DNA of 64,000 nucleotides, taken from contig DATDOV010000079.1 in assembly GCA_035293105.1 (NCBI GenBank), positions 101,574-165,573 on the forward strand, written 5' to 3'. The first letter of the stretch is position 1. Each line of letters starts with the position of its first letter. This stretch comes from Blastocatellia bacterium. Lineage in GTDB: Bacteria; Acidobacteriota; Blastocatellia; UBA7656. This document shows, one piece after another, positions 1 to 64,000 of this stretch. Both the position numbers and the translations under genes were made by a program. The notes beneath the pieces were generated by a model. The model was not told the DNA's origin. It ran no database searches and saw nothing but the letters and a program-made list of their open reading frames with translations.

Positions 1-548
1 TCGAGCGGTCCTGACGTGTCGATCTCGAAATCGGCGTATCGGCGCTTCTCGTCCGAAGACATCTGCGCGGCGATCCTCCGCTCGGCGTCGTCGCGAGTGA
101 TCCGGTTGCGCCGCATCAAGCGCCCAATCTGGGACTCCCGATCACAGTAGGCGACGATCAGCTTGTCGAACCGTTTGTAGCCGCCCGATTCGATCATCAG
201 CGCGGCGTCGATTATGGCGATGCCTTCGGGATTGGCGGCTTCAGCTTCCGAGAGCAAGCGGTTCTGCTCTTCGATGACTCGCGGATGGACGATCTCGTTG
301 AGCCGGTTGCGCCGCCCCTCATCGGCAAACACGATTGCTCCGAGCTTCACCCGGTCTATCGAGCCGTCTTCGGCGAGCACGTCCGGGCCGAACTCGCGCA
401 CGATATCTTGATGAGCGGGCCGGCCGGGTTCCATGACTGAATGCGCGATCTTGTCCGCGTCGAAGGTCACGCAGCCAAGCTCGGCCAGCACGGAAAGCAC
501 GAAGCTCTTGCCGACCGCGATGCTCCCCGTTAGCCCGACCTTGAGCAT
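1..548 (-). CDS. coaE: dephospho-CoA kinase (partial, runs off window start)
   Basis: Reverse-strand translation starts at ATG 546-548: MLKVGLTGSIAVGKSFV... with the P-loop GxxxxGKS and length and profile typical of CoaE; continues to the window edge. Confidence 0.85.
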   Translation of the reverse strand, partial: MLKVGLTGSIAVGKSFVLSVLAELGCVTFDADKIAHSVMEPGRPAHQDIVREFGPDVLAEDGSIDRVKLGAIVFADEGRRNRLNEIVHPRVIEEQNRLLSEAEAANPEGIAIIDAALMIESGGYKRFDKLIVAYCDRESQIGRLMRRNRITRDDAERRIAAQMSSDEKRRYADFEIDTSGPL

Positions 549-652
549 AACCAACAAACCAATCGCCTATGGGAAAACAACGAACGCAGTGGTTCGTTGC
601 CGTTCCTTCGCCGCTTTTCTGTGGCTTCTGAGCCTCTTTGCGGCTGCCCTCT

Positions 653-1141
653 TCACTCCCAGATTTCGTCAGCAGCCTGTTCACCCATCAGCTTGCCGAG
701 CGCCGTCTGGCCGCCGAACTTCGCCACCAACTGATCGTCGATCTCGTCGGCGACGCGCGCGATGGCCGAGACGCTCGCGTAGAGTTCCTCGCGCTCCATC
801 GAATCCCCGAGTATCGTGTGCGTGAGCATCACCGTCCCCTTGCCGTCCTCGCCGATCGATAATCCGAACCCGCCGAGAATCAGCCGCAGATTGTACGTCA
901 GCAGAAACCGCATCATCTCTTCTGTGACGTCGAGGTCGACTACGACGTAGGAGAAGATCTCGACGCCCGCGCGCTTGTCCCCTATGGGAAACACTCTGGC
1001 ATAGACGAAGGTCGAACCTTCCTGCATCACGAACGTATCGCCCAATGCTTTGACGTTGACCTCGCCGAAAAGCGTGTAAAGATGATCGCGGGTCTTCTCG
1101 TAGACTTTTTGCTGGGCGTCAGTCTTGAATTCCATCGGCAT
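653..1141 (-). CDS. YbjN-like (putative sensory transduction regulator / chaperone-like) protein
   Basis: 162-aa ORF; acidic C-terminus and overall pattern resemble the YbjN family; same strand, directly upstream of coaE. Confidence 0.55.
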   Translation of the reverse strand: MPMEFKTDAQQKVYEKTRDHLYTLFGEVNVKALGDTFVMQEGSTFVYARVFPIGDKRAGVEIFSYVVVDLDVTEEMMRFLLTYNLRLILGGFGLSIGEDGKGTVMLTHTILGDSMEREELYASVSAIARVADEIDDQLVAKFGGQTALGKLMGEQAADEIWE

Positions 1142-1149
1142 ATGGGAGG

Positions 1150-3447
1150 TCAGGCTGAACCGGCGCCCGGATCGACGGCGCTGACAGTCACCGCCCCGCC
1201 TTCGACGCGCACCGAGACGTTCGGACGCGCGCCGACGATTCGGCGATCGATCCGAAGGTTCGTGAACGGGATGACGATCGTCTCCTGCCAGATTCGCTCG
1301 AGTTGAGCGAGGCTCTTATGCTCGACGGCGAGTTGCTCCGTGAAAAAGCGAGGCAGGTTCGGGTCGACCGTAATCGCGACCGGTTGGGATGACTCGAGCC
1401 GCGCCACGAGTGAATCCAGCCGCTCCCTGATGATTCTTTCCGTGGCATCCCTGTCGAGGACCTGAAACTCGATTACTTCATCAATCGCTGCGGCGAGGGT
1501 CTCCGCCAAGCCCCAGCGCGAGGTTCGTTCGCGCGCAAGTCCTCCAGTGCCGGCCCGGCGGAGGTCGACCTCGCCCGTCGCGGAGAAGCCTATGTGAATC
1601 GGCTTGCTATTCTCGCTCACCCGCGACAGCGACATCGCGACCGTCGTGTTCGACAGCGAGATTCGGACGCCGCCGGCGTCGGTGAATCTACCCTGCTCGA
1701 ATGCTTCGCCGAGAAACTGCTGGACTACCGGGTGGGCGAGGTCGATGTTCTTGAAGTAGAGGACCGAGTGCGGGTTGTCTTCGGCGGCCTTCGACAGCAA
1801 TCCTCCGCGCTCGCCGTATCCGACGTAGCCGGGTTCGGCGCCGACGAGGCGTGAGATCGAGTGCGGCTCGGTGAACTGGGTCATATCGAATTCGATCATC
1901 TTCTGCGGCGAGCCGTACAGGAACTTGGCGAGCGCGGCAGCCATCTCGTGCTTGCCGACTCCTTCGGGTCCGACGAACAGGAACACGCCGTCGGGTTGTT
2001 CGGGTCTCAGCTCGAGTCCGAGCTTCGCGATGCGGACTACGCGGGCTACGTCGCGGACGGCGCGGGCCTGACCGGGCACTGCCGCGTTGAGAAAGTCTTC
2101 GAGGCGTTCGAGCCGCTGGGCGGGGTCTTCGTCCATGATCTCCAGTGGCAGGCCCGTAGTTTCAGACAAGGTCTCGGTCACGTCTTCGCGCGCAAGCCGG
2201 TCGCGGCCCGCGAGCGCAGCCTTCGCGGCTGCCTTGTCCATCAGGTCGAACGCCTTATCGGGAAAGCTGCGCGAAGACAGGAATCGGTCAGCCTTCTCGA
2301 TTATGAGCGAGATGACCTCCTCCTCGATTCTGACTCCGTGATAGCTCTCGAACGCCGCGCGTGACAGCGACACGATGCGGCGCGCCTCGTCGATTGAGGG
2401 CTCCTCGATGGTGATCGTGCTGAATCGCCGGGCGAGCGCCTCGTCGCGGGCGATGTACTTGTAGTATTCGGCGAGTGTGGTCGCTCCGATCACGGCGATC
2501 TCGCCTTTTGACAAAGATGACTTGAGCAGGTTGGCGACGTCGCCGGTTCCGCCCGCGCCCCCCGCGCCCAACAGGGTGTGGATTTCATCGAAGAACAGGA
2601 TGACGTCGCCCGCGCGACGCACTTCTTCCAGGAGCGACTTCAATCGCTCTTCGATGTCGCCGGAGAACTTTGCGTCCGCGAGCAGGCGCAGCCGCGACAC
2701 TTCAAGGATTCGTTTGCCGCGCAGCCGGAGCGGTACGCTGCCCTCGCCGAGCCGCCCGGAGACGGCGCTGACCAGCGCAGTCTTGCCGACGCCGGGCCTC
2801 CCGATCAGGAGCGGATTGTTTTTGAGCTTGCGGCAGAGAGTCTCCAGAACGGCGGTTATCTCGCGATCGCGGCCGACGAACGGATGGCTGGAGGCGGCTC
2901 TGGAAGCCTCTGACAGGTCGATGCAGAATTCGAGCAGCGCGCCGGAGAGAGGACGCATCGGAGTTGGCGCGGTGACGCCTTCTGTCGCCGCCTTGCCCTC
3001 CGCTTTTGCCGCCGTTGCGCTCTCCGGGGCGTACGTCGCGAGCAACTCGGCGACGACGCGCGTAGCGTCACCCTCATAGCCCAGCGCTTCTCTGATGCTG
3101 GACGTGGCCAGCACGGCGCCCAACAAATGAGCCGGCGCCACGAGTTGTCCCCTGATCGATTGTGCCATTCGCCCGGCTGCGGCGATGACCTCCTGGGTTT
3201 CCCTGGAGATAATGACCGACGGCGAGGGAGCGGCAGGAAGTTTCCCGAGCAGACCGCGTGCCTGTTCGAGCAGGCGCGCCAGTTCACTTTGCGCCGCCGG
3301 AGATTCCGCGCGGGTCCGCTCGAGAACGGTGACCAGAAGATGCAGCGGGGACAACGTACCGCCGCTCGATCGCGCGAGTTGTTTGGCCGCGTCGAACGCC
3401 TCGCGTGCGCCGGGCCCAAGTGAATTAAGCAGGTCTTGCTTGTGCAT
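1150..3447 (-). CDS. ClpA/ClpB-family AAA+ unfoldase, no long M-domain, second ATPase domain degenerate
   Basis: 765 aa. N-terminal double Clp_N repeat. D1 Walker A GRPGVGKTALV and Walker B LFFDEIH are intact. D2 Walker A is GPEGVGKHE (T->H) and the Walker B position reads VLYFKNIDLAH instead of hhhhDEIEKAH. An IGF tripeptide (HIGFSA) follows D2. Confidence 0.85.
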   Translation of the reverse strand: MHKQDLLNSLGPGAREAFDAAKQLARSSGGTLSPLHLLVTVLERTRAESPAAQSELARLLEQARGLLGKLPAAPSPSVIISRETQEVIAAAGRMAQSIRGQLVAPAHLLGAVLATSSIREALGYEGDATRVVAELLATYAPESATAAKAEGKAATEGVTAPTPMRPLSGALLEFCIDLSEASRAASSHPFVGRDREITAVLETLCRKLKNNPLLIGRPGVGKTALVSAVSGRLGEGSVPLRLRGKRILEVSRLRLLADAKFSGDIEERLKSLLEEVRRAGDVILFFDEIHTLLGAGGAGGTGDVANLLKSSLSKGEIAVIGATTLAEYYKYIARDEALARRFSTITIEEPSIDEARRIVSLSRAAFESYHGVRIEEEVISLIIEKADRFLSSRSFPDKAFDLMDKAAAKAALAGRDRLAREDVTETLSETTGLPLEIMDEDPAQRLERLEDFLNAAVPGQARAVRDVARVVRIAKLGLELRPEQPDGVFLFVGPEGVGKHEMAAALAKFLYGSPQKMIEFDMTQFTEPHSISRLVGAEPGYVGYGERGGLLSKAAEDNPHSVLYFKNIDLAHPVVQQFLGEAFEQGRFTDAGGVRISLSNTTVAMSLSRVSENSKPIHIGFSATGEVDLRRAGTGGLARERTSRWGLAETLAAAIDEVIEFQVLDRDATERIIRERLDSLVARLESSQPVAITVDPNLPRFFTEQLAVEHKSLAQLERIWQETIVIPFTNLRIDRRIVGARPNVSVRVEGGAVTVSAVDPGAGSA

Positions 3448-3531
3448 CTATTCGCGCCGCTTCAACGCCAGGGGACATTCGCTGCGTGGGAAGCCTATAT
3501 CGCCCGCCGATGGGGGTCAATGCTCGAGTTG

Positions 3532-3966
3532 CTACTGAATCGTTTCGGATGTGACGACAGCTTGGGGCTGGTTGAACTCGGTGACGCTGAGGAACTGCTC
3601 GGCGAAGACATTGGAGTTGATCAAGGTCTGGACGACGTAGTTGCCTGATGTTGGGAACCCGATGTTGGCGAAGATCGTGACGTTATCGGCGAACCCGCCC
3701 TCGGGAACCTGAAATGGAGAAGGCGGCGAGACTGCGATTGGCTGCGAGCGGTCCGGGCTGAGGATGCGAACTTCGGAGAGGTATTGTCCGTCGCCCGACC
3801 AGTGATTCAGGATGACTATCTTGAGCAAGGTGACGGGAAGCTGGGGCACCTGGATGGCGTGAAGCATGCCCATCAAGCTGAGTTTGTGATTGACTTCAAG
3901 CCGGATGTCTTCACACAGGATGGTGTAGTGCAGCCGCAGGTTAGGTTGATTCTCGGCCTCCGCCAT
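3532..3966 (-). CDS. hypothetical protein
   Basis: 144-aa ORF with coding-like composition; no motif recognised. Confidence 0.35.
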   Translation of the reverse strand: MAEAENQPNLRLHYTILCEDIRLEVNHKLSLMGMLHAIQVPQLPVTLLKIVILNHWSGDGQYLSEVRILSPDRSQPIAVSPPSPFQVPEGGFADNVTIFANIGFPTSGNYVVQTLINSNVFAEQFLSVTEFNQPQAVVTSETIQ

Positions 3967-4053
3967 TGCTTTCGCTCACTTCAAGAATCGCATGGAGACT
4001 ATCGCACACGGGAGAGAGCTAAACAAGCGCTTGACCCTGGAGAGGAGCCGGTT

Positions 4054-4153
4054 GGAATAAACGAGGCGCTTCAACGTAGTAACGAATTCATTCGTTCGGT
4101 TTGCTGAGAAACACGCGTCTCGCCAGCGTGGAAACGAATGAATTCGTTACTAC
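4054..4153. repeat. palindromic MITE/REP-like dispersed repeat (copy 1 of 3 loci)
   Basis: Leader ggaataaacgaggcgc, then inverted arms GTAGTAACGAATTCATTCGTTC ... GAACGAATGAATTCGTTACTAC around a ~40-nt loop. Near-identical copies at 53821-53919 and clustered half-copies at 26070-26245. Confidence 0.75.
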
Positions 4154-4326
4154 CAGGGATTACTGCGACAGGCTCCTAGCGGGGCGCGGCCTGCCTTTTG
4201 CGTCGCGCAAATGACCGCAGGCGGCAGTCACCGAAGCGACTTGCCGCCTGCATTCTTGAAGCCCCAGCGCCACAGATCGTTTGTCAGCGTTGCGCTTCAG
4301 GGTTCCTGCCTTGGATGTCACGAATT

Positions 4327-5079
4327 CTAGAACGGCCACTGGAACCCAGACCGGCCTCGATTGCCGTAGCCGCGATAGCCGTCGTCGTAGCCGCGGCGGT
4401 AGCCCTCACGGAAGCCCCGTTGATAGGTGTAGCGGTCGCCGAAGAACGGGTGGTAGCTGCCCAATCCGCTGCGGTAGCCATCCGAGTGCTCGTAGTTGTA
4501 TCGGCGCCGGTGTTTCCGGTCTTCTTCGCCGTGGTGGTGTCCGTCGCGGTAGCCGTTTCGAAGCGCTATCTGATAAGTTCGATTTCGATCGTCGCGTCCG
4601 TAGCCGCGATCCCGGTCGCCGTGATCGCCGCGTCCTCTGTTGTACCCCCCATCGTCCGGGTTGCCGCCTCGTCCATACACGTTGCCTCGATTGTCACCGA
4701 ATAGCCGGTCCACGTCGCGGCGGCTGTAGCGTCGCGAGCGGCGGTTCTGGCCATCGTTGAATCCTACGGTGAAGCCCCGGCGGTACGAGTCGCGGTAGTC
4801 GTCGCGGTAGCCCATCCAATCCCGCCAGCCTGAGGTGTCGTTTCGATAGCCCGGAGTGTCTTTGCAGTTTATGCGATAGCCGTTGCCGAGGGATCGCTCC
4901 CCGTCGGTGTACGCGTTATGGTAGGCGAAAACGTACCCGTACTCCCTGGTGTGTTCCTTGTCCCAGCGTCCGCCGTTCCGGTTGTCGTCGCGCGCATGGG
5001 TTGCGATTCCCGTCCCGAGCACGAGGGCGATTACCATCAGCCCGCTGCTCATCTTGTTCTTGAGTCCCGTCGTATTCAT
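4327..5079 (-). CDS. secreted low-complexity Arg/Gly/Tyr/Asp-rich protein
   Basis: Start at MNTTGLKNK preceded by GGGAGGA. Signal peptide MSSGLMVIALVLGTGIATHA. Remainder is repetitive (G)YR(D/N)G-type low complexity (RGYGRDDRNRTY, GYRRGYDDGYRGYGNRGR). Confidence 0.5.
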   Translation of the reverse strand: MNTTGLKNKMSSGLMVIALVLGTGIATHARDDNRNGGRWDKEHTREYGYVFAYHNAYTDGERSLGNGYRINCKDTPGYRNDTSGWRDWMGYRDDYRDSYRRGFTVGFNDGQNRRSRRYSRRDVDRLFGDNRGNVYGRGGNPDDGGYNRGRGDHGDRDRGYGRDDRNRTYQIALRNGYRDGHHHGEEDRKHRRRYNYEHSDGYRSGLGSYHPFFGDRYTYQRGFREGYRRGYDDGYRGYGNRGRSGFQWPF

Positions 5080-5331
5080 CTTCTTCCTCCCTCGAACCAC
5101 CATCGAACTCGATGATCGCTCGCGCCGATTGGATTACAACCCGAGTGCCAAAGGTGGCCCGCACCGGCGAACCGGTATTCCATTCAACGGCTAAGCTACA
5201 ACGGCGTGGCCCTCGGGCGGATTCAACTTCGGCTATGCGGACCCGAAATGCGAAGCGCGTTCGACGATATCGTGTAAGGCAGAAGCAACAATCGCGATAG
5301 GCGATGAGGACAAGTGACCGTGCCGCGTCGT

Positions 5332-5826
5332 CTACTCGACGACGGCGAGAATCTGGTTAGCGATGACTGTCGCGCCTTCCGTCACACGGACTTCGGCGAC
5401 GTGGCCGCGTTTGGGAGACTTGATCTCGTTCTGCATTTTCATAGCTTCTACGACGACCACGCCCTGGCCCGCCGCGACCTCATCGCCCGGCGCCAGCAAC
5501 ACGCGAACTACCTTACCCGGCATCGGCGCGATCAAATCGTGACGGCCTTCTCCGGCGTGTTCGGTTCCGGCGCGCCGGTGCTTGCGGTCGATGATGCTGG
5601 CGGTGAAGACGCGGTCCCGGAGCTTGACGCGCATGGAGTTCGCTTCGACTGAAGACACTCGCGCTTCGTACACATTATCGCCCGCGAAGATCAGGTAGAC
5701 ACCCTCCTCGGGGCGCTCTATTTCCACGTCGTAGTTTCGGCCGCCGATCGTCGCCGACAGGCGGCCGTTACGCTCCTCCATCTCTATGCTGACATGGTTG
5801 CCGTCGATTTCTGCTTCGTATTTCAT
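5332..5826 (-). CDS. biotin carboxyl carrier (biotin/lipoyl attachment) domain protein
   Basis: C-terminal VVVEAMKMQNEI biotinylation motif (AMKM); lies 13 nt downstream of accC. Confidence 0.8.
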   Translation of the reverse strand: MKYEAEIDGNHVSIEMEERNGRLSATIGGRNYDVEIERPEEGVYLIFAGDNVYEARVSSVEANSMRVKLRDRVFTASIIDRKHRRAGTEHAGEGRHDLIAPMPGKVVRVLLAPGDEVAAGQGVVVVEAMKMQNEIKSPKRGHVAEVRVTEGATVIANQILAVVE

Positions 5827-5839
5827 CGCGTGTCGAGGG

Positions 5840-7351
5840 TCAGGACTTCCTCCTCTGCGCGAGGCGGCCCGACAACTTCCACCGGCTGTTGCTCTCGTGG
5901 CGCGCTGAATCGTCGAGCTTCGGAGCTATCGTCTGTGCGTGAAGCGCCGCAGCCATCGCGGCCATATCGGCAAGCTCCCCGTCCGTTCTGCGCGCCGGGC
6001 TTTCCGGCGCCTGATCCAGGAAACGATCGATGAACCCTGTATCGAAGTCGCCTCGTTGAAACTGCTCGTCGCTTACGACGGCGCGGAAGAACGGCAGCGA
6101 CGTGCGAATGCCTTCGACGCTGAACTCATCAAGCGCGCGGGCGAGACGGCCGATTGCGCGCTCCCTAGTCTCCGCCCATACACATAGCTTCGCCAGAAGC
6201 GGATCGTAGTAGATCGGGACTTCCCATCCTTGATAGATGCCGCTGTCAACGCGCACTCCGGGACCCGAGGGCGCAACGAGTTTGCTGATGCGGCCGGGGC
6301 TGGGGAGGAAGTTATTATCGGGGTCCTCGGCGTAGATGCGGCACTCGATGGCGGCGCCCCGCATCACGATGTCGGCTTGCGAGAACGAAAGCCGCTCGCC
6401 CGCTGCAACTCTAATCTGTTCGTGAACGAGGTCGCGGCCCAAGACCATTTCGGTGACGGGATGCTCGACTTGAAGCCGCGTGTTCATTTCGAGGAAGTAG
6501 AAGTTCATCGCGGAATCGACGAGAAACTCGATCGTGCCGGCGTTGACGTAGCCGGCCGCGCGGGCGATGCCAATCGCAGCTTCACCCATCCGGCGCCGCA
6601 GCGGTTCATCGACGACCGGTGAGGGACACTCCTCCACAACCTTCTGGTGACGGCGTTGCAGCGAACACTCGCGTTCGCCCAGGTACACGAAGTTCCCGTG
6701 GCGGTCGGCAATCAACTGAATCTCTATGTGCCGCGGCCGGTCGATCAGCTTCTCGATGTAGAGGGCCGGGTCATTGAAGCTAGACGAGGCCTCCGATTGC
6801 GCCAGCGAGAAGGCGGTCGCGATCTCGTCGGGAGAACGCACCAGGCGCATGCCCTTCCCGCCTCCGCCCGCCGAAGCTTTCAACATCACGGGAAACCCTA
6901 TGTCTGATGCTATGCGCGTTGCCTCGTCAGGAGACTCGACCGGCGACGTAGTTCCGGGCACGACCGGGGCGCCGGCGGCGATGGCGGTCCGGCGGGCGCT
7001 TGTCTTCGAGCCCATCAATCTCATCGCCGATGCGGGTGGTCCGATCAGCACGAGGCCCGCGCGTTCGACTTCGGAGGCGAACTCGGCATTCTCCGACAAG
7101 AATCCATATCCGGGATGAATCGCGTCGGCGCCGGCGCGTTGGGCCGCGTCGATGATCTTGTCGATGCAGAGGTAACTCTCACTCGAAGGGGGAGGTCCGA
7201 TACGGATGGCCTGGTCGGCGACTCGGACGTGCAGCGACGTGCGGTCTGCATCGGAGTAGACGGCAACCGGCGATATGCCCAACTCGCGGCAGGCGCGCGC
7301 GATTCGCACCGCGATCTCACCCCGATTGGCGATAAGGACCCGCTTAAACAT
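5840..7351 (-). CDS. accC: acetyl-CoA/biotin carboxylase, biotin carboxylase subunit
   Basis: MFKRVLIANRGEIAVRIARA..., ATP-grasp motifs, HIEIQ and EMNTRLQVEHPVTE signatures. About 55-aa Ala/Arg-rich C-terminal extension. Confidence 0.9.
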   Translation of the reverse strand: MFKRVLIANRGEIAVRIARACRELGISPVAVYSDADRTSLHVRVADQAIRIGPPPSSESYLCIDKIIDAAQRAGADAIHPGYGFLSENAEFASEVERAGLVLIGPPASAMRLMGSKTSARRTAIAAGAPVVPGTTSPVESPDEATRIASDIGFPVMLKASAGGGGKGMRLVRSPDEIATAFSLAQSEASSSFNDPALYIEKLIDRPRHIEIQLIADRHGNFVYLGERECSLQRRHQKVVEECPSPVVDEPLRRRMGEAAIGIARAAGYVNAGTIEFLVDSAMNFYFLEMNTRLQVEHPVTEMVLGRDLVHEQIRVAAGERLSFSQADIVMRGAAIECRIYAEDPDNNFLPSPGRISKLVAPSGPGVRVDSGIYQGWEVPIYYDPLLAKLCVWAETRERAIGRLARALDEFSVEGIRTSLPFFRAVVSDEQFQRGDFDTGFIDRFLDQAPESPARRTDGELADMAAMAAALHAQTIAPKLDDSARHESNSRWKLSGRLAQRRKS

Positions 7352-7448
7352 ACTCGGAGAAAACAAATGGCAAGAAGCAAGGCGCCAAAGCCGGGTGTCT
7401 TGTCCGGCCCACTGGCTCTTGCTTCTTGCCTCTCGCCTTCACCAATCT

Positions 7449-8174
7449 TCAGCGGCCGGTTGAATCTTTCGCAATCGGTAGTTTGATCTCTGATGGATTG
7501 GTGACCAGGATGCCGTCGACCATGACCAGGTCGTCTTCGGTGCCCATTTCGCCGTCTGGCCCGGCCGATCGCAGCTCGAAGTTTCTGAAGGCCGCGAGCA
7601 TTTCGGGGGTGCGGCCGGCGATGGCCTCAGTGTAGCTCGTGTAGCGGACCGCGCGCCCCCAGTCGTCGGCAGGCAGCGATTCACCGGTGGCCCGCTTTAG
7701 CGTCTGGGCGTCTGACGGGTAAGACCCATCGTGTCTGCCCTTGTACTCTTCCAACGATACATAGACGTGATAAATATCGGCGACGGTCGCTGCCTTCTGC
7801 TGCGCTTCGCGGTTCTCGATGACTTCAGAGATCCTTGCGATGGCGAACCCGCTCGCTGCGGCGCCCGATACGAGAGCGACAACAAGCACGGCGGCCGCGC
7901 TTCGATAGCCCCCGTACCACTCAGGTTCCCGCCGCGCGAGCTTCATCGCGCGCCAGGCTGACCAGATGACGAGCACGGCGCCCAGCGCGAGCCACTTGGT
8001 GAAAAGCAGCGCCGAAGCGGCTATGACTAGAAGGAGAGATACGGCGGTGAATGCCGGTCCCAATCTCTGGACCTTTATCGGCGTCTCGTCCAGGGGGTTG
8101 CCGATAAAGCGGCCGCCGCAAGCGCACTCTAGCGCGGTGCGCTCGATCTTCCCACCACAACAAGGGCATAACAT
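7449..8174 (-). CDS. zinc-ribbon membrane protein
   Basis: Start MLCPCCGGKIERTALECACGG (CxxC...CxC) preceded by AGGAG about 8 nt upstream. One TM segment. C-terminal DGEMGTEDDLVMVDG region reminiscent of pseudopilin-like domains. Confidence 0.5.
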   Translation of the reverse strand: MLCPCCGGKIERTALECACGGRFIGNPLDETPIKVQRLGPAFTAVSLLLVIAASALLFTKWLALGAVLVIWSAWRAMKLARREPEWYGGYRSAAAVLVVALVSGAAASGFAIARISEVIENREAQQKAATVADIYHVYVSLEEYKGRHDGSYPSDAQTLKRATGESLPADDWGRAVRYTSYTEAIAGRTPEMLAAFRNFELRSAGPDGEMGTEDDLVMVDGILVTNPSEIKLPIAKDSTGR

Positions 8175-8196
8175 TGTTATCAGCTCCTGCGGCCCT

Positions 8197-8904
8197 TCAA
8201 CTACGTACCGAATAATCCGCTGCAACAAACTCTTCAATCTGCGGCTCGTCGCTTGATGCGCTCGCCGCTTCGATGGAGGCGCGATCGGTCTCGCGCAACT
8301 CGCGCCACGTGTGATAAATCCGATGAACCACCGTCCAGTGCGACAAAACCGCGAGCACCCAAAGCACCTGGGGCATCTTGTACAAGAACGGGTTCGTCAC
8401 CGGTCCGGTCTGGGTGAGCGAGCCTATAATCAACAGCACCAGTCGCTCAGGTCTTTCCAGGAACCCAACCTTGCACGCGATGTTAAGCGATTCCGCGCGC
8501 GCGCGCGAGTAGCTGATGAGCACGGACCCCACGAGGGCCAGTCCGGTCAGCGCAACCAGCAACGTCGACCGGGTTACGGCATCGCGCGCATAGAACACCA
8601 TGATCCCGACGTAGACGACGATGTCGGAATAACGATCTATCACTGAATCAAAGAACGCGCCGAACCGAGTGACTCGTCCGCGAAACCGAGCGACCTGCCC
8701 GTCCAGAATATCCACAAGCGCGGCGAGTATCAACAGCAGCCCGGCCATGAAAAACCGGCCATAGCCGTACAAGAACCCGCAGCCAATGTTGATCAGCAGT
8801 CCTACAAACGTGAGCGCGTTCGGGTTTATCCGGCTGCGTGCAAGCCCGCGTACTATCCAGTCGATGATTCGCTTAGCACCAGCCCCGATTGCATCACTAA
8901 TCAT
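8197..8904 (-). CDS. CDP-alcohol phosphatidyltransferase
   Basis: DG(x2)AR(x8)G(x3)D(x3)D motif present: DILDGQVARFRGRVTRFGAFFDSVIDRYSD. Multi-TM. GGAGG RBS. Confidence 0.8.
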   Translation of the reverse strand: MISDAIGAGAKRIIDWIVRGLARSRINPNALTFVGLLINIGCGFLYGYGRFFMAGLLLILAALVDILDGQVARFRGRVTRFGAFFDSVIDRYSDIVVYVGIMVFYARDAVTRSTLLVALTGLALVGSVLISYSRARAESLNIACKVGFLERPERLVLLIIGSLTQTGPVTNPFLYKMPQVLWVLAVLSHWTVVHRIYHTWRELRETDRASIEAASASSDEPQIEEFVAADYSVRS

Positions 8905-9017
8905 TAGGGCCTCCGCGCTTCGGCCGAACCCGCTCCACCGACGCGCTAATATGTCAAAGGGCTGAGCTTGTTGTCAAGATTCGTCCAGTGCGGGGTCCGG
9001 GATAGAAGAAGGCTAGC

Positions 9018-9491
9018 TCAATCCGTGACCTGGTGGATGGTGGTCAGCTTGACGATTTCGAACCGGCGCCTTCCGGTCGGCGTTTGAATCTCGACTTCGG
9101 CGCCTTCCGCCTTGCCCATCAGTCCGCGCCCGATGGGTGACGTAGTTGATATCTTTGATTGCGAAATGTCGGCGTCCTCTGCCATAACGAGCGTGTACTT
9201 AAGCTCATCGCCGCTATCCATGTCGTAGAGAGCTACGGTCGAACCATAGGCGACGCGATCGATCGGCAGCCGCGACGTATCTACCATCGAAAGGTCGGCC
9301 AGCCGCTTCCGAAGCCCTGCAATGCGCGCCCGAACGTATTCCTGGCGATGGCGCGCCGCGTCATACTCGGCGTTCTCGGTTAGGTCGCCCATCGCTGCGG
9401 CCTTCCTCAGCTCCTGAGGGATCTCGGTCCTCAACTCGGCTTCAAGCTGCCGAAGCTGCTCCCGTATTTTCCGTTTGATGTCGTCGGACAT
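9018..9491 (-). CDS. greA: transcription elongation factor GreA
   Basis: MSDDIKRKIREQL... coiled-coil N-domain and FKBP-like C-domain (EDADISQSKISTTSPIGRGLMGK). Confidence 0.85.
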   Translation of the reverse strand: MSDDIKRKIREQLRQLEAELRTEIPQELRKAAAMGDLTENAEYDAARHRQEYVRARIAGLRKRLADLSMVDTSRLPIDRVAYGSTVALYDMDSGDELKYTLVMAEDADISQSKISTTSPIGRGLMGKAEGAEVEIQTPTGRRRFEIVKLTTIHQVTD

Positions 9492-9602
9492 ATGTTTAAG
9501 ACCGTGGCCCGAGGTGATGCCCCACCCCGCGCGGAAGGGTCTCACTGGAGCGCGCCCCCATGCCCCCCCGACTGCGGCGGCACTTCACCCTGTATCCAAT
9601 CT

Positions 9603-10604
9603 TCACTTTCTCAGGTGCTCGCTGAAGAACCCGCACAGCCGCTCCGCGTACTTTCGCTTCGCCCGACGGAACGCCCTCGCGTGGGCGGCGTCTTCGACCA
9701 ACCAGAGATGCTTCTCGCCGGCGAGCGCGTCGTGGATGTTCTCGGTGTGCGCCGTCGCGATGAGCTGGTCGGCCGTGCCGTGTACCAGATAAACCGGGCA
9801 GGTGATCTGCGCCGCGAGGCGCAGCGGATCGACCGTTCTCATATCGAACTTGCCCCGGTAGTTTGCCACTTGAATCACGGTCCAGAAAACCGGGTTCAAA
9901 ACCGCCTGCGGCAAACCCGTCACCCGGCCTACGAACTCTCGCGCCACGCGCTGCAGCGACGCAAATGGGCTGTCGGCCCACACCGCGCGAACCCTTGAAT
10001 TGTGCGCCGAAACCTGAAGCGCAATCGCCGCTCCCATAGATTCCCCCGCGAGCCCGATCCGATCCGGGTCGACGTTCTTATCCGCGATCAGCCATCCGAT
10101 CGCCGACTCGACGTCGCGCCGCTCATAGAACCCGTAGGTGACGTAGCGCCCTTCGCTGTTGCCGTGACCTCGGCCGTCGAACACCAGCACATTGAAGCCG
10201 GCCCGCCTGAGCACCAATGACGCCCGCAGAACATCCGTGCGGTTCTTCTTCACGCCGTGCAGCACCACGATGGTCGGCGCGGCTTCCGCCACCGCCATCC
10301 ACCAGCCGTACAATCTCGTGCCGTCGAAAGAAGGGAAGACTATCTCTTCAAAGTAAACTCCCATGCGGCGCATCAGCGATTTCAGGTGCGGACTCTTGAG
10401 CTGTGACATCCGCTTCATGCGCGGACGAATCAGCAACCCCGACAACGGATAACTTGCGGCGGCGATCAGCACCGCAAGCGACCCGGCGGCGCCCAGCGCA
10501 ATCCAGCCGGCGCGCCGCAACCACTTCGGCAAGCCATTGCCGACCGGCGCCAACCCGAGGGCCGCCGCTTCTACGAACTCTTCACGAGGTGTGTTCGTCG
10601 GCAT
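9603..10604 (-). CDS. alpha/beta hydrolase
   Basis: N-terminal TM/signal segment. HG oxyanion region (VLHGVKKN). GESMG nucleophile elbow (GxSxG). Confidence 0.75.
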   Translation of the reverse strand: MPTNTPREEFVEAAALGLAPVGNGLPKWLRRAGWIALGAAGSLAVLIAAASYPLSGLLIRPRMKRMSQLKSPHLKSLMRRMGVYFEEIVFPSFDGTRLYGWWMAVAEAAPTIVVLHGVKKNRTDVLRASLVLRRAGFNVLVFDGRGHGNSEGRYVTYGFYERRDVESAIGWLIADKNVDPDRIGLAGESMGAAIALQVSAHNSRVRAVWADSPFASLQRVAREFVGRVTGLPQAVLNPVFWTVIQVANYRGKFDMRTVDPLRLAAQITCPVYLVHGTADQLIATAHTENIHDALAGEKHLWLVEDAAHARAFRRAKRKYAERLCGFFSEHLRK

Positions 10605-10889
10605 TACTCCTCCCTTCGCCGAACGCTTTGATTATATGATACGGCGCAACCCGATGCGCCAGCTTCAAAACTACCCTGGCCCCGTCGTCGCCTAATCTCT
10701 CCTGCTCGGTCGGCCAGGTATTCGATGCAGTTTCGCAGACTCCGGTGGCTGGGCATCAAGTCCAAACTCTCCTCCGCACGCTCGCGCGCCCCGACGCGTT
10801 CTTATCCGCCGCTTCGCCCCTGTGTTAGTATTCTGTCTTCGAGCGAGGCCTCGACAGACCGGGGATGAGAAGATCCAACAGGTAGGCTT

Positions 10890-11570
10890 ATGTTCTGCAA
10901 TCAGTGCGGCGGGGAGATTCCTCACGCCAGCCGTTTCTGCAACCACTGCGGCGCTCGAGTCGCGACCCACGCCGGCGACGTGATAGATCCGGTGGATGAA
11001 ACTGCGTGGCCCGCCCCGCCGCATCCCCGTCACCGCGAGCCCGGCTACTCGCCAAGGCGGCCCCACTACGCCGACATCGACCATCAGATGTCGCGCGACC
11101 TGTCACGCGCCGCCGAGGAAGAGACGATCTTCATTCTGCGGCCGACCATGATCTACGTCGTAGCGTGGTACCTGCTGGCGGCGTTGCTGGTCATCGCGGT
11201 CGCCGCCGTGATGGGCCTGTTGAGCGGCGTCGTAGCGGGCTTGACGGCCTTCTTGACCATCCTGGGCGTCGCGCTGATCGCGTTCGCGGTTCCACTCTAC
11301 AAGCATGTCCTTCGGCGGCGCGAGGTCTACACGCTGACGACTCACAAACTCGAGATGCGATACGGCCTGATCGCCAAGACCGTTCGCAACATCCCCTTGA
11401 ACAAGATTCAGGACGTCACGGTCACCGCGTCGGCCGGGGAACGGCTACTTGGGCTGGGCGACATCGTGATCGACAGCGCGTCGGAGTCGGGCAAGATCTT
11501 CCTGGAAGACATCCACCGGCCCGAACGATACGCCGACATGGTGCTGGCCGAGCTTCGCCGCCGGAACTGA
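10890..11570 (+). CDS. zinc-ribbon + membrane-anchored PH (bPH_2/YdbT-like) domain protein
   Basis: MFCNQCGGEIPHASRFCNHCG zinc ribbon, two TM helices, C-terminal bacterial PH-like region. Confidence 0.55.
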   Translation: MFCNQCGGEIPHASRFCNHCGARVATHAGDVIDPVDETAWPAPPHPRHREPGYSPRRPHYADIDHQMSRDLSRAAEEETIFILRPTMIYVVAWYLLAALLVIAVAAVMGLLSGVVAGLTAFLTILGVALIAFAVPLYKHVLRRREVYTLTTHKLEMRYGLIAKTVRNIPLNKIQDVTVTASAGERLLGLGDIVIDSASESGKIFLEDIHRPERYADMVLAELRRRN

Positions 11571-11598
11571 ACTGCTCCTCAAGGGGTCTAATGCCGAT

Positions 11599-12888
11599 AT
11601 GCGAATCCGAAAGACACTTCTGCGCTTGATCATCGCGTTCCTTCTCGTGGGGACGCCGGCGGGGCTGGCCGCCGCGCAATCAGGCGCTGACGAACGACCA
11701 AAAGTCGCCGGCGAGGTGATCGCCGTGGTGGCCGAACGCCCGCTGCCGGATTATCTGCCTGACAGGCTGGCGGGCGTACAGGCGACCTCTGAAGTCACCG
11801 TCTTCGAGGCCAACGACCTGTCGCGGTTGGTGGCTGGGCGGGTCGCCGCGTTTCGCGAGTATCTTGTCAAAAGGGCGGCCTCGCGAAGCTACGGCGCATA
11901 TCGTATCGACTTGTTCGAAGCCGAAACCGCGTTCGCAGCATTCGGGCTGTTCTCCTACGGCCTGACTGGAAACGCGAGCCGAGTCGGCACCGTTGCCGGA
12001 GCTGTCTGGAACGCCGGCGAGCTCTCATTTAGGCAAGGCAGGTACTTTGTTCGAGTCAGTCAGTCGAGCGGGCGCCCGGGCAAGGAACCCGCGGCGCCGC
12101 AGCTTCGGCTGGCTCGTGAAGTCTCATTAATGGTGCCTCCTGCCAGTCAGACCGAAGCCTTGCCGCCGCTTCTAGCCAGTCTGCCTGCGGGGTACATCCC
12201 GGGCAGCCGGCGGTACTTTCTGGGTCCTGAGGCGCTCGGTTCCCAGGTCGAGCGCGGCGGCGAACTGCTGGGCTTCGCGGGTGACGCCGAAGCGGTGACG
12301 GCGGAATACGCACAAACCGAAGGAGCGACGGGGGGACGGGGAGACGGGGGGACGGGGCGACGCGGAGACGCGGAGAACGACAGGGACGCTTCGCGGTCGC
12401 GCGAGGCCGCGCCGCCGTTGAAGCTCGTGATCGTCGAGTATCACACGCCTCAGTTTGCATTCGACAGCATGGCTCGAGCGAGCGAGTATCTGGAGTCGCT
12501 CAGCGATGACGAGCGCGATCGGATTATCATCAAGCGCCGCGGCAACTACATCGTTGAAGCTACGAACTTCGGCAGTCGCGAGCCGGCCGAACGTCTCGCC
12601 GATTCGGTCGAGTATCCCTACGTCGTGAAGTGGCTGCGCGATCCGCAGTGGCCGGCTGACGACGTGTTCCGCCAGGAAAAGGCGGCGAAGATGCTGTTGT
12701 CGATTTTTGGGATACTCGGTTTGATGGTCCTCGCGGTGCTGGTGATCGGGTCGGCGCTGGGGACGACGATATTCTTCAAGCGGCGCAAGCTCCAGCAAGA
12801 GATATTCTCCGACGCCGGCGGAATGTTGCGGCTGGGGATCAATCAGCTTGAAGCGAAGCTGATCGGGCTGCCACCCAAGAGGGAATAG
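11599..12888 (+). CDS. secreted hypothetical protein with C-terminal membrane anchor
   Basis: Signal peptide LIIAFLLVGTPAGLAAAQS. Gly/Arg/Asp-rich internal tract encoded by a GGAGACGCG-type repeat (12340-12380). C-terminal TM MLLSIFGILGLMVLAVLVIG. Confidence 0.5.
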   Translation: MRIRKTLLRLIIAFLLVGTPAGLAAAQSGADERPKVAGEVIAVVAERPLPDYLPDRLAGVQATSEVTVFEANDLSRLVAGRVAAFREYLVKRAASRSYGAYRIDLFEAETAFAAFGLFSYGLTGNASRVGTVAGAVWNAGELSFRQGRYFVRVSQSSGRPGKEPAAPQLRLAREVSLMVPPASQTEALPPLLASLPAGYIPGSRRYFLGPEALGSQVERGGELLGFAGDAEAVTAEYAQTEGATGGRGDGGTGRRGDAENDRDASRSREAAPPLKLVIVEYHTPQFAFDSMARASEYLESLSDDERDRIIIKRRGNYIVEATNFGSREPAERLADSVEYPYVVKWLRDPQWPADDVFRQEKAAKMLLSIFGILGLMVLAVLVIGSALGTTIFFKRRKLQQEIFSDAGGMLRLGINQLEAKLIGLPPKRE

Positions 12889-12892
12889 TTAT

Positions 12893-13022
12893 TGGTTCGT
12901 GGTCCGTTGTTCGGGGTTCGTGGTTAATGGTTTGTAGTTCGTGGTTAGGCCCAGACCGCGCGGACGTACCAACCACAAACGGACTATAGACCACTAACAA
13001 CGGACCACAAACCACAACCTGC
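12893..13022. repeat. symmetric array of GGTTCGTGG / CCACAAACC short repeats (iteron- or operator-like)
   Basis: Four direct GGTT(C/T)GTGG units, a GC-rich centre, then inverted CCAC(A/N)AACC units. Locally AT-richer. Sits between ORF 11599-12888 and the sigma-54 activator gene. Confidence 0.5.
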
Positions 13023-13025
13023 ATC

Positions 13026-14372
13026 ATGCCCAACTCGGTTCTCATCGTCGATGACGAAGAAGGAATACGCCGGGCGCTGACGGCCGTGCTCGAAGACGAA
13101 GGCATGTCGGCTGAGGCGGTCGGCTCGGGCGAAGACTGCCTCAAAGCGTTCGAGCGCCGCGTCTTCAGTTGCGTGCTGATGGACGTGTGGCTGCCCGGCA
13201 TCGACGGCATCGAAACACTCGAGCGCTTGAAGACGACCTACCCCGAAATCGCCATCATTATGATCAGCGGCCACGGCAACATCGAAACCGCCGTGCGGGC
13301 AACACGACTCGGAGCGCTCGACTTCATCGAAAAGCCGCTCCAGCTCGAGCGCACCGTGGTTGCGGTTCGCAACGCGCTGCGCCAGCGACAGCTCGAAGCC
13401 GACAACCGCCTGCTTCGCGAGCAGCTCGACGACGAGTACGTGATGGTAGGCGACAGCGTCCCGATGCGCGCGCTCCGCCAGCAGATTCAAGTCGCCGCTC
13501 CAACCAACGGGCGCATCCTGATCTACGGCGAATCGGGAACGGGCAAGGAACTCGCCGCGCGCGCCATTCATCGCGAGTCGGGCCGGGCCTCGATGCCCTT
13601 CGTCGAGCTCAACTGCGCCGCGATACCGGAAGAGCTGATCGAATCCGAATTGTTCGGCCACACCAAAGGCGCGTTCACCGGAGCCACCAAAGCCAAACGC
13701 GGCAAGTTCGAACAGGCCGACGGCGGGACCCTTCTGCTGGACGAGGTCGGCGACATGAGTTTGAAGGTGCAGGCTAAGGTGCTGCGTGTCCTGGAGGAGC
13801 AGCGATTCGAGCCGGTCGGCTCCAATTCGCCGATCAAAGTCGACGTTCGGATAATCGCCGCCACCAACAAGCGGTTGGATGACGAGATGGAGCGCGGCAC
13901 CTTTCGCGCCGACCTGTTCTATCGCCTGAACGTGATTCCGTTCGAAGTGCCGCCGCTGCGAGAGCACCGCGAAGACATCCCGCAGCTCATCGACTACTTC
14001 AACCGCCGGTATTCGGCCGCGTATGCCCGGCCGCCGAAAGTTTTCACCGACGACGGCGTCGAAAAGCTGAGCGCCTATGACTGGCCGGGCAACGTGCGCG
14101 AGCTCCGAAACACGATCGAGCGGGTTGTGATAATGCACGGGTCGGAGCGAATCGCGGCCGCCGATTTGCCGCAGCTTGGAACGGCGGACGCGGTGGCGGC
14201 GGCGCCGCGCTACAATTTTACTTCGTACCGCGAAGGGCGCGAGGCTTACGAGCGCGAGTACATCGTCAGCAAGCTCTCCGAGTGCGAAGGCAACATCACC
14301 CGCACCGCGGAAGCGATCGGCATAGACCGCTCATACCTGCACAGGCGGATGAAGGCGCTCGGGATCAAATAG
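13026..14372 (+). CDS. sigma-54-dependent Fis-family response regulator (NtrC-like)
   Basis: Receiver domain (VLIVDDEEGIRR...D), AAA+ sigma-54 interaction domain (GESGTGKELAARAIH, ESELFGH, GAFTGA), C-terminal Fis-type HTH. Confidence 0.9.
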   Translation: MPNSVLIVDDEEGIRRALTAVLEDEGMSAEAVGSGEDCLKAFERRVFSCVLMDVWLPGIDGIETLERLKTTYPEIAIIMISGHGNIETAVRATRLGALDFIEKPLQLERTVVAVRNALRQRQLEADNRLLREQLDDEYVMVGDSVPMRALRQQIQVAAPTNGRILIYGESGTGKELAARAIHRESGRASMPFVELNCAAIPEELIESELFGHTKGAFTGATKAKRGKFEQADGGTLLLDEVGDMSLKVQAKVLRVLEEQRFEPVGSNSPIKVDVRIIAATNKRLDDEMERGTFRADLFYRLNVIPFEVPPLREHREDIPQLIDYFNRRYSAAYARPPKVFTDDGVEKLSAYDWPGNVRELRNTIERVVIMHGSERIAAADLPQLGTADAVAAAPRYNFTSYREGREAYEREYIVSKLSECEGNITRTAEAIGIDRSYLHRRMKALGIK

Positions 14373-14411
14373 TGCGCGTGGCTTTTAGTGGTTCGAATCG
14401 GAGGGTTAACA

Positions 14412-14864
14412 ATGAAGGGACTCGCTGCAGCGTTTGTGTTGATCGTTCTGGCGGCCGGCTCGCAAGTTCACGCCGGGGTCGGCAGCAAAAAGACTATGTA
14501 CGTCGCCGGCTCCATATCCAGCGTGCCCGAGGAAACAGAAGGCGAATCCTCGACGAAGGACGACAAGGTGTTCACATTCGATTACAAGGGCGGCAGGCTG
14601 ACGATTCCTTACGACAAGGTGACGAGTCTCGTCTACGGGCAGACAACCGGCCGGCGAATCATGAGTCCCGTCGTCGTCTTCAACAAGAAGCGAAAGCACT
14701 ACCTGACGATCAACTTCCGGGACGAGAACGGCAAGGAACAGGGCGCCGTGTTTGAACTGGGCAAGGACATTATTCAGACGACGCTCGCCGCCCTCGAGTC
14801 TCGAACCGGGCGCAAGATCGAGTACATCGGCGCCGAGGCTCGCAAGAGCGCCAAGGGGAACTGA
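14412..14864 (+). CDS. small secreted protein
   Basis: GGAGGG RBS 8 nt before ATG. Signal peptide MKGLAAAFVLIVLAAGSQVHA. Confidence 0.5.
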   Translation: MKGLAAAFVLIVLAAGSQVHAGVGSKKTMYVAGSISSVPEETEGESSTKDDKVFTFDYKGGRLTIPYDKVTSLVYGQTTGRRIMSPVVVFNKKRKHYLTINFRDENGKEQGAVFELGKDIIQTTLAALESRTGRKIEYIGAEARKSAKGN

Positions 14865-14919
14865 AAGAGAGTCACTTCGTTGCCACGCACGCATGCATCG
14901 GCAGCCGACGTTCGACTCC

Positions 14920-17796
14920 TCAACCGGAACGGCCGGAAACACCCGGTTCAACCTCCGTCTGTTCGTCACCGGATAAAGCCGCGCGGCGGCGATAACGCTG
15001 ATACAAGAACGACACCGCGAGCAGGATGACTCCCAACACGATCAGGGAAATGACCCGGTAGACCTTCTCCAGCGATGCCAGGTCCAGGATGAACACCTTC
15101 AGGATCGTCACTCCGAGCAGCAGCATGCCCATCACACGCAACAACCCACTTCGTCGCGACAGACCAATCGCCAGCATCGCTCCGCCGTAGAGAGTCCAAA
15201 CCAATGAGAGCGACAGCCGCTGAGCCAGGCCCAAATCGAAACGTCCTTCCGCAAGGCCCGTGGCGGCGTGCATCCTGGCCGCGTAGTAGCCCGTCGCTTC
15301 CGCGCTCAGCGCGATGATCGCCAGCACGTTCGCCACGCACACGATGACGCCGGAGACCCACCGGCGTTCCCATTCATCGACGCGTTCGGCCCGCGTGTAG
15401 AACCACACCGCCGCTGAAAGCGCCCCCACCAGCAGCGCAAACGCGGCGAAGGTCTGGTTCACCAGAGGCCGGTGCCACTCGGCGTCGTAGTATCTGAGGT
15501 CAATCGCAACGACTTTGACCGCCGCAAGCGCGAGCAGCCCCAGCGCCCCCCATCGAAGCGGCGTCACCCCCCGCCTTATGCCGATTATCAACGCCACCGC
15601 GCCGTAGACCGTCCACACCGCGGACAACGCCAGCCACTGCCAGTTATCGAGCACCGACAACTCAAGCGTGTCCCCGCCGCCGGCCAGTGCGAGGCCCCGC
15701 GCACGATTGAAGTAACCAATCGCCTCGCTGCTCAGCGCGATCACCGCCAGCACGTTCGCCGCCCCCGCCATCACGCGAGGCACGACCATTCGCTCGTCCT
15801 CGCCCGCGCCTTCGGCCTTCGAGTACGCGCGCGCGCCAACGGCAAGCGCGATGACGAGCAGACCGAACGCCGCGAAGCTGTCGTTCATAAACAGCGCGTG
15901 CCACGGTGCGTCTGAGTAAGCCAGATCGAGCACCATGACCTTCAGCGTCGCGACCGCGAGAAGAGCCAGGGCGGCCCACCTGAGCGGTGTGATCCGGCGC
16001 CTGATTCCGATCACCAGCGCGCTCGCTCCGTAGATCGTCCAGAGCGCCGAAAAGGTGAACTGTTTCATGTGGCTCAAGCGTTCCAAGCCGGCGGCGCCCC
16101 CAGTCGCATCGTCTGAGGCCGGTTTCATCTGCTCGAAGTAGTCGCCGGCATCCAGGCTCAGTAGCGTCACCGACAGCGCGTTTGCCGCAAGCATGAGCAA
16201 CCCGCCCATCGCCGCGCGATCGCCCTCACTGATTTCCGCGCCCCGGCGTTTGTAGAACGAGGCGGATGCCGCTAGCGACGCGACCAGGACCCCGCACGAC
16301 AAACCTCGGCGGTTCAGAACGGGCAGAAACGTCGCGCCTGTGTTCCACGCGACGTAGGCAAAGTCGCGCACGTCGACGTTGAACCAGTGAATCACGGCGA
16401 TCGCGAATACTCCGAGCGCGGCATAGCGAGAAATCCGGTCCTTGACCTTGAGGCCGATCCAGGTCATCACCGCGCCCTCGACGGCCCACGCCATCGTCAC
16501 CCAGTCCTGGTCGAGCTGGATCGGCACCGCGATCACGACGAACAGAAACGCGAGGCCCATGAAGGTGAGAACCAGCAAGCGGTCTTCGCGGTCGCGCCGC
16601 CACGTGAAGTATCCGAGCCCGAAGTAAAACGCCGACATGAAAATCGCGAACAATCCGAGGCGGCTATGGTGTCCTTCGTCCAGCAATTTGTAGCTGGTCG
16701 CGAAATAGAGCAGCGCGTTTGAGAAGACCAGGATCAGGTCAAGCCACTTCGTCGGCCGCCGGTTTACGACGTTGTAAAGCACCGCCAGCAACGCGAAGAT
16801 CGCGAAGAACAGCGTCAGAAAGACGATGGTCGGCTCCAGCTTTTCCGGCTCGTACCACGCTTCCATCCACCCCGCTACCATCGCCACCGTCGAGCCGAAC
16901 GCCAGGTAGTTGAGGCTTCGCCATTGCTTACCGTATGCGAGCGCCAGAACCCCGGCATCCAGCAGCGCGATGTACCCGAACAGGGCGACTTCGTTGTCCG
17001 TGCCCGTCGACAGCAGTATCGGGGTGAGGAACCCGCCTATAAGTCCCAGAATCGCGATGGGCAATGCGCTGGAGCGCGCCGACAGCAGCGCCGCCGTCGC
17101 CGTCACCAGCGCCATGAACGCGAACGCGACCGGCTGCGCAATCAGTTGATACAGATTGAACGCGGCGTAGATCGACATGTACAAGATCAGGATGCCGCCG
17201 CCCGACAATCCGAACGCGTAGTTGCGATAGCGCGCGCGCAGAAGCTCGCCTCCAATCACGAAGGAGACGCCGATCGCCGCGACCAACAGCACCAGCCCGC
17301 CGTGTCCGATCCACTGATTGTCGTAGGCCAGCTTGAGGAAGAAGGCAACGCCGAAGCAGATCGCTACTACGCCGATCCGGTTGAACCAGCTTCCGCCGAT
17401 GCGGAGCTCGAGGTCGCCTCGGCCTTCCGCGCGAGGCTGCGGCTTGGGAACCTGCTGCCATTCAGCGACGGTCTGGCGCGGCGTGGAGCCGACAGTCTGG
17501 GCGGACTCGCCACGTACGCCCGGCAGAGCCTGTCGTTCGGTAGTCAGCGGAGGCGAGGGCGGCCGCGTCGGGAGTCTCGGAGTTTCTCTGGTGAAGGGCT
17601 GTGGCGGTTCATGCTTCTCAGCGGCCGGCGGTTTATCTGTCGGGTCGGGCAGCCCAGGGGACGGCGGCCTCACGATTCCCATTCGCATCTCGACCTGATA
17701 CAGGCGGGCGACGGCGTCACGAAGCACGGATTCGATGTACTCGAGGCGATCTTTGAGTTCAGTTTGCTGATCGGGCGAGGGCTTGTCCTCAGGCAT
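14920..17796 (-). CDS. DUF2339-like polytopic membrane protein with internal tandem repeats
   Basis: 958 aa. N-terminal coiled-coil/Pro-rich cytoplasmic region then more than 20 TM helices. About 450-bp internal DNA duplication (e.g. ctcagcgcgatgatcgccagcacgttcgcc near 15310 and near 15730). Confidence 0.65.
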   Translation of the reverse strand: MPEDKPSPDQQTELKDRLEYIESVLRDAVARLYQVEMRMGIVRPPSPGLPDPTDKPPAAEKHEPPQPFTRETPRLPTRPPSPPLTTERQALPGVRGESAQTVGSTPRQTVAEWQQVPKPQPRAEGRGDLELRIGGSWFNRIGVVAICFGVAFFLKLAYDNQWIGHGGLVLLVAAIGVSFVIGGELLRARYRNYAFGLSGGGILILYMSIYAAFNLYQLIAQPVAFAFMALVTATAALLSARSSALPIAILGLIGGFLTPILLSTGTDNEVALFGYIALLDAGVLALAYGKQWRSLNYLAFGSTVAMVAGWMEAWYEPEKLEPTIVFLTLFFAIFALLAVLYNVVNRRPTKWLDLILVFSNALLYFATSYKLLDEGHHSRLGLFAIFMSAFYFGLGYFTWRRDREDRLLVLTFMGLAFLFVVIAVPIQLDQDWVTMAWAVEGAVMTWIGLKVKDRISRYAALGVFAIAVIHWFNVDVRDFAYVAWNTGATFLPVLNRRGLSCGVLVASLAASASFYKRRGAEISEGDRAAMGGLLMLAANALSVTLLSLDAGDYFEQMKPASDDATGGAAGLERLSHMKQFTFSALWTIYGASALVIGIRRRITPLRWAALALLAVATLKVMVLDLAYSDAPWHALFMNDSFAAFGLLVIALAVGARAYSKAEGAGEDERMVVPRVMAGAANVLAVIALSSEAIGYFNRARGLALAGGGDTLELSVLDNWQWLALSAVWTVYGAVALIIGIRRGVTPLRWGALGLLALAAVKVVAIDLRYYDAEWHRPLVNQTFAAFALLVGALSAAVWFYTRAERVDEWERRWVSGVIVCVANVLAIIALSAEATGYYAARMHAATGLAEGRFDLGLAQRLSLSLVWTLYGGAMLAIGLSRRSGLLRVMGMLLLGVTILKVFILDLASLEKVYRVISLIVLGVILLAVSFLYQRYRRRAALSGDEQTEVEPGVSGRSG

Positions 17797-18139
17797 TCAG
17801 CCTCCATCCGCTATTGGGCGAGGGAACAATATAATACGGTCGGCGCCCGAACAAGCGGGTTGAATGAGATAACGAGGTGAGAGACGAGGTCTAAGCGCGC
17901 GATGAATCGCGGCTATAGATGAGCAGCGTCCCACATTGGTTGCCGTCTGAAAATACTAGGCGAAAAGATGGCCCAAAAAGATTACCGTTGCCTTGATTGA
18001 CGCCTTCACTTATACTCCACGCATTCTTTGCCTCTCTGTGTTGCCCCTCCAATAGACGAACCCTGACGGGCTCAGCGATTAGCGAAAACCGCAGAAACAA
18101 CAACATGCCCAGGCCCCAGGCTTAAAGGAATGCCGGACC

Positions 18140-20353
18140 ATGCACACGCACAAACTTCCGAATCTGATGCTGGCGCTGCTGCTGGCCGCCGCGCAATCGG
18201 CTCCGATGGCGGCGCAGACACAACCCATAGCCAGGCGCACAAGCGCGGACGACACGAGTTCCAAGGACAAGGATCAACCCAAGCCGAACACCGCCGGCGG
18301 CGGCGCCACAAAAGCCGACGACGCGGCGGTGGAACTGCGGCAAGCACTGCCGCTCTTACCGGCGCTGACTCGCGGCCGTGACGGTCTGTTGAACGTCAGC
18401 GGCCAACGAGCGACCCAGAACTTGATGGTCACCAGCACGAACATGAAAGACCCGGTGTCGGACACCTTCGTCTTCGCCGGAACGCTGCCACTCGAGGCCG
18501 CCGAGGCCGTGCTGATACCGAGCGAGCAGTTCACTGTGACCCTGCCGAAGTTTTATTCGACCGTGCCCGCACTCGACCAGCTCAGCAGGAGCGCGTGGCG
18601 CTTCTCGCTAGAAAACCCGCTGCTCGCGCTGGTGCATAGGTCCAATGGCGTGCGCGGCGTGCGTTCGGCGACCCCGACCGTGACCGCAACCGGTCCGCTG
18701 GCCGGAGGAGCGATTCTGTTGTTTGAGTCCTTCGGTTACCGCCTCAACAAATCAACCATCGCCAGCGCGCTCGGAGGAAAGAACGACACGCGTTATCAGA
18801 GCTACGACTGGAACCAGCACGCCGAGCTTCGGACCTGGCGGGGGCACAACTTTTCGGCGCGGCTGGCGCTGTATTCACAGGACATCGACTTCGCGACGCT
18901 GTCGGCGATGATTCAGCCCGAAGCGACGCCGGATTTCCTCGCCAGAGGCGGACAAATCTACTTCGGCGACTCCTACACGAGCAGCGGCGGCAACATCGTC
19001 GACAGTTCGCTCAGCACTAGAAAGCTGAAGCTTCGCGTTCTGCCGCGCGGAGCAAACCCGATGGTGCTGGTCGAACAAGGGCTGGTCGAAGGGAATTACT
19101 TCGACACGGTTCGCCAGTCGGCGAGCCGAACCGAATGGAGAGAATCACTCCGGCTGAGGCAGCGAAGCGCGTGGGGCCAGCACCAGTTGAGCTTCGGGGG
19201 CGGGTTCACCAGGTCGGCGTTTGCTCTGACCCGCTTTGGCAACCGCGTCATCCTCACCGGCGAAGAAGAGGACGAGCTCGCGTCGACGACCGACTTTACC
19301 GGCTCGCCGTTCGAATCGCTGTCGATGCATGAGTTGACGGGATGGGCCGAAGATAAGTGGACCCCGGCGCGGCGTGTGGCGTTGACTCTTGGCGTCAAGT
19401 ACGACTGGGGCAGCGTCTCTCGCAGTAATCAGTGGGCGCCGCGGTTTGGCTTCGCGGTGCTGGCAGGCGAGAACACCGTCGTCCGCGGCGGCGCGGGGGT
19501 TTTCTACGACGTTATGCCGATGACGGTTGGGACATTCACTCGCAGCCGCCGGCGCGTGGTCCAGTTTTTCGACGAGGGTGTGCCTGAAACCGAGCCGACC
19601 GCGCTTGCCAACATACTCTCGAGTCCGCACCTGAAGACGCCTCACGTGCGCGGGTGGAATCTGGAAGTCGACCACCGCGTGTCGAAGGACTTGTTGCTTC
19701 GCGTGAGGGCCGAAGAACGGCGCGGAACTGACCTGTTGCTGATCAATCCAAACCACCCGGGGAGGGACATGGCGGCGCTGATTTTGTCCAATGGCGCCAC
19801 GTCGCGTTATCGCGAGCTTGAAGCGACGGCGTCGTACCGAACCACGCGCTGGGCCAACCTGAATGCGTCCTACGTTAGGTCTTCGGGCGCGGGCGACCTG
19901 AACACCTTCACGACGACGGCGGGCACGTTCGAAAAGATGTTCATCACCGGGAACCGCTACGCGCGCTCGCGTTCGGATGCGCCGAACCGGTTTCTGTTTT
20001 GGGGCGACGTGCGGGCGCCGGGCGGGGTGATGGTAATGCCGGCGGTTGACTGGCACACAGGCTTCCCGTTTGCGTTCGTGGACGCAGACGGCAACGTTCC
20101 TTCTGAGGCGGATTTTGGGCGCCTTCCCTCGACGTTCACTCTAGACTTGGGGTTGTATCGGGACTTCAGCTTCAGAGCGCTCGATCGCGCGGCGAGGCTT
20201 CGGTTAGGCGTGAAGGTGTTCAACGTGACCAACCACTTCAACCCGCGCGAGGCCAGGCTTGGAGAGAACGCGGCGCAGACCGGAGCCGAGGTCAAGGGGT
20301 TTCTCGACGCCCCGCCGCGAAGCTATCGAGTCAGCGCGACGTTCACGTTCTGA
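18140..20353 (+). CDS. outer-membrane beta-barrel protein (TonB-dependent-receptor-like C-terminus)
   Basis: Signal peptide. Alternating beta-strand pattern. C-terminal ...VKVFNVTNHFNP...RVSATFTF ending in an aromatic residue. Confidence 0.5.
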   Translation: MHTHKLPNLMLALLLAAAQSAPMAAQTQPIARRTSADDTSSKDKDQPKPNTAGGGATKADDAAVELRQALPLLPALTRGRDGLLNVSGQRATQNLMVTSTNMKDPVSDTFVFAGTLPLEAAEAVLIPSEQFTVTLPKFYSTVPALDQLSRSAWRFSLENPLLALVHRSNGVRGVRSATPTVTATGPLAGGAILLFESFGYRLNKSTIASALGGKNDTRYQSYDWNQHAELRTWRGHNFSARLALYSQDIDFATLSAMIQPEATPDFLARGGQIYFGDSYTSSGGNIVDSSLSTRKLKLRVLPRGANPMVLVEQGLVEGNYFDTVRQSASRTEWRESLRLRQRSAWGQHQLSFGGGFTRSAFALTRFGNRVILTGEEEDELASTTDFTGSPFESLSMHELTGWAEDKWTPARRVALTLGVKYDWGSVSRSNQWAPRFGFAVLAGENTVVRGGAGVFYDVMPMTVGTFTRSRRRVVQFFDEGVPETEPTALANILSSPHLKTPHVRGWNLEVDHRVSKDLLLRVRAEERRGTDLLLINPNHPGRDMAALILSNGATSRYRELEATASYRTTRWANLNASYVRSSGAGDLNTFTTTAGTFEKMFITGNRYARSRSDAPNRFLFWGDVRAPGGVMVMPAVDWHTGFPFAFVDADGNVPSEADFGRLPSTFTLDLGLYRDFSFRALDRAARLRLGVKVFNVTNHFNPREARLGENAAQTGAEVKGFLDAPPRSYRVSATFTF

Positions 20354-20378
20354 ACCTTGGTTGTTGGGAGTCCAGGCG

Positions 20379-21275
20379 TCACACAATCGGCCGGCGGGTG
20401 ATGAAGTCGGCGGTCTGTCGGGCGATCTCTTCGCCCTTCTCTTCCTGCAGAAAGTGGCCGGCATCCTTGATGGTGATTTCGGGCTCGCGGCTCGCCGCCG
20501 GGATGAGCTTGCGGAAGAAGCGGTCGCCGCCTCGCGTCACCGGATCGCCGTCGGAGAACGTCACGAGCGTGGGCTTGTCCCAGTGCGTCAGCGCGTCGCG
20601 AGTCTCTCGCATCTCGCGTGCGCCCGGCTGATCGAATTCGGTCGGCACCAGCAGCGGAAACATCTGCGGGCCGGACTTATACGAAACATCGGGGAACGGC
20701 GCGTCATAAGCTGCAACCACGTCGTCTGAAATCGACTCGGGATGCACGGCGCTGCGCTTGACGATCTGGCCGCATGGCAGATCAAACGTCTTCGTCGCAT
20801 AGGCGCGCCATCTCAGAAACCCCTCTGTTGGGGGAACGTCGCCCGTCGGCAAGCCCGTGTTCATAATGACGAGCCGCGCAAAGCGATCGGCCATCTCGGT
20901 CGCCACGCGCAGTCCCAGTATTCCACCCCAGTCTTGCAGGACGGCGGTTATGCCACTCAAGTCGAGCGCTTCGACGAACGACGCGATCGTGCTGCGGTGC
21001 ATCTCGAACGTGTAGGCTTCTCGCTCGGCGAACTTGTCCGAGCGACCGAACCCGATGAAGTCCATCGCGATCACTCGATGCCGCGCGGCAAGAATCGGGA
21101 TCATCTTGCGGTACAGGTAAGACCAGGTCGGCTCGCCGTGAAGGCACAGGATCACTTCACCGTCGCCCTCGTCCATGTAGTGAACCCGCGCGCCGTTGAT
21201 CTCGATGTAGCGGGGCGCGAACGGAAAGTCAGCCAGATTGGCGAATCTCTCATCAGGAGTTCGTAAGATCGTCAT
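20379..21275 (-). CDS. haloalkane dehalogenase-like alpha/beta hydrolase
   Basis: [14 protein letters not shown]...[31 protein letters not shown]...VLQDWGG (nucleophile D in DWGG). Confidence 0.85.
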
Positions 21276-21295
21276 GCGAACCTGCTCATCACACT

Positions 21296-22126
21296 CTACA
21301 ATCCGCCGGTTACTTCAAGCACCTGTCCCGACACGTAATTCGACAGCGGCGATGCGAAGTAGAATATGGCGCCCGCGGCCTCCTCGGGCGTGCCCCCTCT
21401 GCCCATCGGTATCAGCGGAACCGTGCGCTCGAGGCGCTCGGCAGGGATTCCGATGGCGACTTCCTTATCGCCGCGGCGAATCGTCTCGCCCTTCTCTTTG
21501 GCTTGCGTGAGCCGCGTGTCGATGCGCCCGAAGGCTACGGCGTTCACCTGGATGTTGAACTGGCCCCACTCTTTTGCCAGCGTCTTCGTCAATCCGAGCA
21601 CGCCCGCCTTGCCCGACGAGTAATTGGCCTGGCCCGCGTTGCCGCGCGTGCCCGAGGTCGAGCTGATGTTGATGATCTTGCGCGCGCGCGCCTCGCCCAG
21701 TTCCGCCTTTTCCCGTTTGGCCGTTTCGCGCAGGAACGTCGAAGCGGCGCGGATGATCCGGAACGGCGCGGTCAGGTGAATCGCCAGAATCGCTTCCCAC
21801 TGCTCGTCGGTCATCTTATGAATCACCGCGTCCCACGTGTAGCCCGCGTTGTTGACGATGATGTCGAGTCCGCCCAGTTTTTCGATCGCCGAGCTGACGA
21901 TCAAATCGGGAAACGCGCGATCGGTCGCATCACCCGGCACGCTTATCGCTTCGCCGCCCGCCGCCCGAATCGCTGCGGCGACTTCGCCGGCAGGGCCGGC
22001 GTCGATGTCGCTCACGACAACGCGAGCCCCATGTCTTGCGAACAACTCGGCCGCCGCGCGTCCGATGCCGCGGCCCGAGCCGGTGATGATTGCGATCTTA
22101 TCTTCGAGTAGCTTTTCCACTTTCAT
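21296..22126 (-). CDS. short-chain dehydrogenase/reductase (SDR)
   Basis: TGSGRGIGR cofactor motif, NNAG, catalytic YSSGK. Confidence 0.85.
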
Positions 22127-22140
22127 CCTCCGAATAAGCA

Positions 22141-22275
22141 ACCACGGATGAACACAGATAAACACGGATGACGACGAGCCGGATATGACCCTCAACCCAA
22201 ACGCGCAACAGGCGACGCTAGTAGAGTCGCCCCGTCGTGTTTGTTTTATCTGCGTTCATCTGTATCCATCCGTGG
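22141..22275. terminator. long imperfect inverted repeat between formamidase and SDR genes (terminator or operator)
   Basis: Arms accacggatgaacacagataaacacggatgacgacg and cgtcgtgtttgttttatctgcgttcatctgtatccatccgtgg, separated by ~55 nt. Confidence 0.45.
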
Positions 22276-22278
22276 CTC

Positions 22279-23367
22279 CTACTTTCTGAATATCGACTTC
22301 GGTATCATCGCGTGCACGCCCTTATTCCCATCCACAAGCTGAGTGATTCGCAAATCGACGGCGGTGCTGGTGAGCATATAAGCCTCGTCGCGGCTCAGAT
22401 GTTTCTCCGAAACCAGATAGTCGACCGCCTCGCGAATGGCCATCTTGGTCGCCTCACTCAAATCTTCGTGGACACCCATCGCGATCACGTGAGTCGGCGT
22501 CTCAGCTCGCGGCCACTTCAACCGGATATCCTTGCGGACGACAAACTGAAGCGTCCCGGCGAGCGAGGTTTCGAGCGCGGTGATGCACACTTCGCCGTCT
22601 CCCTGAGCCGCGTGCCCGTCGCCTACTTGAAACAGCGCGCCCGCCACGTGAACCGGAATGAACAGGGTCGTCCCGGCGACGAGTTCTTTATTGTCGAGAT
22701 TGCCCGCGTGCATCCACGGCGGCGCGCTCGAGATTCGGCCCGAGGCTTCGGGGGGCGCGACGCCCATGCTCCCAAAGAACGGCCGCAGCGGAATCTCGAT
22801 CCCGTCCGTGAAGCGCCCAACCATTCTCTTTTCGTCGAGTGGGATGATCTTCATCCGCGAATAAGGGAAGTCCTCGGGGAGGAAGCCGGCGCCCGGCCGA
22901 AACGCGGTGTACGCATATGGAATCGCGAGCTTGATCGACTTGATGCGGACTTCGAGCACGTCGCCCGGCGCGGCGCCTTCGATGTAAATAGGTCCGGTCA
23001 GAATATGCCCGCCCGGCCCTTTGTTGGTCACTTCCTTGGTGATGTCTCGGAGCGCCTGCTCGACCTGATCTGCGGGAACGCCTGCGCCTTCGAGCCTCGA
23101 CGGACTTGACGTGATCAGCGTCCCTACTTCAACCGTGTCGCCCGACTTGATCCGCAAGACCGGCGGCGTGCTGGCGTCGTAGTAACCCCACGCGACGGTT
23201 TTCGGCGTCGGCTTCAAGGAGAAAGACGCAGGTGAGGCCGCCTTGTCCTTGCCGGCTCCGTAGGCGATTCGCGGCGCGGGTGCTGGAGGCGGTTTCGGTT
23301 GTTGACCCCGGACCTCGCCGGGCGCAATCGCCAAGACGCAGAGGGCTAACAGCAACAGATGCTTCAT
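22279..23367 (-). CDS. acetamidase/formamidase (FmdA/AmdA) family protein, secreted
   Basis: Signal peptide. Family-typical GPIYIEGAAPGDVLEV and ...VGDGHAAQGDGEVCITALETS segments. Confidence 0.8.
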   Translation of the reverse strand: MKHLLLLALCVLAIAPGEVRGQQPKPPPAPAPRIAYGAGKDKAASPASFSLKPTPKTVAWGYYDASTPPVLRIKSGDTVEVGTLITSSPSRLEGAGVPADQVEQALRDITKEVTNKGPGGHILTGPIYIEGAAPGDVLEVRIKSIKLAIPYAYTAFRPGAGFLPEDFPYSRMKIIPLDEKRMVGRFTDGIEIPLRPFFGSMGVAPPEASGRISSAPPWMHAGNLDNKELVAGTTLFIPVHVAGALFQVGDGHAAQGDGEVCITALETSLAGTLQFVVRKDIRLKWPRAETPTHVIAMGVHEDLSEATKMAIREAVDYLVSEKHLSRDEAYMLTSTAVDLRITQLVDGNKGVHAMIPKSIFRK

Positions 23368-23436
23368 GTTCTTCTTCCTCCTACGCGGTCACGATGAAAC
23401 GGGCGTGATCGACTCCGGTGTTTGCGCGCCGGCGGA

Positions 23437-25203
<1,767 letters not shown>

Positions 25204-25432
25204 GTCTCCGAGACTGAGCAGCAAAGATGATCGGTGAACTGTTCCGGCACCGGCTAACGAAAAGTGCAGCGGCGAGTCTACCCACAACCACCATAGGGCG
25301 CAAGGCAGCAACGAACTCACCGAACTCACCCCCGTTCCCGTGTTGCGCGATTTGAAGCGACGGAGTATGATCACTGAAATTTTCGGGCTTACAGAATGGT
25401 CGTTTGGTAGCTTGATTCTGAGGAGTGGTGCA

Positions 25433-26023
25433 ATGCGCGTGAATAAGACTCTCTCTCGCGGCTGGGCTGCGGGCGCGATTCTCGCGGTCAGTCTCGCCGT
25501 TTTAGCCTCCGGGCAATCGCCTCAATCCGGCGCTTCGAGCCGAATCCGAATCAAGAACTTCGGCTGCCTCAACGAGAATTACTATCGCGGCGCGCAACCG
25601 AAAGGACAGGACTACGCCGACCTTGCGGCGCTCGGGATCAAAACCGTCATCGACCTCCAACGCGATGGTCGCAAGGATGAGCAGCAGATGGTCGAGTCGC
25701 ACGGCATGAAGTTCTATCGCATCGGGCTGACCACTTCATCGGCGCCGGACAAGGAGCAGGTTGCGCTTTTCTTGAAGCTGGTCGACGATCCCGCGAATCA
25801 GCCGGTCTTCATTCACTGTCACGGCGGACGACACCGGACGGGGATCATGACCGCGGTCTACAGATTCACCCACGACAGTTGGACCGCCGACCGCGCGTTG
25901 ACAGAAATGAAACAGTACGACTTCGGCAACGGCCATTCGACTCTGAAGGAATACGTCTTCGACTACTACTCCAACATGGACCGCGGAGATCAGGCGGCGA
26001 GGGCGGCTACAAGCAGTCACTGA
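25433..26023 (+). CDS. secreted protein tyrosine/dual-specificity phosphatase
   Basis: RBS AGGAG. Signal peptide. CX5R P-loop [10 protein letters not shown]. Confidence 0.7.
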
Positions 26024-26069
26024 GGAGCCGGTCAATCCGATCGGGCATCTTGCCTGACCTGTTTTTCCC

Positions 26070-26245
26070 GGACCACCCGGTAGTAACGAATTCATTCGTT
26101 CCGATTGGCGAGAGAATGCCCGCGTAGTAACGAAATTCAATCGTTCCGATTGGTGAGAGAATGCCCGCGTAGTAACGAATTCATTCGTTCTGATTGCCGA
26201 GAGACTGCCCGCTCGTCAACGTGGAACGAATGAATTCGATTACTA
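26070..26245. repeat. cluster of MITE/REP-like half-elements (same family as 4054-4153)
   Basis: Three tandem GTAGTAACGAA(T/A)TCA(T/A)TCGTTC left arms, each followed by cgattggcgagag..., then one right arm GAACGAATGAATTCGATTACTAC. Confidence 0.7.
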
Positions 26246-26294
26246 CGGAGGACCATTCCGAGAGGCTCGTGGCGGCGACGTTGCCGACATCCTT

Positions 26295-27260
26295 ATGACA
26301 CTCCTGCTCAGAGAAGAACACGTAACCGAGCTGTTGGACATGCCGACTGCGATCGCCGCAGTCGAGGAAGTCCTGCGGGATCAGGCTGAAGGGCAAGCTA
26401 CGAACAAGCCGCGCTACAGGGTTGCAACGCCCGTTTCGCAACTGCACGTGATGGCGGCGGGCGACCGGCGATTGGGCGTCTTCGGGATCAAGGTCTACAC
26501 CGCGTCGCGCAAGGGCACCCGCTTTCTGGTTCTGCTCTACGACTCCGAGAGCGGAGACATGCTCGCGATGATAGAGGCCGACCGGCTTGGCCAGATGCGA
26601 ACGGGCGCGGCATCGGGCGTGGCTACGAAGTACATGGCTCGCGAGGACGCTGACAAGGTCGGCATCTTCGGCGCGGGATGGCAGGCGGAAAGCCAGTTGA
26701 TGGCGGTCTGCGCGGTGAGGCCGGTCAGGTCGGTGAAGGTCTTCAGCCGCAAGCCGGATCGCCGTGAGGCATTCGCGAGAAAGATGACCGCGCTGCTTCG
26801 CGTCGAAGTCACCCCCGCCGAGACTCCGGAAGAAACCGTGCGAGGCCAGTCAATTATCATTACGGCGACAACATCGCGCGAGCCGGTCTTGAACGGCGAG
26901 TGGATCGAGCCGGGCGCTCACGTGAACGCCGCGGGGTCGAACTTCCTGATGAAAGCCGAGACCGACGTCGAGACTATTCGGCGCGCTTCGGTGATCGCGG
27001 TCGATTCGATAGATCAATCGCGCGTCGAGTCAGGCGACTTGTTGCCGGCGATCGAGCGCGGGGTGATCAGCTGGGAATCGGTGACTGAGTTAGGCCGTAT
27101 CGTCGCGGGTCAGGTCGCGGGCCGGAAGAACCTCGATGACATCACGATCTTCAAGTCGAATGGCATCGCGCTTGAGGACATCTCGACGGCGCTGCGCGTT
27201 TACAACCTCGCGCGCGAACGAGGGGTTGGTGAGACGATAGACCTGTGGCCCAAGGAATGA
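26295..27260 (+). CDS. ornithine cyclodeaminase / mu-crystallin family protein
   Basis: 321 aa. Rossmann GAGWQAESQ, family length and pattern. Confidence 0.8.
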   Translation: MTLLLREEHVTELLDMPTAIAAVEEVLRDQAEGQATNKPRYRVATPVSQLHVMAAGDRRLGVFGIKVYTASRKGTRFLVLLYDSESGDMLAMIEADRLGQMRTGAASGVATKYMAREDADKVGIFGAGWQAESQLMAVCAVRPVRSVKVFSRKPDRREAFARKMTALLRVEVTPAETPEETVRGQSIIITATTSREPVLNGEWIEPGAHVNAAGSNFLMKAETDVETIRRASVIAVDSIDQSRVESGDLLPAIERGVISWESVTELGRIVAGQVAGRKNLDDITIFKSNGIALEDISTALRVYNLARERGVGETIDLWPKE

Positions 27261-27455
27261 CGCCCATCGCAACGCGGGATCGGGGAGACGATGGAGTTGT
27301 GGCCGGGCGAATAACGAACTCAGGACACCAGTAGTCAGTCACGGTGATTGTGATCGAGCCCGCGCAAGATCGGCTAGTGAATCGCGTAGGGATCACCTGT
27401 ATCACGTGTCTATAGTCACCGGCTTCTTGTACAATACAAAGTCACGGAGGCAGAG

Positions 27456-27686
27456 ATGAGCATGAACCTCGAGGAACTAGAAACCGAGGCGCTACGCCTA
27501 GACCCGCAATCGCGCGCAAAACTAGCCGAACGGCTGTTGCACAGTCTGGACGATCTCTCGGATGAGGAGAACGAACGGCTGTGGGCCGAGGAGGCCCTGC
27601 GCCGCGAGGAGGAGATCGAGGCTGGCTTAGTCACGACGCGGCCAGCAGAGGAAGTGTACCGCGACGCACGGTCCAGGCTCAGATGA
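27456..27686 (+). CDS. addiction-module antitoxin (putative addiction module component family)
   Basis: MSMNLEELETEALRLDPQSRAKLAERLLHSLDD... typical of the small antitoxins paired with RelE/ParE-like toxins. Confidence 0.65.
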   Translation: MSMNLEELETEALRLDPQSRAKLAERLLHSLDDLSDEENERLWAEEALRREEEIEAGLVTTRPAEEVYRDARSRLR

Positions 27687-27907
27687 ACCGCCTACTGTCG
27701 TTCCATCCGGTGGCCGAGTACGAGCTATGCGAAGCGGCAGATTACTATGACCTTGAACGCCCAGGGCCAGGGAGAATCTTCCTTGATCAGGTAGAAAGTG
27801 CCACGAGCCAGATACTGCAATTTCCAGAAGCTGCGCTGGTTAATCGAGTCGGTCGCCGAGAGTTTCAGAGTGGGCGTTCGGATTTCCAAGAGCGAGGGCG
27901 TGACTAG
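27683..27907 (+). pseudogene. RelE/ParE-like toxin, C-terminally truncated remnant
   Basis: ATG overlaps the antitoxin stop (ATGA). N-terminal half (HPVAEYELCEAADYYDLERPGPGRIFLDQVESATSQILQFPEA) matches the toxin family. The C-terminal core (RRFPYGIIY...HGARD) is missing and the ORF ends early. Confidence 0.5.
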
Positions 27908-27930
27908 CTTTGGCTCTGTGAGGAGATGTC

Positions 27931-28192
27931 ATGCCGGAAATCAGCCGCTTTCTTGGCATCATCATCACGATGTATTTTAACGAGCACAACCCGCCGCATT
28001 TTCATGCACGCTACGGAGAACACAGGGCGGAGATCGCTATTCAAACCCTATCGATCATCGGCGGGAGGTTACCTCCCCGAGTGCTGGGGCTGGTTATGGA
28101 ATGGGCCGCTTTCGCATCGCGACGAACTAATGGAAGACTGGGAATTGGCCCGTCAGCAAACCGAGCTTAGACGGATTGCCCCACTGGAGTAA
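27931..28192 (+). pseudogene. DUF4160 protein with apparent frameshift
   Basis: N-terminus MPEISRFLGIIITMYFNEHNPPHFHARYGEH in one frame; family C-terminus ...HRDELMEDWELARQQTELRRIAPLE is in the +1 frame from about 28105. Confidence 0.55.
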
Positions 28193-28196
28193 ACCA

Positions 28197-28481
28197 ATGT
28201 TCCTTATCGACGTAGTAGATGTTAGGCCACTGGATGGTCATCAGCTTGAGCTAACGTTCAAGGACGGGCTGAAGGCCGTCGTGGATTTAGATCGGGTCAT
28301 TCGATCTTTCGAGGGAGTCTTCGCTCCGCTCAAAGATCCGGAGTATTTTCGACTGGTTCGTGTTGACACGGAGATTGGCACGATTGTCTGGCCCAACGGC
28401 GCTGACTTGTGCCCGGATGTGCTTTATTCCTATGCGTCCGGCAAGCCGATTATCGTGAACGGCGAGCGCGTCCTCAACTGA
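28197..28481 (+). CDS. DUF2442 protein (usual partner of DUF4160)
   Basis: MFLIDVVDVRPLDGHQLELTFKDG... about 95 aa. Confidence 0.6.
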   Translation: MFLIDVVDVRPLDGHQLELTFKDGLKAVVDLDRVIRSFEGVFAPLKDPEYFRLVRVDTEIGTIVWPNGADLCPDVLYSYASGKPIIVNGERVLN

Positions 28482-28874
28482 ATGAATCTGGGGACCTTTC
28501 GAGTGGGTTCGCCTCGCAAACCGGGCGACGGCTTGCGAGTCGGCACAGTGCGCTTTCTGCCGCGCGGAGTGAAGAAAGAAGACTACGCGCGACTGGACTA
28601 CTTCGACGTCTGGTTTCCGTTGCTGGCTCCAAGCTCGGAGCTGCTCAAGTGGCTGAAGAGCCGTGAGTGGCCAAGCGAGCAAGTGCGCTGGTCGAAGTTC
28701 AGAGAGCGCTACGTTGCCGAGATGAACAAGACCGACGCGCGTCAGGCTATCAAGCTTCTGGCAGAGCTAGCCAGAGCTACTTCGGTGAGCATAGGGTGTT
28801 ACTGTGAGGATGAGTCAGCCTGCCATCGCTCGACACTGCGGGCGTTGATAGAACGAGCCGCCATCTTGCCTTGA
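28482..28874 (+). CDS. DUF488 / YeaO-family protein (copy 1 of 3)
   Basis: ...RVGTVRFLPRGVKKEDYARLDYFDVWFPLLAPSSELLKW...GCYCEDESACHR aligns with E. coli YeaO ([36 protein letters not shown]). Confidence 0.75.
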   Translation: MNLGTFRVGSPRKPGDGLRVGTVRFLPRGVKKEDYARLDYFDVWFPLLAPSSELLKWLKSREWPSEQVRWSKFRERYVAEMNKTDARQAIKLLAELARATSVSIGCYCEDESACHRSTLRALIERAAILP

Positions 28875-28917
28875 GGAAGCTGGCCGCATGTCCTCAGCGG
28901 TGTATAATGAGCGAGCT

Positions 28918-29256
28918 ATGACAACCCTAGAGAATACTCAAGCCGTGCCCCTGACAGTCTGGGAAGACGGTTCGATTCGTGTCGCCGGCTCGCGGGTAAC
29001 GCTCGACTCGATTGTATATGAATTCAAGCTCGGCGCCACCGCGGAGCAGATCCTTCACAGCTTTCCGTCAGTTTCGTTGCGCGATATCTACGGCGCGATT
29101 TTCTATTACCTCAACAACACCGAGGTTGTCGAAGAGTACCTTGGTCACCGCGAACGGGGGGCGGAAGAGACGCGGTTGTTCATTGAGAGCCGCTTGGACA
29201 CGAGGTCCCTTCGCGAACGGATCCTGGCCAGGCGTGACCAGATGGTTGGCAGATAA
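28918..29256 (+). CDS. DUF433 protein (antitoxin-like partner of DUF5615)
   Basis: MTTLENTQAVPLTVWEDGSIRVAGSRVTLDSIVYEFKLGATAEQILHSFPSVSLRDIYGAIFYYL. Confidence 0.6.
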   Translation: MTTLENTQAVPLTVWEDGSIRVAGSRVTLDSIVYEFKLGATAEQILHSFPSVSLRDIYGAIFYYLNNTEVVEEYLGHRERGAEETRLFIESRLDTRSLRERILARRDQMVGR

Positions 29257-29286
29257 CGCGCGAGTCCGGCTACGCTTCGTGGCCTT

Positions 29287-29625
29287 CTGTTTGACGAAAA
29301 CTTCAATCATAGAATCGTACATGGGTTGCAATTGCGCCTGCCGGGTCTCGATTTCGTGATTGCTCAGGAAATAGAACTGAAGGGCGCCAAAGACCCGGAG
29401 TTGTTGGAGTGGGCCGCGACGCAGAACCGGGTCGTCGTCACGCATGACGTCGACACATTGTTGAAGTTCGCATACGAACGCATAGTTGGCGGCCAACTGA
29501 TGCCGGGCGTGATAGCCGTCCCACAGATCCTCCCGATAGGGCAAGCGATAGACGATCTGGCAACCGCCATCGAGTGCTCGGAGGCAAGCGATTTGGAGAA
29601 CTCAGTCTTGCACCTGCCTTTGTAA
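29287..29625 (+). CDS. DUF5615 (PIN-like) protein; start codon uncertain or non-canonical
   Basis: In-frame LLFDENFNHRIVHGLQLRLPGLDFVIAQE... begins right after the DUF433 stop. No ATG/GTG upstream; CTG at 29287 or TTG at 29326. Confidence 0.5.
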   Translation: MFDENFNHRIVHGLQLRLPGLDFVIAQEIELKGAKDPELLEWAATQNRVVVTHDVDTLLKFAYERIVGGQLMPGVIAVPQILPIGQAIDDLATAIECSEASDLENSVLHLPL

Positions 29626-29669
29626 CTGAAAGACGCGGGGACTGACTCGGGGCCGGCCTTGGATAAGAT

Positions 29670-29921
29670 ATGAAATACGAACTGTTCACCCGAGTCGCGC
29701 TGAATACCGATCTGCCGCGATACGGACTCCGCAGCGGGGACGTGGCAACGGTCATCGAGCACCATCCCGGACGGCCAGGCCAAGAGCCCGGCTACAGCCT
29801 TGAAGTGTCTAACGCGGTCGGGGAAACGGTCGCCGTGGTCACCGTCCGCGAGTCTCAGATCGTGCCGCTCAATGCCAACGAACCTTTGCATGTCCGCCTG
29901 CTGGCGGAAACGTCCCGCTGA
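29670..29921 (+). CDS. DUF4926 protein
   Basis: MKYELFTRVALNTDLPRYGLRSGDVATVIEHHP... 83 aa. Confidence 0.55.
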   Translation: MKYELFTRVALNTDLPRYGLRSGDVATVIEHHPGRPGQEPGYSLEVSNAVGETVAVVTVRESQIVPLNANEPLHVRLLAETSR

Positions 29922-29977
29922 TCGCTACCCGACGCGAATAGAACAGATGGACCGCGCCCGTCGGGGATCTGTTTAGG

Positions 29978-30382
29978 ATGCCGAGCTCCACGATAAATCT
30001 GGGAACGTTTCGAGTGGGCTCGCCTCGCAAGCGGGGCGAGGGCTTGCGAGTCGGCACAGTGCGCTTTCTGCCGCGCGGAGTGAAGAAAGAAGACTACGCG
30101 CGACTGGACTACTTCGACGTCTGGTTTCCGCTGCTGGCCCCAAGCTCGGAGTTGCTCCGATGGATGAAGAGCCGCGAGTGGCCAACCGAGCAAGTCAGGT
30201 GGTCGAAGTTCAGAGAGCGCTACACTGCCGAGATGAACAAGACCGCCGCCCGCCAGGCGATCAAGCTTCTGGCAGAGTTAGCCAGAGCGACGCCGTTGAG
30301 CATAGGGTGCTACTGCGAGACCGAGTCAGCCTGTCATCGCTCGATACTGCGTGAGTTGATTGAAAACGCGGCAGGCGAGTAG
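29978..30382 (+). CDS. DUF488 / YeaO-family protein (copy 2 of 3)
   Basis: About 90% nt identity to 28482-28874 over the whole gene. Confidence 0.75.
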   Translation: MPSSTINLGTFRVGSPRKRGEGLRVGTVRFLPRGVKKEDYARLDYFDVWFPLLAPSSELLRWMKSREWPTEQVRWSKFRERYTAEMNKTAARQAIKLLAELARATPLSIGCYCETESACHRSILRELIENAAGE

Positions 30383-30452
30383 GAGGGCTAGCCGTGCCGA
30401 TGAAGTCGCGGTTCAAGCGATGATATATCTGGACCATAACGAAGCAACTCGA

Positions 30453-30896
30453 TCATTTCACGTCGGCCGGAGAGACGGCAGTGATTCCTGGATAGCGCTT
30501 GAAGTCGGCTACGTTGAATGTAAGCAGATGCGTGATGCCATACACATTCATCGAAGCGACAAGCTTGGCATCGTGAACCTCAACGCCCATCACCGAGTGA
30601 GTTACAACAAGCCGCCGCCATTCCTGGAAGGTCGCTAGACTGTCCGGGAGCAAACGAAAGTAGCGTTCAATCAGACGCGCTTTTCGTTCTGTTTGAGTCA
30701 ATGAAAGGCTGAGCCCGCCGCGCGCCGAAGCCGGACGAGTACCGACGTTCCAGAACTCGCTCAGGACCTGTGGAGTGAAACAAAGAACTTCATTTCGCGA
30801 GCGGAGCCTTCGCAGAGCATCAAGAGCCATTTGGCGCTGCGGATCGTTGCGGTGGGCCAGCCGGAGAAACAGATTCGTATCGAAAAGATAGGCCAT
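30453..30896 (-). CDS. vapC: PIN-domain toxin (VapC-like)
   Basis: MAYLFDTNLFLRLAHRNDP... acidic PIN residues (D5, E, D, N/D). Confidence 0.75.
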   Translation of the reverse strand: MAYLFDTNLFLRLAHRNDPQRQMALDALRRLRSRNEVLCFTPQVLSEFWNVGTRPASARGGLSLSLTQTERKARLIERYFRLLPDSLATFQEWRRLVVTHSVMGVEVHDAKLVASMNVYGITHLLTFNVADFKRYPGITAVSPADVK

Positions 30897-31159
30897 CAGT
30901 CGTGGTCGAAGTAGATGTCGGCGCGCGAATAGCTCCCGGAGTAAGCTGGCAGATGCTCCGTTCCTTCGGCAAACGCTTGCATGTCCGCTTCAAACTCAGC
31001 GTCGTTCGCGGGAGCGGGCGCTGATAATTCATCAACTGATCGGGTTGCGCTGGCTTGCACAAGGCTCTCGACAAAGGACTTCACATCCAGGCCATACGCC
31101 TTAGCCCTTTGTTCCAAAATGTGTCTCACGTCTTCGGGAACTGAAATCGTTAATTCCAT
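30896..31159 (-). CDS. VapB-like antitoxin
   Basis: 87-aa ORF whose stop overlaps the vapC start. MELTISVPEDVRHILEQRAKAYGLDVKSFVESLV. Confidence 0.55.
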   Translation of the reverse strand: MELTISVPEDVRHILEQRAKAYGLDVKSFVESLVQASATRSVDELSAPAPANDAEFEADMQAFAEGTEHLPAYSGSYSRADIYFDHD

Positions 31160-31398
31160 TCGCGACTCTCTATCCGTTTCTCGATCCAGATTCCAAGTCC
31201 ACGTCTGTATCTATGAGTAGCGCATTGCTGTCGCGCCAGGATCTCCTTACTCATACAACGCGCCTCTTAGATTGGCAGCAGTATAGCACTCCGGTGACTA
31301 GCTGATAAGAGAGTACGATCAGACGCGTGCGCGTCACGATTTTGCGCGAGAAGGGAGGGACTGCTTGACCGTCGCAAAAAGTGCGTCACCCCAGAGTA

Positions 31399-31588
31399 TC
31401 TCATTAACACCTCACTTCAGTGAGGTGCCCTCGACCGAGCGGATCCCCCAACCGTTTCAACGGTTTCCTCTCTCGCAGTCGTCTTTCAAACTCGAAGTCT
31501 TCGGATTCCATGAGCGCAAACCGTTAAAACGGTTCAGGGGATCCGCCGAGCCAAGAGCACCTCACTGAAGTGAGGTGTTAATGAGAAC
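31399..31588. mobile_element. ~190-bp near-perfect palindromic MITE-like element
   Basis: Left end tctcattaacacctcacttcagtgaggtg and right end cacctcactgaagtgaggtgttaatgaga are reverse complements. Each end is itself a hairpin. Inner nested inverted repeats (gatcccccaaccgtttcaacggtt / aaccgttaaaacggttcaggggatcc). Confidence 0.6.
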
Positions 31589-31733
31589 CGATGTTCCCGC
31601 GAGCCTTGACGTCCCAGTTTTGATCACATCCCCAAACCGTGACGCGCACCCCGATCAGACGGCTCGGCCACGCAACCAAGTAGATGTTCGTAGTACCGGC
31701 TTCAGATGAAATCATGGCCTTGGCGTCGGCATA

Positions 31734-32048
31734 GTGCGCTTTCTGCCGCGCGGAGTGAAGAAAGAAGACTACGCGCGACTGGACTACTTCGACGTCTGGT
31801 TTCCGCTGCTGGCCCCAAGCGCTGAGTTGCTCACTTGGCTGAAGAGCCGCGAGTGGCCGAGCGAGCAAGTCAGATGGTCGAAGTTCAAAGAGCGCTACGT
31901 TGCCGAGATGAACAAGACCGACGCGCGGCAGGCTATCAAGCTTCTGGCCGAGTTAGCCAGAGCTACTCCGTTGAGCATAGGGTGTTACTGCGAGAACGAG
32001 TCAGCCTGTCATCGCTCTATGCTGCGTGAGTTGATCGAAGAGCCCTGA
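31734..32048 (+). pseudogene. DUF488 / YeaO-family protein (copy 3), 5'-truncated
   Basis: Homology to copies 1 and 2 starts at codon ~25 (RFLPRGVKKEDYARLDYFDVWFPLL...). First ~25 codons are replaced by unrelated sequence next to the palindromic element. Confidence 0.6.
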
Positions 32049-32136
32049 AGCTTTAGTGGGTCGTAGGATTGGTCCGACGCTTTCGCGATAATCTGCGATT
32101 TGAAGCAATCGAAAACTTGGGATAGGCTTACGTCCC

Positions 32137-33057
32137 ATGAAAAGCCTTGGTTCAGCCGGCAGCCTACCTTTGTTTGATGAATCTGCAGACGGCAACCCTC
32201 TTGAACATCAATCCGAGAAGCCCGAAAAGACTTCGCCCTTTAGCGACCTTGATCTGAATCGCTGGCGCGAATATGAAGACATCGTTACCGACTCGCTGTG
32301 GCTCATACCAGAACGGGACCGGACTGGCGCGCATCTCGCGGACTATCACGGAAACTTTGTTCCTCAAATCCCCTATCAGGCGATGCGGCGGTTTACGAAA
32401 CGCGGAGATGTTGTGCTCGACGCATTCTTGGGTTCCGGCACGACCCTCATCGAATGTCGCAGACTAGGGCGACACGGAATCGGCGTTGAGCTTAAGCCAG
32501 AGCTTGCAAAGCAAGCAGCCGACCGTATCGCGAGCCAAGGCAATCGCTACCAGGTCAAGACAGAGGTGCTGACGTCAGATAGTTGTGATCCCGTAAAGAC
32601 TCCTGGAGTCATTTCGCAGAGTCTTGAAACCATCGGCAAGGATTCAGTGCAGCTTGCAATACTTCATCCTCCGTATCATTCAATAATTAGGTTCTCTGAT
32701 CGTGCGGATGATCTGTCTAATTGCCCTACGGTTGACGTGTTTCAAAAAACGTTTGGCCGAGCGGTTGATGTAGTGACTCCATTCCTCGACATAGGCCGCT
32801 ATCTGGTCTTGGTCATCGGTGATATGTATGCTGGCAGCGAATGGATTCCTCTTGGATTTCGGTGCATGAACGAGATAATGGAGCGCGGGTACACTCTGAA
32901 GAGCATCGTCGTTAAAGATATGCAAGGAAATCGGGCTAAACGAAATCTGGAGAACATCTGGCGCTATCGCGCGCTAGTCGGCGGCTTCTACATCTTCAAG
33001 CACGAGTACGTCATGTTTTTCAGGAAGGGCAGAACGAATGGCCGAACTGCCATTTAG
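32137..33057 (+). CDS. N6-adenine or N4-cytosine DNA methyltransferase (R-M)
   Basis: Motif I VVLDAFLGSGTT; motif IV LHPPY (D/N/S-PP-Y variant). Confidence 0.8.
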   Translation: MKSLGSAGSLPLFDESADGNPLEHQSEKPEKTSPFSDLDLNRWREYEDIVTDSLWLIPERDRTGAHLADYHGNFVPQIPYQAMRRFTKRGDVVLDAFLGSGTTLIECRRLGRHGIGVELKPELAKQAADRIASQGNRYQVKTEVLTSDSCDPVKTPGVISQSLETIGKDSVQLAILHPPYHSIIRFSDRADDLSNCPTVDVFQKTFGRAVDVVTPFLDIGRYLVLVIGDMYAGSEWIPLGFRCMNEIMERGYTLKSIVVKDMQGNRAKRNLENIWRYRALVGGFYIFKHEYVMFFRKGRTNGRTAI

Positions 33058-33685
33058 TCAAGGCTCAAAGCTCCGTCAGACCTTTCAAATCCTCGCAGAT
33101 GGTAACTGGCATTGCGGCAAACATGAGTTGCCAGGAACGCAGCCTGCGAAGGCGATTCAGATCATCAGGCAGACCGGATACGAAGTAGAGAACAGGACGC
33201 AGCATTGCAATCGTTGCGACGAACGGACTGTCCACCGACGACTCGTTTCGACCAGCCCGTCGGCGAGCTCAGTGGCCCGGTCGGCGTTGCCGGAAAAGCT
33301 CAAGGGGCGTGTGAAGACGCTGTTCAAGAACATCGAGGCCATCACACAAAGAACCTACGAACCGAATCAGCTGGAGGTGGACCACCGTTTTCCGCAAGTA
33401 AGGTGGTCGAGCCCGGAGGCGATGAATGATCCGAACATGTCGGATGCTGATATCACTGCAAAGTTCCAGCTCCTTACACGGCAGCACAATCTATGGAAGA
33501 GTCGGTATTGTGAGGCATGTTTGAAAACTGGGCGTCGTGGGACCTATATCGGGATTGAGTACTTCTACGAAGGCGGCTTGATGTGGCCAGAGGACATTCA
33601 TCCAGACGACGAACGCGGCTGCATTGGTTGCTTTTGGTATGACCCTGAGAAATGGCGCCAGAGCCTGAACCAGCTTGTAAGCTAA
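33038..33685 (+). CDS. putative type II restriction endonuclease partner
   Basis: Overlaps MTase 3' end by 20 nt. Cys-rich (CGKH...CNRCDE...CEAC...CIGC) with an EVDHRFP HNH-like element. Confidence 0.45.
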   Translation: MAELPFSQGSKLRQTFQILADGNWHCGKHELPGTQPAKAIQIIRQTGYEVENRTQHCNRCDERTVHRRLVSTSPSASSVARSALPEKLKGRVKTLFKNIEAITQRTYEPNQLEVDHRFPQVRWSSPEAMNDPNMSDADITAKFQLLTRQHNLWKSRYCEACLKTGRRGTYIGIEYFYEGGLMWPEDIHPDDERGCIGCFWYDPEKWRQSLNQLVS

Positions 33686-33727
33686 CCTGCGCGGCCATCG
33701 GTGAAAGAGTACGAAACCCAAACCTGG

Positions 33728-34510
33728 TTATCCGAGGTCGCCGGGACGTACAGTCACTATAGTGAGAACGCGGTTGTAGTATGGCAATAGTATGGAGTCT
33801 TCCCACACCTTCCCAAAAACGTGTCCGGCTAGCCATGCCTCTGCACGTACGGCTCCGTCTTGCTCGCGCTCTTCCGTCGGGCGGAAGAGGTTGCTCGCGA
33901 GGGACTCGACGCTGACTTCAGTACCTTTGCGCTTGATGTAATGCTGGAATTGAGGGCCGGGTCTCCACCATTCAATTATCCCGCTGTCACTAACCACCAA
34001 AGCGCATTGTTCCTCAGTGACGTCGACGCACTTGACAGTAGCTGCGGTTAGCGAGGTCTGAAATTTCGCACTTATCTTTTTCGCGACCACCACGGTTGCT
34101 GACTCTTGTCGAACGATAGTGGCTGCTTGTGCCGATGGAATTAGCAATTCTGACGCGAACCGATTCGCGTCAATCTCGTGTTCTGGTGCGCCGCGGCTCC
34201 ACGATTCGACGTCGCGACTCTTACAAACGCAATCTAGCTCTCCGTGCCCCGGTAGAATGTAATGGCCGAGTTCGTGAGCGATCGTGAATCTCTTCCGGCC
34301 AGGCTCACGTATGGTCGCCTTAACAGCGACGATACCTGTCGGTTTGTTAGGAATACGAACCAACGCGCCTTCGAAACCCTCTGACTCGACCTCGCAAATC
34401 TCCAACCCGATTCTGTCCGCAAGCTCAGATAGATCGGGCGTCGTCGATATCTTGAATCGCCTTAAGAGCGCGCGAGCGAAGTCTTCAGGTTGTGCTGGTG
34501 TCCGATTCAC
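33728..34510 (-). CDS. ImmA/IrrE-family metallo-endopeptidase (COG2856, CapP-like)
   Basis: HEXXH (IAHELGHYIL) followed by EIDANRFASELLIP, the family signature E-x-N-x-F-A-x-x-L-L. Confidence 0.75.
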   Translation of the reverse strand: MNRTPAQPEDFARALLRRFKISTTPDLSELADRIGLEICEVESEGFEGALVRIPNKPTGIVAVKATIREPGRKRFTIAHELGHYILPGHGELDCVCKSRDVESWSRGAPEHEIDANRFASELLIPSAQAATIVRQESATVVVAKKISAKFQTSLTAATVKCVDVTEEQCALVVSDSGIIEWWRPGPQFQHYIKRKGTEVSVESLASNLFRPTEEREQDGAVRAEAWLAGHVFGKVWEDSILLPYYNRVLTIVTVRPGDLG

Positions 34511-34959
34511 TCTGACCCCGTATCGCCCTCGTCAAGCTTGCTTTTCAGCGAATCGAGGATTTCTTTGTCCTTGGAGGAGACCTTCTCGCCAAGCTTACGA
34601 CCGCGTAGCGAGGATACGGCCTCAGCGCCGGCAGAGGGCAGAGTCCCGCTCAACAGGTTAGCTAAGTAGCAGTCGGGGTCAACACCAGCAGACTCCGACT
34701 TCTTCTCTTCTGCACGCCGCAGATTCCTCAGAGCGTTCTCCACTGGGACCGGCACACTTTTGCTTTTCGACCTGAGTTCACGCACTCCAGCTTCGACTCT
34801 TGACATCAGCTTGGAAACCAGATCAGATGAATCAACACCACAAGCCTTAAGCACATCCTTGGCAGTTTCAAGATCAATCTCTTCGTCAGGCCCTAGTAAC
34901 GCCTCGAAGAGTTCATCTTCTTCGGTCTTTGGAAGTGGCTGGGTTCTTTTGTTAGGCAT
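34507..34959 (-). CDS. acidic low-complexity protein (candidate anti-sigma / peptidase substrate)
   Basis: 150 aa, highly charged. Translationally coupled on both sides: 14-nt gap to the upstream gene, 4-nt overlap with ImmA. Confidence 0.4.
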   Translation of the reverse strand: MPNKRTQPLPKTEEDELFEALLGPDEEIDLETAKDVLKACGVDSSDLVSKLMSRVEAGVRELRSKSKSVPVPVENALRNLRRAEEKKSESAGVDPDCYLANLLSGTLPSAGAEAVSSLRGRKLGEKVSSKDKEILDSLKSKLDEGDTGSE

Positions 34960-34973
34960 ACGCGGCCACCTTT

Positions 34974-35561
34974 CTAGTTACCCTTCTGCCGATACTTCAT
35001 CGATCCGGCACGGCGCCAGCCGGTAAGTCTCGTTCTCACTCTCCGCTGGCGGCCCCTCAGTTGCTGAGCGGTTATACCGAGGAACTCTGCAATTTCCTTT
35101 GGCTTTGCTGGCCACAACTCCAGAACCGCCTCAACATAATCCTCCAGTTCTTTCTCCCCTTTTACAAGAGCGTAGATTCTCGCCTTTGTGAGGGCATCGT
35201 GCTCAGCGTTCCCAAGGTCGTCCTCAAAGGCGTCGATTACCCTGAGAGCCTTCTCATGCTTTAGCGAGTCCAGAACGGTACTCCTCTTATACCCGCTGTG
35301 TTTCGTCACTATGTCCAGGAAATCACGCGTCATGACAGTCAGGAGCAACGGATATGGGTCTTCATCGTGTGTCTTGGGCCGCCATTCTACGCCTCTTTGG
35401 AATATGAAGGCTTCAACTGTCTCAACAGCAAAGTCTTCAGCGGATTTCCCAGACCCCGGTAGAACTGATAGCCCTTGACGGACGAATAGCCCTTCGGCAG
35501 CGGCATACAACCGACTTAGCAGGCCTTCCAGATCGACATTCGCGAAGCGTGAATCGTCCAT
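34974..35561 (-). CDS. divergent sigma-70-family (ECF-like) protein
   Basis: Region-2-like SAEDFAVETVEAFIFQR...DPYPLLLTVMTRDFLDIV and region-4-like HTH EIAEFLGITAQQLRGRQRRVRTRL. Confidence 0.45.
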   Translation of the reverse strand: MDDSRFANVDLEGLLSRLYAAAEGLFVRQGLSVLPGSGKSAEDFAVETVEAFIFQRGVEWRPKTHDEDPYPLLLTVMTRDFLDIVTKHSGYKRSTVLDSLKHEKALRVIDAFEDDLGNAEHDALTKARIYALVKGEKELEDYVEAVLELWPAKPKEIAEFLGITAQQLRGRQRRVRTRLTGWRRAGSMKYRQKGN

Positions 35562-35820
35562 TCCGGGACCTCTTCATTCTTAAAGCGAGTCAGGGTCTAG
35601 GAACTGGCAAGAAATCTGTCATCAAGAAATTTTTCTGCCAGTTTTAGCCGACACAGTCGCTTAGACAGTGGAGGTTGGCACCGGCCGATTAGCCGTCATC
35701 TAACAAGAGGCATGCTAACCCACGGAAAGGGCTAAGAGGAAGATCAACCAGACACGGACGATCTGCTTGGACGATCTGCTTGGCCACGACAGCAACCGAA
35801 CCTGAAGGGAGTTATCAACA
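35562..35820. promoter_or_regulatory. divergent control region between sigma/ImmA operon and Ubl operon
   Basis: Inverted repeat AACTGGCAAGAAAT-N13-ATTTTTCTGCCAGTT. GGAACT -35-like element. Tandem 14-mer gacgatctgcttgg x2. Confidence 0.45.
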
Positions 35821-36852
35821 ATGAGCAACAAAACCGATTCAACGGCTGTTGACGATCTCGTCGACGGCCAGTGGCTTGAAGATATCGATGCGGCGCTGCC
35901 TCAGGCGGTCGCCGAGGCCACAGTAGATGGACGGCTGCCCGCGAAAGCTCAACACCTGAAAGTTCAGGTTGGGTTTCGCGAATTGCCGGACGGGCACGAG
36001 GTCAAGTTCAAGGCCTCACTTACGAATACACTGCTGGAAGTGTTCGAATGGGCAGCGCAGGAACTCGGGAAACCTCTACTACCTCCCGCCAGCAACCAGC
36101 CGCTCGATCTATTGCGCTGTCGGGAGCGACACGGCGACGGCTGGAGCGAGCCTATCACAGGCCTCGACCGGCCGCTCTGGCTCGTGTTGGTTGAAAGCTG
36201 CTCTCGACATTTCGGAATCGAATATGTGCTGGCTGTTAAGATCAACACGAAGTGGGCCGTAGCACCGTCCGCAAAAATGACGCCGCGCGAGCTGCTCACT
36301 AGCTTTGGGTTTGATCCCTCTCAATTCAGCCTGTACAAGCCCGATAGCACGGAGCCGCTGCCGGCGGACACGCCGATCCCTCTTCATCGAGGAGAGAGGT
36401 TTGAAGCGCAGAAGGACGGGAAGTATGGAGCGTCGGTGATGGCAGAGCGTCCGGCGCGCGGCTCACAGACGATCGACGATGATCTGGAAGGAATAAGGGA
36501 GGCGGGTATCGACGCCCGCCTCCTCGACTCCAACGGACAAAAGTACGCCGAGGTGAAGGGAATAGCGGTACCGTCGCCTCCTTGGTCTCTGGACAGGCTC
36601 ACACTGCTGTTCGCTATTCCGGCTACGTACCCGACAGGCGGGCTCGACGCGTTCTACATCGAGTTGCCCGTTAGCCACGCTAGCGGTTCCGTTCCGTACC
36701 AATCTCAGACCGCGCAGATCGATGGCAGATCGTGGGGGCTGATCTCATGGCACTATCCGACCGGGCGGCCCTGGAACCCGTCGCATGACGATCTTTCTAC
36801 TCATATCGAGCATTGTCGTGGAGCATTGATGAGGCGTGGGGTGACGCAGTGA
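35821..36852 (+). CDS. multi-ubiquitin (tandem beta-grasp) domains fused to prokaryotic E2-like (UBC-fold) domain
   Basis: Two Ub-like repeats (HLKVQVGFRELPDGHEVKFKASLTNTLLEVFEWAAQELG; LAVKINTKWAVAPSAKMTPRELLTSFGFDPSQFSLYKPDS...IPLHRGERFEA). C-terminal E2-like region (...LLFAIPATYPTGGLDAFYIELPV...ISWHYPTGRPWNPSHDDL...). Confidence 0.55.
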   Translation: MSNKTDSTAVDDLVDGQWLEDIDAALPQAVAEATVDGRLPAKAQHLKVQVGFRELPDGHEVKFKASLTNTLLEVFEWAAQELGKPLLPPASNQPLDLLRCRERHGDGWSEPITGLDRPLWLVLVESCSRHFGIEYVLAVKINTKWAVAPSAKMTPRELLTSFGFDPSQFSLYKPDSTEPLPADTPIPLHRGERFEAQKDGKYGASVMAERPARGSQTIDDDLEGIREAGIDARLLDSNGQKYAEVKGIAVPSPPWSLDRLTLLFAIPATYPTGGLDAFYIELPVSHASGSVPYQSQTAQIDGRSWGLISWHYPTGRPWNPSHDDLSTHIEHCRGALMRRGVTQ

Positions 36853-36854
36853 AA

Positions 36855-38246
36855 ATGCGAATGACCGAACACCACTACCATGAGGTAAAGCGACTTACGT
36901 CTCCTTCCTTCTTGGATGGCATCCGGTTTCCTCCCGAGACAGGTTGCATCGTTTTAGTCGGGCGGAATAATCATCCAACGTATCCGTCAGTCGTAGTGGC
37001 CGATGTGCTGGCGCCCGAGGACGGAGAGTTGATTGAGCGAGAGAGTGATGGTCTCGTCTTCGCGAGCAAGTATTTGCGGCGCGCTCTGTTTCGATTGCGT
37101 GAGAAAGGGCTGGCGGGCTTCCTCACAGTCCACACCCACCCGTTCTCGGACACGCGTGTGAACTTTTCTCCCTATGATGACGCGAATGATCCCTCGCTGA
37201 TGGCAAATCTGTACGAGCTTGAGCCCCACGGCATTTTCGGCAGCATCGTGATGGGCAAAAGATCGGCGAGAGCTCGATTGTGGAATCCGGACGGAGATGG
37301 CTACCGCACACTCGAACCGATGATCATCGTCGGTGAGCGACTGCAATTCTTCAACGCTAATGGTGCCGAGGCCGAGGCGGAACCACAGGCAGCGGAGATC
37401 TTCGACCGCGGCTTGTCGATCACAGGTAGCGGCGCGTTAGCGCGACTCGCCTGCATGCGTGTTGGTCTGATCGGCAGCAGCGGAACCGGCTCTATTATGG
37501 CCGAATTGCTGATGCGCGCCGGTGTTGGCGAGATACTGCTTTTTGAGCCTGACTATGTGGAAGAACCCAACCTGAACCGGATGCTCCATTCCCGGCAGCG
37601 CGACGCGGAAGCTCGTGTAGGAAAGGCGTCCCGGCTGGCTGAAGCTCTTGCCGAGGCTGGTATGCCCACTCAGATCACGGTCGCCTCGGGCGGTGACATA
37701 CGCCGCGAGGAGGTAGCACTTGAGCTACGAGGTTGCGATTTGGTGATTGGTTGTGTTGATCGAGACTGGCCGCGCCTAATACTTTGCGAACTAGCTTATC
37801 AATACTTGATTCCGTACATAGACCTGGGAACAGAGATCGGTTTCGATGGGATTGAGATTCAGAGCCTCGATTCTCGCGTTTCGTATGTTGCGCCTGGTCG
37901 TCCTTGTCTTCTGTGTTCTGGCGTGGTGTCAACCGAGCGCCTTAGGCTGGAAGCACTAGAAGACAGCGAGCGAGACAGAGTTATCGCAATGGGTTACTCG
38001 GAAGACATTAGGCTCATCGCGCCTGCGGTCATGGATCTAAACATGCGCGCTGCCTCTTATGCGATGCTCGTTGTACGTCATCTCCTCCAGCCGTTCCTCG
38101 ATAGGCCGCTGCCGACTCATATCAAAGAATCAATCACTAACTTCAGTGTTCGACGAGTGACCAGTACCCAGAATTCGGACTGTCACGTCTGTGATGGTTC
38201 GAGGCTTGGAGTCGGAGACGCGCGCCGTTTGTCCACGGCTCGTTGA
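36855..38246 (+). CDS. JAB/MPN metalloprotease domain fused to E1-like ThiF/MoeB adenylyltransferase
   Basis: N-terminal JAMM-like motif LAGFLTVHTHPFSD...S..D. C-terminal Rossmann GLIGSSGTGSIMAELLMRAGVGEILLFEPDYVEEPNLNRM with CLLCSG and CHVCDG zinc pairs. Start immediately after the upstream stop. Confidence 0.7.
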   Translation: MRMTEHHYHEVKRLTSPSFLDGIRFPPETGCIVLVGRNNHPTYPSVVVADVLAPEDGELIERESDGLVFASKYLRRALFRLREKGLAGFLTVHTHPFSDTRVNFSPYDDANDPSLMANLYELEPHGIFGSIVMGKRSARARLWNPDGDGYRTLEPMIIVGERLQFFNANGAEAEAEPQAAEIFDRGLSITGSGALARLACMRVGLIGSSGTGSIMAELLMRAGVGEILLFEPDYVEEPNLNRMLHSRQRDAEARVGKASRLAEALAEAGMPTQITVASGGDIRREEVALELRGCDLVIGCVDRDWPRLILCELAYQYLIPYIDLGTEIGFDGIEIQSLDSRVSYVAPGRPCLLCSGVVSTERLRLEALEDSERDRVIAMGYSEDIRLIAPAVMDLNMRAASYAMLVVRHLLQPFLDRPLPTHIKESITNFSVRRVTSTQNSDCHVCDGSRLGVGDARRLSTAR

Positions 38247-38719
38247 TCGTTCTGACTGACTGGAACGCCAATCTTGGGCACGCAGACACGCCGCCGCCAT
38301 ACCCTTTGATCATCCTAATCCAGAACCCAGACGCCGCTTTCGCGAATTGCATCGTACATCGCGTCTGGTGCAAGATCACCACCGTTCGGCCACTGCACCA
38401 CACCCATAACCACTCGCGCTCCGGCAAATACGGCGGCTCGCGTAGCGGCTCGAACACTGTGCCGTCGATCTCAGAGCTGCTGAGAAACGCTCGCATATCT
38501 ACGTTCCCCGGCGTGCCATCGCCGAATCTTACGTGCAATTCCGGGAACGCAAAGACGCGAGAATCTCTAAGATCGCCAAGTGTGCTACCGCTTCAGTCCG
38601 TCACTAGAGGCTCGCGGCGGATTGTTCAGACATAGCCTACAACCAGAGAGACATCTCTCTTCGATTCGCGCTTCTATTCCTACCTTTGTGTTACAATCTC
38701 GCGAAAGGAGCGGAGCCAA

Positions 38720-38953
38720 ATCATTTCCGAGCAAGCCGAGAAAATCCTCGAACAGGCTTTGCAGTTGCCTTCCTCGCAACGCGCAGACCTGGTCGAGCGT
38801 TTGTTGGACAGTCTTGCGTTCGAAACTGACGAACGCATCGATGCGCTGTGGGCTGCCGAGGCCGAGAGTCGCATAGCTGCTTTTCGCCGGGGCGAGTTGT
38901 CGGCGGTACCGTCAGAAGACGTCTTTGCTGAGATCGAAGCGGAGGCTAATTGA
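38720..38953 (+). CDS. addiction-module antitoxin; probable non-ATG (ATC/ATT) start
   Basis: IISEQAEKILEQALQLPSSQRADLVERLLDSLAFETDERIDALWAAE... AAGGAG sits 9 nt upstream of ATC at 38720. First canonical start is an internal TTG at 38759. Confidence 0.5.
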   Translation: MISEQAEKILEQALQLPSSQRADLVERLLDSLAFETDERIDALWAAEAESRIAAFRRGELSAVPSEDVFAEIEAEAN

Positions 38954-39240
38954 AGGTTCAATTCCTCGAACCGGCCAAAGCCGAGTTGAAGGAAGCAGTC
39001 CGCTACTACAACCACCAGAGAGAAGGTCTCGGGCTCGAATTCGCCGCTGAAGTCAGAAAGGCAACTCAGCGAATCGCGAAGCTGCCGAAGGCCTCGCCAC
39101 CAATCTCAGGTGGCGCTAGAAGGTTTCTTCTTCGCAGGTTCCCTTACGGAATCATTTTATCTGGTCGAAGACAAAACGGTGCTTATTGTTGCTGTAATGC
39201 ATCTAGCGCGCGATCCTGTAGTCTGGCAGGAACGGCTGAA
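38950..39240 (+). pseudogene. RelE/ParE-family toxin with +1 frameshift
   Basis: KVQFLEPAKAELKEAVRYYNHQ...RRFLLRRFPYGI, then the conserved tail IYLVEDKTVLIVAVMHLARDPVVWQERLK is in another frame (shift at a T-run near 39160). Confidence 0.6.
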
Positions 39241-39412
39241 GTGACTCGATTATCGTGGCTAGGCTCCGCACCCGCCTCACGATCGAGCTTCCAGTCAAGG
39301 CTAGCGCTCAAAGGCACGGTCGTGGGCCGACTGCTTTGGTTCATGTGGTTCGTCCAACTCCGTGTAGCCACACAGAGCCGAGTCGAGTATACTCGCCAGC
39401 AAGGAGTAGGTC

Positions 39413-39664
39413 ATGACAACGATGTTTCCCATACCTCCGCCGGGGTTTGACCAGCTTTCAGTAGACGAGCAGATCCACTTCGTCGAGTCGCTGTGGGACC
39501 GAATCGCAGTGCATGCCGAACGGGTGCCGGTTCCCGACTGGCATCGCCACGTGCTCGCCGAAAGACTCGCCGCGTATGAGAGCGATCCCGACGCAGGTAA
39601 GCCGTGGGAGGAGGTCCGGGACGAACTCCAGCGAGAACTCCGAGACATTGATCGCCGGAAATGA
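39413..39664 (+). CDS. addiction-module antitoxin
   Basis: MTTMFPIPPPGFDQLSVDEQIHFVESLWDRIAV...DWHRHVLAERLAAYESDP. Confidence 0.6.
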   Translation: MTTMFPIPPPGFDQLSVDEQIHFVESLWDRIAVHAERVPVPDWHRHVLAERLAAYESDPDAGKPWEEVRDELQRELRDIDRRK

Positions 39665-39946
39665 CCAAACAGCGCGTGATCATCCGGCCCGAGGCGCAGC
39701 AGGACCTCCGCGAGGCGGCGCTGTGGTATGAGACTCCCAGGCCGGGCCTCGGAGAGCGTTTCGCAACCAAGATCGAGGGGTTGATCGAGCGAATAGCCGA
39801 CAAAGCCTCGCCAATTCCCTGAGATCGCCCACGGAGTCCGCCGGGCTTGGCTACAGGCATTTCCGTATTCGGTTTACTTCGTCGAATCTCCCGGCACCGT
39901 TTCGCTCATCGCCATTCTTCACCAGCATCGCCACCCCGATACCTGA
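39661..39946 (+). pseudogene. RelE/ParE-family toxin with frameshift
   Basis: MTKQRVIIRPEAQQDLREAALWYE... stops after ...ASPIP. Conserved tail QFPEIAHGVRRAWLQAFPYSVYFVESPGTVSLIAILHQHRHP continues in another frame. Confidence 0.55.
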
Positions 39947-40074
39947 AGCAAATAGACGATCATTATTCACTGGTTGAAACTGGTTGATTATCCACTGACC
40001 CTGGCAGATAATCCGCCACTTGACCGGTGCATGAGAAGCTAGAGGCAGACCGACGTTGCTCTAAACTAGGGGAT

Positions 40075-41088
40075 ATGGAAAACGAACCGCTGGGGCATTC
40101 TGAGATCATCCTCTACCAAACCGAGGACAAGCGTACTCGGATCGAGGTCAGGCTTGAGGACGAGACTGTCTGGCTCAGTCAAAGCCAGATGGCCGAGTTG
40201 TTCCAGACCACCAAACAAAACATCAGCCTCCACGTTAGGAACATCTTCGCTGAGCACGAATTGCAGGAGGACCAAGTTGTCAAGGAATACTTGACGACTG
40301 CAGCCGACGGCAAGAAATACGCAACCGGCCACTACAACCTCGATGTCATCATCTCCGTAGGTTATCGCGTCAAGTCCCACCGCGGCACTCAGTTCCGCAT
40401 CTGGGCGACTCAACGCCTGAGGGAGTACCTGATCAAAGGCTTCGCGCTGGACGATGAGCGGCTCAAAGAAGGCGGCACGAAGAACACTTACTTCGATGAA
40501 CTGCTGGCCCGGATCAGGGACATCCGCGCCTCCGAGAAGAACTTCTACCGCAAGGTCCTGGACATCTACGCGACAAGCATCGACTACGACCTACACTCGG
40601 ATGTCTCTTACGACTTCTTTGCGATCGTTCAAAACAAGATGCACTGGGCGGCGCACGGCCACACCGCAGCCGAGTTGATCGCCGAACGGGCCGACGCCGA
40701 TAAGCCCAATATGGGATTAACCTCCTGGAAAGACCCGAAGGTGCGAAAGTCGGACGTGACCGTCGCAAAGAACTACCTCAACGCCGACGAGATCGAAATC
40801 CTGAATCTGATCGTGAGTCAGTACCTGGACTTCGCCGAGCTTCAGGCCAGAATGAAGAAGGCGATGTACATGCGCGACTGGGTGCGCAAGCTGGACGATT
40901 TTCTGAGAGTGAATGAGCGGGAAATATTGAAGGACGCAGGTAAGATCTCGCATCAGCTTGCTCAGCAGTTGGCCGAAGCTGAGTACGACAAGTTCGAAAA
41001 GAAGCGGTTGGCGGCGGAATCCGAAGCCCCTAACAAGGACTTCGAGGAAGCGGTGAAGACACTCACCTCGCGAAAGCGGAAGAGGTAG
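40075..41088 (+). CDS. RhuM-family (Fic/DOC-related) virulence/defence-associated protein
   Basis: MENEPLGHSEIILYQTEDKRTRIEVRLEDETVWLSQSQMAELFQTTKQNISLHVRNIF... characteristic RhuM N-terminus. Confidence 0.8.
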   Translation: MENEPLGHSEIILYQTEDKRTRIEVRLEDETVWLSQSQMAELFQTTKQNISLHVRNIFAEHELQEDQVVKEYLTTAADGKKYATGHYNLDVIISVGYRVKSHRGTQFRIWATQRLREYLIKGFALDDERLKEGGTKNTYFDELLARIRDIRASEKNFYRKVLDIYATSIDYDLHSDVSYDFFAIVQNKMHWAAHGHTAAELIAERADADKPNMGLTSWKDPKVRKSDVTVAKNYLNADEIEILNLIVSQYLDFAELQARMKKAMYMRDWVRKLDDFLRVNEREILKDAGKISHQLAQQLAEAEYDKFEKKRLAAESEAPNKDFEEAVKTLTSRKRKR

Positions 41089-41384
41089 GCGACACACGCA
41101 CCGATCCGTGCGGCTGCCGGAGTTTGCTGTGAGCTCGCGTGCGGCTGTTTGTTGTCCAATCACTGGTCGCGTCCCGGTCGAGACTGCAACAAGAATGGAT
41201 AGAATTGCGATTGCCCCGGCGCGTCGATGAATTCTGACCGCGCTCGATGTCTTACGCAAAGTTGCGGTTGTTGCGCCAGCCATTCCCGGCCTCCTTAGGT
41301 GGCTACCCTGCCACACTATACACGGACGCAAAACCGGGGCATTTCAATGCATATTCTTTTCGAATCGTACGCGAGAGGGCTTAG

Positions 41385-41717
41385 TTATGAAGTCAAACCG
41401 CGAGGACTCATAGTAGTCCTCGATAGTCTCGTGCGCCGTGAATGATCCGATGAACGAAGATCGTTTGCTCCTCGCAAGTGTAAAAAGATCAGGTAATCCT
41501 GAACGACCAAATAGCGATAACCGAGATCAACCAGCGACGCATCACCAGATACGCGTCCCAGGTATGGGTTCAACGCCAACAGCCTCAGGTTCTTCTCGAT
41601 TCTCTGCGCAAGTGCTTCGGCGGCTTCCGGTCTTTGAGCCGCAATGTAGGTGACGATCTCAGTGAAGTCGTCCTCCGCTGCCCTCAAGAGCCGGACCGTG
41701 TGCTTACGCCGCTTCAC
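41385..41717 (-). pseudogene. RelE/ParE-family toxin with frameshift at a T5 run
   Basis: ...LGYRYLVVQDYLIF then the frame drifts. The +1 frame gives the canonical YTCEEQTIFVHRIIHGARDY tail. Confidence 0.6.
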
Positions 41718-41976
41718 GGATTCTCTTTCGCAGATCTTTCATCACTTGTGAGACCGTCCGGCCTCGGTCGCCACATGCTCGCTGAGCTTGCGCCACCGCT
41801 AGCTTGCTGAAGAGTTCGACTTTGAGTTGAAGCTTGCTGTAATGAGCCATCGACATAACAACCATGTCGCCCTCACCGTTCCTCGTGATGAAGATCGGCT
41901 CATCGATAGTCTCGGCTAGATCAGAGATCTGGTTCGCTTTGTTCCGCAAGTCGGAAATGGGTTTTATGACGGGCAT
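41704..41976 (-). CDS. Phd/YefM-family antitoxin
   Basis: MPVIKPISDLRNKANQISDLAETIDEPIFITRNGEGDMVVMSMAHYSKL. Confidence 0.7.
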   Translation of the reverse strand: MPVIKPISDLRNKANQISDLAETIDEPIFITRNGEGDMVVMSMAHYSKLQLKVELFSKLAVAQAQRACGDRGRTVSQVMKDLRKRIREAA

Positions 41977-42045
41977 CTTCAATCTCCTTCTACCGCGCTG
42001 CAAAATTATATCACTTAAAGATAAAGGAAAGGGGCCAAGGCGATT

Positions 42046-43554
42046 TTATAGATACTCGCGTTCGGCCTTGCGAATCTTCCGGAAGCGCTCAAACGCTGCG
42101 CGCTCGTCCTCAAGCCCAATAAACGTCTTCAGCGTCGAGCCCCGGAACGTGTGCGCGAACATCCTCCCCGCGTTCCTTAACACAAACAGCGGATCGTGAG
42201 CGAAAGCGGCCGGCATGTGATGAAGCTTCATCCACCGCTCTTCCTTCCATCGCATGAATTCCGCTTCTTCGGCTGAGACGTGCTCGGTCCTGACCACGGC
42301 GGTCGTGCCGTCGTACTCCTGGAGGTTCTCGTTGATGATCAAGCCGCGGTCGCGGAAGTCCTTCGTCATCGGCGTGCGTGGATAAGGCGTCGGGTGCTGT
42401 ATGTAAGGCCAGTCGATGTAGCGGCGGGCGAAATCCAGATTAGCCGTGATCGACTCGCGCGTGTCGTCGGGGTTGCCTACGATCAAGCCGCCTACGACGT
42501 ACATCTTGTTGCGATGCAGGTAGTCGATTGCTTTCATGGTCGCGTTGCCCGCCCGCCCCCCATCGCCATTGCCGCGGGCGAGGTTCTTCGATTTGGCTTT
42601 CAGGAATTGCAGATCGTCTTCGAGGATGTTCTCGATGCCCAGAAACACGTAACGGAATCCGGCACGGCGCATCAGCGGCGCGAGCGTCTCCCCATGATTG
42701 GCTATCGCCGAGGTCATCCCCTGCACGAAATAGTCGAGATCGTTCAGGCCCGCGTCGATGATCGCCTGGCAGAGCGCTTCGAACCGCCGCACGTTGAGCG
42801 TGATGTTGTCGTCGACGATGAAGATCGTGCGCGCGCCGTGATCACGAGCGTCTCGAATGTCGGCCAGCACGCGGTCGAACGAGTAAGTGAAGAAGTTGCG
42901 GCCGCGCATCTCGATTATCGAGCAGAAGCTGCAATCGAACGTGCAGCCGCGCGAGGTTTCGATAACATCGACCTGTCTCCCAAGCAGCGTGTAGCCTGTG
43001 AGCACGCGTGCGCTGCGGTTTTGCAGCTTGATCTCGCCGTTGTCGAGCCCGTTCACGCCGCGGTCGGGGTTGTGATAGAAGCGGTCGCCGCTCCGGTACG
43101 ATAAGCCGGGAATATGATCGAAGCCGCTCTCGTTTTCGATCGCCTGCAGCAGTTCGCGGAACGTGATCTCGCCTTCGCCGCGCACGATGAAGTCCACCAC
43201 GCCCGAGGAATTGTCGGCGTAGGCTTCGATATCGAGGCTCGGGTCGTAGCCGCCTACGGCGACTCGCACCGATGGACGAAGCCGGCGGACGAGATCGATT
43301 GCCTTCTTTGCCGTTTTGCGCTGGAAGCTCATCACTGACAGGCCGACGACATCGGGTTCCATCTCACGCACCAATCGCTCGACGGTCGCTCGCACGTGTC
43401 GTTGGACCAGCACGAGATCGGCGACCGAGACCTTGTGATGTGAATCGACGTTGCCAGCGAGCGACGTGAGCGCGCCATTAGGCATTCTGATGGCGAGCGA
43501 TGGCATGTGCTCGAATGAATCGGGCATCGAGAGGAGCAGAATGTTCAATGGCAC
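42046..43554 (-). CDS. B12-binding domain radical SAM protein
   Basis: N-terminal B12-binding Rossmann-like region. CTFDCSFC (CxxxCxxC) radical SAM cluster motif. Confidence 0.8.
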   Translation of the reverse strand: MPLNILLLSMPDSFEHMPSLAIRMPNGALTSLAGNVDSHHKVSVADLVLVQRHVRATVERLVREMEPDVVGLSVMSFQRKTAKKAIDLVRRLRPSVRVAVGGYDPSLDIEAYADNSSGVVDFIVRGEGEITFRELLQAIENESGFDHIPGLSYRSGDRFYHNPDRGVNGLDNGEIKLQNRSARVLTGYTLLGRQVDVIETSRGCTFDCSFCSIIEMRGRNFFTYSFDRVLADIRDARDHGARTIFIVDDNITLNVRRFEALCQAIIDAGLNDLDYFVQGMTSAIANHGETLAPLMRRAGFRYVFLGIENILEDDLQFLKAKSKNLARGNGDGGRAGNATMKAIDYLHRNKMYVVGGLIVGNPDDTRESITANLDFARRYIDWPYIQHPTPYPRTPMTKDFRDRGLIINENLQEYDGTTAVVRTEHVSAEEAEFMRWKEERWMKLHHMPAAFAHDPLFVLRNAGRMFAHTFRGSTLKTFIGLEDERAAFERFRKIRKAEREYL

Positions 43555-43724
43555 CTCCTTCCGTGGGGCCGTCCCCGCTTGAAAGCGAATCGCGATGCAA
43601 AGCGCGTCGATGTTAGTTCAAGAATACTCGCCAGGCAAGCAGCAGAGCGATCGGCGCGATCGGCGATCGGTCTACCGGACTCGGCCGAGCCGAGTCGGAT
43701 GCGAGACCGACCGAGAGTTCCCTC

Positions 43725-43756
43725 TTGACATTGAAGTTGGGTACAGGGTGTAGCAT
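43725..43756 (+). promoter_or_regulatory. MerR-type promoter (TTGACA, 20-bp spacer, TAGCAT)
   Basis: TTGACA at 43725-30 and TAGCAT at 43751-56 with an over-long 20-bp spacer containing GGGTACAGGG, immediately upstream of the merR-like gene. Confidence 0.5.
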
Positions 43757-43778
43757 CTTATTGCGGAAGGACCTGCGG

Positions 43779-44213
43779 ATGAATGCAATGACCATCGGCG
43801 AGCTGGCCAGGCGCGGCGGGGTTAACCCGGAAACCATACGTTACTACGAACGTGAAGGGTTGCTGCCAAAGCCGCGCCGCCTGCCGTCGGGTTATCGCGT
43901 CTTCTCTCGGGATGACGCGCGGCGCGTGCGCTTCATCAAGCAAGCGCAGGAGCTGGGCTTCTCGCTCAAGGAGATCAAGGAACTGCTCGCCTTGCGCATC
44001 CATCCGGGTACGACTTGCGCCGACGTGCGGGAGCGTACGACAGCCAAGATTGCCGACATTGACGAAAGGCTGCGTCGGCTTCGCGCCATGAAAAAGGCCC
44101 TGGTGCGACTGACTGCGGCTTGCTCCGGACAGGGGGTAGTGAGTGACTGCCCGATATTGGAGAGCCTTGATTCGGAAAAGGAGCGTTGTGGTGAAGAAGA
44201 AACGCAAGATTGA
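43779..44213 (+). CDS. merR: MerR-family metal-responsive regulator with Hg-MerR-like Cys triad
   Basis: HTH MTIGELARRGGVNPETIRYYEREGLL. Cys at positions 80, 115 and 124 (spacing 35/9, as in Tn501 MerR C82/C117/C126). Confidence 0.7.
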   Translation: MNAMTIGELARRGGVNPETIRYYEREGLLPKPRRLPSGYRVFSRDDARRVRFIKQAQELGFSLKEIKELLALRIHPGTTCADVRERTTAKIADIDERLRRLRAMKKALVRLTAACSGQGVVSDCPILESLDSEKERCGEEETQD

Positions 44214-44460
44214 GATCTTCAGCGCGGGATGCGCGGTGTGCGAGAAGACTATTGAACTGGTCAAGAAGCTCGCCTGCAAGTCCTGTGACATTGCCGTGCT
44301 GGATATGCGGCAGAAGCGTGTCGCAACAAAAGCCAAAAAGTACGGGGTACAAAGCCTACCGGCTATAGCCATTAACGGGAAGCTGGCCGGCTGCTGCGCC
44401 GGGAGGGGTGTGGACGAGAACGTCTTAAGGACCGCCGGTATCGGGGTGCGCATGACATAG
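44188..44460 (+). CDS. small thioredoxin-fold protein (CxxC)
   Basis: AGGAG + GTG start. KIEIFSAGCAVCEKTIELVKK...YGVQSLPAIAINGKL. Confidence 0.55.
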   Translation: MVKKKRKIEIFSAGCAVCEKTIELVKKLACKSCDIAVLDMRQKRVATKAKKYGVQSLPAIAINGKLAGCCAGRGVDENVLRTAGIGVRMT

Positions 44461-44474
44461 TGACGCGGGAGCCA

Positions 44475-45191
44475 ATGGACCCATTTGACTACTTCGAGAG
44501 CGTCTCGGCTTCCATCGAGCATTACCCGCTGGTGGCGCTGTTGGTGGCGGCGGTCGGAGGTTTTCTCTCGACCACGACCTGACCTTGTACACTCCCTGCG
44601 GGCGTAGGGGTTGTCGGATACGTCGGGTCACAAGTTGAAGGCGCACCCTCCGAGCGGCGTCAGCGGCGCGGAGTACTCATCTCCTTCTCATTCTTCGCCG
44701 GCGTTGTGTTGAGCCTCGTCGTGCTCGGCATCATGGCAACGCTCCTTGGCCGGCTGCTGACGCGGTGGAGCGCGGCATTCGCCATCGGCGCAGCGAGCTT
44801 CTCGTTCGCGGCGGGAATGGCTGCGATCCTCGGCCCGTGGATTCGCCGCCGCGTTCCCAATCCCGTGATCAGAAAGCGTGGTGGCATAGCCGGCTCGTTC
44901 TTCTACGGCCTCTGCTTCAGCGTCGCGACCGTCACCACATCCGCCGGACCTCTGTTGTTGTTGCTCACCATAGCTGCGGCAATCGGGCGCCCGGCTTACG
45001 GCGCGGCGCTCTCGCTTTCTTACGCGATCGGGCGAGGATTGCCGTTTCTGTTGCTTGGATTGTTCGCCGGGACGATCGGGGCTTGGCTCGCGCGTGTGGA
45101 CCGCGCCCGGCGCATTGCGGAGGTCGTGAGCGGCCTCGCACTCCTCGGGCTGGGAGTCTACTTCTTTCGACTCGCGCTGACTGTCGTGTGA
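44475..45191 (+). pseudogene. ccdA: CcdA/DsbD-family thiol-disulfide transporter with in-frame TGA
   Basis: MDPFDYFESVSASIEHYPLVALLVAAVGGFLSTTT-[TGA 44580-82]-PCTLPAGVGVVGY... The stop sits where the family has Ser (LSPC). The rest of the protein continues in the same frame. Confidence 0.6.
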
Positions 45192-45212
45192 GCTTCTGGC
45201 GGGAGGCCGCCG

Positions 45213-45569
45213 CTATTCTTTCAGAGTTGCCTTATAACCCAGGTTGGTGATCGCCTCGACGATTTTGTCGGTTGACGTACGGGACGGATCGTACTCGACG
45301 CTTGCTTCGCGTCGCTCGTAGCTCACCTCGGCAGAAACCACGCCGGGCGTCCGCTTCAGCATGGCCTTAATGCCTTTCGCGCAGCTCGTGCAGGACATTC
45401 CTTCGACCGCGATCAACACGCGCTCATTTTTTGCGGCGGCGGCGTGCGAACTGGGTGGGCTGCCGTTAGGAACAGGGCGCTCGACGGCCAGAGGCGCAGT
45501 CGCGACCAGGACCACACACAGTGTGGTTAGAACAGCCGGGATTCCGACCCGCTGACGCAGCCGCATCAT
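45213..45569 (-). CDS. periplasmic heavy-metal-associated (MerP-like) protein
   Basis: Signal peptide. HMA motif VEGMSCTSCAKGIKAML. Confidence 0.7.
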   Translation of the reverse strand: MMRLRQRVGIPAVLTTLCVVLVATAPLAVERPVPNGSPPSSHAAAAKNERVLIAVEGMSCTSCAKGIKAMLKRTPGVVSAEVSYERREASVEYDPSRTSTDKIVEAITNLGYKATLKE

Positions 45570-45719
45570 TCTCGCATCCTCCCATGCCGGAATACGCCCA
45601 GAGCTGGCGACATCAAGCTGCACACTAACTCCGGGCCGATGATCGGTCAAGCGACTACAGGCTCTGAGGTGCGCGTCAGGTTTTCGCGGTGAGCCGCTCA
45701 AACGGAACTCCATAACCAC

Positions 45720-45990
45720 CTCATCAGAGGTGGGCTGCCTGATGTTCTAGCCTACAACGCACCACGACTGCTCATACCCCCTCGCAGGGGTGGGTTCTTG
45801 ATGCTGCGGCCCTAGCGGCCCTTGCGCACGCGCCTCTCTGGTCGGAGTCGCTCATGGATGCCTCGAACATCAGGGGACCCACCTCTCACACGAGGTGGGT
45901 ATGGGACAAAAGCAGAGGTAAGATCGCGATCTTCTTCGTGTAGGCTGGAGCATCACCGACCCACCTCTCACGAGGTGGGTATGCGCGAAA
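45720..45990. repeat. cluster of four GGTGGG-containing hairpins (REP-like)
   Basis: catcagAGGTGGGctgcctgatg; cgcagGGGTGGGttcttgatgctgcg; gacccacctctcacacgaggtgggtatg; gacccacctctcacgaggtgggtatg. Confidence 0.4.
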
Positions 45991-46077
45991 ACGTGACGCG
46001 CACCTCAGGCTCTGACTCGCTGGCCATCTGCATCGTAGCACCTCCTTGAAGCGGACCGGCGCAATTGCTCGAATGCC

Positions 46078-47157
46078 TTGGATGTGATAGTAAGAGACTT
46101 CAATGACTATCACCGCGAGGTTGAAGTGGTAAAGAGGATTGTCGGCACGCTCGTTGTTGTAGCGCTTCTGTCTGTGTGCAGCTTGTCGCAGACATCGTCG
46201 CAGGCGCCGAATGCCCCGCCCCCCGAAACGCTCGACCAGAAGCTCGGCCCGGACGACGGCGCGGCGCTCGCCATACTGTTCGGCGCCAATCTGCGAGGTA
46301 ACCTCTTCCCCTGCGACTGAAATCATCCCCGCGGGGGGCTGGCGCGGCGCGTCGGCTACGTCGATGGTTTCAAAGCGAAGTTCAAACAGACGCCCGTCCT
46401 GCAAGTCGAGGCCGGAAACTTCTGGTATGACAACACCGGCTACATGGCCGACGTGATGCTCCAGAACGAGCAAGTCGCGATCGCTTACAGCCAGTGGCCG
46501 ATTGATGTCATCAACCTCGGCCGGTTCGACTTGATCTTCGCCCGCAAGCTCCTCACCCGCCAGGGACTCGAGCAGCGAACGGCCGCCGTTCCAATGATCA
46601 AGAACTTGATATCGGCAAACGGTACATTCGAAACTCCCTCGGCCGCGCCGCCCGCGTTCATCATCAAAGAAATCACCGGGCCGCGAATCAAAGGCAAGCT
46701 CGACAAGGTCCGCGTAGGCTTCATCGGCGTGACTGCTCCCGCCAAGATCTCGGGCGGCGTCGATGCAACGGTGACCGACATGTTCGAAGCGGTGCGCAAG
46801 GTCGCCCCCGACGTGCGTAAGCAGTGCGACATACTGGTGATCCTCGCTCACTCGGAGTATGAGCCGGCGCTGCGGCTCGCGCGAGAGAATCCCGAAGCCG
46901 ACATCGTCATTTCCGGCAACGCCGAAGGAAACTACGGGCCGCAACGGATCGGGAAGACCTTGGTGCTGGTTGCCGCGCCCGGAAACACCCAGGAAGGCGA
47001 CCTTCGTGTGTACATCGGCGAGGATGGAAGCTTCAGCTATAAGTTCCGCTCGCCCGACCTGGACGCCGAGGTACCCTCCGATCCCGAGGCGATGGCTTAT
47101 GCGGAGGCCGCTCGCAATGAGCTTCATCGCTTCCGTTCGAGCGGGATGCGCCGCTGA
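46078..47157 (+). pseudogene. secreted metallophosphoesterase (5'-nucleotidase N-domain)-like protein with in-frame TGA
   Basis: Signal peptide. LAILFGANLRGNLFPCD-[TGA 46318-20]-NHPRGGLARR... continues in frame to 47157. The stop sits at the Gly of the GNH[DE] motif. Motif I is degenerate. Confidence 0.5.
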
Positions 47158-47247
47158 CGCCGCTGAGGGTCGCGTTGATAGACGGCAGCGCGTGGGCTAT
47201 CATTAGCGCGAATAATCCGAACGAATCTGCATTCATGGGGGGCTGAT

Positions 47248-48798
47248 ATGAGTAAACCTTCACCGGTCGAGCCTAAGCGCGTCATCCTGAACCCGCCGCC
47301 CGCCCAGCTTCGCGGGATGACCGAAGAGATGCCCAATACCCGCGTCACGGTCCACGACAACACCAACACCCAGACTCGGGTCGATTCACGGTCCAAGCTC
47401 TCGACCTACATCGTCAGCAACACACCCGACCGACACGATTCGCAGACGATCACTCGCGAGGAGTATGGCCGGGTGTCGAGGATTCAGGAGGAATACAACC
47501 ACGGATGCGAGATGATCGCGATTGATGGATGGATCGGCAATGATCCGGAGTTTCGCGTGCCGGCGCGATTGCTGATTGAGAGGTCCAACGCCAACGTCGC
47601 GGGGATGCAGCAGCACCTTTACTACCCGGCTAGTGAAGGCGAGCTGCGAAGCTTCGAGCCGCGGCTAACGGTCATCTACACGCCGAACCTCAAGATGCCC
47701 GGCTATCCGGCGGATCGTTTGATCGCGGTCGATCTGGATAACGGCGTCACCAGAGTGTTCAATAGCGACTACTTCGGCGAATCGAAAAAAGGCGGCCTGC
47801 GAATGTGGAATCAGATCGTCTACGAGCGCGGCGGCCTGGCTCTTCATGCGGGATGTAAAGTCATACCGGTCGAGGGCGGGAGTCGGGTCGGGTTGATCAT
47901 AGGGTTGTCGGGCACGGGCAAGACGACGACGACTTTCACCAAGCAGAACAACTCCTCGCCGGTCCAGGATGATTTCGTCGCGCTGATGCCCGGTGGAAAG
48001 ATCTACGCCACGGAGAACGGGTGCTTCGCGAAGACGTTCGCGCTCAACGAGAAGGACGAGCCGACGATTTATCGCGCGGTCACGAGCCGGCCGGCTTATC
48101 TGGAGAACGTATCGCAGAACGAAGCCGGCCATCTGGATTTCTACGACAGCAGCTACACTCAGAACGGACGCGCGGTGGTTCGAATGCACGACATCGCCGG
48201 CGCCATGGACGCGCGCGGGATCAAGTCGGCCGATTTTCTTCTCGTCCTAAACCGCAACGACAACATCATTCCTGGAGTCGCCAAACTCGACCGCCATCGG
48301 GCGGCGGCGTACTTCATGCTCGGCGAGACTCGCGGCACGTCGGCGGGCGGCGCGGCCGAAGCCGGCAAGTTCCTGCGCGTGCCCGGCACCAATCCGTTCT
48401 TCCCGCTCAAGCACGCCCAGCAAGGCAATCGTTTCTGGGAGTTGCTCGAGTCTTCGCCGATGGAGGTGTTCCTGTTGAACACGGGACGGGTCGGCGGGCG
48501 CGACGAAGACGAGCGCTCCAGGAAAGTCCGGATTCATCATTCGTCGGCGATCGTTAAGGGCATCGCTGAAGGGACGATCGCGTGGGACGAGGACCCTGAC
48601 TTCGGGTATCAGGTCGCGACTTCGATTCCGGGCATCGAACCGGAGGACGATTACATCTTGCAGCCTCGCCGGTTGTACGAGCGACAAGGCCGAATGGACG
48701 ACTACCACCAGATAGTCGAGCGCTTGAAGGGCGAACGCCGCGAGTACATGGGCAAGTGGCAGGGGCTGAACCAGGAGATCGCGCGCTCCGTGGAATGA
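47248..48798 (+). CDS. pckA: phosphoenolpyruvate carboxykinase (ATP)
   Basis: Kinase-1a GLSGTGKTTTT, NTGRVGG, 516 aa. Confidence 0.9.
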   Translation: MSKPSPVEPKRVILNPPPAQLRGMTEEMPNTRVTVHDNTNTQTRVDSRSKLSTYIVSNTPDRHDSQTITREEYGRVSRIQEEYNHGCEMIAIDGWIGNDPEFRVPARLLIERSNANVAGMQQHLYYPASEGELRSFEPRLTVIYTPNLKMPGYPADRLIAVDLDNGVTRVFNSDYFGESKKGGLRMWNQIVYERGGLALHAGCKVIPVEGGSRVGLIIGLSGTGKTTTTFTKQNNSSPVQDDFVALMPGGKIYATENGCFAKTFALNEKDEPTIYRAVTSRPAYLENVSQNEAGHLDFYDSSYTQNGRAVVRMHDIAGAMDARGIKSADFLLVLNRNDNIIPGVAKLDRHRAAAYFMLGETRGTSAGGAAEAGKFLRVPGTNPFFPLKHAQQGNRFWELLESSPMEVFLLNTGRVGGRDEDERSRKVRIHHSSAIVKGIAEGTIAWDEDPDFGYQVATSIPGIEPEDDYILQPRRLYERQGRMDDYHQIVERLKGERREYMGKWQGLNQEIARSVE

Positions 48799-48934
48799 GC
48801 CGTGGGTAGGCAGCCGTCCTGGCTGCTCTCTCGGGTACTCGCGCGTCAGGCTTGAACCTCGAAACTGGGAAGGGGCGACGGATGCGAATGCCTGTCGCCC
48901 CTTTCGTGTTTGTTCCGAGCAGGACTCTCGGCGT

Positions 48935-49513
48935 ATGGCCGAAGCAAACCCGCAGTTGATCGTAATCGCCGGTCCGAACGGGGCCGGGAAGACTACACTT
49001 GCTCCGGTATTACTGCGCGACACTTTAGGGCTGATGGAGTACGTCAACGCGGATCCCATCGCATTGGGGCTCTCAGCTTTTCAGCCGGAGAAGGTGGCAT
49101 TCGAGGCTCGCCGCGTTATGCTCAGGAGGTTGCGCGATCTAGCGGAACAACGGATTTCATTCGCATTCGAGAGCACTCTCTCGTATGCGTCCTGGATCGA
49201 GCAGCTCCGGCGGCAGGGCTACGACTTCCACTTGATGTTCTTGTGGCTCCGTAGTCCTGACGTCGCTGTCGAGCGTGTCAAAGAGCGTGTGCGACGAGGC
49301 GGCCACGATGTTCCAGAGGGCGTAATTCGGAGGCGCTACGTGGCGGGCGTCATGAACTTCTTTCAGCTTTATAGGCCGCTGGCACAGACCTGGGCGGTGT
49401 ATGATAATTCCGACTCGGGCGGGCCGCTTTTAGTTGCGGATGGCGCGGCCGGAGGAGAACAGATCGTATACAACGGAGAGTCGTGGTCACGTATTTGTGG
49501 GGACACAGAATGA
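48935..49513 (+). CDS. zeta-toxin-like P-loop kinase (COG4185)
   Basis: LIVIAGPNGAGKTTLAP Walker A; about 190 aa. Confidence 0.6.
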   Translation: MAEANPQLIVIAGPNGAGKTTLAPVLLRDTLGLMEYVNADPIALGLSAFQPEKVAFEARRVMLRRLRDLAEQRISFAFESTLSYASWIEQLRRQGYDFHLMFLWLRSPDVAVERVKERVRRGGHDVPEGVIRRRYVAGVMNFFQLYRPLAQTWAVYDNSDSGGPLLVADGAAGGEQIVYNGESWSRICGDTE

Positions 49514-49710
49514 ACGCAAGGATCAGAATCTCGAAAGACCTCTTCAGAGTCCACGGCAAGGAGATCGAGGGAATCCTCCGTCGCGCAGTTCGTCACGCGC
49601 TGCTCGATCACAAGCGAGCCGGCAACCCGGTTGCCTCCTGGAAGGATGGTAAGGTCGTCCTGATCCAACCGGAAGATATACCGGTTGAGGACCCCCTGGA
49701 CGACAACTGA
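49510..49710 (+). CDS. small hypothetical protein overlapping the zeta-like gene stop
   Basis: MNARIRISKDLFRVHGKEIEGILRRAVRHALLDHKRAGNPVASWKDGKVVLIQPEDI. Confidence 0.35.
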   Translation: MNARIRISKDLFRVHGKEIEGILRRAVRHALLDHKRAGNPVASWKDGKVVLIQPEDIPVEDPLDDN

Positions 49711-49754
49711 CGACGGACAAGTGACTCCGGGCAACTGAACAGCTTGCCCTCTCC

Positions 49755-51272
49755 TCACCACAACCCAAGTACCTTCCACCACGCGAACCCGACACTCACC
49801 CAGATCAGAATGTTGGGCACGGATGCGACCAGTCCCATCCCCCACCATGTTCTCTGCTTGACGTAGCCCGCGCCGAAATAGATCGGCGCCGGCGTCGTTC
49901 CATAGTGTGTCAGCCCCGCCATCAGATTCGAACAGTAGGCCAGCAGCAACACCGCGACCAGAGGCGGCGCGCCTGCCGCAAGTATGACGACGAGAAAGGG
50001 TGTGTACATCGCGGTCGCATGGGCGGTGATGCTCGCGAAGCCGTAGTGTGCGTAGAAGTACACGAGCAGCAAGACCGCAAGCGCCGCGAACCACGCCCAG
50101 CCGCTCGTGAAGCCGGCCGCCCCATCCGCAAAGCGTTTTGTGATCCCCGTGTCGCCCAGCGCCTCCGCCATCCGAACCAGCCCCCCGTACCAGATGAACA
50201 CGTCCCACGCGCCCCGCTCGGCCAGCGCATCTTCCCACGTCAGAACCCCGCTCAAGAGCAGCACGCTGATTCCAACCAGCGCAACCACCGCGTAGTGGAT
50301 GTTGTGCAGCGAAGACGTCATCCATAGCGAAGCAACCAGCGCGAACACCAGCAGCATAAGGCGCTCGTCTCGCTTCATCGGTCCCAGCCGCTGGAGTTCT
50401 TTCGATGCGAACTCAGCGGCCTCGGGCGTGTGCTTGATCTCGGGCGGGAATATTCGGTAGAGCAGAAGCGGCACCACCAAAAGCGAAACAAGGCCGGGAA
50501 TGAGCGCGGCGAGCGCCCAGCGGCTGTAACTGAGCTCGAAGGTGATCCCGCGTTCGGCCAGCGTTTTCTCGGCGAACCGCGCGATGATTGGGTTCGACGC
50601 CTGGCCCGTCAGGAACATCGCACAGATGATGACTTCGCACTGGTACATCATCGTCATCAAAAACGCGCCGAGCCGCGCCGCCGTCTGGCCGGGCTTCGAG
50701 TCGTATGCTTCGGCGAGGCTCTTGGCGATCGGGAAGATGATCCCGCCGCTTCTCGCCGCGTTCGAGGGGACGAACGTCGCAAGCAGTATGTCCGTTGAGA
50801 CCAGCGCGTATCCCAACCCCAGCGAACGACGCCCAATCGCGCGAATGAACAAGAAGGCGATTCGCCGGCCCAGGCCCGTCTTGATCATCCCGCGCGACAT
50901 GAAGAACGCCGCCAGGACAAGCCACACCACCGGGTCCGCATATCCGGCGAGCGCTTCTTTAACCGGCATGACCTGAAAGATCGCGAGCGCCGATACGCCA
51001 AGCAGCACCATCGCGCCGCCGGGAAGCGGTTGAACGATCAACCCGACGACGGTTCCGACGAAGATCGCAAGCAGCCGCCACGACTGGACCGTTATGCCTT
51101 CGGGCGCCGGTATGAGGAGGAGCCCGAAGACACAGTTGAGAACAACCACCCATTTGAGCAGCGTGATTAGGAGCTGTCGTTTCGTTGATGTCGGCCGCTG
51201 ATCGTTCGGCAAGTTGGCCCCGGGTACGTTGGGCCTTGAGGCGTCAGCGCCGGGCTCGGGAGGGAATTGCAT
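49755..51272 (-). CDS. DASS/SLC13-family anion (di/tricarboxylate or sulfate) transporter
   Basis: About 500 aa, many TMs, repeated hairpin-loop architecture. GGAAGG RBS before ATG at 51272. Confidence 0.7.
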   Translation of the reverse strand: MQFPPEPGADASRPNVPGANLPNDQRPTSTKRQLLITLLKWVVVLNCVFGLLLIPAPEGITVQSWRLLAIFVGTVVGLIVQPLPGGAMVLLGVSALAIFQVMPVKEALAGYADPVVWLVLAAFFMSRGMIKTGLGRRIAFLFIRAIGRRSLGLGYALVSTDILLATFVPSNAARSGGIIFPIAKSLAEAYDSKPGQTAARLGAFLMTMMYQCEVIICAMFLTGQASNPIIARFAEKTLAERGITFELSYSRWALAALIPGLVSLLVVPLLLYRIFPPEIKHTPEAAEFASKELQRLGPMKRDERLMLLVFALVASLWMTSSLHNIHYAVVALVGISVLLLSGVLTWEDALAERGAWDVFIWYGGLVRMAEALGDTGITKRFADGAAGFTSGWAWFAALAVLLLVYFYAHYGFASITAHATAMYTPFLVVILAAGAPPLVAVLLLAYCSNLMAGLTHYGTTPAPIYFGAGYVKQRTWWGMGLVASVPNILIWVSVGFAWWKVLGLW

Positions 51273-51438
51273 CGTGATGATTGGCCTTCCAGGATCGAAG
51301 AACAACGCGCGGGATACTACCATCGCGGGCACTGCGGCTCAAGCGCGCGAGCGATCATGATTAAGGGCACGGGCGGGGACGATTTATGGGATCTTCGTGG
51401 GACGACGATGTGACGGCGACGCGCGGATCGTCGCAGTA

Positions 51439-51906
51439 TCAGAATGGGAGCGAATCTTCGTCGTCCTCGTCTGCGCTGCCGTACTCAGTCTCCCTGGAAA
51501 GCGAGTCGCCCTCGCCCCCCGCCGACCACTCTTCCCACGTGATTCCGAACGGCGCTCCTCCGGAGGTGTAACCCGCGATGTAGGCGAAGGTCGCGTCCTG
51601 ATCAACCGGCCCTGTGGTCTCATCGCTTCGATGTGCGGTTTTCCCGGCCTTGTTGCGCCTGCGCGCGGCCGCTCGCTCAACCGATCTCAACGTCCGCGCG
51701 ACGCAATCGCTTGCCAGCTTGACACCGAGCATGTCGAGTTCCTTGAACGCGCACGCCCAATCGACGCCGAAGTGCTTACGGTAGCCCTTGGCGACGTTCT
51801 TTCCGTGGTAGCTCGTCAACCACGCGCGCGCCGACTGAAGGCGCGCGGAACGAGTCATCCTCAGGCGCCGGGGGGCCGAAGGCTGTTTCCGTTTCCTTCG
51901 CGGCAT
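51439..51906 (-). CDS. hypothetical protein with basic N-terminus and acidic C-terminus
   Basis: MPRRKRKQPSAPRR...YHGKNVAKGYRKHFGVDWACAFKEL...EDDEDSLPF; downstream of the porin on the same strand. Confidence 0.35.
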   Translation of the reverse strand: MPRRKRKQPSAPRRLRMTRSARLQSARAWLTSYHGKNVAKGYRKHFGVDWACAFKELDMLGVKLASDCVARTLRSVERAAARRRNKAGKTAHRSDETTGPVDQDATFAYIAGYTSGGAPFGITWEEWSAGGEGDSLSRETEYGSADEDDEDSLPF

Positions 51907-51959
51907 CGACCGGAAGATAGCACAAGGTCTCCGCGATGTCTTTCCCTCCACCTCCAGCC

Positions 51960-53588
51960 TCAGAACGAATACAGGAACGCGAGGCTCGCCCAGTTGAGCT
52001 TCCGAGTCGCGGCCGGCTGTTTGAACCACTCGGTCAGCAATCGGCGATACTCGAGAGCGACGGTGAAACTCGGAGCGAATCTGTACTGGCCGTTGATCAT
52101 GAAAGTCTGATTGCGCTTGCGAAGCCCCGCCAGCAGGTCCTGGTCTCGATTGGCCTCGATCCCGTATCCGGCATTCGTGCTCAGCTTCTTCCACCCGCCC
52201 TCATAACCAGCGGGCGCTTCCGCGTGGACTTCAAACCACCCGCCGGTCGAGTTGATCCCGCGCGCGTGGCCATTGATCACGACTGACGATTGGGCGATGT
52301 TGCCCGACAGAATACCGAGAGCGCGGCCGTGGAACAACTCGCCGGTCACCCGCACACCCGAGCTCAGCCATGCGTTCAAGTCTCCGCTCACGCCGTACGA
52401 GTCGATCGGGCTGTGCTCGAGCGTGCCGCTGGGGTTTCCCGGTACGCCGAGCAACCGCGAATAATGGCCGCTCACCCCGAACGAAGATTCCCTGCCGCGT
52501 GAAGGCGTTGCCAGTCCGATGCGAGCTTCGAAGGCCGGCAGCGATCCGCGTTCACCCAACCCGGGCGCTCTGAACGCCGGATTGCCTGAGCTGTCGCCGG
52601 CGTTCGGGTCGAGCATCGCAGCGGTCAGTATCAGCTTCGACTGCCCCCCGATTCTCTCGCGGTGCTCGTAGCGGATCTGTGGGATTCGATTGAACAGGTT
52701 TCCCGAAGCCGAAAACCCCGCGGTCGCATAAGAGGCCAGCGTCGTCGGATTGAGCGGCGCGAAGACCGTCCAGTCCTGACCGGCTTCGATTGAGTCCTCG
52801 GCCCAGTCGATCCTCCCGTACGCGAGCCGCACGCGGAACAGGTCGAAGTCGATGCCGCTCGGAACAGCCGGCTTTCCGCCGAACAGGTCGAATTCGAACA
52901 CGCCGGTCAGCTTCGCTCCGTCAAGTACGTTTCCTTCGTAGCGCAGGCCGAATCGCGTCTGCCGCGCCGTCATGTTGAAGTTCTGATGATTCTGGTCCGG
53001 CGAGCTTCCCGACTTCTGCGCGAATAGCGGAATGTCGGAATTGTTCGACCCGCGATCAACGTAGTTCGTGTTCAGCAGGACGCTGCCGTAGATCTTCACC
53101 GGTACTTTAGACAGCGAAGTCACATCACCCGAGCTCTGCTTGTCCGGCGCGCCGGTTTGCTTCGCGCTGGCTGCTGTTTCCAATGCGGCCGACGTGACTC
53201 CGGGAGCGGGACCTTCATCGGTCTTCTTCAAAGCCGCGAGGACTTCGACCGTGTGCGCGCTGGTCTGTTCGAGACGAGCGAGCGACGCCTGCAACTCGGT
53301 GATTGCATCATTGGCGCGGCGGGCGGTTTCAAGCGCCTGAGCTGCCTGACTCTGGGCGGCTTTTGCGTCGCGGGCGGCGTTACCTGCGGCGGTCTCCGCG
53401 ATTTGCGCGCGAGCTTCGGCAGCCCTGGCCCGCTCCTCAGCCGTCGCGAGGCGAGCGGCGACCCGTCGAAGCACGGGCCTCCTCGTTGCGCGGGCTCGCG
53501 GCTTCTCTTGGGCGAGCGCCTGACCTGACTGAACCCCGATGAACGCGGCGACGGCTAACGACACCAGTATTAACGGCTTGTTGTTCAT
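51960..53588 (-). CDS. outer-membrane porin with N-terminal coiled coil
   Basis: Signal peptide, Ala/Gln-rich coiled coil, beta-barrel region ending ...WASLAFLYSF. Confidence 0.6.
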   Translation of the reverse strand: MNNKPLILVSLAVAAFIGVQSGQALAQEKPRARATRRPVLRRVAARLATAEERARAAEARAQIAETAAGNAARDAKAAQSQAAQALETARRANDAITELQASLARLEQTSAHTVEVLAALKKTDEGPAPGVTSAALETAASAKQTGAPDKQSSGDVTSLSKVPVKIYGSVLLNTNYVDRGSNNSDIPLFAQKSGSSPDQNHQNFNMTARQTRFGLRYEGNVLDGAKLTGVFEFDLFGGKPAVPSGIDFDLFRVRLAYGRIDWAEDSIEAGQDWTVFAPLNPTTLASYATAGFSASGNLFNRIPQIRYEHRERIGGQSKLILTAAMLDPNAGDSSGNPAFRAPGLGERGSLPAFEARIGLATPSRGRESSFGVSGHYSRLLGVPGNPSGTLEHSPIDSYGVSGDLNAWLSSGVRVTGELFHGRALGILSGNIAQSSVVINGHARGINSTGGWFEVHAEAPAGYEGGWKKLSTNAGYGIEANRDQDLLAGLRKRNQTFMINGQYRFAPSFTVALEYRRLLTEWFKQPAATRKLNWASLAFLYSF

Positions 53589-53820
53589 GAGTGCTCCTCG
53601 TGTTGATGTTTTGCTCAGAGAATATAGAGCCGGATCTCAGCCGGATATATGACTGGCATCACGCGCGATTGTGACGGCCGAACGAGCGAACCGAAGATTA
53701 GCGGAGTTGCATTGGAGGGTCGTGTGAGCGGGTGACGTTCTATCCGGAGAGGCGCGGCGCGCGCGAACCGATAATGCCGGAGTGGTGAAGCCGACGGCTC
53801 GTTCTACGCAGGAGGCTGTC

Positions 53821-53919
53821 GGAATAACGAGGCGCCTCTTCGTAGTAACGAATTCATTCGTTCTGTTCGTTGAGAAATGCGCGTCTCGCCAACGTGGGAA
53901 CGAATGAATTCGTTACTAC
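53821..53919. repeat. palindromic MITE/REP-like dispersed repeat (copy 3)
   Basis: ggaataacgaggcgcctcttcGTAGTAACGAATTCATTCGTTC...GAACGAATGAATTCGTTACTAC; about 90% identical to 4054-4153 including the leader. Confidence 0.75.
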
Positions 53920-53930
53920 GAAGAATCTCG

Positions 53931-55175
53931 TCAGGGTTTCCACTCTCCGCGAGCGACGGCCGGGACGAACGTATCAAGGTCTGCGGGGCGATACTCGATT
54001 TCGCGCTTCTGTTCCGCGCTCATGTAAGCCGTCATCAACAACTCAGTCACCGCAAGGCCGTCGTGGAAATTCTCCTCAGGCTGGCGGTCGTCGATGAAGC
54101 ACTCTATGAAGTAACGATTCTCCGCTTCGTAGCCGTAATCCGCGCCTTCGTCGCCAACGACCGGCATCAAGCCCTGCTCGGCGTTCTGTTTTTCCACTAG
54201 GTCTTCGCCCGCTTCGCCTTTCACGTTGCGGCTGAAGAAGAGCTTGAGCCCGCTGTCCAAGGTGTTGATCGAAAGCGAATACTCTGGGCCGAGCAGTTCC
54301 ATGCTCAAGCGCAAACCCGCGCCGACGTAGCTCCACGAGGTTGTCGCCTCGACGATCAGCGGCGCGCCGTGCTCGTCGACGTAGTTGACCGTCGCGCGCG
54401 CGAAGTCCTCGGCCGGCGCAGTGGCGTAATCCACCGATCTGCCCATCATCTCCTTCAGCCTTTCGATGTATTCGGGCCTGGACCACTTGAGCGATGCGAT
54501 CTGCGCCGATACTGAAACCGGACGGATGCTCGACCGGGGCTTGCCGGGCTCGGTGAGCATGAAACGGGCGACCTCGACGCTGTGACACATCATGTCGTTG
54601 AGTACGCCGCCGCCTTGAAGCTCTCCTTGCCAGAACCACGGCATGTGCGGGCCGCTGTGTTCTTCGGCCGCGCGCGCCAGATAAGGCCTGCCGGCGATTG
54701 CCGCTCCACGCGCCCAGATGATCTGACGGCCGCGGGTGACCGCCGGCGTGAATATCTGATTCTCGAGATATCCGTGAAGTACGCCGGCCTCTTCGACCAA
54801 CTCGACCATGCGTTTGGCTTCCGCGACGTTGCGAGCGAGCGGCTTCTCGCAAGCGATCGCGGCAACCGACCCCTTGCCCGAGCGGAGGGGGGCGGTGATC
54901 GCTTCCATGTTCTCGATGCGGTGATGATTAGGCCCGCACAGCCATATGAAGTCGATCTCGGGCGCGGCGACCATCTCTTCGATCGAAGCGAACACCCTCG
55001 CGTCGCCCACTCGCAGAGACCGCGCGAGCGCCGCCGCTTCTTCGGCGCGGCGGAGGTTCGGGCTCCAAACACCGCGTACGTCCGCGTCGCGCACGCCTAC
55101 CCACGACCTGATATGAAAGCGAGCGTTGAACCCGCTGCCGATGAAGCCAACACCTGGTCTTGTATTCAAAGCCAT
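53931..55175 (-). CDS. Gfo/Idh/MocA-family oxidoreductase
   Basis: N-terminal Rossmann VGFIGSGFNARFHI; about 410 aa. Confidence 0.85.
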   Translation of the reverse strand: MALNTRPGVGFIGSGFNARFHIRSWVGVRDADVRGVWSPNLRRAEEAAALARSLRVGDARVFASIEEMVAAPEIDFIWLCGPNHHRIENMEAITAPLRSGKGSVAAIACEKPLARNVAEAKRMVELVEEAGVLHGYLENQIFTPAVTRGRQIIWARGAAIAGRPYLARAAEEHSGPHMPWFWQGELQGGGVLNDMMCHSVEVARFMLTEPGKPRSSIRPVSVSAQIASLKWSRPEYIERLKEMMGRSVDYATAPAEDFARATVNYVDEHGAPLIVEATTSWSYVGAGLRLSMELLGPEYSLSINTLDSGLKLFFSRNVKGEAGEDLVEKQNAEQGLMPVVGDEGADYGYEAENRYFIECFIDDRQPEENFHDGLAVTELLMTAYMSAEQKREIEYRPADLDTFVPAVARGEWKP

Positions 55176-55255
55176 CCGTCACATGCCTCCAGATTCGCCG
55201 GTGCGGCGCTGTCAAAGCCAGTCACTAGTTTAGCCGCGCGCTATCGCGCCGCCGC

Positions 55256-56275
55256 TCACGCGCCTTCATTCGAGGACCTCATATTGCCGCCGAGTGTCTT
55301 ATACAACAAGTCCGCGGAGGCAACCACCGCAACCGCAAGCACGACGCCCGCGATCACGTCCACGACGTAATGGTAGCGCAGGTAGACGGTCGATATTATC
55401 AGCGCGCTCGCGGCCGGCAGCGCCCACCAGAACGTCGGCCGGTGAAACTTCCTCGCGTAGTAGACGACAACCAGCGTCAACATCACGTGTCCGCTCGGGA
55501 AGCAGTCGCGCGTTATTCCTTCCGCGCGGTCGAGCGTCGCCCGTATCCAGTCGACCAGGAGAAGGCCCTTGAGCGGAAACGACTGATCGCCGGCTAGGAT
55601 GAAACGCGGCCCGATCGCCGGCACGGCTATGTAGCCCAGATACGAAATGTAGAACGAAAGAACGATGACGAAGACGAGGAAGTGGAACTTGTCGAACCAG
55701 CCCTTGCGCCAGACCACGACCCCAAGCGCAAGCGGAAGAACGTAATACGTGATATAAGAAAGTTGAAACAGCTCGGTCAGCAGCGGCCAGGTCGCTCGTT
55801 CGAGCCACACAGTAGGATCAACGCCGAAGATCCATCGGTCGATCGCCGCAAGCTCCCAATCGAAGTCGCGCGGATGAATGCGCGGGATCAGGTACTCGAG
55901 TTCTTTGTAGGTGAACGGTATCAGTGCGACCGGATACCAGGCGCGGAGGAACGAGACTGGGAGACGGGGGGACGCGGAGACGCGGAGACGCGGAGACGTG
56001 CCTCCGAGTTTTGCGATAAGGACGACGCATAGGATTGCGAGCGCGTGGGCGAGCACGAACCACAACCAGCCGCTGATTCGCTCGTTCGAGATGACGACCA
56101 GCGCGGCGATGATCGAAATGTACGCGACGACGACCTTATCGGCGGGACTGAGCGATCCGTAGTAGTCCGCTCCCGTCTCCGCGTCCCCGCGTCTCCGCGT
56201 CTCCGTGTCGCCCCCTCTCCCCCTCTCCCCGTCCCCCCCTCCCCGTCTCACAGCCAGCCCTCGCTCTTGTACCAC
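55256..56275 (-). CDS. PAP2-family phosphatase with in-frame GC-rich 8-bp tandem repeats
   Basis: PAP2 motifs PSGHVMLT and RYHYVVDVIAG. Repeat tracts at 55961-56000 and 56170-56250 encode SPRLRVSASPRLPV and RRGGGDGERGRGGDTETRRRGDAETG. Confidence 0.7.
   Translation of the reverse strand: MVQERGLAVRRGGGDGERGRGGDTETRRRGDAETGADYYGSLSPADKVVVAYISIIAALVVISNERISGWLWFVLAHALAILCVVLIAKLGGTSPRLRVSASPRLPVSFLRAWYPVALIPFTYKELEYLIPRIHPRDFDWELAAIDRWIFGVDPTVWLERATWPLLTELFQLSYITYYVLPLALGVVVWRKGWFDKFHFLVFVIVLSFYISYLGYIAVPAIGPRFILAGDQSFPLKGLLLVDWIRATLDRAEGITRDCFPSGHVMLTLVVVYYARKFHRPTFWWALPAASALIISTVYLRYHYVVDVIAGVVLAVAVVASADLLYKTLGGNMRSSNEGA
56170..56250. repeat. tandem (CGTCTCCG)n / (CCCTCTCC)n octamer repeats at the 5' end of the PAP2 gene
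   Basis: ccgtctccgcgtccccgcgtctccgcgtctccgtgtcgccccctctccccctctccc. Related tracts at 55961-56000 and 12340-12380. Confidence 0.6.
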
Positions 56276-57243
56276 TCGGCCGTTTCGCGAAGGCCCTCTT
56301 CAAGCGGTACACGTTGCCGGTAGCCGAGGTCGCGCCTGGCACGCTCGATCGAACATCCCCAACATACCTGGGAGAGATCGGTGACCTTGTCGCGATTGAT
56401 GACTGGGGGCTTTCGGATCAACGCCGCTCCGGCTTCGGCGACGAGCGCGATGGCGTAGGCGATTGGGCGCGGTATGGCAATCATGCGCGGCCGCCGGTCC
56501 AGAATCTCCGCAAGCAACGTGGCGACCTCACGCATAGAGTAGACATCTTCGCTCGATATGAAATACTCTCTTCCGGTGGCGGCGGGACTGTCGCCGGCGA
56601 GCGTGATCCCTTCGACGAGATCGCGGACATGAACGAGGCTGACGAGCTTGTCGTAGCGGCCGATCATGGGGAACATCCCGCCCTTGATCGCCTTGAAGAA
56701 CTCGAAGACTCCGTAATCGCGCGGCCCATAGACGGCGGGCGGCCGGACAATCGTCACCGGCAGCAAATCGATTGCCGCGCGCACGGCTTCTTCAGCCATC
56801 AACTTGCTTCTACCGTAAGGGGTGATCGGCGCTGGAGGGGTGTCTTCGTTGACCGGCAGTCCGTCGCGGCCCGGACCTACCGCAGCGAGCGAGCTGATGT
56901 AGACGAATCGCTTGATTTGTTTGCGGTGCTTGAGGGCCGCCGCCAGGATCGCTTCGGTTCCGCGATGGTTGACCTCGAAGTAGTCCCGCCGCCGCCGTGC
57001 GAACGTCAACCCGGCGACGTGATAGATGGTATCGACGCCGGCGAGCGCCGCGTTCCAGTCAGTCCGATCGTCGAGCCCTCCGTATGCGAATTCAATCTCG
57101 CGGTGTTTGACGTATCGCAGGTTGGAGCTTGGGCGGACCAGGCAGCGAACCGAGCGGTGTTGTTCGACGAGGCGGTCGACAAGGTGGCTCCCGACGAAAC
57201 CGGTCGCCCCGGTCACCAGCGATCGTCCCTCAGAGTCGGCCAT
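56248..57243 (-). CDS. NAD-dependent epimerase/dehydratase (HpnA-like)
   Basis: VTGATGFVGSHLVDRL Rossmann motif; YxxxK. Confidence 0.85.
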   Translation of the reverse strand: MADSEGRSLVTGATGFVGSHLVDRLVEQHRSVRCLVRPSSNLRYVKHREIEFAYGGLDDRTDWNAALAGVDTIYHVAGLTFARRRRDYFEVNHRGTEAILAAALKHRKQIKRFVYISSLAAVGPGRDGLPVNEDTPPAPITPYGRSKLMAEEAVRAAIDLLPVTIVRPPAVYGPRDYGVFEFFKAIKGGMFPMIGRYDKLVSLVHVRDLVEGITLAGDSPAATGREYFISSEDVYSMREVATLLAEILDRRPRMIAIPRPIAYAIALVAEAGAALIRKPPVINRDKVTDLSQVCWGCSIERARRDLGYRQRVPLEEGLRETAEWYKSEGWL

Positions 57244-57390
57244 CGAGTTGCAGGCTCCCGAACAAGATTGGTCCAGACGAATCGCGAGTGATGATAGCAA
57301 GGATTCAACCGTGCGCGCACGCTGTTCTGAGTTCAAGCTTCAGCTTGCCCGTCGGGAACAGCAACCTAAAGGTCGAACTCAGAACAAGTG

Positions 57391-57828
57391 TCACGAGCCG
57401 CCTTCGCCTTTCGTCTTGCGGCGCCGCGCCCACTCGTCGATGCTCTCGCGGATGAACTCGCCCAGGTCCTCGATCTCGCGGGACGACTTCTCCCAGATGT
57501 CCCTCCAGGAATCCTTGATCGACTCGGCGTCGATATTCACCGCGTAGGCGCGGCCCGAGCCTGCGGAACAGGTCTCGTCCTCGTAGTAAGCCGCAAGCTG
57601 CCGGCACGCCATCGCCGCGACGGTCAGTGAGCTTCCCGCCGGGAGAGGATCGCAGATCGTCGCAACGCTCGGGTCCAACTCCTTTAGCCTCGCGAGCACC
57701 CGGTTGTATTGGTCGACGCAGTAGACGGCCGCGTCCTGAGCGCCGCCGGTCCATTCCGACTGCAAGGCCATACGCGATGTCCGGCGCAGCACATTTACCA
57801 GCTTTCCTATCTCTTTCTCTCTTTCCAT
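57391..57828 (-). CDS. small cytoplasmic protein, paralog B (candidate anti-sigma)
   Basis: MEREKEIGKLVNVLRRTSRMALQSEW...QYNRVLARLKELDP...AAYYEDE; GAAGGGAGG RBS. Confidence 0.45.
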   Translation of the reverse strand: MEREKEIGKLVNVLRRTSRMALQSEWTGGAQDAAVYCVDQYNRVLARLKELDPSVATICDPLPAGSSLTVAAMACRQLAAYYEDETCSAGSGRAYAVNIDAESIKDSWRDIWEKSSREIEDLGEFIRESIDEWARRRKTKGEGGS

Positions 57829-57839
57829 AAGCCTCCCTT

Positions 57840-58196
57840 CTACCAGCACCGGCCAGTGCGACCCACAACCCAAACGTGCTTCCCTCCGCGTCTGCGGCCG
57901 CGACCAATCCCCACGCCGATATGGGGCGCGGCGCACCCGGCCTCGTCTTCGAAGTAGGCAGCAAGCTCGCGAGCGGCCATCCGCACGACCTCTGCGGAAA
58001 CACTTTCGGACAGCGGTCCGAACGCCTGAGCCACTGCCGGCTCAAGCTCGGCCAGCCGCGCGCGCACCTTGTTGTACTGCGCGACGAGGAACGCGGCCGC
58101 GTCGGGCTCGACTCGGTTCCAGGCAGCGTAGACGGCGGAACGCGCGATCCGCCGCAATACGTTCACCAGTTTCGCTAGTTCTTTATCTCTTTCCAT
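57840..58196 (-). CDS. small cytoplasmic protein, paralog A (candidate anti-sigma)
   Basis: MERDKELAKLVNVLRRIARSAVYAAW...QYNKVRARLAELEP...AAYFEDE; start overlaps the ECF sigma gene end. Confidence 0.45.
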   Translation of the reverse strand: MERDKELAKLVNVLRRIARSAVYAAWNRVEPDAAAFLVAQYNKVRARLAELEPAVAQAFGPLSESVSAEVVRMAARELAAYFEDEAGCAAPHIGVGIGRGRRRGGKHVWVVGRTGRCW

Positions 58197-58765
58197 CTTT
58201 CACCTCGATCACCCAAAAGTTCCATTCGCTGTCTGAGCAGCTCTTTCCCACGATGCACGCGCCATTTGATGGTCGACACCGGCACGCCTAGAAACGCCGC
58301 GATCCGTTTGAGCGGCATCTCGTCCAGGAATCGGAGCCGTATGACCAGCGCGTAATCCGCCGGGATGCTTTCAATCGCGAGGTGCAGCTCACGGCTCGCG
58401 CCGGTTTCCTCGACGAGCGGCCGGCCGAGCGCCGCGACTCGTTCGAGCAGGACTTCATCGAGCTCGATTCGCCCGGTCTGATGCGCGCGCTCGCGCTTGC
58501 TGAAGCGAAGCGCACGGTTTCGCGTGATGGCCGAAAGCCATGCGGCGAACCGGCGCGGGTCTTCAATCGACGGCAGCGCTTTGAACGCGAGCAGCAGCGC
58601 GTCCTGAACCACGTCTTCGGCGTCCTCCCGACCTACCACCGCCTGAGCCGTGCGTACGACCGCGGCTCGATAGCGTCCCGCAAGCTCACCGAAGGCCTCG
58701 AGGTCGCCCACAATCGCCGCCAGCACGAGCACTTCATCGGGCGGTTCTCTGCGCACCTTCGCCAT
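58175..58765 (-). CDS. ECF-family RNA polymerase sigma factor
   Basis: Region 2 VVQDALLLAFKAL...FAAWLSAITRNRALRF; region 4 RLRFLDEMPLKRIAAFLGVPVSTIKWRVHRGKELL. Confidence 0.8.
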   Translation of the reverse strand: MAKVRREPPDEVLVLAAIVGDLEAFGELAGRYRAAVVRTAQAVVGREDAEDVVQDALLLAFKALPSIEDPRRFAAWLSAITRNRALRFSKRERAHQTGRIELDEVLLERVAALGRPLVEETGASRELHLAIESIPADYALVIRLRFLDEMPLKRIAAFLGVPVSTIKWRVHRGKELLRQRMELLGDRGERWKEIKN

Positions 58766-58950
58766 CCTACTCCAGGGCCGATCATGGCCCCTCATGAATA
58801 ATAGAGACATGATAGGCGGAAAAGGTCAGTTCGGAGACACGGCTTTTTCAACTCGAGTAACAAGAAAGAGCAAAGAGAGCAAAGAAGCAAAGAGAGCAGG
58901 TTTGATCTTTGTCTTGCGGGTGTGCTAGATTACGCGCCTCGGTGAGAGCG

Positions 58951-59346
58951 ATGACGCCAGCGTTGCGAAAGGACCCGACATGGTTTAGCTGCCTGCGAAG
59001 CGGGTTTGTGCTCGTATTCATGCTATTCCCGCTGGCCGACGTCGGATTCCCTCAGTCCTGCTGCGATGAAGTCGCCGGGGTCCCTATTGCGGGCACGATT
59101 ATGTTGGCCGCTACGCTCGCTGATCAGGCGAATACTCTCATACGCCCAGGCGACTCTGGAAACGATCAACCTTCGCGTTCGCCCCTGACCGATGACGACT
59201 GCTTTTGCTGCTGTTCTCACATCCTTCCGAGTCCCGCCCTCAGCGTTGGCGTATCGGGAGTGAAGCCGCCGGCAGCACGTCCGTCAGACTCGTCGTTGCC
59301 CTCTGCTCCCCCTCGCAGCACCTTTCATCCTCCCCGCCTCGCCTAG
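58951..59346 (+). CDS. Cys-rich small membrane protein (candidate metal-binding)
   Basis: One TM (GFVLVFMLFPLADVGF) then QSCCDEV and DDDCFCCCSH motifs. Upstream AT-rich region has GCAAAGAGA repeats. Divergent from the ECF sigma, upstream of the RND efflux operon. Confidence 0.35.
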   Translation: MTPALRKDPTWFSCLRSGFVLVFMLFPLADVGFPQSCCDEVAGVPIAGTIMLAATLADQANTLIRPGDSGNDQPSRSPLTDDDCFCCCSHILPSPALSVGVSGVKPPAARPSDSSLPSAPPRSTFHPPRLA

Positions 59347-59548
59347 AGTCCGTCGACTCTCCATTTCATGAATGACTGCGCCCGTGGGTACGACTTCGTT
59401 GGGGTGCTCGCAGTAGCAAACGGCGCGTGTCCGAAACAATCGCTCGAAGCCCCGTGCGGTCCCGGGTGCAACTGGTCGCCGTAGTGACGTGTGGACTTCT
59501 CCCGGCAGAAAGACGCGTAGACACGCTTCGAGGAAAGGAAGTTTAGCA

Positions 59549-60979
59549 ATGGCTTCACAACCCAGGCCCGCTCTCAGGCGAGCCTCGATGGCTCCCTTCG
59601 CAATACTAGCGCTATGTGGCGCTGCCCTTGGGCAAAGCGATTCGGTCCCCTCCGGCGTCGTTCGTCGGGATGAGCCACGCATGTCTTTTGCTCGTGTTCG
59701 GTTGCCCGACTATCCCGGCTCGGAAGGCGCCGCCCCAGCCACCGCAACCGCCCGTTATTTCGACGCCGCGCAAGGCGCAAACTCAAACGATCTTGTTCGC
59801 CGCGCGCTCGCCGGGAATGTCGAACTCGCCGCAGCCCGGCTCGACATCGAGCGAGCCCGCGCGCGATTGCGGCAAGCGGGGCTCAGACCGAACCCGGCGA
59901 TCGAGTTCGAGCAGACGACGGGCCGTCTGACGGGTTCGGCCGGCGAGCGCGACACGACGATAGGATTCGCCCTGCCTCTCGAACTCGGCGGCAAGAGGCA
60001 GCGGCGAATCGATGTGGCGCGCGCGGAGTTGGAAGCCGCCGAGGCCGAAGTCGCCGACCGGGAACGCAGACTCGCCGCCGAAGTTCGCACGGCATACGCC
60101 GTGGCGACGGCCGCGCTTCGTGAGCTTGAAACAACTGAGAGTCTCAACAACGTGGACCTGCAAACCGCGCGCGTCATCGAGGCTCGCGTGATCGAAGGCG
60201 AGTCCGCGCCGTTGGAGCTGAACCTGTTGCGGGTGGAGGTCGACCGGTTGAGGTCGCGGCGGGCGCTTGTGGAAGGCCGGCTGCAAACCGCGCTGCTACG
60301 CTTGAAAACACTCGCTGGCATCCCTCCTGCCGAGCCGCTCCGGCTGAGCGAAGATCTCGCGGCGCCGCTCATCCCCGAGCCCCCGCCTTCTCTGGACGCC
60401 GCAGTAGACATTGCTCTGCGTACAAGGCCCGATCTGCGGCTCGCGCGCCTGACCGAGGAGGTCGCACAGGCAGGGCTGCGGCTTGCGCACTCGCAAGCCC
60501 TTCCCGACGTGACCGCAATCGGAAGGTACTCCTTGAGTCACTCGGTCACGGACCTGCCTCCCCCGCTGGCGCCGTTCCCCGACCGCGACCACTTGCTGAC
60601 GTTCGGCGTCTCCATCGGAATCCCGGTCTTCAATCGCAATCAGGGCGCGAGGGCCGACGCAGCGGCGGCAATAGCTCAGACGCGAAAACGGCGAGAGTTT
60701 CTCGAGACGGTCGTCAGGTCTGAGGTTGCGAGCGCGTTCGCGCGCTACGAGGCAGCCGGGTCGGCTCTGGCTACTTTCGAGCAGGGCGTCCTCGCGCGCT
60801 CGATGCAGAACATCATCTCGATTCGCGGCGCTTACGAGATAGGTGCGTTCCGAGTGACCGATCTGCTTGTTGAGCAGCGCCGATTCGTAGACTCGCAGCG
60901 CGAGTTCATCGAGGCGCTTGCAGAAAGATACCAGGCGCTGGCCGATCTTCAGGCGGCGATAGGCGCCCCCGTTCAATGA
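59549..60979 (+). CDS. TolC-family outer membrane efflux protein
   Basis: Signal peptide, tandem OEP repeats; about 475 aa. Confidence 0.8.
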   Translation: MASQPRPALRRASMAPFAILALCGAALGQSDSVPSGVVRRDEPRMSFARVRLPDYPGSEGAAPATATARYFDAAQGANSNDLVRRALAGNVELAAARLDIERARARLRQAGLRPNPAIEFEQTTGRLTGSAGERDTTIGFALPLELGGKRQRRIDVARAELEAAEAEVADRERRLAAEVRTAYAVATAALRELETTESLNNVDLQTARVIEARVIEGESAPLELNLLRVEVDRLRSRRALVEGRLQTALLRLKTLAGIPPAEPLRLSEDLAAPLIPEPPPSLDAAVDIALRTRPDLRLARLTEEVAQAGLRLAHSQALPDVTAIGRYSLSHSVTDLPPPLAPFPDRDHLLTFGVSIGIPVFNRNQGARADAAAAIAQTRKRREFLETVVRSEVASAFARYEAAGSALATFEQGVLARSMQNIISIRGAYEIGAFRVTDLLVEQRRFVDSQREFIEALAERYQALADLQAAIGAPVQ

Positions 60980-60989
60980 GGAGGAAATC

Positions 60990-62315
60990 ATGGCAGAAGA
61001 CACCGCAGGCGAACACCGGAACAGCGCCGCCGGCGAGGACTCAATCTCGCGCCGCCCTATGACCCATTCCGGCAAGCGCGCGATGGTCGTCGTCCTCATC
61101 GTGACCGCGCTCGTGGCTTCGGGTGCCGCCGCGCTCTGGCTGAGCGCGAAGGGCTCAGGCCAGATCAGCGACAGCGCACCGGAAGAGAGGTCCGACGCCG
61201 GAGACATCGTAACGCTCAGCGAGGAGATTCAGCGCAACATCGGCCTATCGCTCGAAGCCGCGCAGGTGAGGACTCTTGTGCGAACGGTTCAAGCGACCGG
61301 CATCGTCGGCCCAAACGAGACGCGGGTCGCGCACATTCGGCCGCTGGCCAGGGGCCGCATTGAGAAAGTCCACGTGCGGCTCGGCGACCGCGTGCGCGCC
61401 GGCCAGCCGCTCGCCGACTACGACAATATCGAACTCGGCGAGTTGATCGGCCAATACCTCAGCGCCGCCGCCGCACTCGAAAAGGCAAACGCGGAGGCTG
61501 AAGTAACCAGGCAGTCCCTCGAGCGCGCACAGCGTCTGATAGACCTCGGCGCGGTGGCGAAGGCTGAGTATGAGAAACGAAACGCCGAGTACAAGAATGC
61601 GCTTGCGTCCATCAACAGCGAGAAGGCGGAGCTCGAAAACGTCGAGGAGAAAATCCACCGGTTCGGGCTGACCGACGCGGATCTCGAGAGACTCAAGGCA
61701 CGCACGCATGCCGACCACCATCGCGAAGCTTCGCACAGCACGCTTCGCGCGCCATTCGGCGGGATCGTGATCAAGTCGGAAATAGCTGAAGGCGAGGCCG
61801 TCGATACCGAACGCGAGATGTTCACCGTGGCCGATATCTCGACGGTGTGGGTGCAAGCGGATGTTTATGAGAAGGACATCGCCCTCATCCGACAGGGGCA
61901 GGAAGTCCAGGTCCGTCTTGATTCCTACCCCGGTGAAGTCTTCAGAGGAAAGATCACCTACGTGAGCGATTTTCTCGATCCGAAGACCCGCACGGCCAAG
62001 GTCCGCTGCGAAGTCCCGAATCCCGGGAGCCGCCTGAAACTCGAGATGTTCGCCAGGATTGATATCCCCACTTCTACGGGCCGCGACGCCGTGATGATTC
62101 CGTCATCGGCAATCCAGCACATCGAAGACAAGCCGGTTGTGTTCATCAAGACCGGCGATGGCCAGTTTCAGAAGCGCGAGGTCCAGCTTGGCGCCGAGAG
62201 CGATGGCTGGGTCGAAGTCACGAGCGGCCTGAACGCCGGCGAAGTGGTGGTGGCGCTAGGGAGCTTTCAACTGAAGTCCGCTCTGCTGAAAGATCAGATC
62301 AGCGGAGAAGATTGA
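60990..62315 (+). CDS. efflux RND transporter periplasmic adaptor subunit (CusB/CzcB-like)
   Basis: N-terminal TM, coiled-coil hairpin, C-terminal beta-barrel; ...RIDIPTSTGRDAVMIPSSAI... Confidence 0.85.
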   Translation: MAEDTAGEHRNSAAGEDSISRRPMTHSGKRAMVVVLIVTALVASGAAALWLSAKGSGQISDSAPEERSDAGDIVTLSEEIQRNIGLSLEAAQVRTLVRTVQATGIVGPNETRVAHIRPLARGRIEKVHVRLGDRVRAGQPLADYDNIELGELIGQYLSAAAALEKANAEAEVTRQSLERAQRLIDLGAVAKAEYEKRNAEYKNALASINSEKAELENVEEKIHRFGLTDADLERLKARTHADHHREASHSTLRAPFGGIVIKSEIAEGEAVDTEREMFTVADISTVWVQADVYEKDIALIRQGQEVQVRLDSYPGEVFRGKITYVSDFLDPKTRTAKVRCEVPNPGSRLKLEMFARIDIPTSTGRDAVMIPSSAIQHIEDKPVVFIKTGDGQFQKREVQLGAESDGWVEVTSGLNAGEVVVALGSFQLKSALLKDQISGED

Positions 62316-62331
62316 GAGGGTGTCAAAGGAT

Positions 62332-64000
62332 GCATCGGATTATCGAGCTCTCCCTTAAGTATCGCTTCCTTGTCGCCGTCCTCACGCTGCTAACGGTCGG
62401 CACGGGAATCTACAGCCTGCGCAGACTCACAATCGACGCGGTGCCGGACGTGACGCCGGTCCAGGTGCAGATACTCACGAAGTCTCCCGCGCTCGGGCCG
62501 CCGGAGGTTGAACAGTTCATTACCTACCCGATTGAGACGGCGATGAGTGGTCTGCCCGGACTGGAGGAGATTCGTTCAGTCTCCCGCTACGGACTGTCGG
62601 CGGTGACCGTGACTTTTGACGAGAGCGTCAGCCGCTACTTCGCGCGGCAACAGGTAAATGAGCGGCTGCAACAGGCCATCGAGCAGATCCCGCAGCAGTA
62701 CGGGCGGCCGGAGATGGGACCGCTCACAACCGGGCTCGGCGAAGTCTACCACTTCACCGTCGAGGGCGACGGCTACAGCCCGATGGACTTGCGCACGATA
62801 CTGGACTGGCAAATTGCATTTCGCCTGCGATCGGTCCCGGGCGTGGTCGAGGTCAACACGTGGGGCGGACTCGCGAAGCAGTATCACGTAGTGGTCGATC
62901 CGCAGAAGCTGGTCGCCTACCGCGTTCCGATCAACAAGGTTTTCGAGGCTCTCGAGCGCAACAACGCCAACGCCGGCGGCGGCTACATCGAACACAACCA
63001 GGAGCAGTACATCATACGGGCTGAAGCGTTGGTCAGCAGCCCGCGCGATCTGGAGAACGTAGTCGTGAACGCCGGACCGGATGGCACTCCGGTGTACGTC
63101 CGACAGCTCGGCGAGGTACGCGAGGGCGCAATGCTTCGGATCGGCGCGGCCACTGCCGAGGGGAAGGGCGAGACTGTGATCGGCATGGCGCAGATGCTGG
63201 CCGGTGAAAACGCGAGCGAGGTCGCCGAGCGTGTCAAACAGAAGATCGAACAGATCAAACCGTCGCTCCCGCCCGGCGTCCGTATCGTCCCCTTCTATGA
63301 CCGCGCCGACTTCGTGAATCGCGTGATTCACACGGTGCGGAACAATCTCCTCGAAGGCGGGTTGCTGGTCGTCGCCGTGTTGTTTCTTTTTCTCGGAAAC
63401 CTGCGCGGCGGGTTGATCGTGGCTTCGGCGATTCCGCTGTCGATGCTCGTGGCTTTCACGGGAATGGTGGCGGCGGGAATCTCGGGCAATTTGATGAGCC
63501 TTGGCGCAATAGACTTCGGGCTGCTGGTTGACGGCTCGGTGGTCATGATCGAGAGCATCGTACGCAAGCTGTCGGGGCGAAAGAAGGATGAGGCGGGCAG
63601 TCCGATGCTCGCGATCCTGGAGGCCGGCCGCGAGGTGGCCCGGCCCGTCTTTTTCGCCGTCACCATCATCATTCTCGTCTACATTCCAATACTCACGCTG
63701 ACGGGGATCGAAGGAAAGATGTTCAAGCCGATGGCTTACACGGTGGTGTTTGCGCTCGCGGGCTCGCTGGTCATTGCGCTGACGCTCATGCCGGTGCTGG
63801 CCTCGTTCTTCCTTGCAAGGCGGGTAAGCCACAAGGAACCCGCCGTCGTGCGGGCGGCTCATCGTGTTTATGCGCCGGTGCTGAGCTGGGTCCTGTCGCA
63901 TCGGTTGGTAACGGCTGCGGCAGCCGTCACGATCTTCACTGCCAGTTTGGCCATGTTCCCGTTCCTCGGCCGCGAGTTCATTCCGCGCCTCGACGAGGGC
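62332..64000 (+). CDS. CusA/CzcA-family heavy-metal efflux RND permease (partial, continues past window end)
   Basis: MHRIIELSLKYRFLVAVLTLLTVGTGIYSLRRLTIDAVPDVTPVQVQILTKSPALGPPEVEQFITYPIE... canonical HME-RND N-terminus. Confidence 0.85.

Follow-up and report, generated by a model that had tools for sequence, protein, structure and literature searches.

A class-I Clp ATPase with a predicted hydrolysis-dead second AAA+ module and a linked TY-Chap1 gene in Blastocatellia and other lineages

Introduction

ClpC carries an M-domain by which it is controlled and to which MecA binds. Contact of S. aureus ClpC with ClpP is made through an AGF docking motif, and a G672D/F673D mutant does not bind ClpP (PMC12521514). 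In E. coli ClpA, the second AAA+ module (D2) accounts for 80-90% of ATP hydrolysis, and a variant with inactive D2 fails on many substrates (PMC7568338). The TY-Chap1 family, a member of which is encoded at the locus described here, was defined from ARG/ADPr-processing neighbourhoods and was placed in the T3SS-chaperone/YbjN superfamily; the defining paper mentions neither Clp nor AAA+ proteins (PMC9503650).

Here we compare with these systems a Clp locus from a 64,000-nucleotide stretch of Blastocatellia DNA, referred to as the window.

Results

Architecture of the Clp protein

A first-pass annotation had described one reading frame of the window as a ClpA-like unfoldase with an inactivated second AAA+ module and a retained IGF loop. 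Translation confirmed the reading frame, its coordinates and the motif strings, and the minus strand was added. The gene and its larger parts are as follows.

1150..3447, minus strand: class-I Clp/Hsp100 ATPase gene, 765 aa (reading frame, Pfam, PDB relatives, orthologs)
3028..3447, minus strand: N-terminal helical domain, residues 1-140, Clp_N-like and divergent (NCBIfam models, PF02861 in orthologs, AF2)
2203..2940, minus strand: D1 AAA+ module, residues 170-415, all catalytic motifs intact (alignment to ClpC, orthologs)
2779-2802, minus strand: D1 Walker A, GRPGVGKT (translation)
2659-2673, minus strand: D1 pore loop, AKFSG (alignment)
2584-2601, minus strand: D1 Walker B, ILFFDE (translation)
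1258..2202, minus strand: D2 AAA+ module, residues 416-730, predicted hydrolysis-dead and strongly conserved (Pfam AAA_2 at 3.6e-32, conservation, motif table)

N-domain, D1 and D2 follow each other in this order, and an M-domain is absent. Pfam matches were obtained for AAA (residues 213-327), AAA_lid_9 (351-448) and AAA_2 (485-606). A classic-clade D1 with its lid is followed by an HCLR-clade D2, which is the class-I Clp/Hsp100 architecture, and the closest PDB relatives, all aligned over the full length, are ClpC, ClpB and ClpA. Of the two modules that are catalytically complete in this class, D1 is complete here and D2 is deficient. Judged by its sequence, the protein is a class-I Clp/Hsp100 unfoldase of the hexamer type.

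The N-domain is the least conserved part (0.53 in the 122-ortholog alignment). The Pfam search gave no Clp_N match for the window's own protein; PF02861 is precomputed in many of its orthologs, and the NCBIfam ClpV1 and ClpB models start to align at residue 14-15. In the AF2 model this domain is helical, with a pLDDT of 76-91 over residues 1-120. For the whole ATPase the pLDDT was only 66; owing to a shallow alignment D1 was modelled poorly, and the model was used only for the N-domain and for loop disorder.

The top PDB sequence match was ClpC (S. aureus, B. subtilis, M. tuberculosis ClpC1; 373 bits). A Clp_N-type N-domain and the position and length of the PhiGF loop are common to both. In contrast to ClpC, the coiled-coil M-domain of about 60 residues is missing (residues 414/416 correspond to 406/469 of ClpC, leaving out about 62 residues, 407-468), and Walker A, Walker B, Arg finger and sensor-2 of D2 are all replaced. 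With ClpA (E. coli-type, TIGR02639) the protein shares the order N-domain, D1, D2 without M-domain and a PhiG(F/L) ClpP-docking loop behind D2 sensor-1. The ClpA model aligned as a single stretch over residues 77-727, with D1 ending at about residue 414 and D2 starting at about 416. The scores stayed below both ClpA equivalog cut-offs (TIGR02639, 433 bits vs 993.15; PRK11034, 326.6 vs 1350), and no NCBIfam equivalog cut-off was passed. The label ClpA-like holds for the architecture without M-domain; in sequence, ClpC is the nearer of the two. ClpB/Hsp104 did not fit (450 bits vs 1232; no M-domain, PhiGF loop present), and neither did ClpV/TssH of T6SS (457 bits vs 885; no T6SS genes among the neighbours).

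Catalytic elements lost and kept in D2

Conservation was evaluated in 122 Blastocatellia sequences with 64-71% identity (at least 120 orthologs). D1 proved canonical, as the first-pass annotation had it for Walker A and B. It also carries an Arg pair, R340/R341. Residues K222, T223, D287, E288, R340 and R341 are invariant, and the mean column conservation of D1 is 0.91 in the 122 orthologs. The corresponding positions of D2 were assigned as follows.

1945..1971, minus strand: D2 Walker A, GPEGVGKHE; P-loop Gly/Lys kept, Mg-coordinating Thr replaced by His500 (alignment, orthologs)
1816..1842, minus strand: D2 pore-1 loop, GAEPGYVGY, kept (orthologs)
1732..1764, minus strand: D2 Walker B position, VLYFKNIDLAH; Asp-Glu replaced by Lys566-Asn567 (alignment, orthologs)
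1645..1650, minus strand: D2 sensor-1, Asn600 in SNTT, kept (N in 122/122 orthologs)
1513..1620, minus strand: flexible loop, residues 610-645, with the PhiGF tripeptide I619-G620-F621 at 1585-1593 (alignment, orthologs, AF2)
1486..1488, minus strand: D2 Arg-finger position, Ala654 (ClpC alignment, clade motif table)
1303..1305, minus strand: D2 sensor-2 position, Gln715 (ClpC alignment, orthologs)

In the phmmer alignment with S. aureus ClpC, GVGKHE pairs with GVGKTE, so that the replacement of the Walker A Thr by His reported in the first-pass annotation was reproduced. His500 is found in 116/122 orthologs. The stretch vlyfKNidlahp pairs with ClpC viLFDEIEKAHP and brings K566-N567 exactly to the Walker B Asp-Glu. 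The acidic pair is therefore replaced as had been claimed, and the objection that the KN residues might lie off the Walker B position does not apply. Among the orthologs, R/K566 is present in 122/122 and N567 in 120/122. Two further losses had been missed. At the Arg finger, ClpC RPEFLNRVDDIIVF aligns with AETLAAAIDEVIEF (LNR vs AAA), and an Arg was found at this position in 0/16 clade members, while the canonical comparators have R. At sensor-2, ClpC YGARPL aligns with SLAQLE (GAR vs LAQ); the residue is Q in 117/122 orthologs, and the Arg is gone throughout the clade. The extent of the loss was thus correctly given for two elements and is four in total (Walker A Thr, Walker B Asp-Glu, Arg finger and sensor-2 Arg) out of five catalytic elements.

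The remaining elements of D2 are kept. G493, G496, G498, K499, N600 and V457-P458-G459-Q460, which belong to nucleotide binding, are invariant. The pore-1 loop reads GAEPGYVGY in 110/120 orthologs and GY[VI]G throughout the clade. Conservation of the D2 large subdomain is 0.909 compared with 0.91 for D1 in the same 122 Blastocatellia orthologs, which points to purifying selection on D2 as strong as on D1. Absence of ATP hydrolysis in D2 is predicted from these motifs. To this extent the proposal of a Clp ATPase with one engine, D2 being a pseudo-ATPase module, is supported as the best reading of the sequence, inactivity being a motif prediction.

The string KPIHIGFSATGE was found in the translation and contains I619-G620-F621. 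As the first-pass annotation had noticed, an IGF tripeptide is present; phmmer aligned it exactly with AGF, residues 671-673 of S. aureus ClpC, in a loop of equal length. G620 and F621 are invariant (122/122) within a loop that otherwise varies (0.65) and that AF2 models as disordered. A ClpP-docking loop is thus predicted to be retained next to the putatively inactive module.

Relatives in other phyla

Relatives with 37-49% identity were found in WOR-3, Dependentiae and other lineages. They show the same four losses, and both PhiGF, present in every one of these distant proteins, and GY[VI]G are kept. The (R/K)N pair at the D2 Walker B position recurs in the WOR-3 and Dependentiae relatives. 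Across the wider clade, H, R, K, Y, D or S stands in place of the D2 Walker A Thr. We refer to these proteins as dead-D2 Clp proteins, in the sense of the motif prediction. The 16 sampled members were monophyletic with an NJ bootstrap of 100/100, also when D1 columns alone were used. On this evidence the dead-D2 Clp proteins are a monophyletic family that crosses phyla. A sequencing artefact, raised earlier as a possible objection, and a pseudogene were ruled out by the more than 120 orthologs that have the substitutions in common.

Genes next to the Clp gene

Two small genes flank the Clp gene on the same strand.

653..1141, minus strand: TY-Chap1 partner gene, 162 aa, T3SS/YbjN-type peptide-binding chaperone fold (Pfam PF22551, linkage)
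3532..3966, minus strand: DUF6941 gene, 144 aa, upstream of the Clp gene (Pfam PF22091)

The TY-Chap1 gene starts 8 nt past the Clp stop codon. Its product matched PF22551 at 1.3e-15 with 57.6 bits, above the cut-off of 27, over profile positions 10-130 of 132. Orthologs suggest that Met3 is the true start. The C-terminal residues Trp161-Glu162 (656-661) are invariant, and a -W-E terminus behind a variable linker was found in 36/36 full-length partners. An adjacent TY-Chap1 gene on the same strand was present at 37/40 dead-D2 loci, compared with 0/33 loci with canonical D2. Divergent copies were confirmed through profile comparison. The pairing occurs in at least six lineages with varying placement: in WOR-3 the partner gene lies upstream and the two genes overlap by 4 nt, whereas here it lies downstream after an 8-nt spacer. 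The remaining neighbours are unrelated between loci. At two Blastocatellia loci (L016, L032) an adjacent TY-Chap1 gene is absent. A link of YbjN or TY-Chap to ClpA was not found in the searchable literature, and titles and abstract openings of papers naming both YbjN and Clp revealed no YbjN-ClpA link.

The DUF6941 gene ends 84 nt ahead of the Clp start (PF22091, 43.7 bits vs the threshold of 27). The all-beta protein carries [ST][ED]xIQ as a conserved motif at its C-terminus. DUF6941 was found beside dead-D2 Clp genes in Blastocatellia only and is thus a lineage-specific third component; no mention of it was found in the searchable literature. A scan of positions 1-5400 for promoters and terminators gave no more sites than shuffled sequence, so spacing (8 nt and 84 nt) is the only basis for the operon boundaries.

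The wider neighbourhood of the Clp gene is of housekeeping type (coaE, accB/accC, greA). In contrast to ClpA, whose gene typically lies next to clpS, no clpS is found here and a TY-Chap1 gene is present instead. With tblastn and E. coli queries, none of clpP, clpS and clpX was detected in the window or in the locus flanks. Among the loci compared, the sole ClpS match was next to a Clp ATPase gene of canonical type from Treponema (L042), and none lay beside a dead-D2 gene. The partner passes the Pfam threshold of the TY-Chap1 family, which was described in ADP-ribose conflict systems, but its neighbourhood is housekeeping and holds no PADLOC defence system. When the three proteins were submitted to PADLOC, the ATPase gave only generic AAA matches, and TY-Chap1 and DUF6941 gave no match. 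A defence-system reading, suggested by the origin of TY-Chap1 in ADPr conflict systems, was rejected on the missing PADLOC match and the housekeeping context.

Discussion

The predicted loss of ATP hydrolysis by D2 in this family is unexpected, because the second ring is the main motor of ClpA. What is the principal motor there (PMC7568338) is predicted to be dead here. The best reading, to which we give roughly even credence, is that of a D1-powered unfoldase feeding ClpP, with D2 as a nucleotide-binding docking collar and TY-Chap1 as a dedicated adaptor. D1 would be the sole ATP-hydrolysing motor and would draw the substrate along the axial channel. D2 would keep nucleotide binding, with the basic residue at the Walker B Asp position possibly standing in for Mg2+. 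It would form a static collar that stabilises the hexamer, its GYVG loops would line the channel, and six PhiGF loops would dock it onto ClpP.

We propose that TY-Chap1 is the dedicated adaptor of this ATPase; the roles of adaptor, substrate and inhibitor would all fit the data. As adaptor, it would hold or select a client and would itself be tethered to the unfoldase by the flexible tail and the terminal W-E. Its gene would take the place in the operon that clpS occupies next to canonical clpA. DUF6941 may be an additional lineage-specific component in Blastocatellia (adaptor, regulator or substrate). The pairs clpS-clpA and mecA/clpC likewise have a small protein beside, or dedicated to, a class-I Clp ATPase. 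The folds of ClpS and MecA differ from that of the partner here, a TY-chaperone (T3SS CesT/YopN-chaperone/YbjN) with invariant -W-E.

Since D2 of ClpA does most of the hydrolysis and the D2-inactive variant fails (PMC7568338), a motor consisting of D1 only may lack the power for real unfolding. The proposed machine should be a weak, low-power translocase that feeds ClpP and is suited to unstructured or pre-held clients. A more far-reaching version is put forward tentatively, and we consider it somewhat more likely to fail than to hold. It describes an ancient two-gene proteolysis module in Blastocatellia, WOR-3, Dependentiae and other lineages, made up of a ClpP-docking D1-only unfoldase, a nucleotide-locked and Mg-independent D2 collar and a T3SS/YbjN-fold adaptor tethered by Trp-Glu.

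The expected weakness of a D1-only motor (PMC7568338) would suit remodelling without ClpP, in which D1 strips or releases clients held by TY-Chap1, as T3SS ATPases do with chaperone-effector complexes, and PhiGF binds another partner or is structural. This fits the placement of TY-Chap1 in the T3SS-chaperone/YbjN superfamily (PMC9503650), whose members pass clients to an ATPase. We consider it fairly unlikely, as all 122 orthologs have G-F, and PhiGF persists across phyla at exactly the validated ClpP-docking position (PMC12521514). The ring proximal to ClpP has also kept its GYVG pore loop. No clpP was seen near any of the about 40 loci, which would agree with such remodelling. However, clpP is commonly unlinked to clpA and clpC genes, so that flanks without it say nothing about the whole genome.

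A dead motor combined with an intact docking loop could also belong to a regulatory or decoy subunit, which would compete with ClpA, ClpC or ClpX for ClpP pockets or enter mixed hexamers and so tune proteolysis, like inactive ClpR in ClpP rings. The housekeeping neighbourhood (coaE, accB/accC, greA) would suit such a core regulatory role. We regard this as distinctly unlikely: D1 is fully canonical and shows the conservation of an active enzyme, the two pore loops are also conserved although a pure decoy would not need them, and a partner gene is dedicated to this protein. In addition, the divergence of D1, on which alone the family is monophyletic, and the absent M-domain argue against co-assembly with ClpC.

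D2 might still be an ATPase by non-canonical chemistry, for example if His500 or Asn567 served as a ligand of metal or water, or if the partner supplied an Arg finger in trans. The P-loop Lys and the sensor-1 Asn are kept, the replacements are conserved and non-random within Blastocatellia, and P0129 has a weak Pfam Torsin match (E 0.01). Torsins, which are relatives within the HCLR clade, have a non-canonical Walker A and receive a trans Arg finger from LAP1/LULL1. With catalytic Glu, Arg finger and sensor-2 Arg jointly missing, and with a Lys/Arg at the Walker B Asp position that should repel Mg2+, this is very unlikely. Moreover, the residue after the Walker A Lys is free to vary (H, R, K, Y, D, S), unlike a conserved catalytic ligand. 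A decaying paralog or an assembly or sequencing error, for which motif loss and nothing else speaks, can practically be dismissed, given an intact reading frame, identical changes in more than 120 orthologs, a D2 conservation of 0.91 and a clade with conserved gene linkage across several phyla.

Under the preferred reading of a D1-powered, ClpP-docking unfoldase, the two rings would share their tasks in a way that has parallels. D2 of NSF and D1 of Pex1/Pex6 are inactive in hydrolysis, and NBD2 of Hsp104 is a slow oligomerisation site. Here, too, one working ring would be joined to a nucleotide-binding ring that holds the hexamer. These proteins belong to other families, however, and none of them docks onto ClpP, whereas the ring predicted to be dead here is the HCLR-clade ring.

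The family offers a natural system for the contribution of a non-hydrolysing ClpP-proximal ring, for the work capacity of a lone classic-clade D1 ring and for the question whether ClpP activation requires ATP turnover in the docked ring. If the two-gene module is real, it would be a natural experiment in which the ClpP-proximal ring of a double-ring protease needs no ATP hydrolysis. The linkage to TY-Chap1 and the invariant -W-E may indicate a new class of Clp adaptors, and the linkage hints at what one branch of the YbjN/TY-chaperone superfamily, which is poorly understood, does in the cell.

Two further D2-degenerate proteins, P0159 and P0177, were noticed. Monophyly of all 18 members reached a bootstrap of only 16-40, and a weak YbjN-like gene lies beside P0159 and none beside P0177. 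Neither falls robustly within the clade, and both are possibly independent cases.

Selection on D2, the spread of the family across phyla and the coupling to TY-Chap1 had been understated in the first-pass annotation. A description of a D2-degenerate Clp family was not found in the searchable literature. The proteins are currently annotated as 'ClpA/ClpC' and 'hypothetical', and under these plain labels their difference from canonical Clp is hidden.

Domain architecture and loss of the D2 catalytic motifs

The first-pass annotation had described a ClpA-like unfoldase with an intact first AAA+ module (D1), an inactivated second module (D2) and a tripeptide that could dock ClpP. The gene was confirmed at 1150-3447 as a single ORF of 765 aa, with the strand found to be minus. 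Translation of the exact coordinates and residue-level alignment with S. aureus ClpC reproduced every string that had been quoted. Pfam assigned three domains:

Residues 213-327: AAA
Residues 351-448: AAA_lid_9
Residues 485-606: AAA_2

The top NCBIfam models were ClpV1 (457 bits), ClpB (450) and ClpA (433), the last covering residues 77-727 in one stretch; all scores were far below the curated cut-offs (885 to 1232). The closest solved structures were S. aureus and B. subtilis ClpC, followed by ClpB and ClpA. The ClpC M-domain of ~60 residues had no counterpart (residues 414/416 lie opposite ClpC 406/469), and the architecture is therefore ClpA-like. The fold is that of a class-I Clp/Hsp100 protein. 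Membership of ClpA was not supported by score or ClpS linkage, nor that of ClpC without the M-domain, and the tests for ClpB and ClpV were also negative. The predicted structure was of moderate quality only.

D1 carries canonical Walker A and B motifs (GRPGVGKT and ILFFDE), the aromatic pore loop AKFSG and the R340/R341 pair. In the D2 Walker A motif, Thr is replaced by His (GPEGVGKHE opposite GPTGVGKTE of ClpC). The KN residues indeed occupy the Walker B position, replacing the acidic pair (VLYFKNIDLAH opposite VILFDEIEKAH). Two further losses had escaped the earlier description: the Arg-finger position is Ala654 (LAAAIDE opposite FLNRVDD), and the sensor-2 Arg is Gln715 (SLAQLE opposite YGARPL). 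Other D2 elements are still present: Gly and Lys of the P-loop, Asn600 of sensor-1, the VPGQ motif and, within GAEPGYVGY, the pore loop GYVG. The IGF tripeptide in KPIHIGFSATGE was confirmed as I619-G620-F621, opposite A671-G672-F673 of ClpC. This ClpC tripeptide is the PhiGF tip of the P-loop that inserts into hydrophobic pockets of ClpP, and binding is lost in a G672D/F673D mutant (PMC12521514).

Conservation of the degenerate D2

Among the matches listed from a search of 5.8 billion proteins were at least 120 homologs at 64-71% identity. All were about 730-800 aa long, and those with named organisms came from Blastocatellia or Acidobacteriota MAGs. A species-genome scan located the ortholog in some 30 species of Blastocatellia, among them a Chloracidobacterium MAG. 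The substituted residues were fixed in the alignment of 122 sequences: His500 in 116, Arg/Lys566 in all 122, Asn567 in 120 and Gln715 in 117. Orthologs thus share the substitutions, which disposes of a sequencing artefact.

Mean column conservation per region (122 sequences)
D1 large subdomain: 0.91
D2 large subdomain: 0.909
Loop 613-650: 0.65
N-domain: 0.53

Decay of D2 was ruled out, as its conservation equals that of the live D1; that the protein is junk without function is hardly credible. Gly620 and Phe621 were invariant (122/122), preceded by Met, Val, Phe, Leu or Ile. Since they lie within an otherwise variable loop, a short docking motif appears to be under selection.

A wider, cross-phylum family with degenerate D2

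The D2 half alone was used as query against 1.84 billion representative proteins. One full-length representative (68% identity) and one fragment (62%) of the same group were followed by a sharp drop in score. Next by percent identity (39-49%) were the homologs P0125, P0128 and P0129, which carry GVGK(R/Y/K), F(R/K)N at Walker B and (V/I)GF. With P0129 as query, WOR-3 proteins with GVGKKE, FRNIDLA[HD] and IGF were recovered, together with Dependentiae proteins with GVGKYE or GVGKDE, FKNVENTH and VGF, and others; among the matches listed, the Blastocatellia group came next.

D2 motifs in 16 sampled clade members versus canonical proteins
Walker A +1: H, R, K, Y, D or S; canonical T
Walker B: (R/K)N, TG in P0399; canonical DE
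Arg-finger position: no Arg; canonical R
Sensor-2 position: no Arg; canonical R

GY[VI]G, the D1 pore aromatic and PhiGF were retained in 16/16. Against 53 canonical, unlabelled comparators, the 16 formed a clade in simple-distance neighbour-joining trees with bootstrap 100/100 on D1 alone, D2 alone and D1+D2. Recovery on D1 columns alone makes the grouping independent of the degenerate motifs. P0159 and P0177, also D2-degenerate, did not join robustly, which suggests that D2 may have been inactivated more than once. Both are double-ring Clp proteins that retain LGF, with GPTGCGKES/FSNIERAN in P0177 (locus L082) and GPRDSGRYE/ITNIDMAA in P0159 (L083).

A Planctomycetales-labelled contig (L074, 3773-4045) held an isolated 81%-identity match confined to residues 589-681 of the window protein, around the PhiGF loop. 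Mis-binning, a chimeric assembly or a gene fragment may explain it.

Linkage to TY-Chap1 and DUF6941

Its neighbours on the minus strand are:

3-557, minus: coaE (dephospho-CoA kinase), extending past the window start
653-1141, minus: TY-Chap1, a T3SS/YbjN-type chaperone fold (Pfam PF22551, 57.6 bits, threshold 27), 8-nt gap to Clp
3532-3966, minus: DUF6941, 84-nt gap to Clp
4327-5103, minus: 258-aa protein

About 28 of the 30 loci from Blastocatellia share the order DUF6941-Clp-TY-Chap1-coaE. Beyond Blastocatellia the flanking genes were unrelated and TY-Chap1 still adjoined Clp.

TY-Chap1 outside Blastocatellia
L077/L078 (WOR-3): upstream, 4-nt overlap
L079: downstream
L005: upstream (Pfam 1e-5)
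L004: upstream (hhalign 93.5%)
L080: upstream of P0397, which resembles Dependentiae P0128 (hhalign 99.1%)
L081: upstream (own-HMM E 4e-40)

P0159 has a weak YbjN/CesT-like neighbour.

Across all fetched loci, a same-strand adjacent TY-Chap1 accompanied 37 dead-D2 genes and was missing from three (two from one subclade, one on a truncated contig); canonical-D2 loci had none (0/33). Many of the 37 are close relatives, with at least six separately sampled, mutually divergent lineages among them. As these share the adjacency while gene order varies, Clp and TY-Chap1 are likely to be functionally coupled. No ClpS gene adjoined a dead-D2 gene in the fetched loci, the sole match being next to a Treponema gene for a canonical Clp ATPase (L042).

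TY-Chap1 ended in -Trp-Glu-COOH in 36/36 full-length partners, after a variable, often charged linker; that of L005 ended in -Trp-Gly. The terminus (window 656-661; TY-Chap1 of L001-L034, L004 and L077-L081) looks like a candidate short linear docking motif or degron.

Two loci of a Blastocatellia subclade with D2 Walker A GVEGAGKHE (L016, L032) kept DUF6941 upstream, and TY-Chap1 and coaE were not found downstream; in L016 their place is taken by an M48 peptidase and an Atg22-like transporter. Their TY-Chap1 may be elsewhere in the genome or lost. In L080 (916-1434), two short ORFs between full-length TY-Chap1 and Clp also gave TY-Chap1 profile matches (E 4.6e-11 and 2e-23), as if a second tandem copy had been broken by a frameshift or assembly error.

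DUF6941 was upstream of Clp in 30/30 Blastocatellia loci and in no other fetched locus. After a variable segment it ends in a conserved [ST][ED]xIQ-COOH (30 loci; window 3532-3549), a further candidate within the cluster for a C-terminal docking motif or degron. Its predicted fold, a low-confidence beta-sandwich, gave no informative match. The gene neighbourhood is housekeeping, and PADLOC recognised no defence system at the Clp/TY-Chap1/DUF6941 cluster. The 258-aa protein encoded upstream of DUF6941 has an N-terminal hydrophobic segment, a repetitive Arg/Asp/Gly/Tyr-rich body and no Pfam family; some 10 Blastocatellia loci have a conserved counterpart, at 31-47% identity.

In nearly all Blastocatellia loci, coaE is the next gene downstream of TY-Chap1. 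As cited in PMC9503650 (its reference 178), YbjN of E. coli was originally identified as a multicopy suppressor of temperature-sensitive pantothenate kinase. Both coaE and the kinase gene belong to CoA biosynthesis, though the connection is probably coincidental.

Proposed mechanism

Domain and motif anatomy, selection pattern, clade and gene linkage are shown. On this sequence basis we give about even chances to a composite model of a D1-only unfoldase with a D2 docking collar and a TY-Chap1 adaptor. The protein would form a ClpA-like hexamer in which D1 alone hydrolyses ATP. Most plausibly, D2 would bind nucleotide, since P-loop, sensor-1 and adenine-side motifs are intact, without turning it over, since a basic residue replaces the Mg-coordinating Asp and the catalytic Glu, Arg finger and sensor-2 are gone. 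As a rigid collar, D2 would extend the channel through GYVG and dock on ClpP through PhiGF. TY-Chap1 would serve as the dedicated adaptor, or as a factor that holds clients, with its W-E terminus as the tether. D2 of E. coli ClpA accounts for 80-90% of hydrolysis, and a variant with inactive D2 cannot handle many substrates (PMC7568338). The predicted D1-only machine would thus be low-powered, which would suit unstructured or chaperone-held clients.

It is unlikely that the machine works independently of ClpP and strips clients from the chaperone. Improbable too is a role as a regulatory subunit or decoy that acts on ClpP or on canonical Clp hexamers. Cryptic catalysis by D2 is very unlikely.

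Among double-ring AAA+ proteins, D2 of NSF and D1 of Pex1/Pex6 are silent rings. One silent ring of two is likewise predicted here; unlike in those proteins, it would be the HCLR ring facing ClpP. In the literature searched, no description of a D2-degenerate Clp family or of DUF6941 was found, and no link of TY-Chap or YbjN to Clp. The paper that defined TY-Chap1, in the context of ADP-ribose conflict systems, makes no mention of Clp (PMC9503650).

A low-GC island

The region 27500-42000 has a GC content of 0.53-0.57, against 0.60-0.64 in the flanks outside about 26-44 kb, and resembles a mobile or defence island. Across the window, no tRNA gene was detected. The island contains:

29978-30382, plus: DUF488
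32137-33057, plus: N6/N4 DNA methylase, half of a type II restriction-modification pair
33038-33685, plus: REase_II (PADLOC 4e-39), the other half
33728-34510, minus: IrrE/M78 peptidase
35821-36852, plus: Prok-E2_E, overlapping the next gene
36813-38246, plus: ThiF/E1-like gene (weak PADLOC E1-E2 matches), overlapping the next ORF
38243-38635, plus: 130-aa ORF, no family
40027-41088, plus: RhuM

The genes at 35821-38635 form a prokaryotic ubiquitin-like conjugation cassette, with no JAB or Ubl recognised in it; the cassette may be a defence module of the E1/E2 type.

Follow-up and report, generated by a model that had tools for sequence, protein, structure and literature searches.

GTAG-headed REP sequences arranged as REPINs at three intergenic loci of a Blastocatellia genome

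REPs and REPINs are small non-coding hairpin repeats thought to be copied around bacterial chromosomes by a domesticated tyrosine transposase (RAYT). Published evidence for REPIN mobility consists of in vitro cleavage and rejoining together with population genetics, and we know of no direct demonstration of REPIN transposition in vivo in any system. The closest described systems are the REP/BIME sequences of Escherichia coli with TnpA_REP (RAYT, YafM) and the REPINs of Pseudomonas fluorescens SBW25 (Bertels and Rainey, 2011, PMC3116915), in which a 5' GTAG is followed by a short palindrome, the repeats are extragenic and occur both in alternating or direct clusters and as inverted doublets folding as long hairpins, the gene of a Y1 HUH transposase is itself flanked by the repeats (REPtron), and target-site duplications are absent. 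How TnpA_REP binds REPs and cleaves at CT/CA has been described biochemically, and RAYT binding and cleavage of single-stranded REP have been shown only for the enzymes of E. coli, Stenotrophomonas and Marinomonas (PMC8266576). A survey of the wider superfamily of GTAG-tagged repeats recorded them from Proteobacteria, Cyanobacteria, Chloroflexi and the PVC group, not from Acidobacteria (Di Nocera et al., 2013, PMC3733652). Among REPtrons, subclass 2.8 had eight members, in that sample Cyanobacteria only, with relatives in other phyla remarked upon; its diagnostic features are a length of 199 amino acids, an N-terminus rich in proline, the motifs NHYH, W[YH] and YIHxNP, and flanking REPs that are long and start with GT[AG]G (Quentin et al., 2018, PMC6006769).

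All of the features listed above for the E. coli and SBW25 repeats recur in the repeats described here, the transposase link being seen in related genomes. The window, a stretch of 64 kb, comes from a metagenome-assembled genome (MAG) of a member of the Blastocatellia (Acidobacteriota) with ~61% GC. The preliminary description had reported a palindromic repeat family at three intergenic loci, and this was borne out: the 22-nt arm GTAGTAACGAATTCATTCGTTC has six matches with at most one mismatch and two degenerate copies, each with a 1-nt insertion, at three loci (A, B and C; Table 1), all placed between called genes. None of 100 dinucleotide shuffles of the window contained an arm match, and the eight REP units observed per 64 kb compare with none expected by chance. 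Five of the eight 22-mer cores are exact, and a sixth has one mismatch. GAATTC, noted earlier as an EcoRI site, is present in every arm. No further copy, intact or degenerate, was found elsewhere in the window; short matches at 8622 and 43839 lie inside coding sequence and were dismissed as chance.

Table 1. Features of the three repeat loci (window coordinates; a point marks features without assigned strand).
Feature	Coordinates	Strand	Basis or remark
A left outer arm/leader (AGGAGCCGGTTGGAATAAACGAGGCGCTTCAAC)	4043..4075	+	common to locus C and Blastocatellia loci L081, L091, L102
A left REP: GTAG head and hairpin AACGAA-TTCA-TTCGTT	4076..4097	+	exact match
A REPIN spacer/loop, 34 nt	4098..4131	.	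homologous to loops of C and B unit 3
A right REP, inverted, one mismatch	4132..4153	-	arm match
A right outer arm, degenerate complement of leader (…GATTACTGCGACAGGCTCCT)	4154..4177	.	complementarity at ~15/20 bases
B left flank, beginning with leader-like GGAGCCGGT common to A	26024..26079	+	
B direct REP unit 1	26080..26101	+	exact match; within 45-nt tandem array
B direct REP unit 2, degenerate (GTAGTAACGAAATTCAATCGTTC)	26124..26146	+	repeat family search
B direct REP unit 3, left arm of terminal doublet	26169..26190	+	exact match; pairs with 26224-26246 in fold
B inverted REP, 1-nt insertion (GAACGAATGAATTCGATTACTAC)	26224..26246	-	sequence and fold
B right outer arm (GGAGGACCATTCCGAGAGGCTCG)	26247..26270	.	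alignments: resembles A right arm, leader complement
C leader (AGGAGGCTGTCGGAATAACGAGGCGCCTCTTC)	53810..53841	+	alignments with other copies
C left REP	53842..53863	+	exact match
C REPIN spacer/loop, 34 nt	53864..53897	.	homology to other loops
C right REP	53898..53919	-	arm match

Loci A and C each hold a doublet of inverted REPs whose GTAG heads face outward. Locus B had been correctly described as three direct units plus one inverted REP, two of the four being degenerate, and Tandem Repeats Finder places its array of REP-plus-spacer units at 26076-26212 (period 45, 3.1 copies). Elements A (4060-4153) and C (53826-53919) are 89% identical over 94 nt, differing at one of 44 arm positions and six of 34 loop positions (28/34 identical).

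The dimensions given earlier need revision. Between the 22-nt arms the loop is 34 nt, not ~40 nt; the arm length of 22 nt holds for the repeated arm, while the perfect arms of C actually reach 27 bp (53837-53863 and 53898-53924); and the elements are longer than the 16-nt leader and ~100-bp unit first described, because a leader or outer arm of ~33 nt belongs to the repeated unit. Full extents are thus 4043-4177 for A, approximately 26024-26270 for B, and 53810-53924 plus a doubtful degenerate right arm for C. The left leader (AGGAGSCNGTYGGAATAA(A)CGAGGCGCYTC...) is common to A, C and other Blastocatellia genomes (L081, L091 and L102), and its degenerate inverted partner on the right side is present in A and L091. 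At A, the outer end of the leader pairs with 4171-4177 in both the MFE and centroid folds, GGCTCCT of the right outer arm pairing with AGGAGCC. The B left flank begins directly after the TGA stop (26021-26023) of a phosphatase gene; 11 nt of it, GAGGAGCCGGT, are identical to locus A, the homology of the remaining flank being uncertain. On the other side, the B right outer arm ends 24 nt before the ATG of an ornithine cyclodeaminase-family gene at 26295.

The arm has the anatomy of a REP, reading GTAG-T-AACGAA-TTCA-TTCGTT-C with the 5' GTAG at the foot of the palindrome, and it occurs in multiple dispersed, extragenic copies in the window. As DNA, a lone REP forms a 6-bp stem capped by a 4-nt loop (-4 kcal/mol), and in A, C and the terminal part of B the inverted REPs and their short spacer form one long hairpin, as in REPINs. 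These long hairpins have folding energies of -25 to -28 kcal/mol (z = -7.5 to -9), with -25.1 kcal/mol (z = -7.5) for the A doublet (4076-4153) and -28.3 kcal/mol (z = -9.0) for C. Leaders and loops of A, B and C are homologous, and the same holds among copies within the STL-ACI6 MAG; the doublet, spacer included, is therefore the unit copied. The arms are constrained, differing between A and C at far fewer positions than the loops.

The preliminary description had also considered a MITE, that is, a deletion derivative of a DDE-type IS moved by cut-and-paste via its terminal inverted repeats. Palindromic elements of ~100-140 nt that have long inverted arms and are scattered between genes would suit this origin, and bacterial MITEs (Correia/NEMIS, Nezha, ERIC), like palindromic elements derived from IS200/IS605, are similarly small, non-coding, intergenic and mobilized in trans. 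Classical MITEs, however, have DDE-recognized terminal inverted repeats and target-site duplications, neither of which is seen here. Direct reading of the core and extended boundaries of A, B and C, the check that had been suggested, revealed no target-site duplication, which is what Y1/HUH chemistry predicts. Neither the window nor 208 fetched loci contained a parent IS bearing these terminal inverted repeats. Moreover, the arms bear the GTAG-plus-hairpin signature; REPs commonly stand singly or in head-to-tail arrays (57 head-to-tail neighbors in other genomes), arrangements that are not a product of transposition dependent on terminal inverted repeats; and a Y1 RAYT is the only gene repeatedly flanked by these repeats. 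We therefore regard a MITE origin as very improbable. IS200/IS605 derivatives differ further in having distinct left- and right-end hairpins and multi-copy transposases, whereas here one hairpin type occurs in both orientations and the enzyme, in relatives, matches a REP-associated equivalog.

Additional copies and a conserved structure, on which the preliminary description had made its reading depend, were both found. The exact 21-mer core occurs in more than 108 further stretches from 29 species genomes in at least five phyla, and in one related Blastocatellia MAG copies of it are spread over at least 38 blocks of 8 kb. Among neighboring REPs at 108 loci in other genomes, 77 pairs have GTAG outside and only 4 have GTAG inside. 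Further, in a set of RAYT-anchored loci picked by the RAYT gene, not by the REP or by the base pair in question, the variable stem pair N:N' is Watson-Crick in 62 of 62 copies (47 C:G, 11 T:A, 4 A:T, no G:T). The hairpin is kept by compensatory changes between sub-families.

These observations also bear on whether the arms are operator sites of a dimeric transcription factor, in which case a 16-bp near-palindrome, AACGAAT-N2-ATTCGTT, present at least twice per promoter region, would mark a regulon. Every arm alone is a near-perfect dyad, and each locus lies 22 to 230 nt upstream of a gene start. However, the neighboring genes are functionally unrelated (DUF6941, the ornithine cyclodeaminase-family gene, and a 542-aa protein of unknown function), the same 21-mer recurs across five phyla, around RAYT genes as well as in arrays that reach ten copies or more, and the asymmetric conserved GTAG head and compensatory stem changes suit a folded single strand rather than a duplex. 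An operator is accordingly scarcely credible.

This REP type is physically linked to one RAYT clade in other genomes. The RAYT genes of relatives encode proteins of 199 amino acids that have an HYH motif and match NCBIfam REP_Tyr_transpos, and they are flanked by REPs of the type GTAGTRACGA-N-TTYA-N'-TCGTT. In a Chloroflexota genome (L006), for example, a 199-aa gene scoring 100 bits on NCBIfam NF047646 REP_Tyr_transpos (cutoff 80) has GTAGTGACGATTTCAATCGT doublets in its flanks together with a single exact copy of the 21-mer from the window, and the A:T variant found in the window adjoins the RAYTs of three further genomes (L109, L197 and L208), so that a RAYT flanked by the same REPs is seen in four. 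Across 90 loci, the density of GTAG hairpins is 2.35 per kb within 300 nt of RAYT genes vs. 0.23 elsewhere, a ten-fold difference. The sole PDB match of the family profile is E. coli TnpA_REP (4ER8, E = 1e-11). N85, H86, H88, W127, Y147, H149, N151, P152, P26, P30, P31 and P33 are invariant in the RAYT alignment, and Y87 and Y128 are conserved in at least 90% of sequences. By its motifs, rather than by a joint phylogeny, the clade fits TnpA_REP subclass 2.8, matching it in length, in NHYH, W-Y and YIHxNP, in the proline-rich N-terminus and in the GT[AG]G REP flanks. RAYT-bearing relatives with names belong to Chloroflexota, Anaerolineae and Terriglobia, none being assigned to Blastocatellia.

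Taken together, the REP-like character noted in the preliminary description can be made specific: each arm is a GTAG-headed REP, each doublet is a REPIN, and the family is tied to a RAYT in related genomes. We hypothesize, with a probability of roughly 0.8, that the repeats are GTAG-class REPs arranged as non-autonomous REPINs, with a RAYT encoded at another genomic site mobilizing them in trans. Since no RAYT or other transposase for these repeats was found within the 64-kb window, we infer the linkage in this organism from other genomes; this Blastocatellia genome probably carries such a RAYT, which would mobilize the window's copies. In this reading, the product of a single RAYT gene (TnpA_REP, a Y1 HUH enzyme) located elsewhere would bind the small REP hairpin and its 5' GTAG on single-stranded DNA, the hairpin GTAGTAACGAATTCATTCGTT being the predicted substrate of a subclass-2.8 RAYT, and would cut nearby, forming a 5'-phosphotyrosine intermediate before the strands are rejoined. 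Entire doublets (leader, REP, spacer and inverted REP) could in this way reach new intergenic sites without target-site duplication, although no pair of empty and filled sites proving transposition was found. The direct REP-plus-spacer array at locus B may grow or shrink via slippage or RAYT-mediated rejoining.

Alternatively, the RAYT may have been lost in this lineage, leaving orphan or decaying REPINs as immobile relics kept by drift or by host use (e.g., as RNA hairpins). The window's lack of a RAYT is consistent with such a loss, as are the lack, among the best 120 RAYT matches, of any on a contig as long as the window's (222,906 nt), the degenerate indel-bearing units in B and the barely recognizable right outer arm of C. 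However, a single-copy RAYT is seldom expected inside any given 64-kb window. In addition, most cores are exact or nearly so although the loops have diverged by ~18%, which implies that the cores were copied recently from a master sequence or are still constrained, and the exact 21-mer is retained by 14 Acidobacteriota genomes. We therefore consider a loss of mobility unlikely.

REPINs mobilized by a RAYT could still act on transcripts, and the preliminary description had proposed a structured RNA. In the strict form of that proposal, the repeats would be cis-acting RNA elements (terminators, mRNA-stabilizing 3' hairpins or small RNAs) selected for an RNA role and spread by duplication with no transposase. 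Their hairpins are indeed very stable (z = -7 to -9), the genes on either side of each locus run in the same direction, at C the stop codon (53931-53933) of a GFO_IDH_MocA gene lies 6 nt from the hairpin foot, and E. coli REPs were reported to influence translation and the decay of mRNA (Liang et al., 2015, as cited in PMC12306157). By contrast, no Rfam 15 family matched at the gathering score, element orientation relative to transcription differs (flanking genes are on the minus strand at A and C and on the plus strand at B), loops vary between genomes in both length (6 to 36 nt) and sequence, and the strictly Watson-Crick variable pair, with its lack of G:T, gives no hint of pairing at the RNA level. 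An RNA role as the primary identity is thus quite unlikely. The sole Rfam match at E<=1, a plant miRNA-precursor model (E = 0.92, 27 bits vs. a required 90), was attributed to chance. Intrinsic terminators were also rejected: the stem is AT-rich and no T-run follows the hairpin on either strand, and a consensus scan of the region around locus A did not call the element, as hairpins without a U-tract are not called intrinsic terminators. Any such RNA effects would come second to the elements' nature as REPINs: 3' ends of RNA may be protected by the long hairpins, and the hairpin at C might stall terminating ribosomes, by analogy with E. coli REPs.

REPs and REPINs are a known kind of element, and what is new here is a sequence family and a host group. 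As in the GTAG-tagged superfamily (Di Nocera et al., 2013), the repeats combine a GTAG tag with a 6-9-bp stem and a short loop, form HH dimers (GTAG outside), singletons and clusters, and show complementary stem changes between sub-families; the exact sequence is absent from the text and the available supplements of that study. Unlike the GC-rich, bulged REPs of E. coli, the stem is perfect and AT-rich (AACGAA/TTCGTT) in a genome of ~61% GC, the hosts belong to Acidobacteriota, Chloroflexota and Cyanobacteria, not to Gammaproteobacteria, and the associated RAYT clade is neither Bertels group 2 nor group 3. Compared with the published subclass 2.8, the family here comprises more than 1000 protein clusters, and its REP extends to Blastocatellia and Chloroflexota. 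Classical REP families are mostly genus- or species-specific, whereas this core is identical across phyla, and the one notable feature of the family is that an AT-rich REP is conserved so widely.

The suggestion that the repeats serve as a strain marker or recombination substrate is plausible. One 45-nt unit of locus B, comprising the 3' part of unit 1 and the 5' part of unit 2, is missing in two assemblies (L199 and L200) of a strain ~99.8% identical to that of the window, and the unit retained there has an intact REP core; this difference in copy number could reflect assembly collapse instead of biology, and several short-read contigs end inside the repeats.

The palindromes at the three intergenic loci, A, B and C, belong to the GTAG-tagged class of repeats (PMC3733652) and make up a REP/REPIN family, a REP being a small hairpin arm of 21–22 nt headed by GTAG and a REPIN an inverted REP doublet. 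The family follows the pattern GTAGTRACGANTTNANTCGTT, and a pattern search of the window that allowed one mismatch found the arm GTAGTAACGAATTCATTCGTTC at six sites, whereas 0 of 100 dinucleotide shuffles yielded any match, which bears out the repeated arms reported at three loci in the preliminary description. No further copy in the window, intact or degenerate, was found with blastn-short beyond those tabulated. Short matches at 8622 and 43839 were rejected as extra REPs because they lie inside coding sequence. All three loci are flanked by co-directional genes without functional relation, and the window, which belongs to a Blastocatellia (Acidobacteriota) MAG, is chromosomal, since it carries genes for biotin carboxylase, PEP carboxykinase and a Clp ATPase.

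REP copies, their neighbouring genes and other repeats in the window
Feature	Position	Strand	Locus or remark
REP copy	4076	+	A
REP copy	4132	-	A
REP copy	26080	+	B
Degenerate REP, 1-nt insertion	26124-26146	+	B
REP copy	26169	+	B
Degenerate REP, 1-nt insertion	26224-26246	-	B
REP copy	53842	+	C
REP copy	53898	-	C
Locus A, with its flanking genes	~4043-4177		unknown 258-aa protein / DUF6941 protein
Locus B, with its flanking genes	~26024-26270		dual-specificity phosphatase / ornithine cyclodeaminase-family gene
Locus C, with its flanking genes	~53810-53924		GFO_IDH_MocA oxidoreductase / unknown 542-aa protein
Direct units	26080-26190		B
G-rich array, 8-bp period	12327-12376		
G-rich array, 8-bp period	55953-55998		
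G-rich array, 8-bp period	56170-56249		
Heptamer array TGGTTCG, ~7.7x	12893-12946		
Inverted partner of heptamer array	12990-13014		72 nt away
Lower-GC stretch	~28000-42000		
Palindromic element, 188 nt	31399-31586		
25-nt inverted repeat	45664-45688 / 45984-46008		96% complementary, 295 nt apart
27-nt direct repeat	45885-45911 / 45965-45991		85% identical, 80 nt apart
ORF beside these repeats	45886-47127	-	

In each arm the GTAG head is followed by a single T and then by a small hairpin of the arm's own, AACGAA-TTCA-TTCGTT (6-bp stem, 4-nt loop; −4 kcal/mol for the single arm folded as DNA), and the arms are thus REPs by definition. Loci A and C each hold two REPs in opposite orientation on either side of a 34-nt spacer, with GTAG outermost, which is the layout of a REPIN; the doublets fold at −25.1 kcal/mol (z = −7.5) at A and −28.3 kcal/mol (z = −9.0) at C, where the arms are perfect over 27 bp, and the two elements share 89% identity over 94 nt. 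At locus B a 45-nt unit is repeated in tandem 3.1 times and the array ends in a single inverted arm; the locus looks like a local amplification of a REP-plus-spacer unit. The repeated unit is bigger than in the preliminary description and includes a leader of ~33 nt, AGGAGSCNGTYGGAATAA(A)CGAGGCGCYTC…, which at loci A and C lies 5' of the left REP. The same leader occurs in other Blastocatellia genomes (loci L081, L091 and L102), with a degenerate inverted partner on the right side in A and L091, and in STL-ACI6, a related MAG, the doublets likewise lie within palindromes of ~170 nt. The preliminary description spoke of a MITE/REP-like family, but the alternative that these are DDE-type MITEs fails: no direct duplications were found at the element boundaries of A, B or C, no parent IS was found in the window or in the 208 loci fetched, and singletons and direct arrays are abundant.

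The exact 21-mer GTAGTAACGAATTCATTCGTT occurs, among the matches listed, in more than 108 stretches from at least 29 species-representative genomes, against an arithmetic chance expectation of ~0.3 matches for any 21-mer in 596 Gb on both strands. The hosts among these matches are 14 Acidobacteriota (mostly Blastocatellia), 9 Chloroflexota, 3 Cyanobacteria, and one each of Poribacteria, Gemmatimonadota and an unclassified genome. The GC content of the host contigs listed ranges from 44 to 66%, and therefore the spread does not come from one mis-binned organism; the 21-mer had 0 matches in viral contigs, which gives no hint that a phage carries it. Neighbouring copies in these loci from other genomes (≤3 mismatches) form 77 GTAG-outside pairs and 4 GTAG-inside pairs, while the 57 head-to-tail pairs come from a few large arrays. 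Outside the 21–22-nt core conservation falls steeply, except that a C precedes GTAG in 79% of copies, and REPIN spacers range from 6 to 36 nt between genomes, their sequence being kept only inside a lineage. All-against-all clustering of the adjoining ORFs gave no recurrent gene beside the copies, as is expected of a dispersed repeat. A full-text search of the published literature for the REP sequence gave only unrelated primer matches, the consensus figure of the Di Nocera survey lying outside a text search.

In two Oscillatoria genomes, one a MAG and one a named strain, a very large mixed-variant REP cluster is present (L059 3273-3726 and L062 30-380), in each case at a contig end, with 4 to 10 direct exact-REP copies at 30–32-nt spacing followed by 4 to 7 inverted copies with a C:G stem pair at 32–36-nt spacing. 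A CRISPR reading of these arrays with their 30-nt period was rejected, as the 9–11-nt "spacers" are constant and much too short.

The enzyme that accompanies the family was found in a Chloroflexota locus anchored by the 21-mer (L006), the only match to a RAYT (REP-associated tyrosine transposase) among 108 genome loci searched. Its gene codes for 199 aa with the tyrosine motif YIHINPVKHGY as well as an HYH motif, scores 100 bits against a cutoff of 80 for the NCBIfam equivalog REP_Tyr_transpos, and has GTAGTGACGATTTCAATCGT doublets on both sides, in a cluster that also includes one exact copy of the window REP. A profile of 32 RAYT homologues had a sole match in the PDB, E. coli TnpA_REP (4ER8). 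A first query retrieved 666 protein clusters (E≤1e-10) and a second one 1059 (E≤1e-20), and nearly all of the best 120 clusters of each are ~199 aa long and 57–94% identical to the query. Their alignment shows NHYH, W-Y and YIHxNP motifs and a proline-rich N-terminus, and these sequence features match TnpA_REP subclass 2.8, which suggests a subclass-2.8-like clade. The published description of subclass 2.8 is based on 8 members from Cyanobacteria, which have long GT[AG]G REPs, and remarks that relatives exist in other phyla (Quentin et al., 2018, PMC6006769). Among the best 120 clusters per search, and in one further cluster look-up, none carries a Blastocatellia name, the names being Chloroflexota, Anaerolineae, Terriglobia and one Nitrososphaerales MAG. 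The archaeal label of the last (P0169, 69% identical to the RAYT of locus L109) reflects either mis-binning or transfer into Archaea.

In the window itself no RAYT was found among all ORFs of at least 40 aa by blastp with an approximate E. coli YafM, by scanning for HUH/Y motifs or with a profile HMM built on the 32 RAYTs. The window copies might then be orphan relics of a lost RAYT, but the intact REP cores disfavour this, and we consider it improbable.

REPs and RAYTs are physically linked: across 90 loci fetched by their RAYT, GTAG-headed perfect hairpins number 2.35 per kb within 300 nt of the RAYT and 0.23 per kb elsewhere, a ten-fold difference. The closest RAYTs are accompanied by GTAGTRACGA-N-TTYA-N'-TCGTT, and more distant ones by other stems. 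The A:T variant found in the window adjoins the RAYTs of L109, L197 and L208, the last of which has A:T, T:A and C:G variants side by side. When RAYT-anchored loci were searched with a pattern leaving N and N' unconstrained, the pair was Watson-Crick in 62 of 62 copies (C:G 47, T:A 11, A:T 4), which supports the small hairpin directly by covariation and suggests that N:N' is the single position not read by the enzyme.

These observations bear on two further alternatives. A transcription-factor operator fails as an explanation, since an identical site would have to serve five phyla and also occurs around RAYT genes and in arrays of at least ten copies, while the GTAG head is asymmetric and the stem changes are compensatory. 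A dedicated RNA element, which had been suggested as a structured-RNA option, found no backing: no real Rfam family matched the REP elements at the gathering score or at E≤1, the loop is not conserved and orientation is not fixed, and any RNA role would be secondary.

Some C:G-variant REP hairpins lie within called ORFs next to RAYT genes (L194 112, 2218, 3599 and 5291; L206 990-1035; L207 994-1039), namely those of a ResIII helicase, an N6_N4 methylase and a 407-aa protein, which recalls a remark in the literature that REPs are inserted in some genes.

Taken together, the three palindromes require no new mechanism, being REPINs, and the associated RAYT clade, as recognized from its sequence, has already been named (PMC6006769). 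What is new is the host group, with GTAG REPs, not reported for Acidobacteria in a 2013 survey (PMC3733652), extended to Blastocatellia, and with them presumably the little-studied HYH-type, subclass-2.8-like RAYT clade; the size of this clade, at more than 1000 protein clusters; and an AT-rich REP core that is identical across at least five phyla. With this 21-nt core in Acidobacteriota, Chloroflexota, Cyanobacteria, Poribacteria and Gemmatimonadota, and RAYTs 57–94% identical to their query among the best 120 per search, we tentatively hypothesize, with a probability of roughly 0.35, that the REP and its RAYT form a REPIN-RAYT lineage that crossed phylum boundaries. The identical core sits uneasily with the view of REPIN-RAYT systems as lineage-specific and vertically inherited (PMC5581495), a picture drawn from Pseudomonas and enterobacteria, but fits the patchy TnpA_REP distribution that Quentin et al. 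ascribed to horizontal transfer (PMC6006769). If true, a cross-phylum lineage would contradict strict vertical inheritance, and would offer for study a code of REP recognition that is unusually rigid, with only one stem pair and one loop base free to vary. Both horizontal REPIN-RAYT spread and how a RAYT reads its hairpin thus become testable with existing genomes.

By homology with studied TnpA_REP enzymes, from which binding, CT/CA cleavage and rejoining are taken (PMC8266576), a RAYT encoded elsewhere in this genome would bind the folded top strand of the REP together with GTAG, cut at a nearby CT or CA through a 5'-phosphotyrosine link and rejoin the strands, whereby whole doublets would be copied into new intergenic sites. 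Loops and leaders are homologous among all three loci, and a comparison of A with C shows 1 difference in 44 arm positions and 6 in 34 loop positions, which supports the doublet as the replicating unit with its arms under constraint. No empty site orthologous to a REPIN was found, the synteny of L007 and L055 stopping short of the insertion points. Locus C is identical in other assemblies of the same organism. Three direct units are present at locus B and two in L199 and L200 (independent assemblies of a ~99.8% identical strain), reflecting either real slippage or copy-number polymorphism, or assembly collapse. REPINs are expected to break short-read assemblies, and several metagenome contigs stop inside them (L201, L202 and L205); they can be masked or annotated, and used as strain markers.

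A consensus scan around locus A did not call the element an intrinsic terminator, and the REPIN hairpins are without U-tracts. At locus C the hairpin starts 6 nt past the stop codon of the upstream oxidoreductase gene, and a REP just after a stop codon is reported to stall ribosomes in E. coli (Liang et al., 2015, as cited in PMC12306157).

Several other repeats occur in the window. The palindromic element of 188 nt is made of two inverted arms of 50 nt, 88% complementary, each with its own hairpin CACCTCAC-TTCA-GTGAGGTG, sharing the TTCA loop of the REP but lacking the GTAG head; the element is single-copy in the window and absent from 205 fetched loci. The G-rich arrays (units GACGGGGA ~6x, GGAGACGC ~5x and, in reverse complement, CCCGTCTC ~10x) constitute another dispersed repeat family, in which complementarity between arms reaches 90% over 44 kb; their 8-bp period cannot be coding, although they sit within long mechanical ORFs. 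Heptamer or octamer runs similar to the TGGTTCG array flank REPINs in other genomes, for example GTGATTC-like in L071, L077 and L097 and GGAGACT in L064 and L089. The 25-nt and 27-nt repeats surround the 3' end of the minus-strand ORF and its downstream stretch, and have no relation to the REP family. Finally, the stretch of lower GC (0.53–0.57 vs 0.61–0.63) contains three diverged copies (80–91%) of a ~300-nt segment that codes for DUF488 paralogues, along with genes for a ThiF-family protein and a DNA methylase and small toxin-antitoxin-like genes (Unstab_antitox, DUF4160, DUF2442, DUF433 and DUF4926), and looks like an accessory or defence island.

What the first reader, a model, noticed from the sequence alone, without database searches (positions are those of the whole stretch)
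27400..42040. Lower-GC accessory island densely packed with addiction/defence modules
Between the ornithine cyclodeaminase gene and the radical-SAM gene, composition shifts and gene content changes to small modules. These are: antitoxin/ParE (x3); DUF4160/DUF2442; DUF433/DUF5615; VapBC; Phd/RelE; three DUF488 copies; an R-M pair; the ImmA triad; the Ubl operon; RhuM; and a palindromic MITE. No integrase or tRNA is visible at the edges. A copy cluster of the GTAGTAACGAATTC repeat sits ~1.2 kb outside the left edge (26070-26245).
Basis: seen in the sequence. Interest (0 to 1): 0.6.

Follow-up and report, generated by a model that had tools for sequence, protein, structure and literature searches.

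The report
Accessory defence island at genomic hotspot
A 14.8-kb lower-GC stretch between two conserved convergent genes of a soil Acidobacterium (class Blastocatellia) is a real accessory island: mostly broken toxin-antitoxin genes around one intact, horizontally travelling block (a restriction-modification pair plus a ubiquitin-like conjugation operon with an unusual regulator trio). It is an ordinary kind of island with one interesting component.

Summary
The segment between the ornithine cyclodeaminase (OCD) stop (27260) and the radical-SAM stop (42046) has GC 0.555 against 0.617 in the flanks. It has no tRNA or integrase, and nearly all the listed modules are there.

Comparative data settle the interpretation. 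In 21 related Blastocatellia loci OCD and the radical-SAM gene are convergent neighbours. The gap is 19-350 bp in 8 loci. In the other 13 it is 1.7-8.9 kb of completely different cargo (TIR-NACHT, Mrr, AbiEii, BlaI/BlaR and others). The site is therefore an insertion hotspot, and this is the largest fill seen.

- At least seven toxin-side genes are frameshifted or truncated, identically in independent assemblies from eight samples.
- The "ImmA triad" and the "Ubl operon" are one divergent unit. It is a Type I Bub-like pair (BubAB, BubCD) that lacks BubE. It is controlled by a CapP-type peptidase, a divergent ECF-like sigma factor and a 150-aa protein that takes CapH's position.
- Two back-to-back TGCCAG-N16-CGCT motifs lie between the two operons.
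- This unit plus the restriction-modification pair forms a 6.1-kb block found in other genomic contexts elsewhere.
- The GTAGTAACGAATTC repeat occurs elsewhere in the window and is unrelated to the island edge.

The parts
26295..27260 (+). Left core flank: ornithine cyclodeaminase (OCD), convergent with the radical-SAM gene
   Evidence: Pfam OCD_Mu_crystall 4.5e-65. It is next to the radical-SAM gene in 21 related loci.
27270..27314 (+). Relic copy of the OCD 3' end (QRGIGETMELWPGE*), in frame just after the OCD stop. A recombination scar at the left junction.
   Evidence: tblastn of the OCD C-terminus against the island: 9/14 identical, E 1.5e-4, the only such relic. An analogous relic occurs in L006 9645-9716.
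27456..27907 (+). Antitoxin (Unstab_antitox, 27456-27686) plus a truncated ParE-like gene (27683-27907, 74 aa)
   Evidence: Pfam 2.7e-11 for the antitoxin. The ParE-like ORF has no Pfam hit and lacks the C-terminal half.
27931..28481 (+). DUF4160 (frameshift near 28110) and DUF2442 (28176-28481, intact)
   Evidence: The repaired DUF4160 covers Pfam profile positions 1-65 of 65, E 5e-23. DUF2442 scores 3e-16.
28482..28874 (+). DUF488-N3a copy a
   Evidence: Pfam 3.4e-37. Repeat family D1.
28888..29625 (+). DUF433 (28888-29256) plus DUF5615, a PIN-like gene with a frameshift near its start (about 29287)
   Evidence: The repaired DUF5615 gives profile positions 3-57, E 4.6e-11.
29670..30382 (+). 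DUF4926 (29670-29921) and DUF488-N3a copy b (29978-30382)
   Evidence: Pfam 4.7e-16 and 6.8e-37.
30453..31159 (-). PIN-domain VapC (intact) and an upstream 87-aa putative VapB
   Evidence: PIN 2.5e-9 over profile positions 1-118 of 120. VapB is assigned by position only, with no family hit.
31399..31586 (.). 188-bp palindromic element with 50-nt arms (88% complementary) and nested 20-nt palindromes
   Evidence: Single copy in the window and in the 173 loci searched.
31668..32048 (+). DUF488-N3a copy c, with an in-frame stop and a deletion at the N-terminus. The ORF runs from an internal GTG at 31734.
32137..33685 (+). Type II restriction-modification pair: N6/N4 methyltransferase (306 aa) and endonuclease (215 aa, weak IceA/NlaIII-like match)
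   Evidence: PADLOC MTase_II 5.4e-103 and REase_II 4e-39. Pfam ICEA 1.7e-4. Conserved next to the CapP trio in L088.
33728..34510 (-).
   Evidence: PADLOC capP 1.6e-55 over the full length. Best PDB match is 7t5t CapP, 6e-19. The HELGH motif and the cysteine aligned with the CapP cysteine-switch loop are both present.
34507..34959 (-). 150-aa helical protein in the position of CapH: the candidate CapP substrate, proposed anti-sigma factor
   Evidence: No Pfam, PADLOC, NCBIfam or PDB match. Eight homologues only. Always sits between the sigma-like gene and CapP. Its N-terminal motif is fused to the peptidase in L091.
34974..35561 (-). Divergent ECF-type sigma factor (195 aa)
   Evidence: The AlphaFold2 model has two helical domains and a disordered linker. 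The top 10 Foldseek PDB matches, and most of the top 25, are ECF sigma factors; the rest are other sigma factors or sigma-like PhyR domains (SigH, E 8e-3, probability 1.0). JGI names homologues 'sigma24 family'.
35584..35661 (.). Two back-to-back promoter-like motifs TGCCAG-N16-CGCT: 35584-35609 on the minus strand (towards the sigma gene) and 35636-35661 on the plus strand (towards bubAB)
   Evidence: These are the only two matches in 64 kb, with 0.18 expected. The same pair occurs in every homologous locus. Variant hexamers with the same N16-CGCT occur in L089 and L091.
35821..36852 (+). BubAB: a Ubl (residues 1-203, ending ...FEAQKDGKYG) fused to a Prok-E2_E domain (D276, S309-W-H311)
   Evidence: Pfam Prok-E2_E 3.4e-11. 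PDB Citrobacter BubB 4.6e-3. Standalone homologues end at the KYG glycine.
36849..38246 (+). BubCD: a JAB/JAMM peptidase fused to an E1 adenylation domain (465 aa)
   Evidence: PDB 9ea4 Citrobacter BubCD 4.6e-37. E28, HTH...SPYD and the tyrosine aligned with catalytic Y370 are present. The start is set by homologues.
38318..38583 (-). Frameshifted DUF2442 remnant with no DUF4160 partner
38759..39241 (+). Antitoxin 2 (38759-38953) plus ParE2 with a frameshift at about 39157
   Evidence: Unstab_antitox 5.4e-17. The repaired ParE covers profile positions 1-88 of 89, E 6e-10, whereas the ORF as read has no hit.
39413..39943 (+). Antitoxin 3 (39413-39664) plus ParE3 with a frameshift at about 39803
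   Evidence: The repaired ParE covers profile positions 1-88 of 89.
40027..41088 (+). RhuM-family protein (PADLOC candidate defence family PDC-S05), intact. The likely start is the ATG at 40075.
   Evidence: Pfam 6.9e-114. PADLOC PDC-S05 1e-145.
41411..42003 (-). Phd/YefM antitoxin (41704-42003) plus a ParE/RelE-family toxin with a frameshift at about 41483
   Evidence: The repaired toxin covers profile positions 1-89 of 89, E 3e-17, against 1-72 as read.
42046..43554 (-). Right core flank: B12-binding radical-SAM enzyme
   Evidence: Pfam. 73-82% identical orthologues in about 160 loci.

Best explanation
The interval between the convergent core genes OCD and B12-radical-SAM is a recombination hotspot in Blastocatellia. 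In this lineage it has been filled stepwise with 14.8 kb of foreign, lower-GC DNA that carries no mobility genes of its own.

The island has three layers:
1. A left array of small modules (27.4-32.05 kb): ParDE-like, DUF4160/DUF2442, DUF433/DUF5615, VapBC and three DUF488 paralogues.
2. An intact 6.1-kb block (32.1-38.25 kb).
3. A right array (38.3-42.0 kb): a DUF2442 remnant, two ParDE-like pairs, RhuM and a Phd/ParE-like pair.

In the two arrays the toxin-side gene is usually inactivated while the antitoxin is kept. These are therefore mostly spent addiction modules.

The working part is the central block, which moves horizontally as a unit. It holds a Type II restriction-modification pair and, convergent to it, a regulator operon (ECF-like sigma factor, 150-aa protein, CapP peptidase). 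That operon is divergently arranged with a two-gene ubiquitin-like conjugation operon: BubAB (a Ubl-E2 preprotein) and BubCD (a JAB-E1 fusion).

Proposed mechanism (inferred):
- DNA damage or phage-derived ssDNA activates CapP.
- CapP cleaves the 150-aa protein, which takes the place of the repressor CapH and probably holds the sigma factor inactive.
- The freed sigma factor fires the two back-to-back TGCCAG-N16-CGCT promoters. This amplifies its own operon and switches on bubAB-bubCD.
- The JAB domain cuts BubAB after G203.
- E1 and E2 then conjugate the Ubl to targets through Tyr/Ser oxyester intermediates, as shown for Citrobacter Bub.

Shown here: composition, gene identities, catalytic residues, pseudogenisation, hotspot variability, portability of the block, and conservation of the motif pair.
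Inferred: direction and mode of acquisition, the sigma/anti-sigma/protease logic, and any antiphage role.
For: Hotspot:
- There are 21 related loci with the OCD/radical-SAM pair. Gaps are 19-350 bp in 8 loci and 1.7-8.9 kb in 13.
- No island protein has a homologue in any of them.
- The other fills are TIR-NACHT, TIR-WD40-Ras, Mrr+RAMA+Uma2, AbiEii, kinase-PD40 and BlaI/BlaR.

Composition: 0.555 against 0.617, the minimum of all 14.8-kb windows.

Recombination scars: OCD 3'-end relics lie at the window's left junction and in L006, where the relic flanks an AbiEii-like gene.

Sequence is real:
- Contigs from eight samples were compared with the window. The left part was covered by contigs from five samples and the right part by contigs from six.
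- They match it 100% over 26223-43664, apart from a single base at 28265 in L004. One of these contigs may be the window's own source.
- All frameshift sites are included.

Pseudogenes: repairing single frameshifts restores full-length Pfam coverage for ParE2, ParE3, ParE4 and DUF4160, and extends the Pfam match for DUF5615 and the second DUF2442.

Portable block:
- L088 carries methyltransferase, endonuclease, CapP, the 150-aa protein, sigma factor, BubAB and BubCD next to different core genes.
- L086 and L092/93 carry the five-gene part next to RepB-primase, SSB and ArdC-N genes.
- Block GC is about 0.54-0.55 everywhere.

Identities:
- BubCD matches the solved Citrobacter BubCD at 4.6e-37, with E28, the JAMM motif and the Y370-equivalent tyrosine.
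- BubAB has the conserved ...DGKYG end of the Ubl and the D/S-x-H E2 residues.
- CapP.
- Sigma factor.

Regulation:
- The TGCCAG-N16-CGCT pair is unique in the window and present in all homologous loci. The hexamer changes while N16-CGCT is kept in distant members.
- In L174 a canonical HTH CapH plus CapP sits upstream of a homologous BubAB/BubCD. The sigma factor plus the 150-aa protein therefore occupy CapH's functional slot.
- The 150-aa N-terminal motif is fused to the peptidase in L091.

Literature:
- 31% of Bub operons carry CapH+CapP (PMC11601596).
- 24 CBASS systems have capH, capP and a sigma-70-family gene (bioRxiv 10.1101/2022.04.27.489752).
Against: - No genome closer than 82% amino-acid identity was found. 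Gain rather than loss is therefore inferred from composition and cargo diversity, not from an empty allele in the same species.
- The GC shift is moderate, and some left-array genes (antitoxin 1, DUF4926, DUF488b) are near host GC.
- An OCD relic is seen only at the left edge. It lies immediately next to OCD, not at the far end of the island, so it does not delimit the present island.
- The 150-aa protein has no recognisable fold (pLDDT 56.5). It could be a cryptic HTH repressor rather than an anti-sigma factor.
- The sigma assignment rests on a medium-confidence model (pLDDT 68.5, TM about 0.3) and weak E-values.
- No Bub operon has yet been shown to protect against phage (PMC11601596).
- BubE, said to be present in all Bub operons, is missing here.
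Confidence: 0.8

Rival explanations
1. The segment is a degraded integrative element (prophage, ICE or integrase-type genomic island) that inserted once by site-specific recombination into the 3' end of OCD and later lost its integrase.
For: A relic of the OCD 3' end lies directly after the OCD stop. L006 has a similar relic with a gene between the relic and OCD. In L086 and L092 the Bub block sits beside RepB-primase, SSB and ArdC-N genes typical of conjugative elements.
Against: There is no integrase, transposase, tRNA or phage/conjugation gene among the ORFs of the 27.3-42.0 kb interval that I scanned. There is no matching repeat at the right end. The island is mosaic in GC and in state of decay, and only its central 6.1 kb recurs elsewhere. 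That fits several events better than one.
Confidence: 0.12
2. The region is ancestral and has been lost differentially in the other Blastocatellia. It would then be a variable core region, not acquired DNA.
For: The closest available relatives are only about 80% identical, so polarity cannot be read directly. Several left-array genes have near-host GC3.
Against: Thirteen other lineages carry unrelated cargo at the same site, and eight have essentially no spacer. The central block is found in different genomic contexts with its own GC. Island GC is the window minimum.
Confidence: 0.05
3. The middle protein of the regulator trio is a CapH-type DNA-binding repressor with an undetectable HTH. CapP de-represses in the classical way, and the sigma factor is an accessory or cargo gene. 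The inverted CTGGCAG/CTGCCAG repeat is the operator.
For: Lau et al. listed the middle gene as capH in 24 sigma-containing CBASS loci. Residues 30-60 (ETAKDVLKACGVDSSDLVSKL) resemble a helix-turn-helix by eye. The two hexamers form an inverted repeat.
Against: No HTH, CapH or PDB match was found by Pfam, PADLOC, NCBIfam or a profile search, and the fold search was uninformative. The distance between the two arms varies by about 11 bp among homologues, while the distance from each arm to CGCT is invariably 16. That is promoter geometry, not the geometry of a dimeric operator.
Confidence: 0.3
4. The array of small same-strand genes is an integron-like cassette array (a CALIN) and not a random accretion.
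For: There are many short, promoterless-looking, same-orientation toxin-antitoxin genes from 27456 to 30382, as in chromosomal superintegrons.
Against: Spacers between modules are 13-57 bp (27907/27931, 28874/28888, 29625/29670, 29921/29978), too short for attC sites. The only repeats found are the DUF488 coding sequences themselves and one large palindrome. No IntI-like gene is present.
Confidence: 0.03

Closest known systems
Defence islands and core-genome insertion hotspots
   Same: A fixed site between conserved core genes holds different defence or addiction cargo in different lineages. It shows a compositional shift and often has no integrase of its own. (The concept is from my own knowledge, not checked in a paper here.)
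   Different: The host is an uncultured Blastocatellia lineage. This fill is dominated by decayed toxin-antitoxin modules. Relics of the OCD 3' end point to recombination at that gene's end.
Type I Bub (6E.1 / 'DUF6527') operon, Ye et al. 2024, PMC11601596
   Same: A Ubl-E2 fusion with a conserved glycine at the junction and Asp/Ser-x-His E2 residues. A JAB-E1 fusion with an intact JAMM site and the crossover-loop tyrosine. Association with a CapP-type regulator.
   Different: There is no BubE (DUF6527) gene here or in the homologous loci L086, L092/93 and L175, although BubE is stated to be in all Bub operons. BubCD here has CxxC...CxxC motifs that the Citrobacter enzyme lacks.
CapH+CapP (related to DdrO/IrrE and ImmR/ImmA), Lau et al. 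2022 and PMC13228613
   Same: An M78 peptidase with the full-length CapP profile, HExxH and the cysteine-switch position. It is encoded divergently upstream of an immune-type operon.
   Different: The HTH repressor CapH is replaced by a 150-aa protein with no detectable HTH plus an ECF-like sigma factor. The output is probably activation by sigma release, not de-repression. The sigma association was noted in one sentence for 24 CBASS loci but never analysed.
DdvS/DdvA ECF sigma / anti-sigma control of a CBASS-CRISPR island in Myxococcus (PMC11506125)
   Same: An ECF-type sigma factor and its antagonist gate transcription of a defence locus.
   Different: DdvA is a transmembrane anti-sigma factor. 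Here the candidate antagonist is cytoplasmic and is paired with an ssDNA-sensing cytoplasmic peptidase.
CapK+CapS regulators placed downstream of restriction-modification systems (PMC13373217)
   Same: The layout is a restriction-modification system, then a DNA-damage-sensing regulator, then Bub. The restriction-modification pair is conserved next to the regulator in L088 as well.
   Different: The regulator chemistry differs: a peptidase and sigma factor instead of a kinase and STAS repressor.
Chromosomal type II toxin-antitoxin loci (ParDE, VapBC, Phd/RelE, DUF4160/DUF2442, DUF433/DUF5615)
   Same: Two-gene architecture, small size and family assignments.
   Different: All four ParE/RelE-type toxins, plus DUF4160, DUF5615 and a second DUF2442, are frameshifted or truncated. 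Every antitoxin-type gene that has a family assignment reads intact.

Membership tests
Type I Bub (6E.1) operon | BubAB: a Ubl fused to an E2, with a conserved glycine at the processing site | tested here: met
   Prok-E2_E matches residues 220-336. Standalone homologues of residues about 40-203 end at ...DGKYG plus 0-8 residues. This places the junction at G203.
Type I Bub (6E.1) operon | E2 catalytic Ser-x-His plus Asp (Citrobacter D299, S333, H335) instead of Cys | tested here: met
   D276 aligns with D299. S309-W-H311 (LISWHY) matches S333-R-H335 and is conserved in homologues as LVSWHY.
Type I Bub (6E.1) operon | BubCD: a JAB/JAMM peptidase fused to an E1 adenylation domain, with the JAMM residues and a crossover-loop tyrosine | tested here: met
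   phmmer against PDB 9ea4 gives 4.6e-37 over residues 54-420. E28, H-T-H...S-P-Y-D and the tyrosine in MGYSED aligned with Y370 are all present.
Type I Bub (6E.1) operon | BubE (DUF6527 serine protease) encoded in the operon | tested here: not met
   The ORFs downstream of bubCD gave no Pfam hit as read, and what can be identified there is a frameshifted DUF2442 remnant on the opposite strand. A six-frame scan for DUF6527 remnants was not run. None of the precomputed Pfam lists for the genes next to BubCD in L086, L092/93 and L175 contains DUF6527.
Type I Bub (6E.1) operon | ATP-dependent Ubl-target conjugation through oxyester intermediates | not testable with these tools
   Needs biochemistry.
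CapH+CapP regulator | CapP: M78 peptidase, HTH and GAF domains with HExxH and a cysteine switch | tested here: met
   PADLOC capP 1.6e-55 over profile positions 4-240 of 242. PDB 7t5t 6e-19, with HELGH and the aligned Cys.
CapH+CapP regulator | CapH: a small HTH repressor encoded next to capP | tested here: not met
   The gene in that position (34507-34959) has no HTH or CapH match in Pfam, PADLOC, NCBIfam or a PDB profile search. Its model is low-confidence and helical.
CapH+CapP regulator | ssDNA-stimulated cleavage of the partner protein | not testable with these tools
   Needs a cleavage assay.
ECF (group 4) sigma factor | A two-domain sigma2-linker-sigma4 fold | tested here: inconclusive
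   Pfam is negative. The AlphaFold2 model has pLDDT 68.5. The Foldseek top 10 hits, and most of the top 25, are ECF sigma factors, but E is 0.008-1 and TM about 0.3. JGI names homologues sigma24.
ECF (group 4) sigma factor | Autoregulated cognate promoter with conserved -35 and -10 elements at fixed spacing | tested here: inconclusive
   TGCCAG-N16-CGCT lies upstream of the sigma gene and of bubAB. It is unique in the window and conserved in homologous loci. No transcription data are available.
Integrase-type genomic island | Integrase gene, a tRNA or other att target, and flanking direct repeats | tested here: not met
   There is no tRNA and no integrase or transposase domain among the ORFs scanned. 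Only a left-side OCD relic is present, with no partner at the right edge.
Genomic island / hotspot (operational definition) | Deviant composition, and presence/absence or cargo polymorphism between conserved flanks | tested here: met
Type II restriction-modification system | Adjacent methyltransferase and endonuclease, both intact | tested here: met
   PADLOC 5.4e-103 and 4e-39. Motif I (FLGSGTT) precedes motif IV (HPPY) in the translation. Specificity is untested. CATG observed/expected is 0.72, which is only suggestive.
Functional ParDE / RelBE-type toxin-antitoxin modules | An intact toxin ORF | tested here: not met
   ParE1 is truncated. ParE2, ParE3 and the Phd-linked ParE/RelE toxin are frameshifted. 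They are identical in independent assemblies.
MITE | Multiple dispersed copies with terminal inverted repeats and target-site duplications | tested here: inconclusive
   Inverted repeats and a strong hairpin are present. Only one copy exists in the window and in about 2.5 Mb of related loci. The host genome itself was not available.

The most novel reading that the evidence does not exclude
The sigma-like protein, the 150-aa protein and CapP form a three-part switch that has not been characterised. An ssDNA-activated cytoplasmic peptidase would destroy an anti-sigma factor (instead of an HTH repressor) and release a private ECF-like sigma factor. That factor would drive two back-to-back cognate promoters (hexamer-N16-CGCT).

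The switch is modular. It is attached to Bub, CBASS and VWA-PP2C-kinase cargo in different genomes. The Bub it controls here is a distinct two-gene subtype that works without the BubE deconjugating protease.
Probability: 0.4. Interest if true: 0.65.

Novelty: new member of a known kind. Interest (0 to 1): 0.45.

Why it matters
As an island it is ordinary, but it is cleanly documented. It shows a defined insertion hotspot (OCD/radical-SAM) in Blastocatellia, a poorly studied soil class. It also gives a snapshot of toxin-antitoxin decay in which toxins die first and antitoxins persist.

The useful lead is the central block. It extends the Bub ubiquitin-like family to a BubE-less form. It also points to a sigma-factor-based output for the CapP DNA-damage sensor, with a concrete promoter motif and a candidate protease substrate that can be tested directly. 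If confirmed, it would show that the same ssDNA sensor can be wired either to de-repression (CapH) or to sigma-factor release.

Tried and rejected
- tRNA and Rfam scans of the whole window found nothing.
- A sigma-70 consensus scan of 33.6-38.8 kb found no site in the divergent intergenic region.
- Sequence searches for the 150-aa protein gave no assignment: Pfam at E up to 0.5, PADLOC, NCBIfam and a PDB profile search. Its AlphaFold2 model was low confidence, and the fold search returned only noise.
- A PDB profile search with the sigma-like family gave only a marginal FliA region-4 hit. The structure route was needed.
- The metagenome scan for closer relatives of the radical-SAM gene found nothing above 82% identity, so no empty allele in the same species could be shown.
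- Literature searches on DUF488 gave nothing useful about the triplicated gene.
- The integron idea was rejected on spacer lengths and the lack of repeats.
- A search for remnants of the pentapeptide-repeat protein that follows BubCD in L086 found nothing in the window.
- The CATG depletion test for the guessed NlaIII-like specificity was weak (observed/expected 0.72, third lowest of 16 palindromic tetramers).
- The idea that the GTAGTAACGAATTC cluster marks the island edge was rejected, because the same repeat occurs 22 kb to the left and 12 kb to the right of the island.

Full report
1. WHAT IS AT THE COORDINATES

The compositional shift is real. One-kb bins from 27 to 42 kb have GC 0.51-0.58, and almost all others 0.59-0.65. 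The interval between the OCD stop (27260) and the radical-SAM stop (42046) has GC 0.555 against 0.617 for the rest. The lowest-GC 14.8-kb window of the 64 kb begins at 27300. GC3 of island genes is mostly 0.55-0.70, against 0.75-0.80 for the core neighbours.

These are:
- three Unstab_antitox/ParE-like pairs;
- DUF4160/DUF2442;
- DUF433/DUF5615;
- PIN plus a putative VapB;
- Phd plus a ParE/RelE-family toxin;
- three DUF488-N3a copies (about 89-91% nucleotide identity by BLAST, homology confined to the coding sequence);
- a Type II methyltransferase and endonuclease;
- an M78 peptidase with two unknown genes;
- an E2 and a JAB-E1 gene;
- RhuM.

There is no tRNA, Rfam family, integrase or transposase. 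The 188-bp palindrome at 31399-31586 folds into a very stable hairpin (z = -13.5). It is single-copy in all the sequence I could reach.

2. THE SITE IS A HOTSPOT

The radical-SAM protein identifies the host as a Blastocatellia-like acidobacterium. The best matches are 82% identical.

In 21 related loci that carry both genes, OCD and the radical-SAM gene are convergent neighbours.
- The gap is 19, 22, 27, 51, 85, 166, 248 or 350 bp in eight loci.
- It is 1.7-8.9 kb in thirteen.
- At 14.8 kb, the window has the largest fill.

Not one island protein has a homologue in any of those gaps. The other fills hold the following:
- TIR-NACHT STAND proteins with SEC-C proteins;
- a TIR-WD40-Ras protein;
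- Mrr+RAMA+Uma2;
- AbiEii-like nucleotidyltransferases;
- a Ser/Thr kinase-PD40 protein;
- BlaI/BlaR;
- a TylF methyltransferase.

A 14-codon relic of the OCD C-terminus (QRGIGETMELWPGE*, compared with ERGVGETIDLWPKE*) lies in frame right after the OCD stop. In L006 a 24-codon relic of that genome's OCD end lies about 900 bp inside the fill, with an AbiEii-like gene between the relic and OCD. Such duplicated gene ends are what single-crossover (Campbell-type) or site-specific insertion at the 3' end of OCD would leave. I take them as scars of the insertion process (inference).

3. THE SEQUENCE IS NOT AN ASSEMBLY ARTEFACT, AND THE TOXIN-ANTITOXIN CONTENT IS LARGELY DEAD

Contigs from eight samples were compared with the window. 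One of them may be its own source. The samples are four ENA assemblies, three Logan runs and one JGI metagenome. They match it 100% over 26223-43664, apart from a single base at 28265 in L004. Otherwise only the 45-nt tandem repeat at 26089-26222 varies.

Three-frame reading shows that many toxin-side genes are broken:
- ParE2, frameshift at about 39157;
- ParE3, at about 39803;
- the Phd-linked ParE/RelE toxin, at about 41483;
- DUF4160, at about 28110;
- DUF5615, at about 29287;
- a second DUF2442 at 38318-38583 on the minus strand;
- DUF488 copy c, which has an in-frame stop near its start;
- ParE1, which lacks its C-terminal half.

Joining the two frames restores full-length Pfam coverage. 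For example, ParE_toxin covers profile positions 1-89 of 89 at 3e-17 after repair, against 1-72 before. ParE2 goes from no hit to 1-88 of 89. DUF4160 reaches 1-65 of 65 at 5e-23.

The three Unstab_antitox antitoxins, Phd, DUF433, the first DUF2442, PIN, DUF488 a and b, and RhuM read intact. By contrast the whole central block is intact, with lengths equal to those of its homologues.

4. THE 'ImmA TRIAD' AND THE 'Ubl OPERON' ARE ONE SYSTEM

The JAB-E1 protein (true start 36849, set by homologues) matches the solved Citrobacter BubCD at 4.6e-37. It keeps E28, the JAMM H-x-H...S-x-x-D motif and the tyrosine aligned with catalytic Y370.

The E2 protein is a BubAB-type fusion.
- Residues 220-336 are Prok-E2_E. 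They align weakly with Citrobacter BubB, and D276 and S309-W-H311 match D299 and S333-x-H335.
- A search of 1.84 billion representatives found 202 relatives. Many are standalone proteins of 165-208 aa that match residues about 40-203 and end at ...FEAQKDGKYG plus 0-8 residues. This places the Ubl C-terminal glycine at G203.

This is the Type I Bub (6E.1) architecture of Ye et al. (PMC11601596), with one exception. BubE (DUF6527), stated to be present in all Bub operons, is absent here. It is also absent from the precomputed Pfam lists for the genes next to BubCD in L086, L092/93 and L175.

The 'ImmA' gene is a CapP. PADLOC capP scores 1.6e-55 over the full length. The best PDB hit is CapP 7t5t, with HELGH and the cysteine-switch position.

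Its operon (sigma-like gene, 150-aa gene, capP, on the minus strand) is divergent from bubAB-bubCD. This is the usual placement of CapH+CapP, which accompany 31% of Bub operons.

5. THE REGULATOR IS A VARIANT

The gene in CapH's position encodes a 150-aa helical protein.
- It has no HTH or any other match.
- It has only eight homologues in 5.8 billion clusters.

The first gene encodes a 195-aa protein.
- Homologues are named 'sigma24 family' by JGI.
- Its AlphaFold2 model has two helical domains and a disordered linker (pLDDT 68.5). Foldseek retrieves ECF sigma factors as all of its top 10 PDB hits and most of its top 25 (SigH, RpoE, SigL, AlgU, SigW, SigK, CnrH, sigmaE). The best is E 8e-3 with probability 1.0.

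The trio is conserved with different cargo:
- BubAB/BubCD in L086/87, L088 and L092/93;
- VWA-PP2C-kinase plus a Type III restriction-modification system in a JGI contig;
- a SMODS/S_4TM CBASS in L091, where the N-terminal motif of the 150-aa family is fused to the peptidase.

A homologous BubAB/BubCD in L174 instead has a canonical HTH CapH plus CapP. So the sigma factor plus the 150-aa protein replace CapH functionally.

Footprinting of the intergenic region shows two back-to-back copies of TGCCAG-N16-CGCT, one facing each operon.
- They are the only two matches in the 64 kb, with 0.18 expected.
- The same pair is found in every homologous Bub locus. Only six singletons occur in the other 161 loci.
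- L089 has TGCCAT/TGCCAA.
- The distant L091 has TGTAAT-N16-CGCT, again as a divergent pair.

Constant spacing from hexamer to CGCT, together with variable arm-to-arm spacing, is promoter geometry. No sigma-70 consensus promoter is present there.

My model is as follows. ssDNA activates CapP, which cleaves the 150-aa protein. That releases the sigma factor, which fires both promoters. I rate the anti-sigma version at about 0.4 and a cryptic-repressor version at about 0.3.

Lau et al. noted a sigma-70-family gene beside capH and capP in 24 CBASS loci without further analysis. ECF/anti-sigma control of a defence island is known from Myxococcus.

6. THE CENTRAL BLOCK TRAVELS

L088 carries the methyltransferase, the endonuclease (split there into two ORFs), CapP, the 150-aa protein, the sigma factor, BubAB and BubCD. 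They are 74-87% identical in amino acids (sigma-like protein 58%) and 76% in nucleotides, and sit next to unrelated core genes. L086 and L092/93 carry the five-gene part beside RepB-primase, SSB and ArdC-N genes.

The block keeps GC of about 0.54-0.55 while host flanks range from 0.54 to 0.62.

A restriction-modification system sitting next to a DNA-damage-sensing regulator and Bub echoes the R-M/CapK+CapS/Bub layout reported in PMC13373217. The endonuclease has a weak IceA/NlaIII-like match. CATG is mildly under-represented (observed/expected 0.72). This is suggestive only.

7. VERDICT

This is an integrase-less accessory island at a lineage-wide insertion hotspot. It is a new member of a well-known kind.

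It is mostly a graveyard of addiction modules around one intact, portable defence-type block.

The part worth follow-up is that block's regulator and its BubE-less Bub pair. These are variants of described systems, and they come with a concrete, testable promoter and protease-substrate hypothesis.

Noticed in passing
window 26080-26222; also 4076-4153 and 53842-53919: The 45-nt tandem repeat between the phosphatase gene and OCD is, apart from one base at 28265 in L004, the only place where same-species contigs differ from the window (copy and sequence variation). Its GTAGTAACGAATTC core also occurs as two inverted pairs about 64 bp apart elsewhere. It looks like an interspersed, REP-like repeat family rather than an island-edge feature.
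   Followed up: partly
window 27270-27314; L006 9645-9716: Relic copies of the OCD 3' coding end lie inside the hotspot fill in two independent genomes. In L006 the relic and the real gene end bracket an AbiEii-like gene. This suggests insertion by recombination at the OCD 3' end.
   Followed up: partly
L006 10026-10592, L008 3912-4478, L094 3606-4172, L097 15144-15710: A 188-aa ORF lies at or near the OCD-proximal end of the fill in four different genomes. The L008 copy matches Pfam AbiEii, and the L006 copy is visibly similar in its N-terminal sequence. It appears to be a recurrent first cargo at this hotspot.
   Followed up: no
window 28482-28874, 29978-30382, 31668-32048: There are three paralogous DUF488-N3a genes. 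Homology starts at the start codon and ends about 20 nt before the stop, so the flanks are not shared. Each follows a small two-gene module. Why this gene is triplicated inside a toxin-antitoxin array is unexplained.
   Followed up: partly
window 31399-31586: A 188-bp perfect-looking hairpin element with nested 20-nt palindromes (CACCTCACTTCAGTGAGGTG) lies just upstream of the damaged DUF488 copy c. It is single-copy in all available sequence.
   Followed up: partly
L091 7677-10314: A CBASS (three SMODS genes plus S_4TM) is divergent from a sigma-like gene. It also has a 557-aa protein whose N-terminus carries the 150-aa family motif fused to an M78 peptidase and a further C-terminal domain. 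Its own TGTAAT-N16-CGCT promoter-like pair is present, and IS elements lie next door.
   Followed up: partly
JGI 3300041967 contig (no DNA held): The same sigma/150-aa/M78 trio sits upstream of a VWA-PP2C-protein kinase set and a Type III restriction-modification system.
   Followed up: no
L086 4846-6648: In one homologous locus a 600-aa pentapeptide-repeat protein with a hydrophobic C-terminus follows bubCD on the same strand. It may be an effector or a BubE substitute. There is no trace of it in the window.
   Followed up: partly
window 37900-38246 (BubCD residues ~353-356 and ~450-455): BubCD here carries CxxC...CxxC motifs (GRPCLLCSG and DCHVCDG), typical of Zn-binding MoeB/ThiF/Uba5-type E1s. 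The first motif is absent from the aligned region of the Citrobacter enzyme.
   Followed up: no
L088 3611-4276: The orthologue of the island's restriction endonuclease is split into two ORFs (88 and 128 aa) in L088, while the methyltransferase is intact. Decay of the restriction-modification system seems to have begun there.
   Followed up: no
window 43725-44460 and 23437-26023: The genes beyond the OCD/radical-SAM pair (MerR plus a thioredoxin-like gene on one side, a tyrosine phosphatase and an acyl-CoA ligase on the other) are not conserved next to the pair in the related loci. Only the two-gene pair itself is syntenic.
   Followed up: partly
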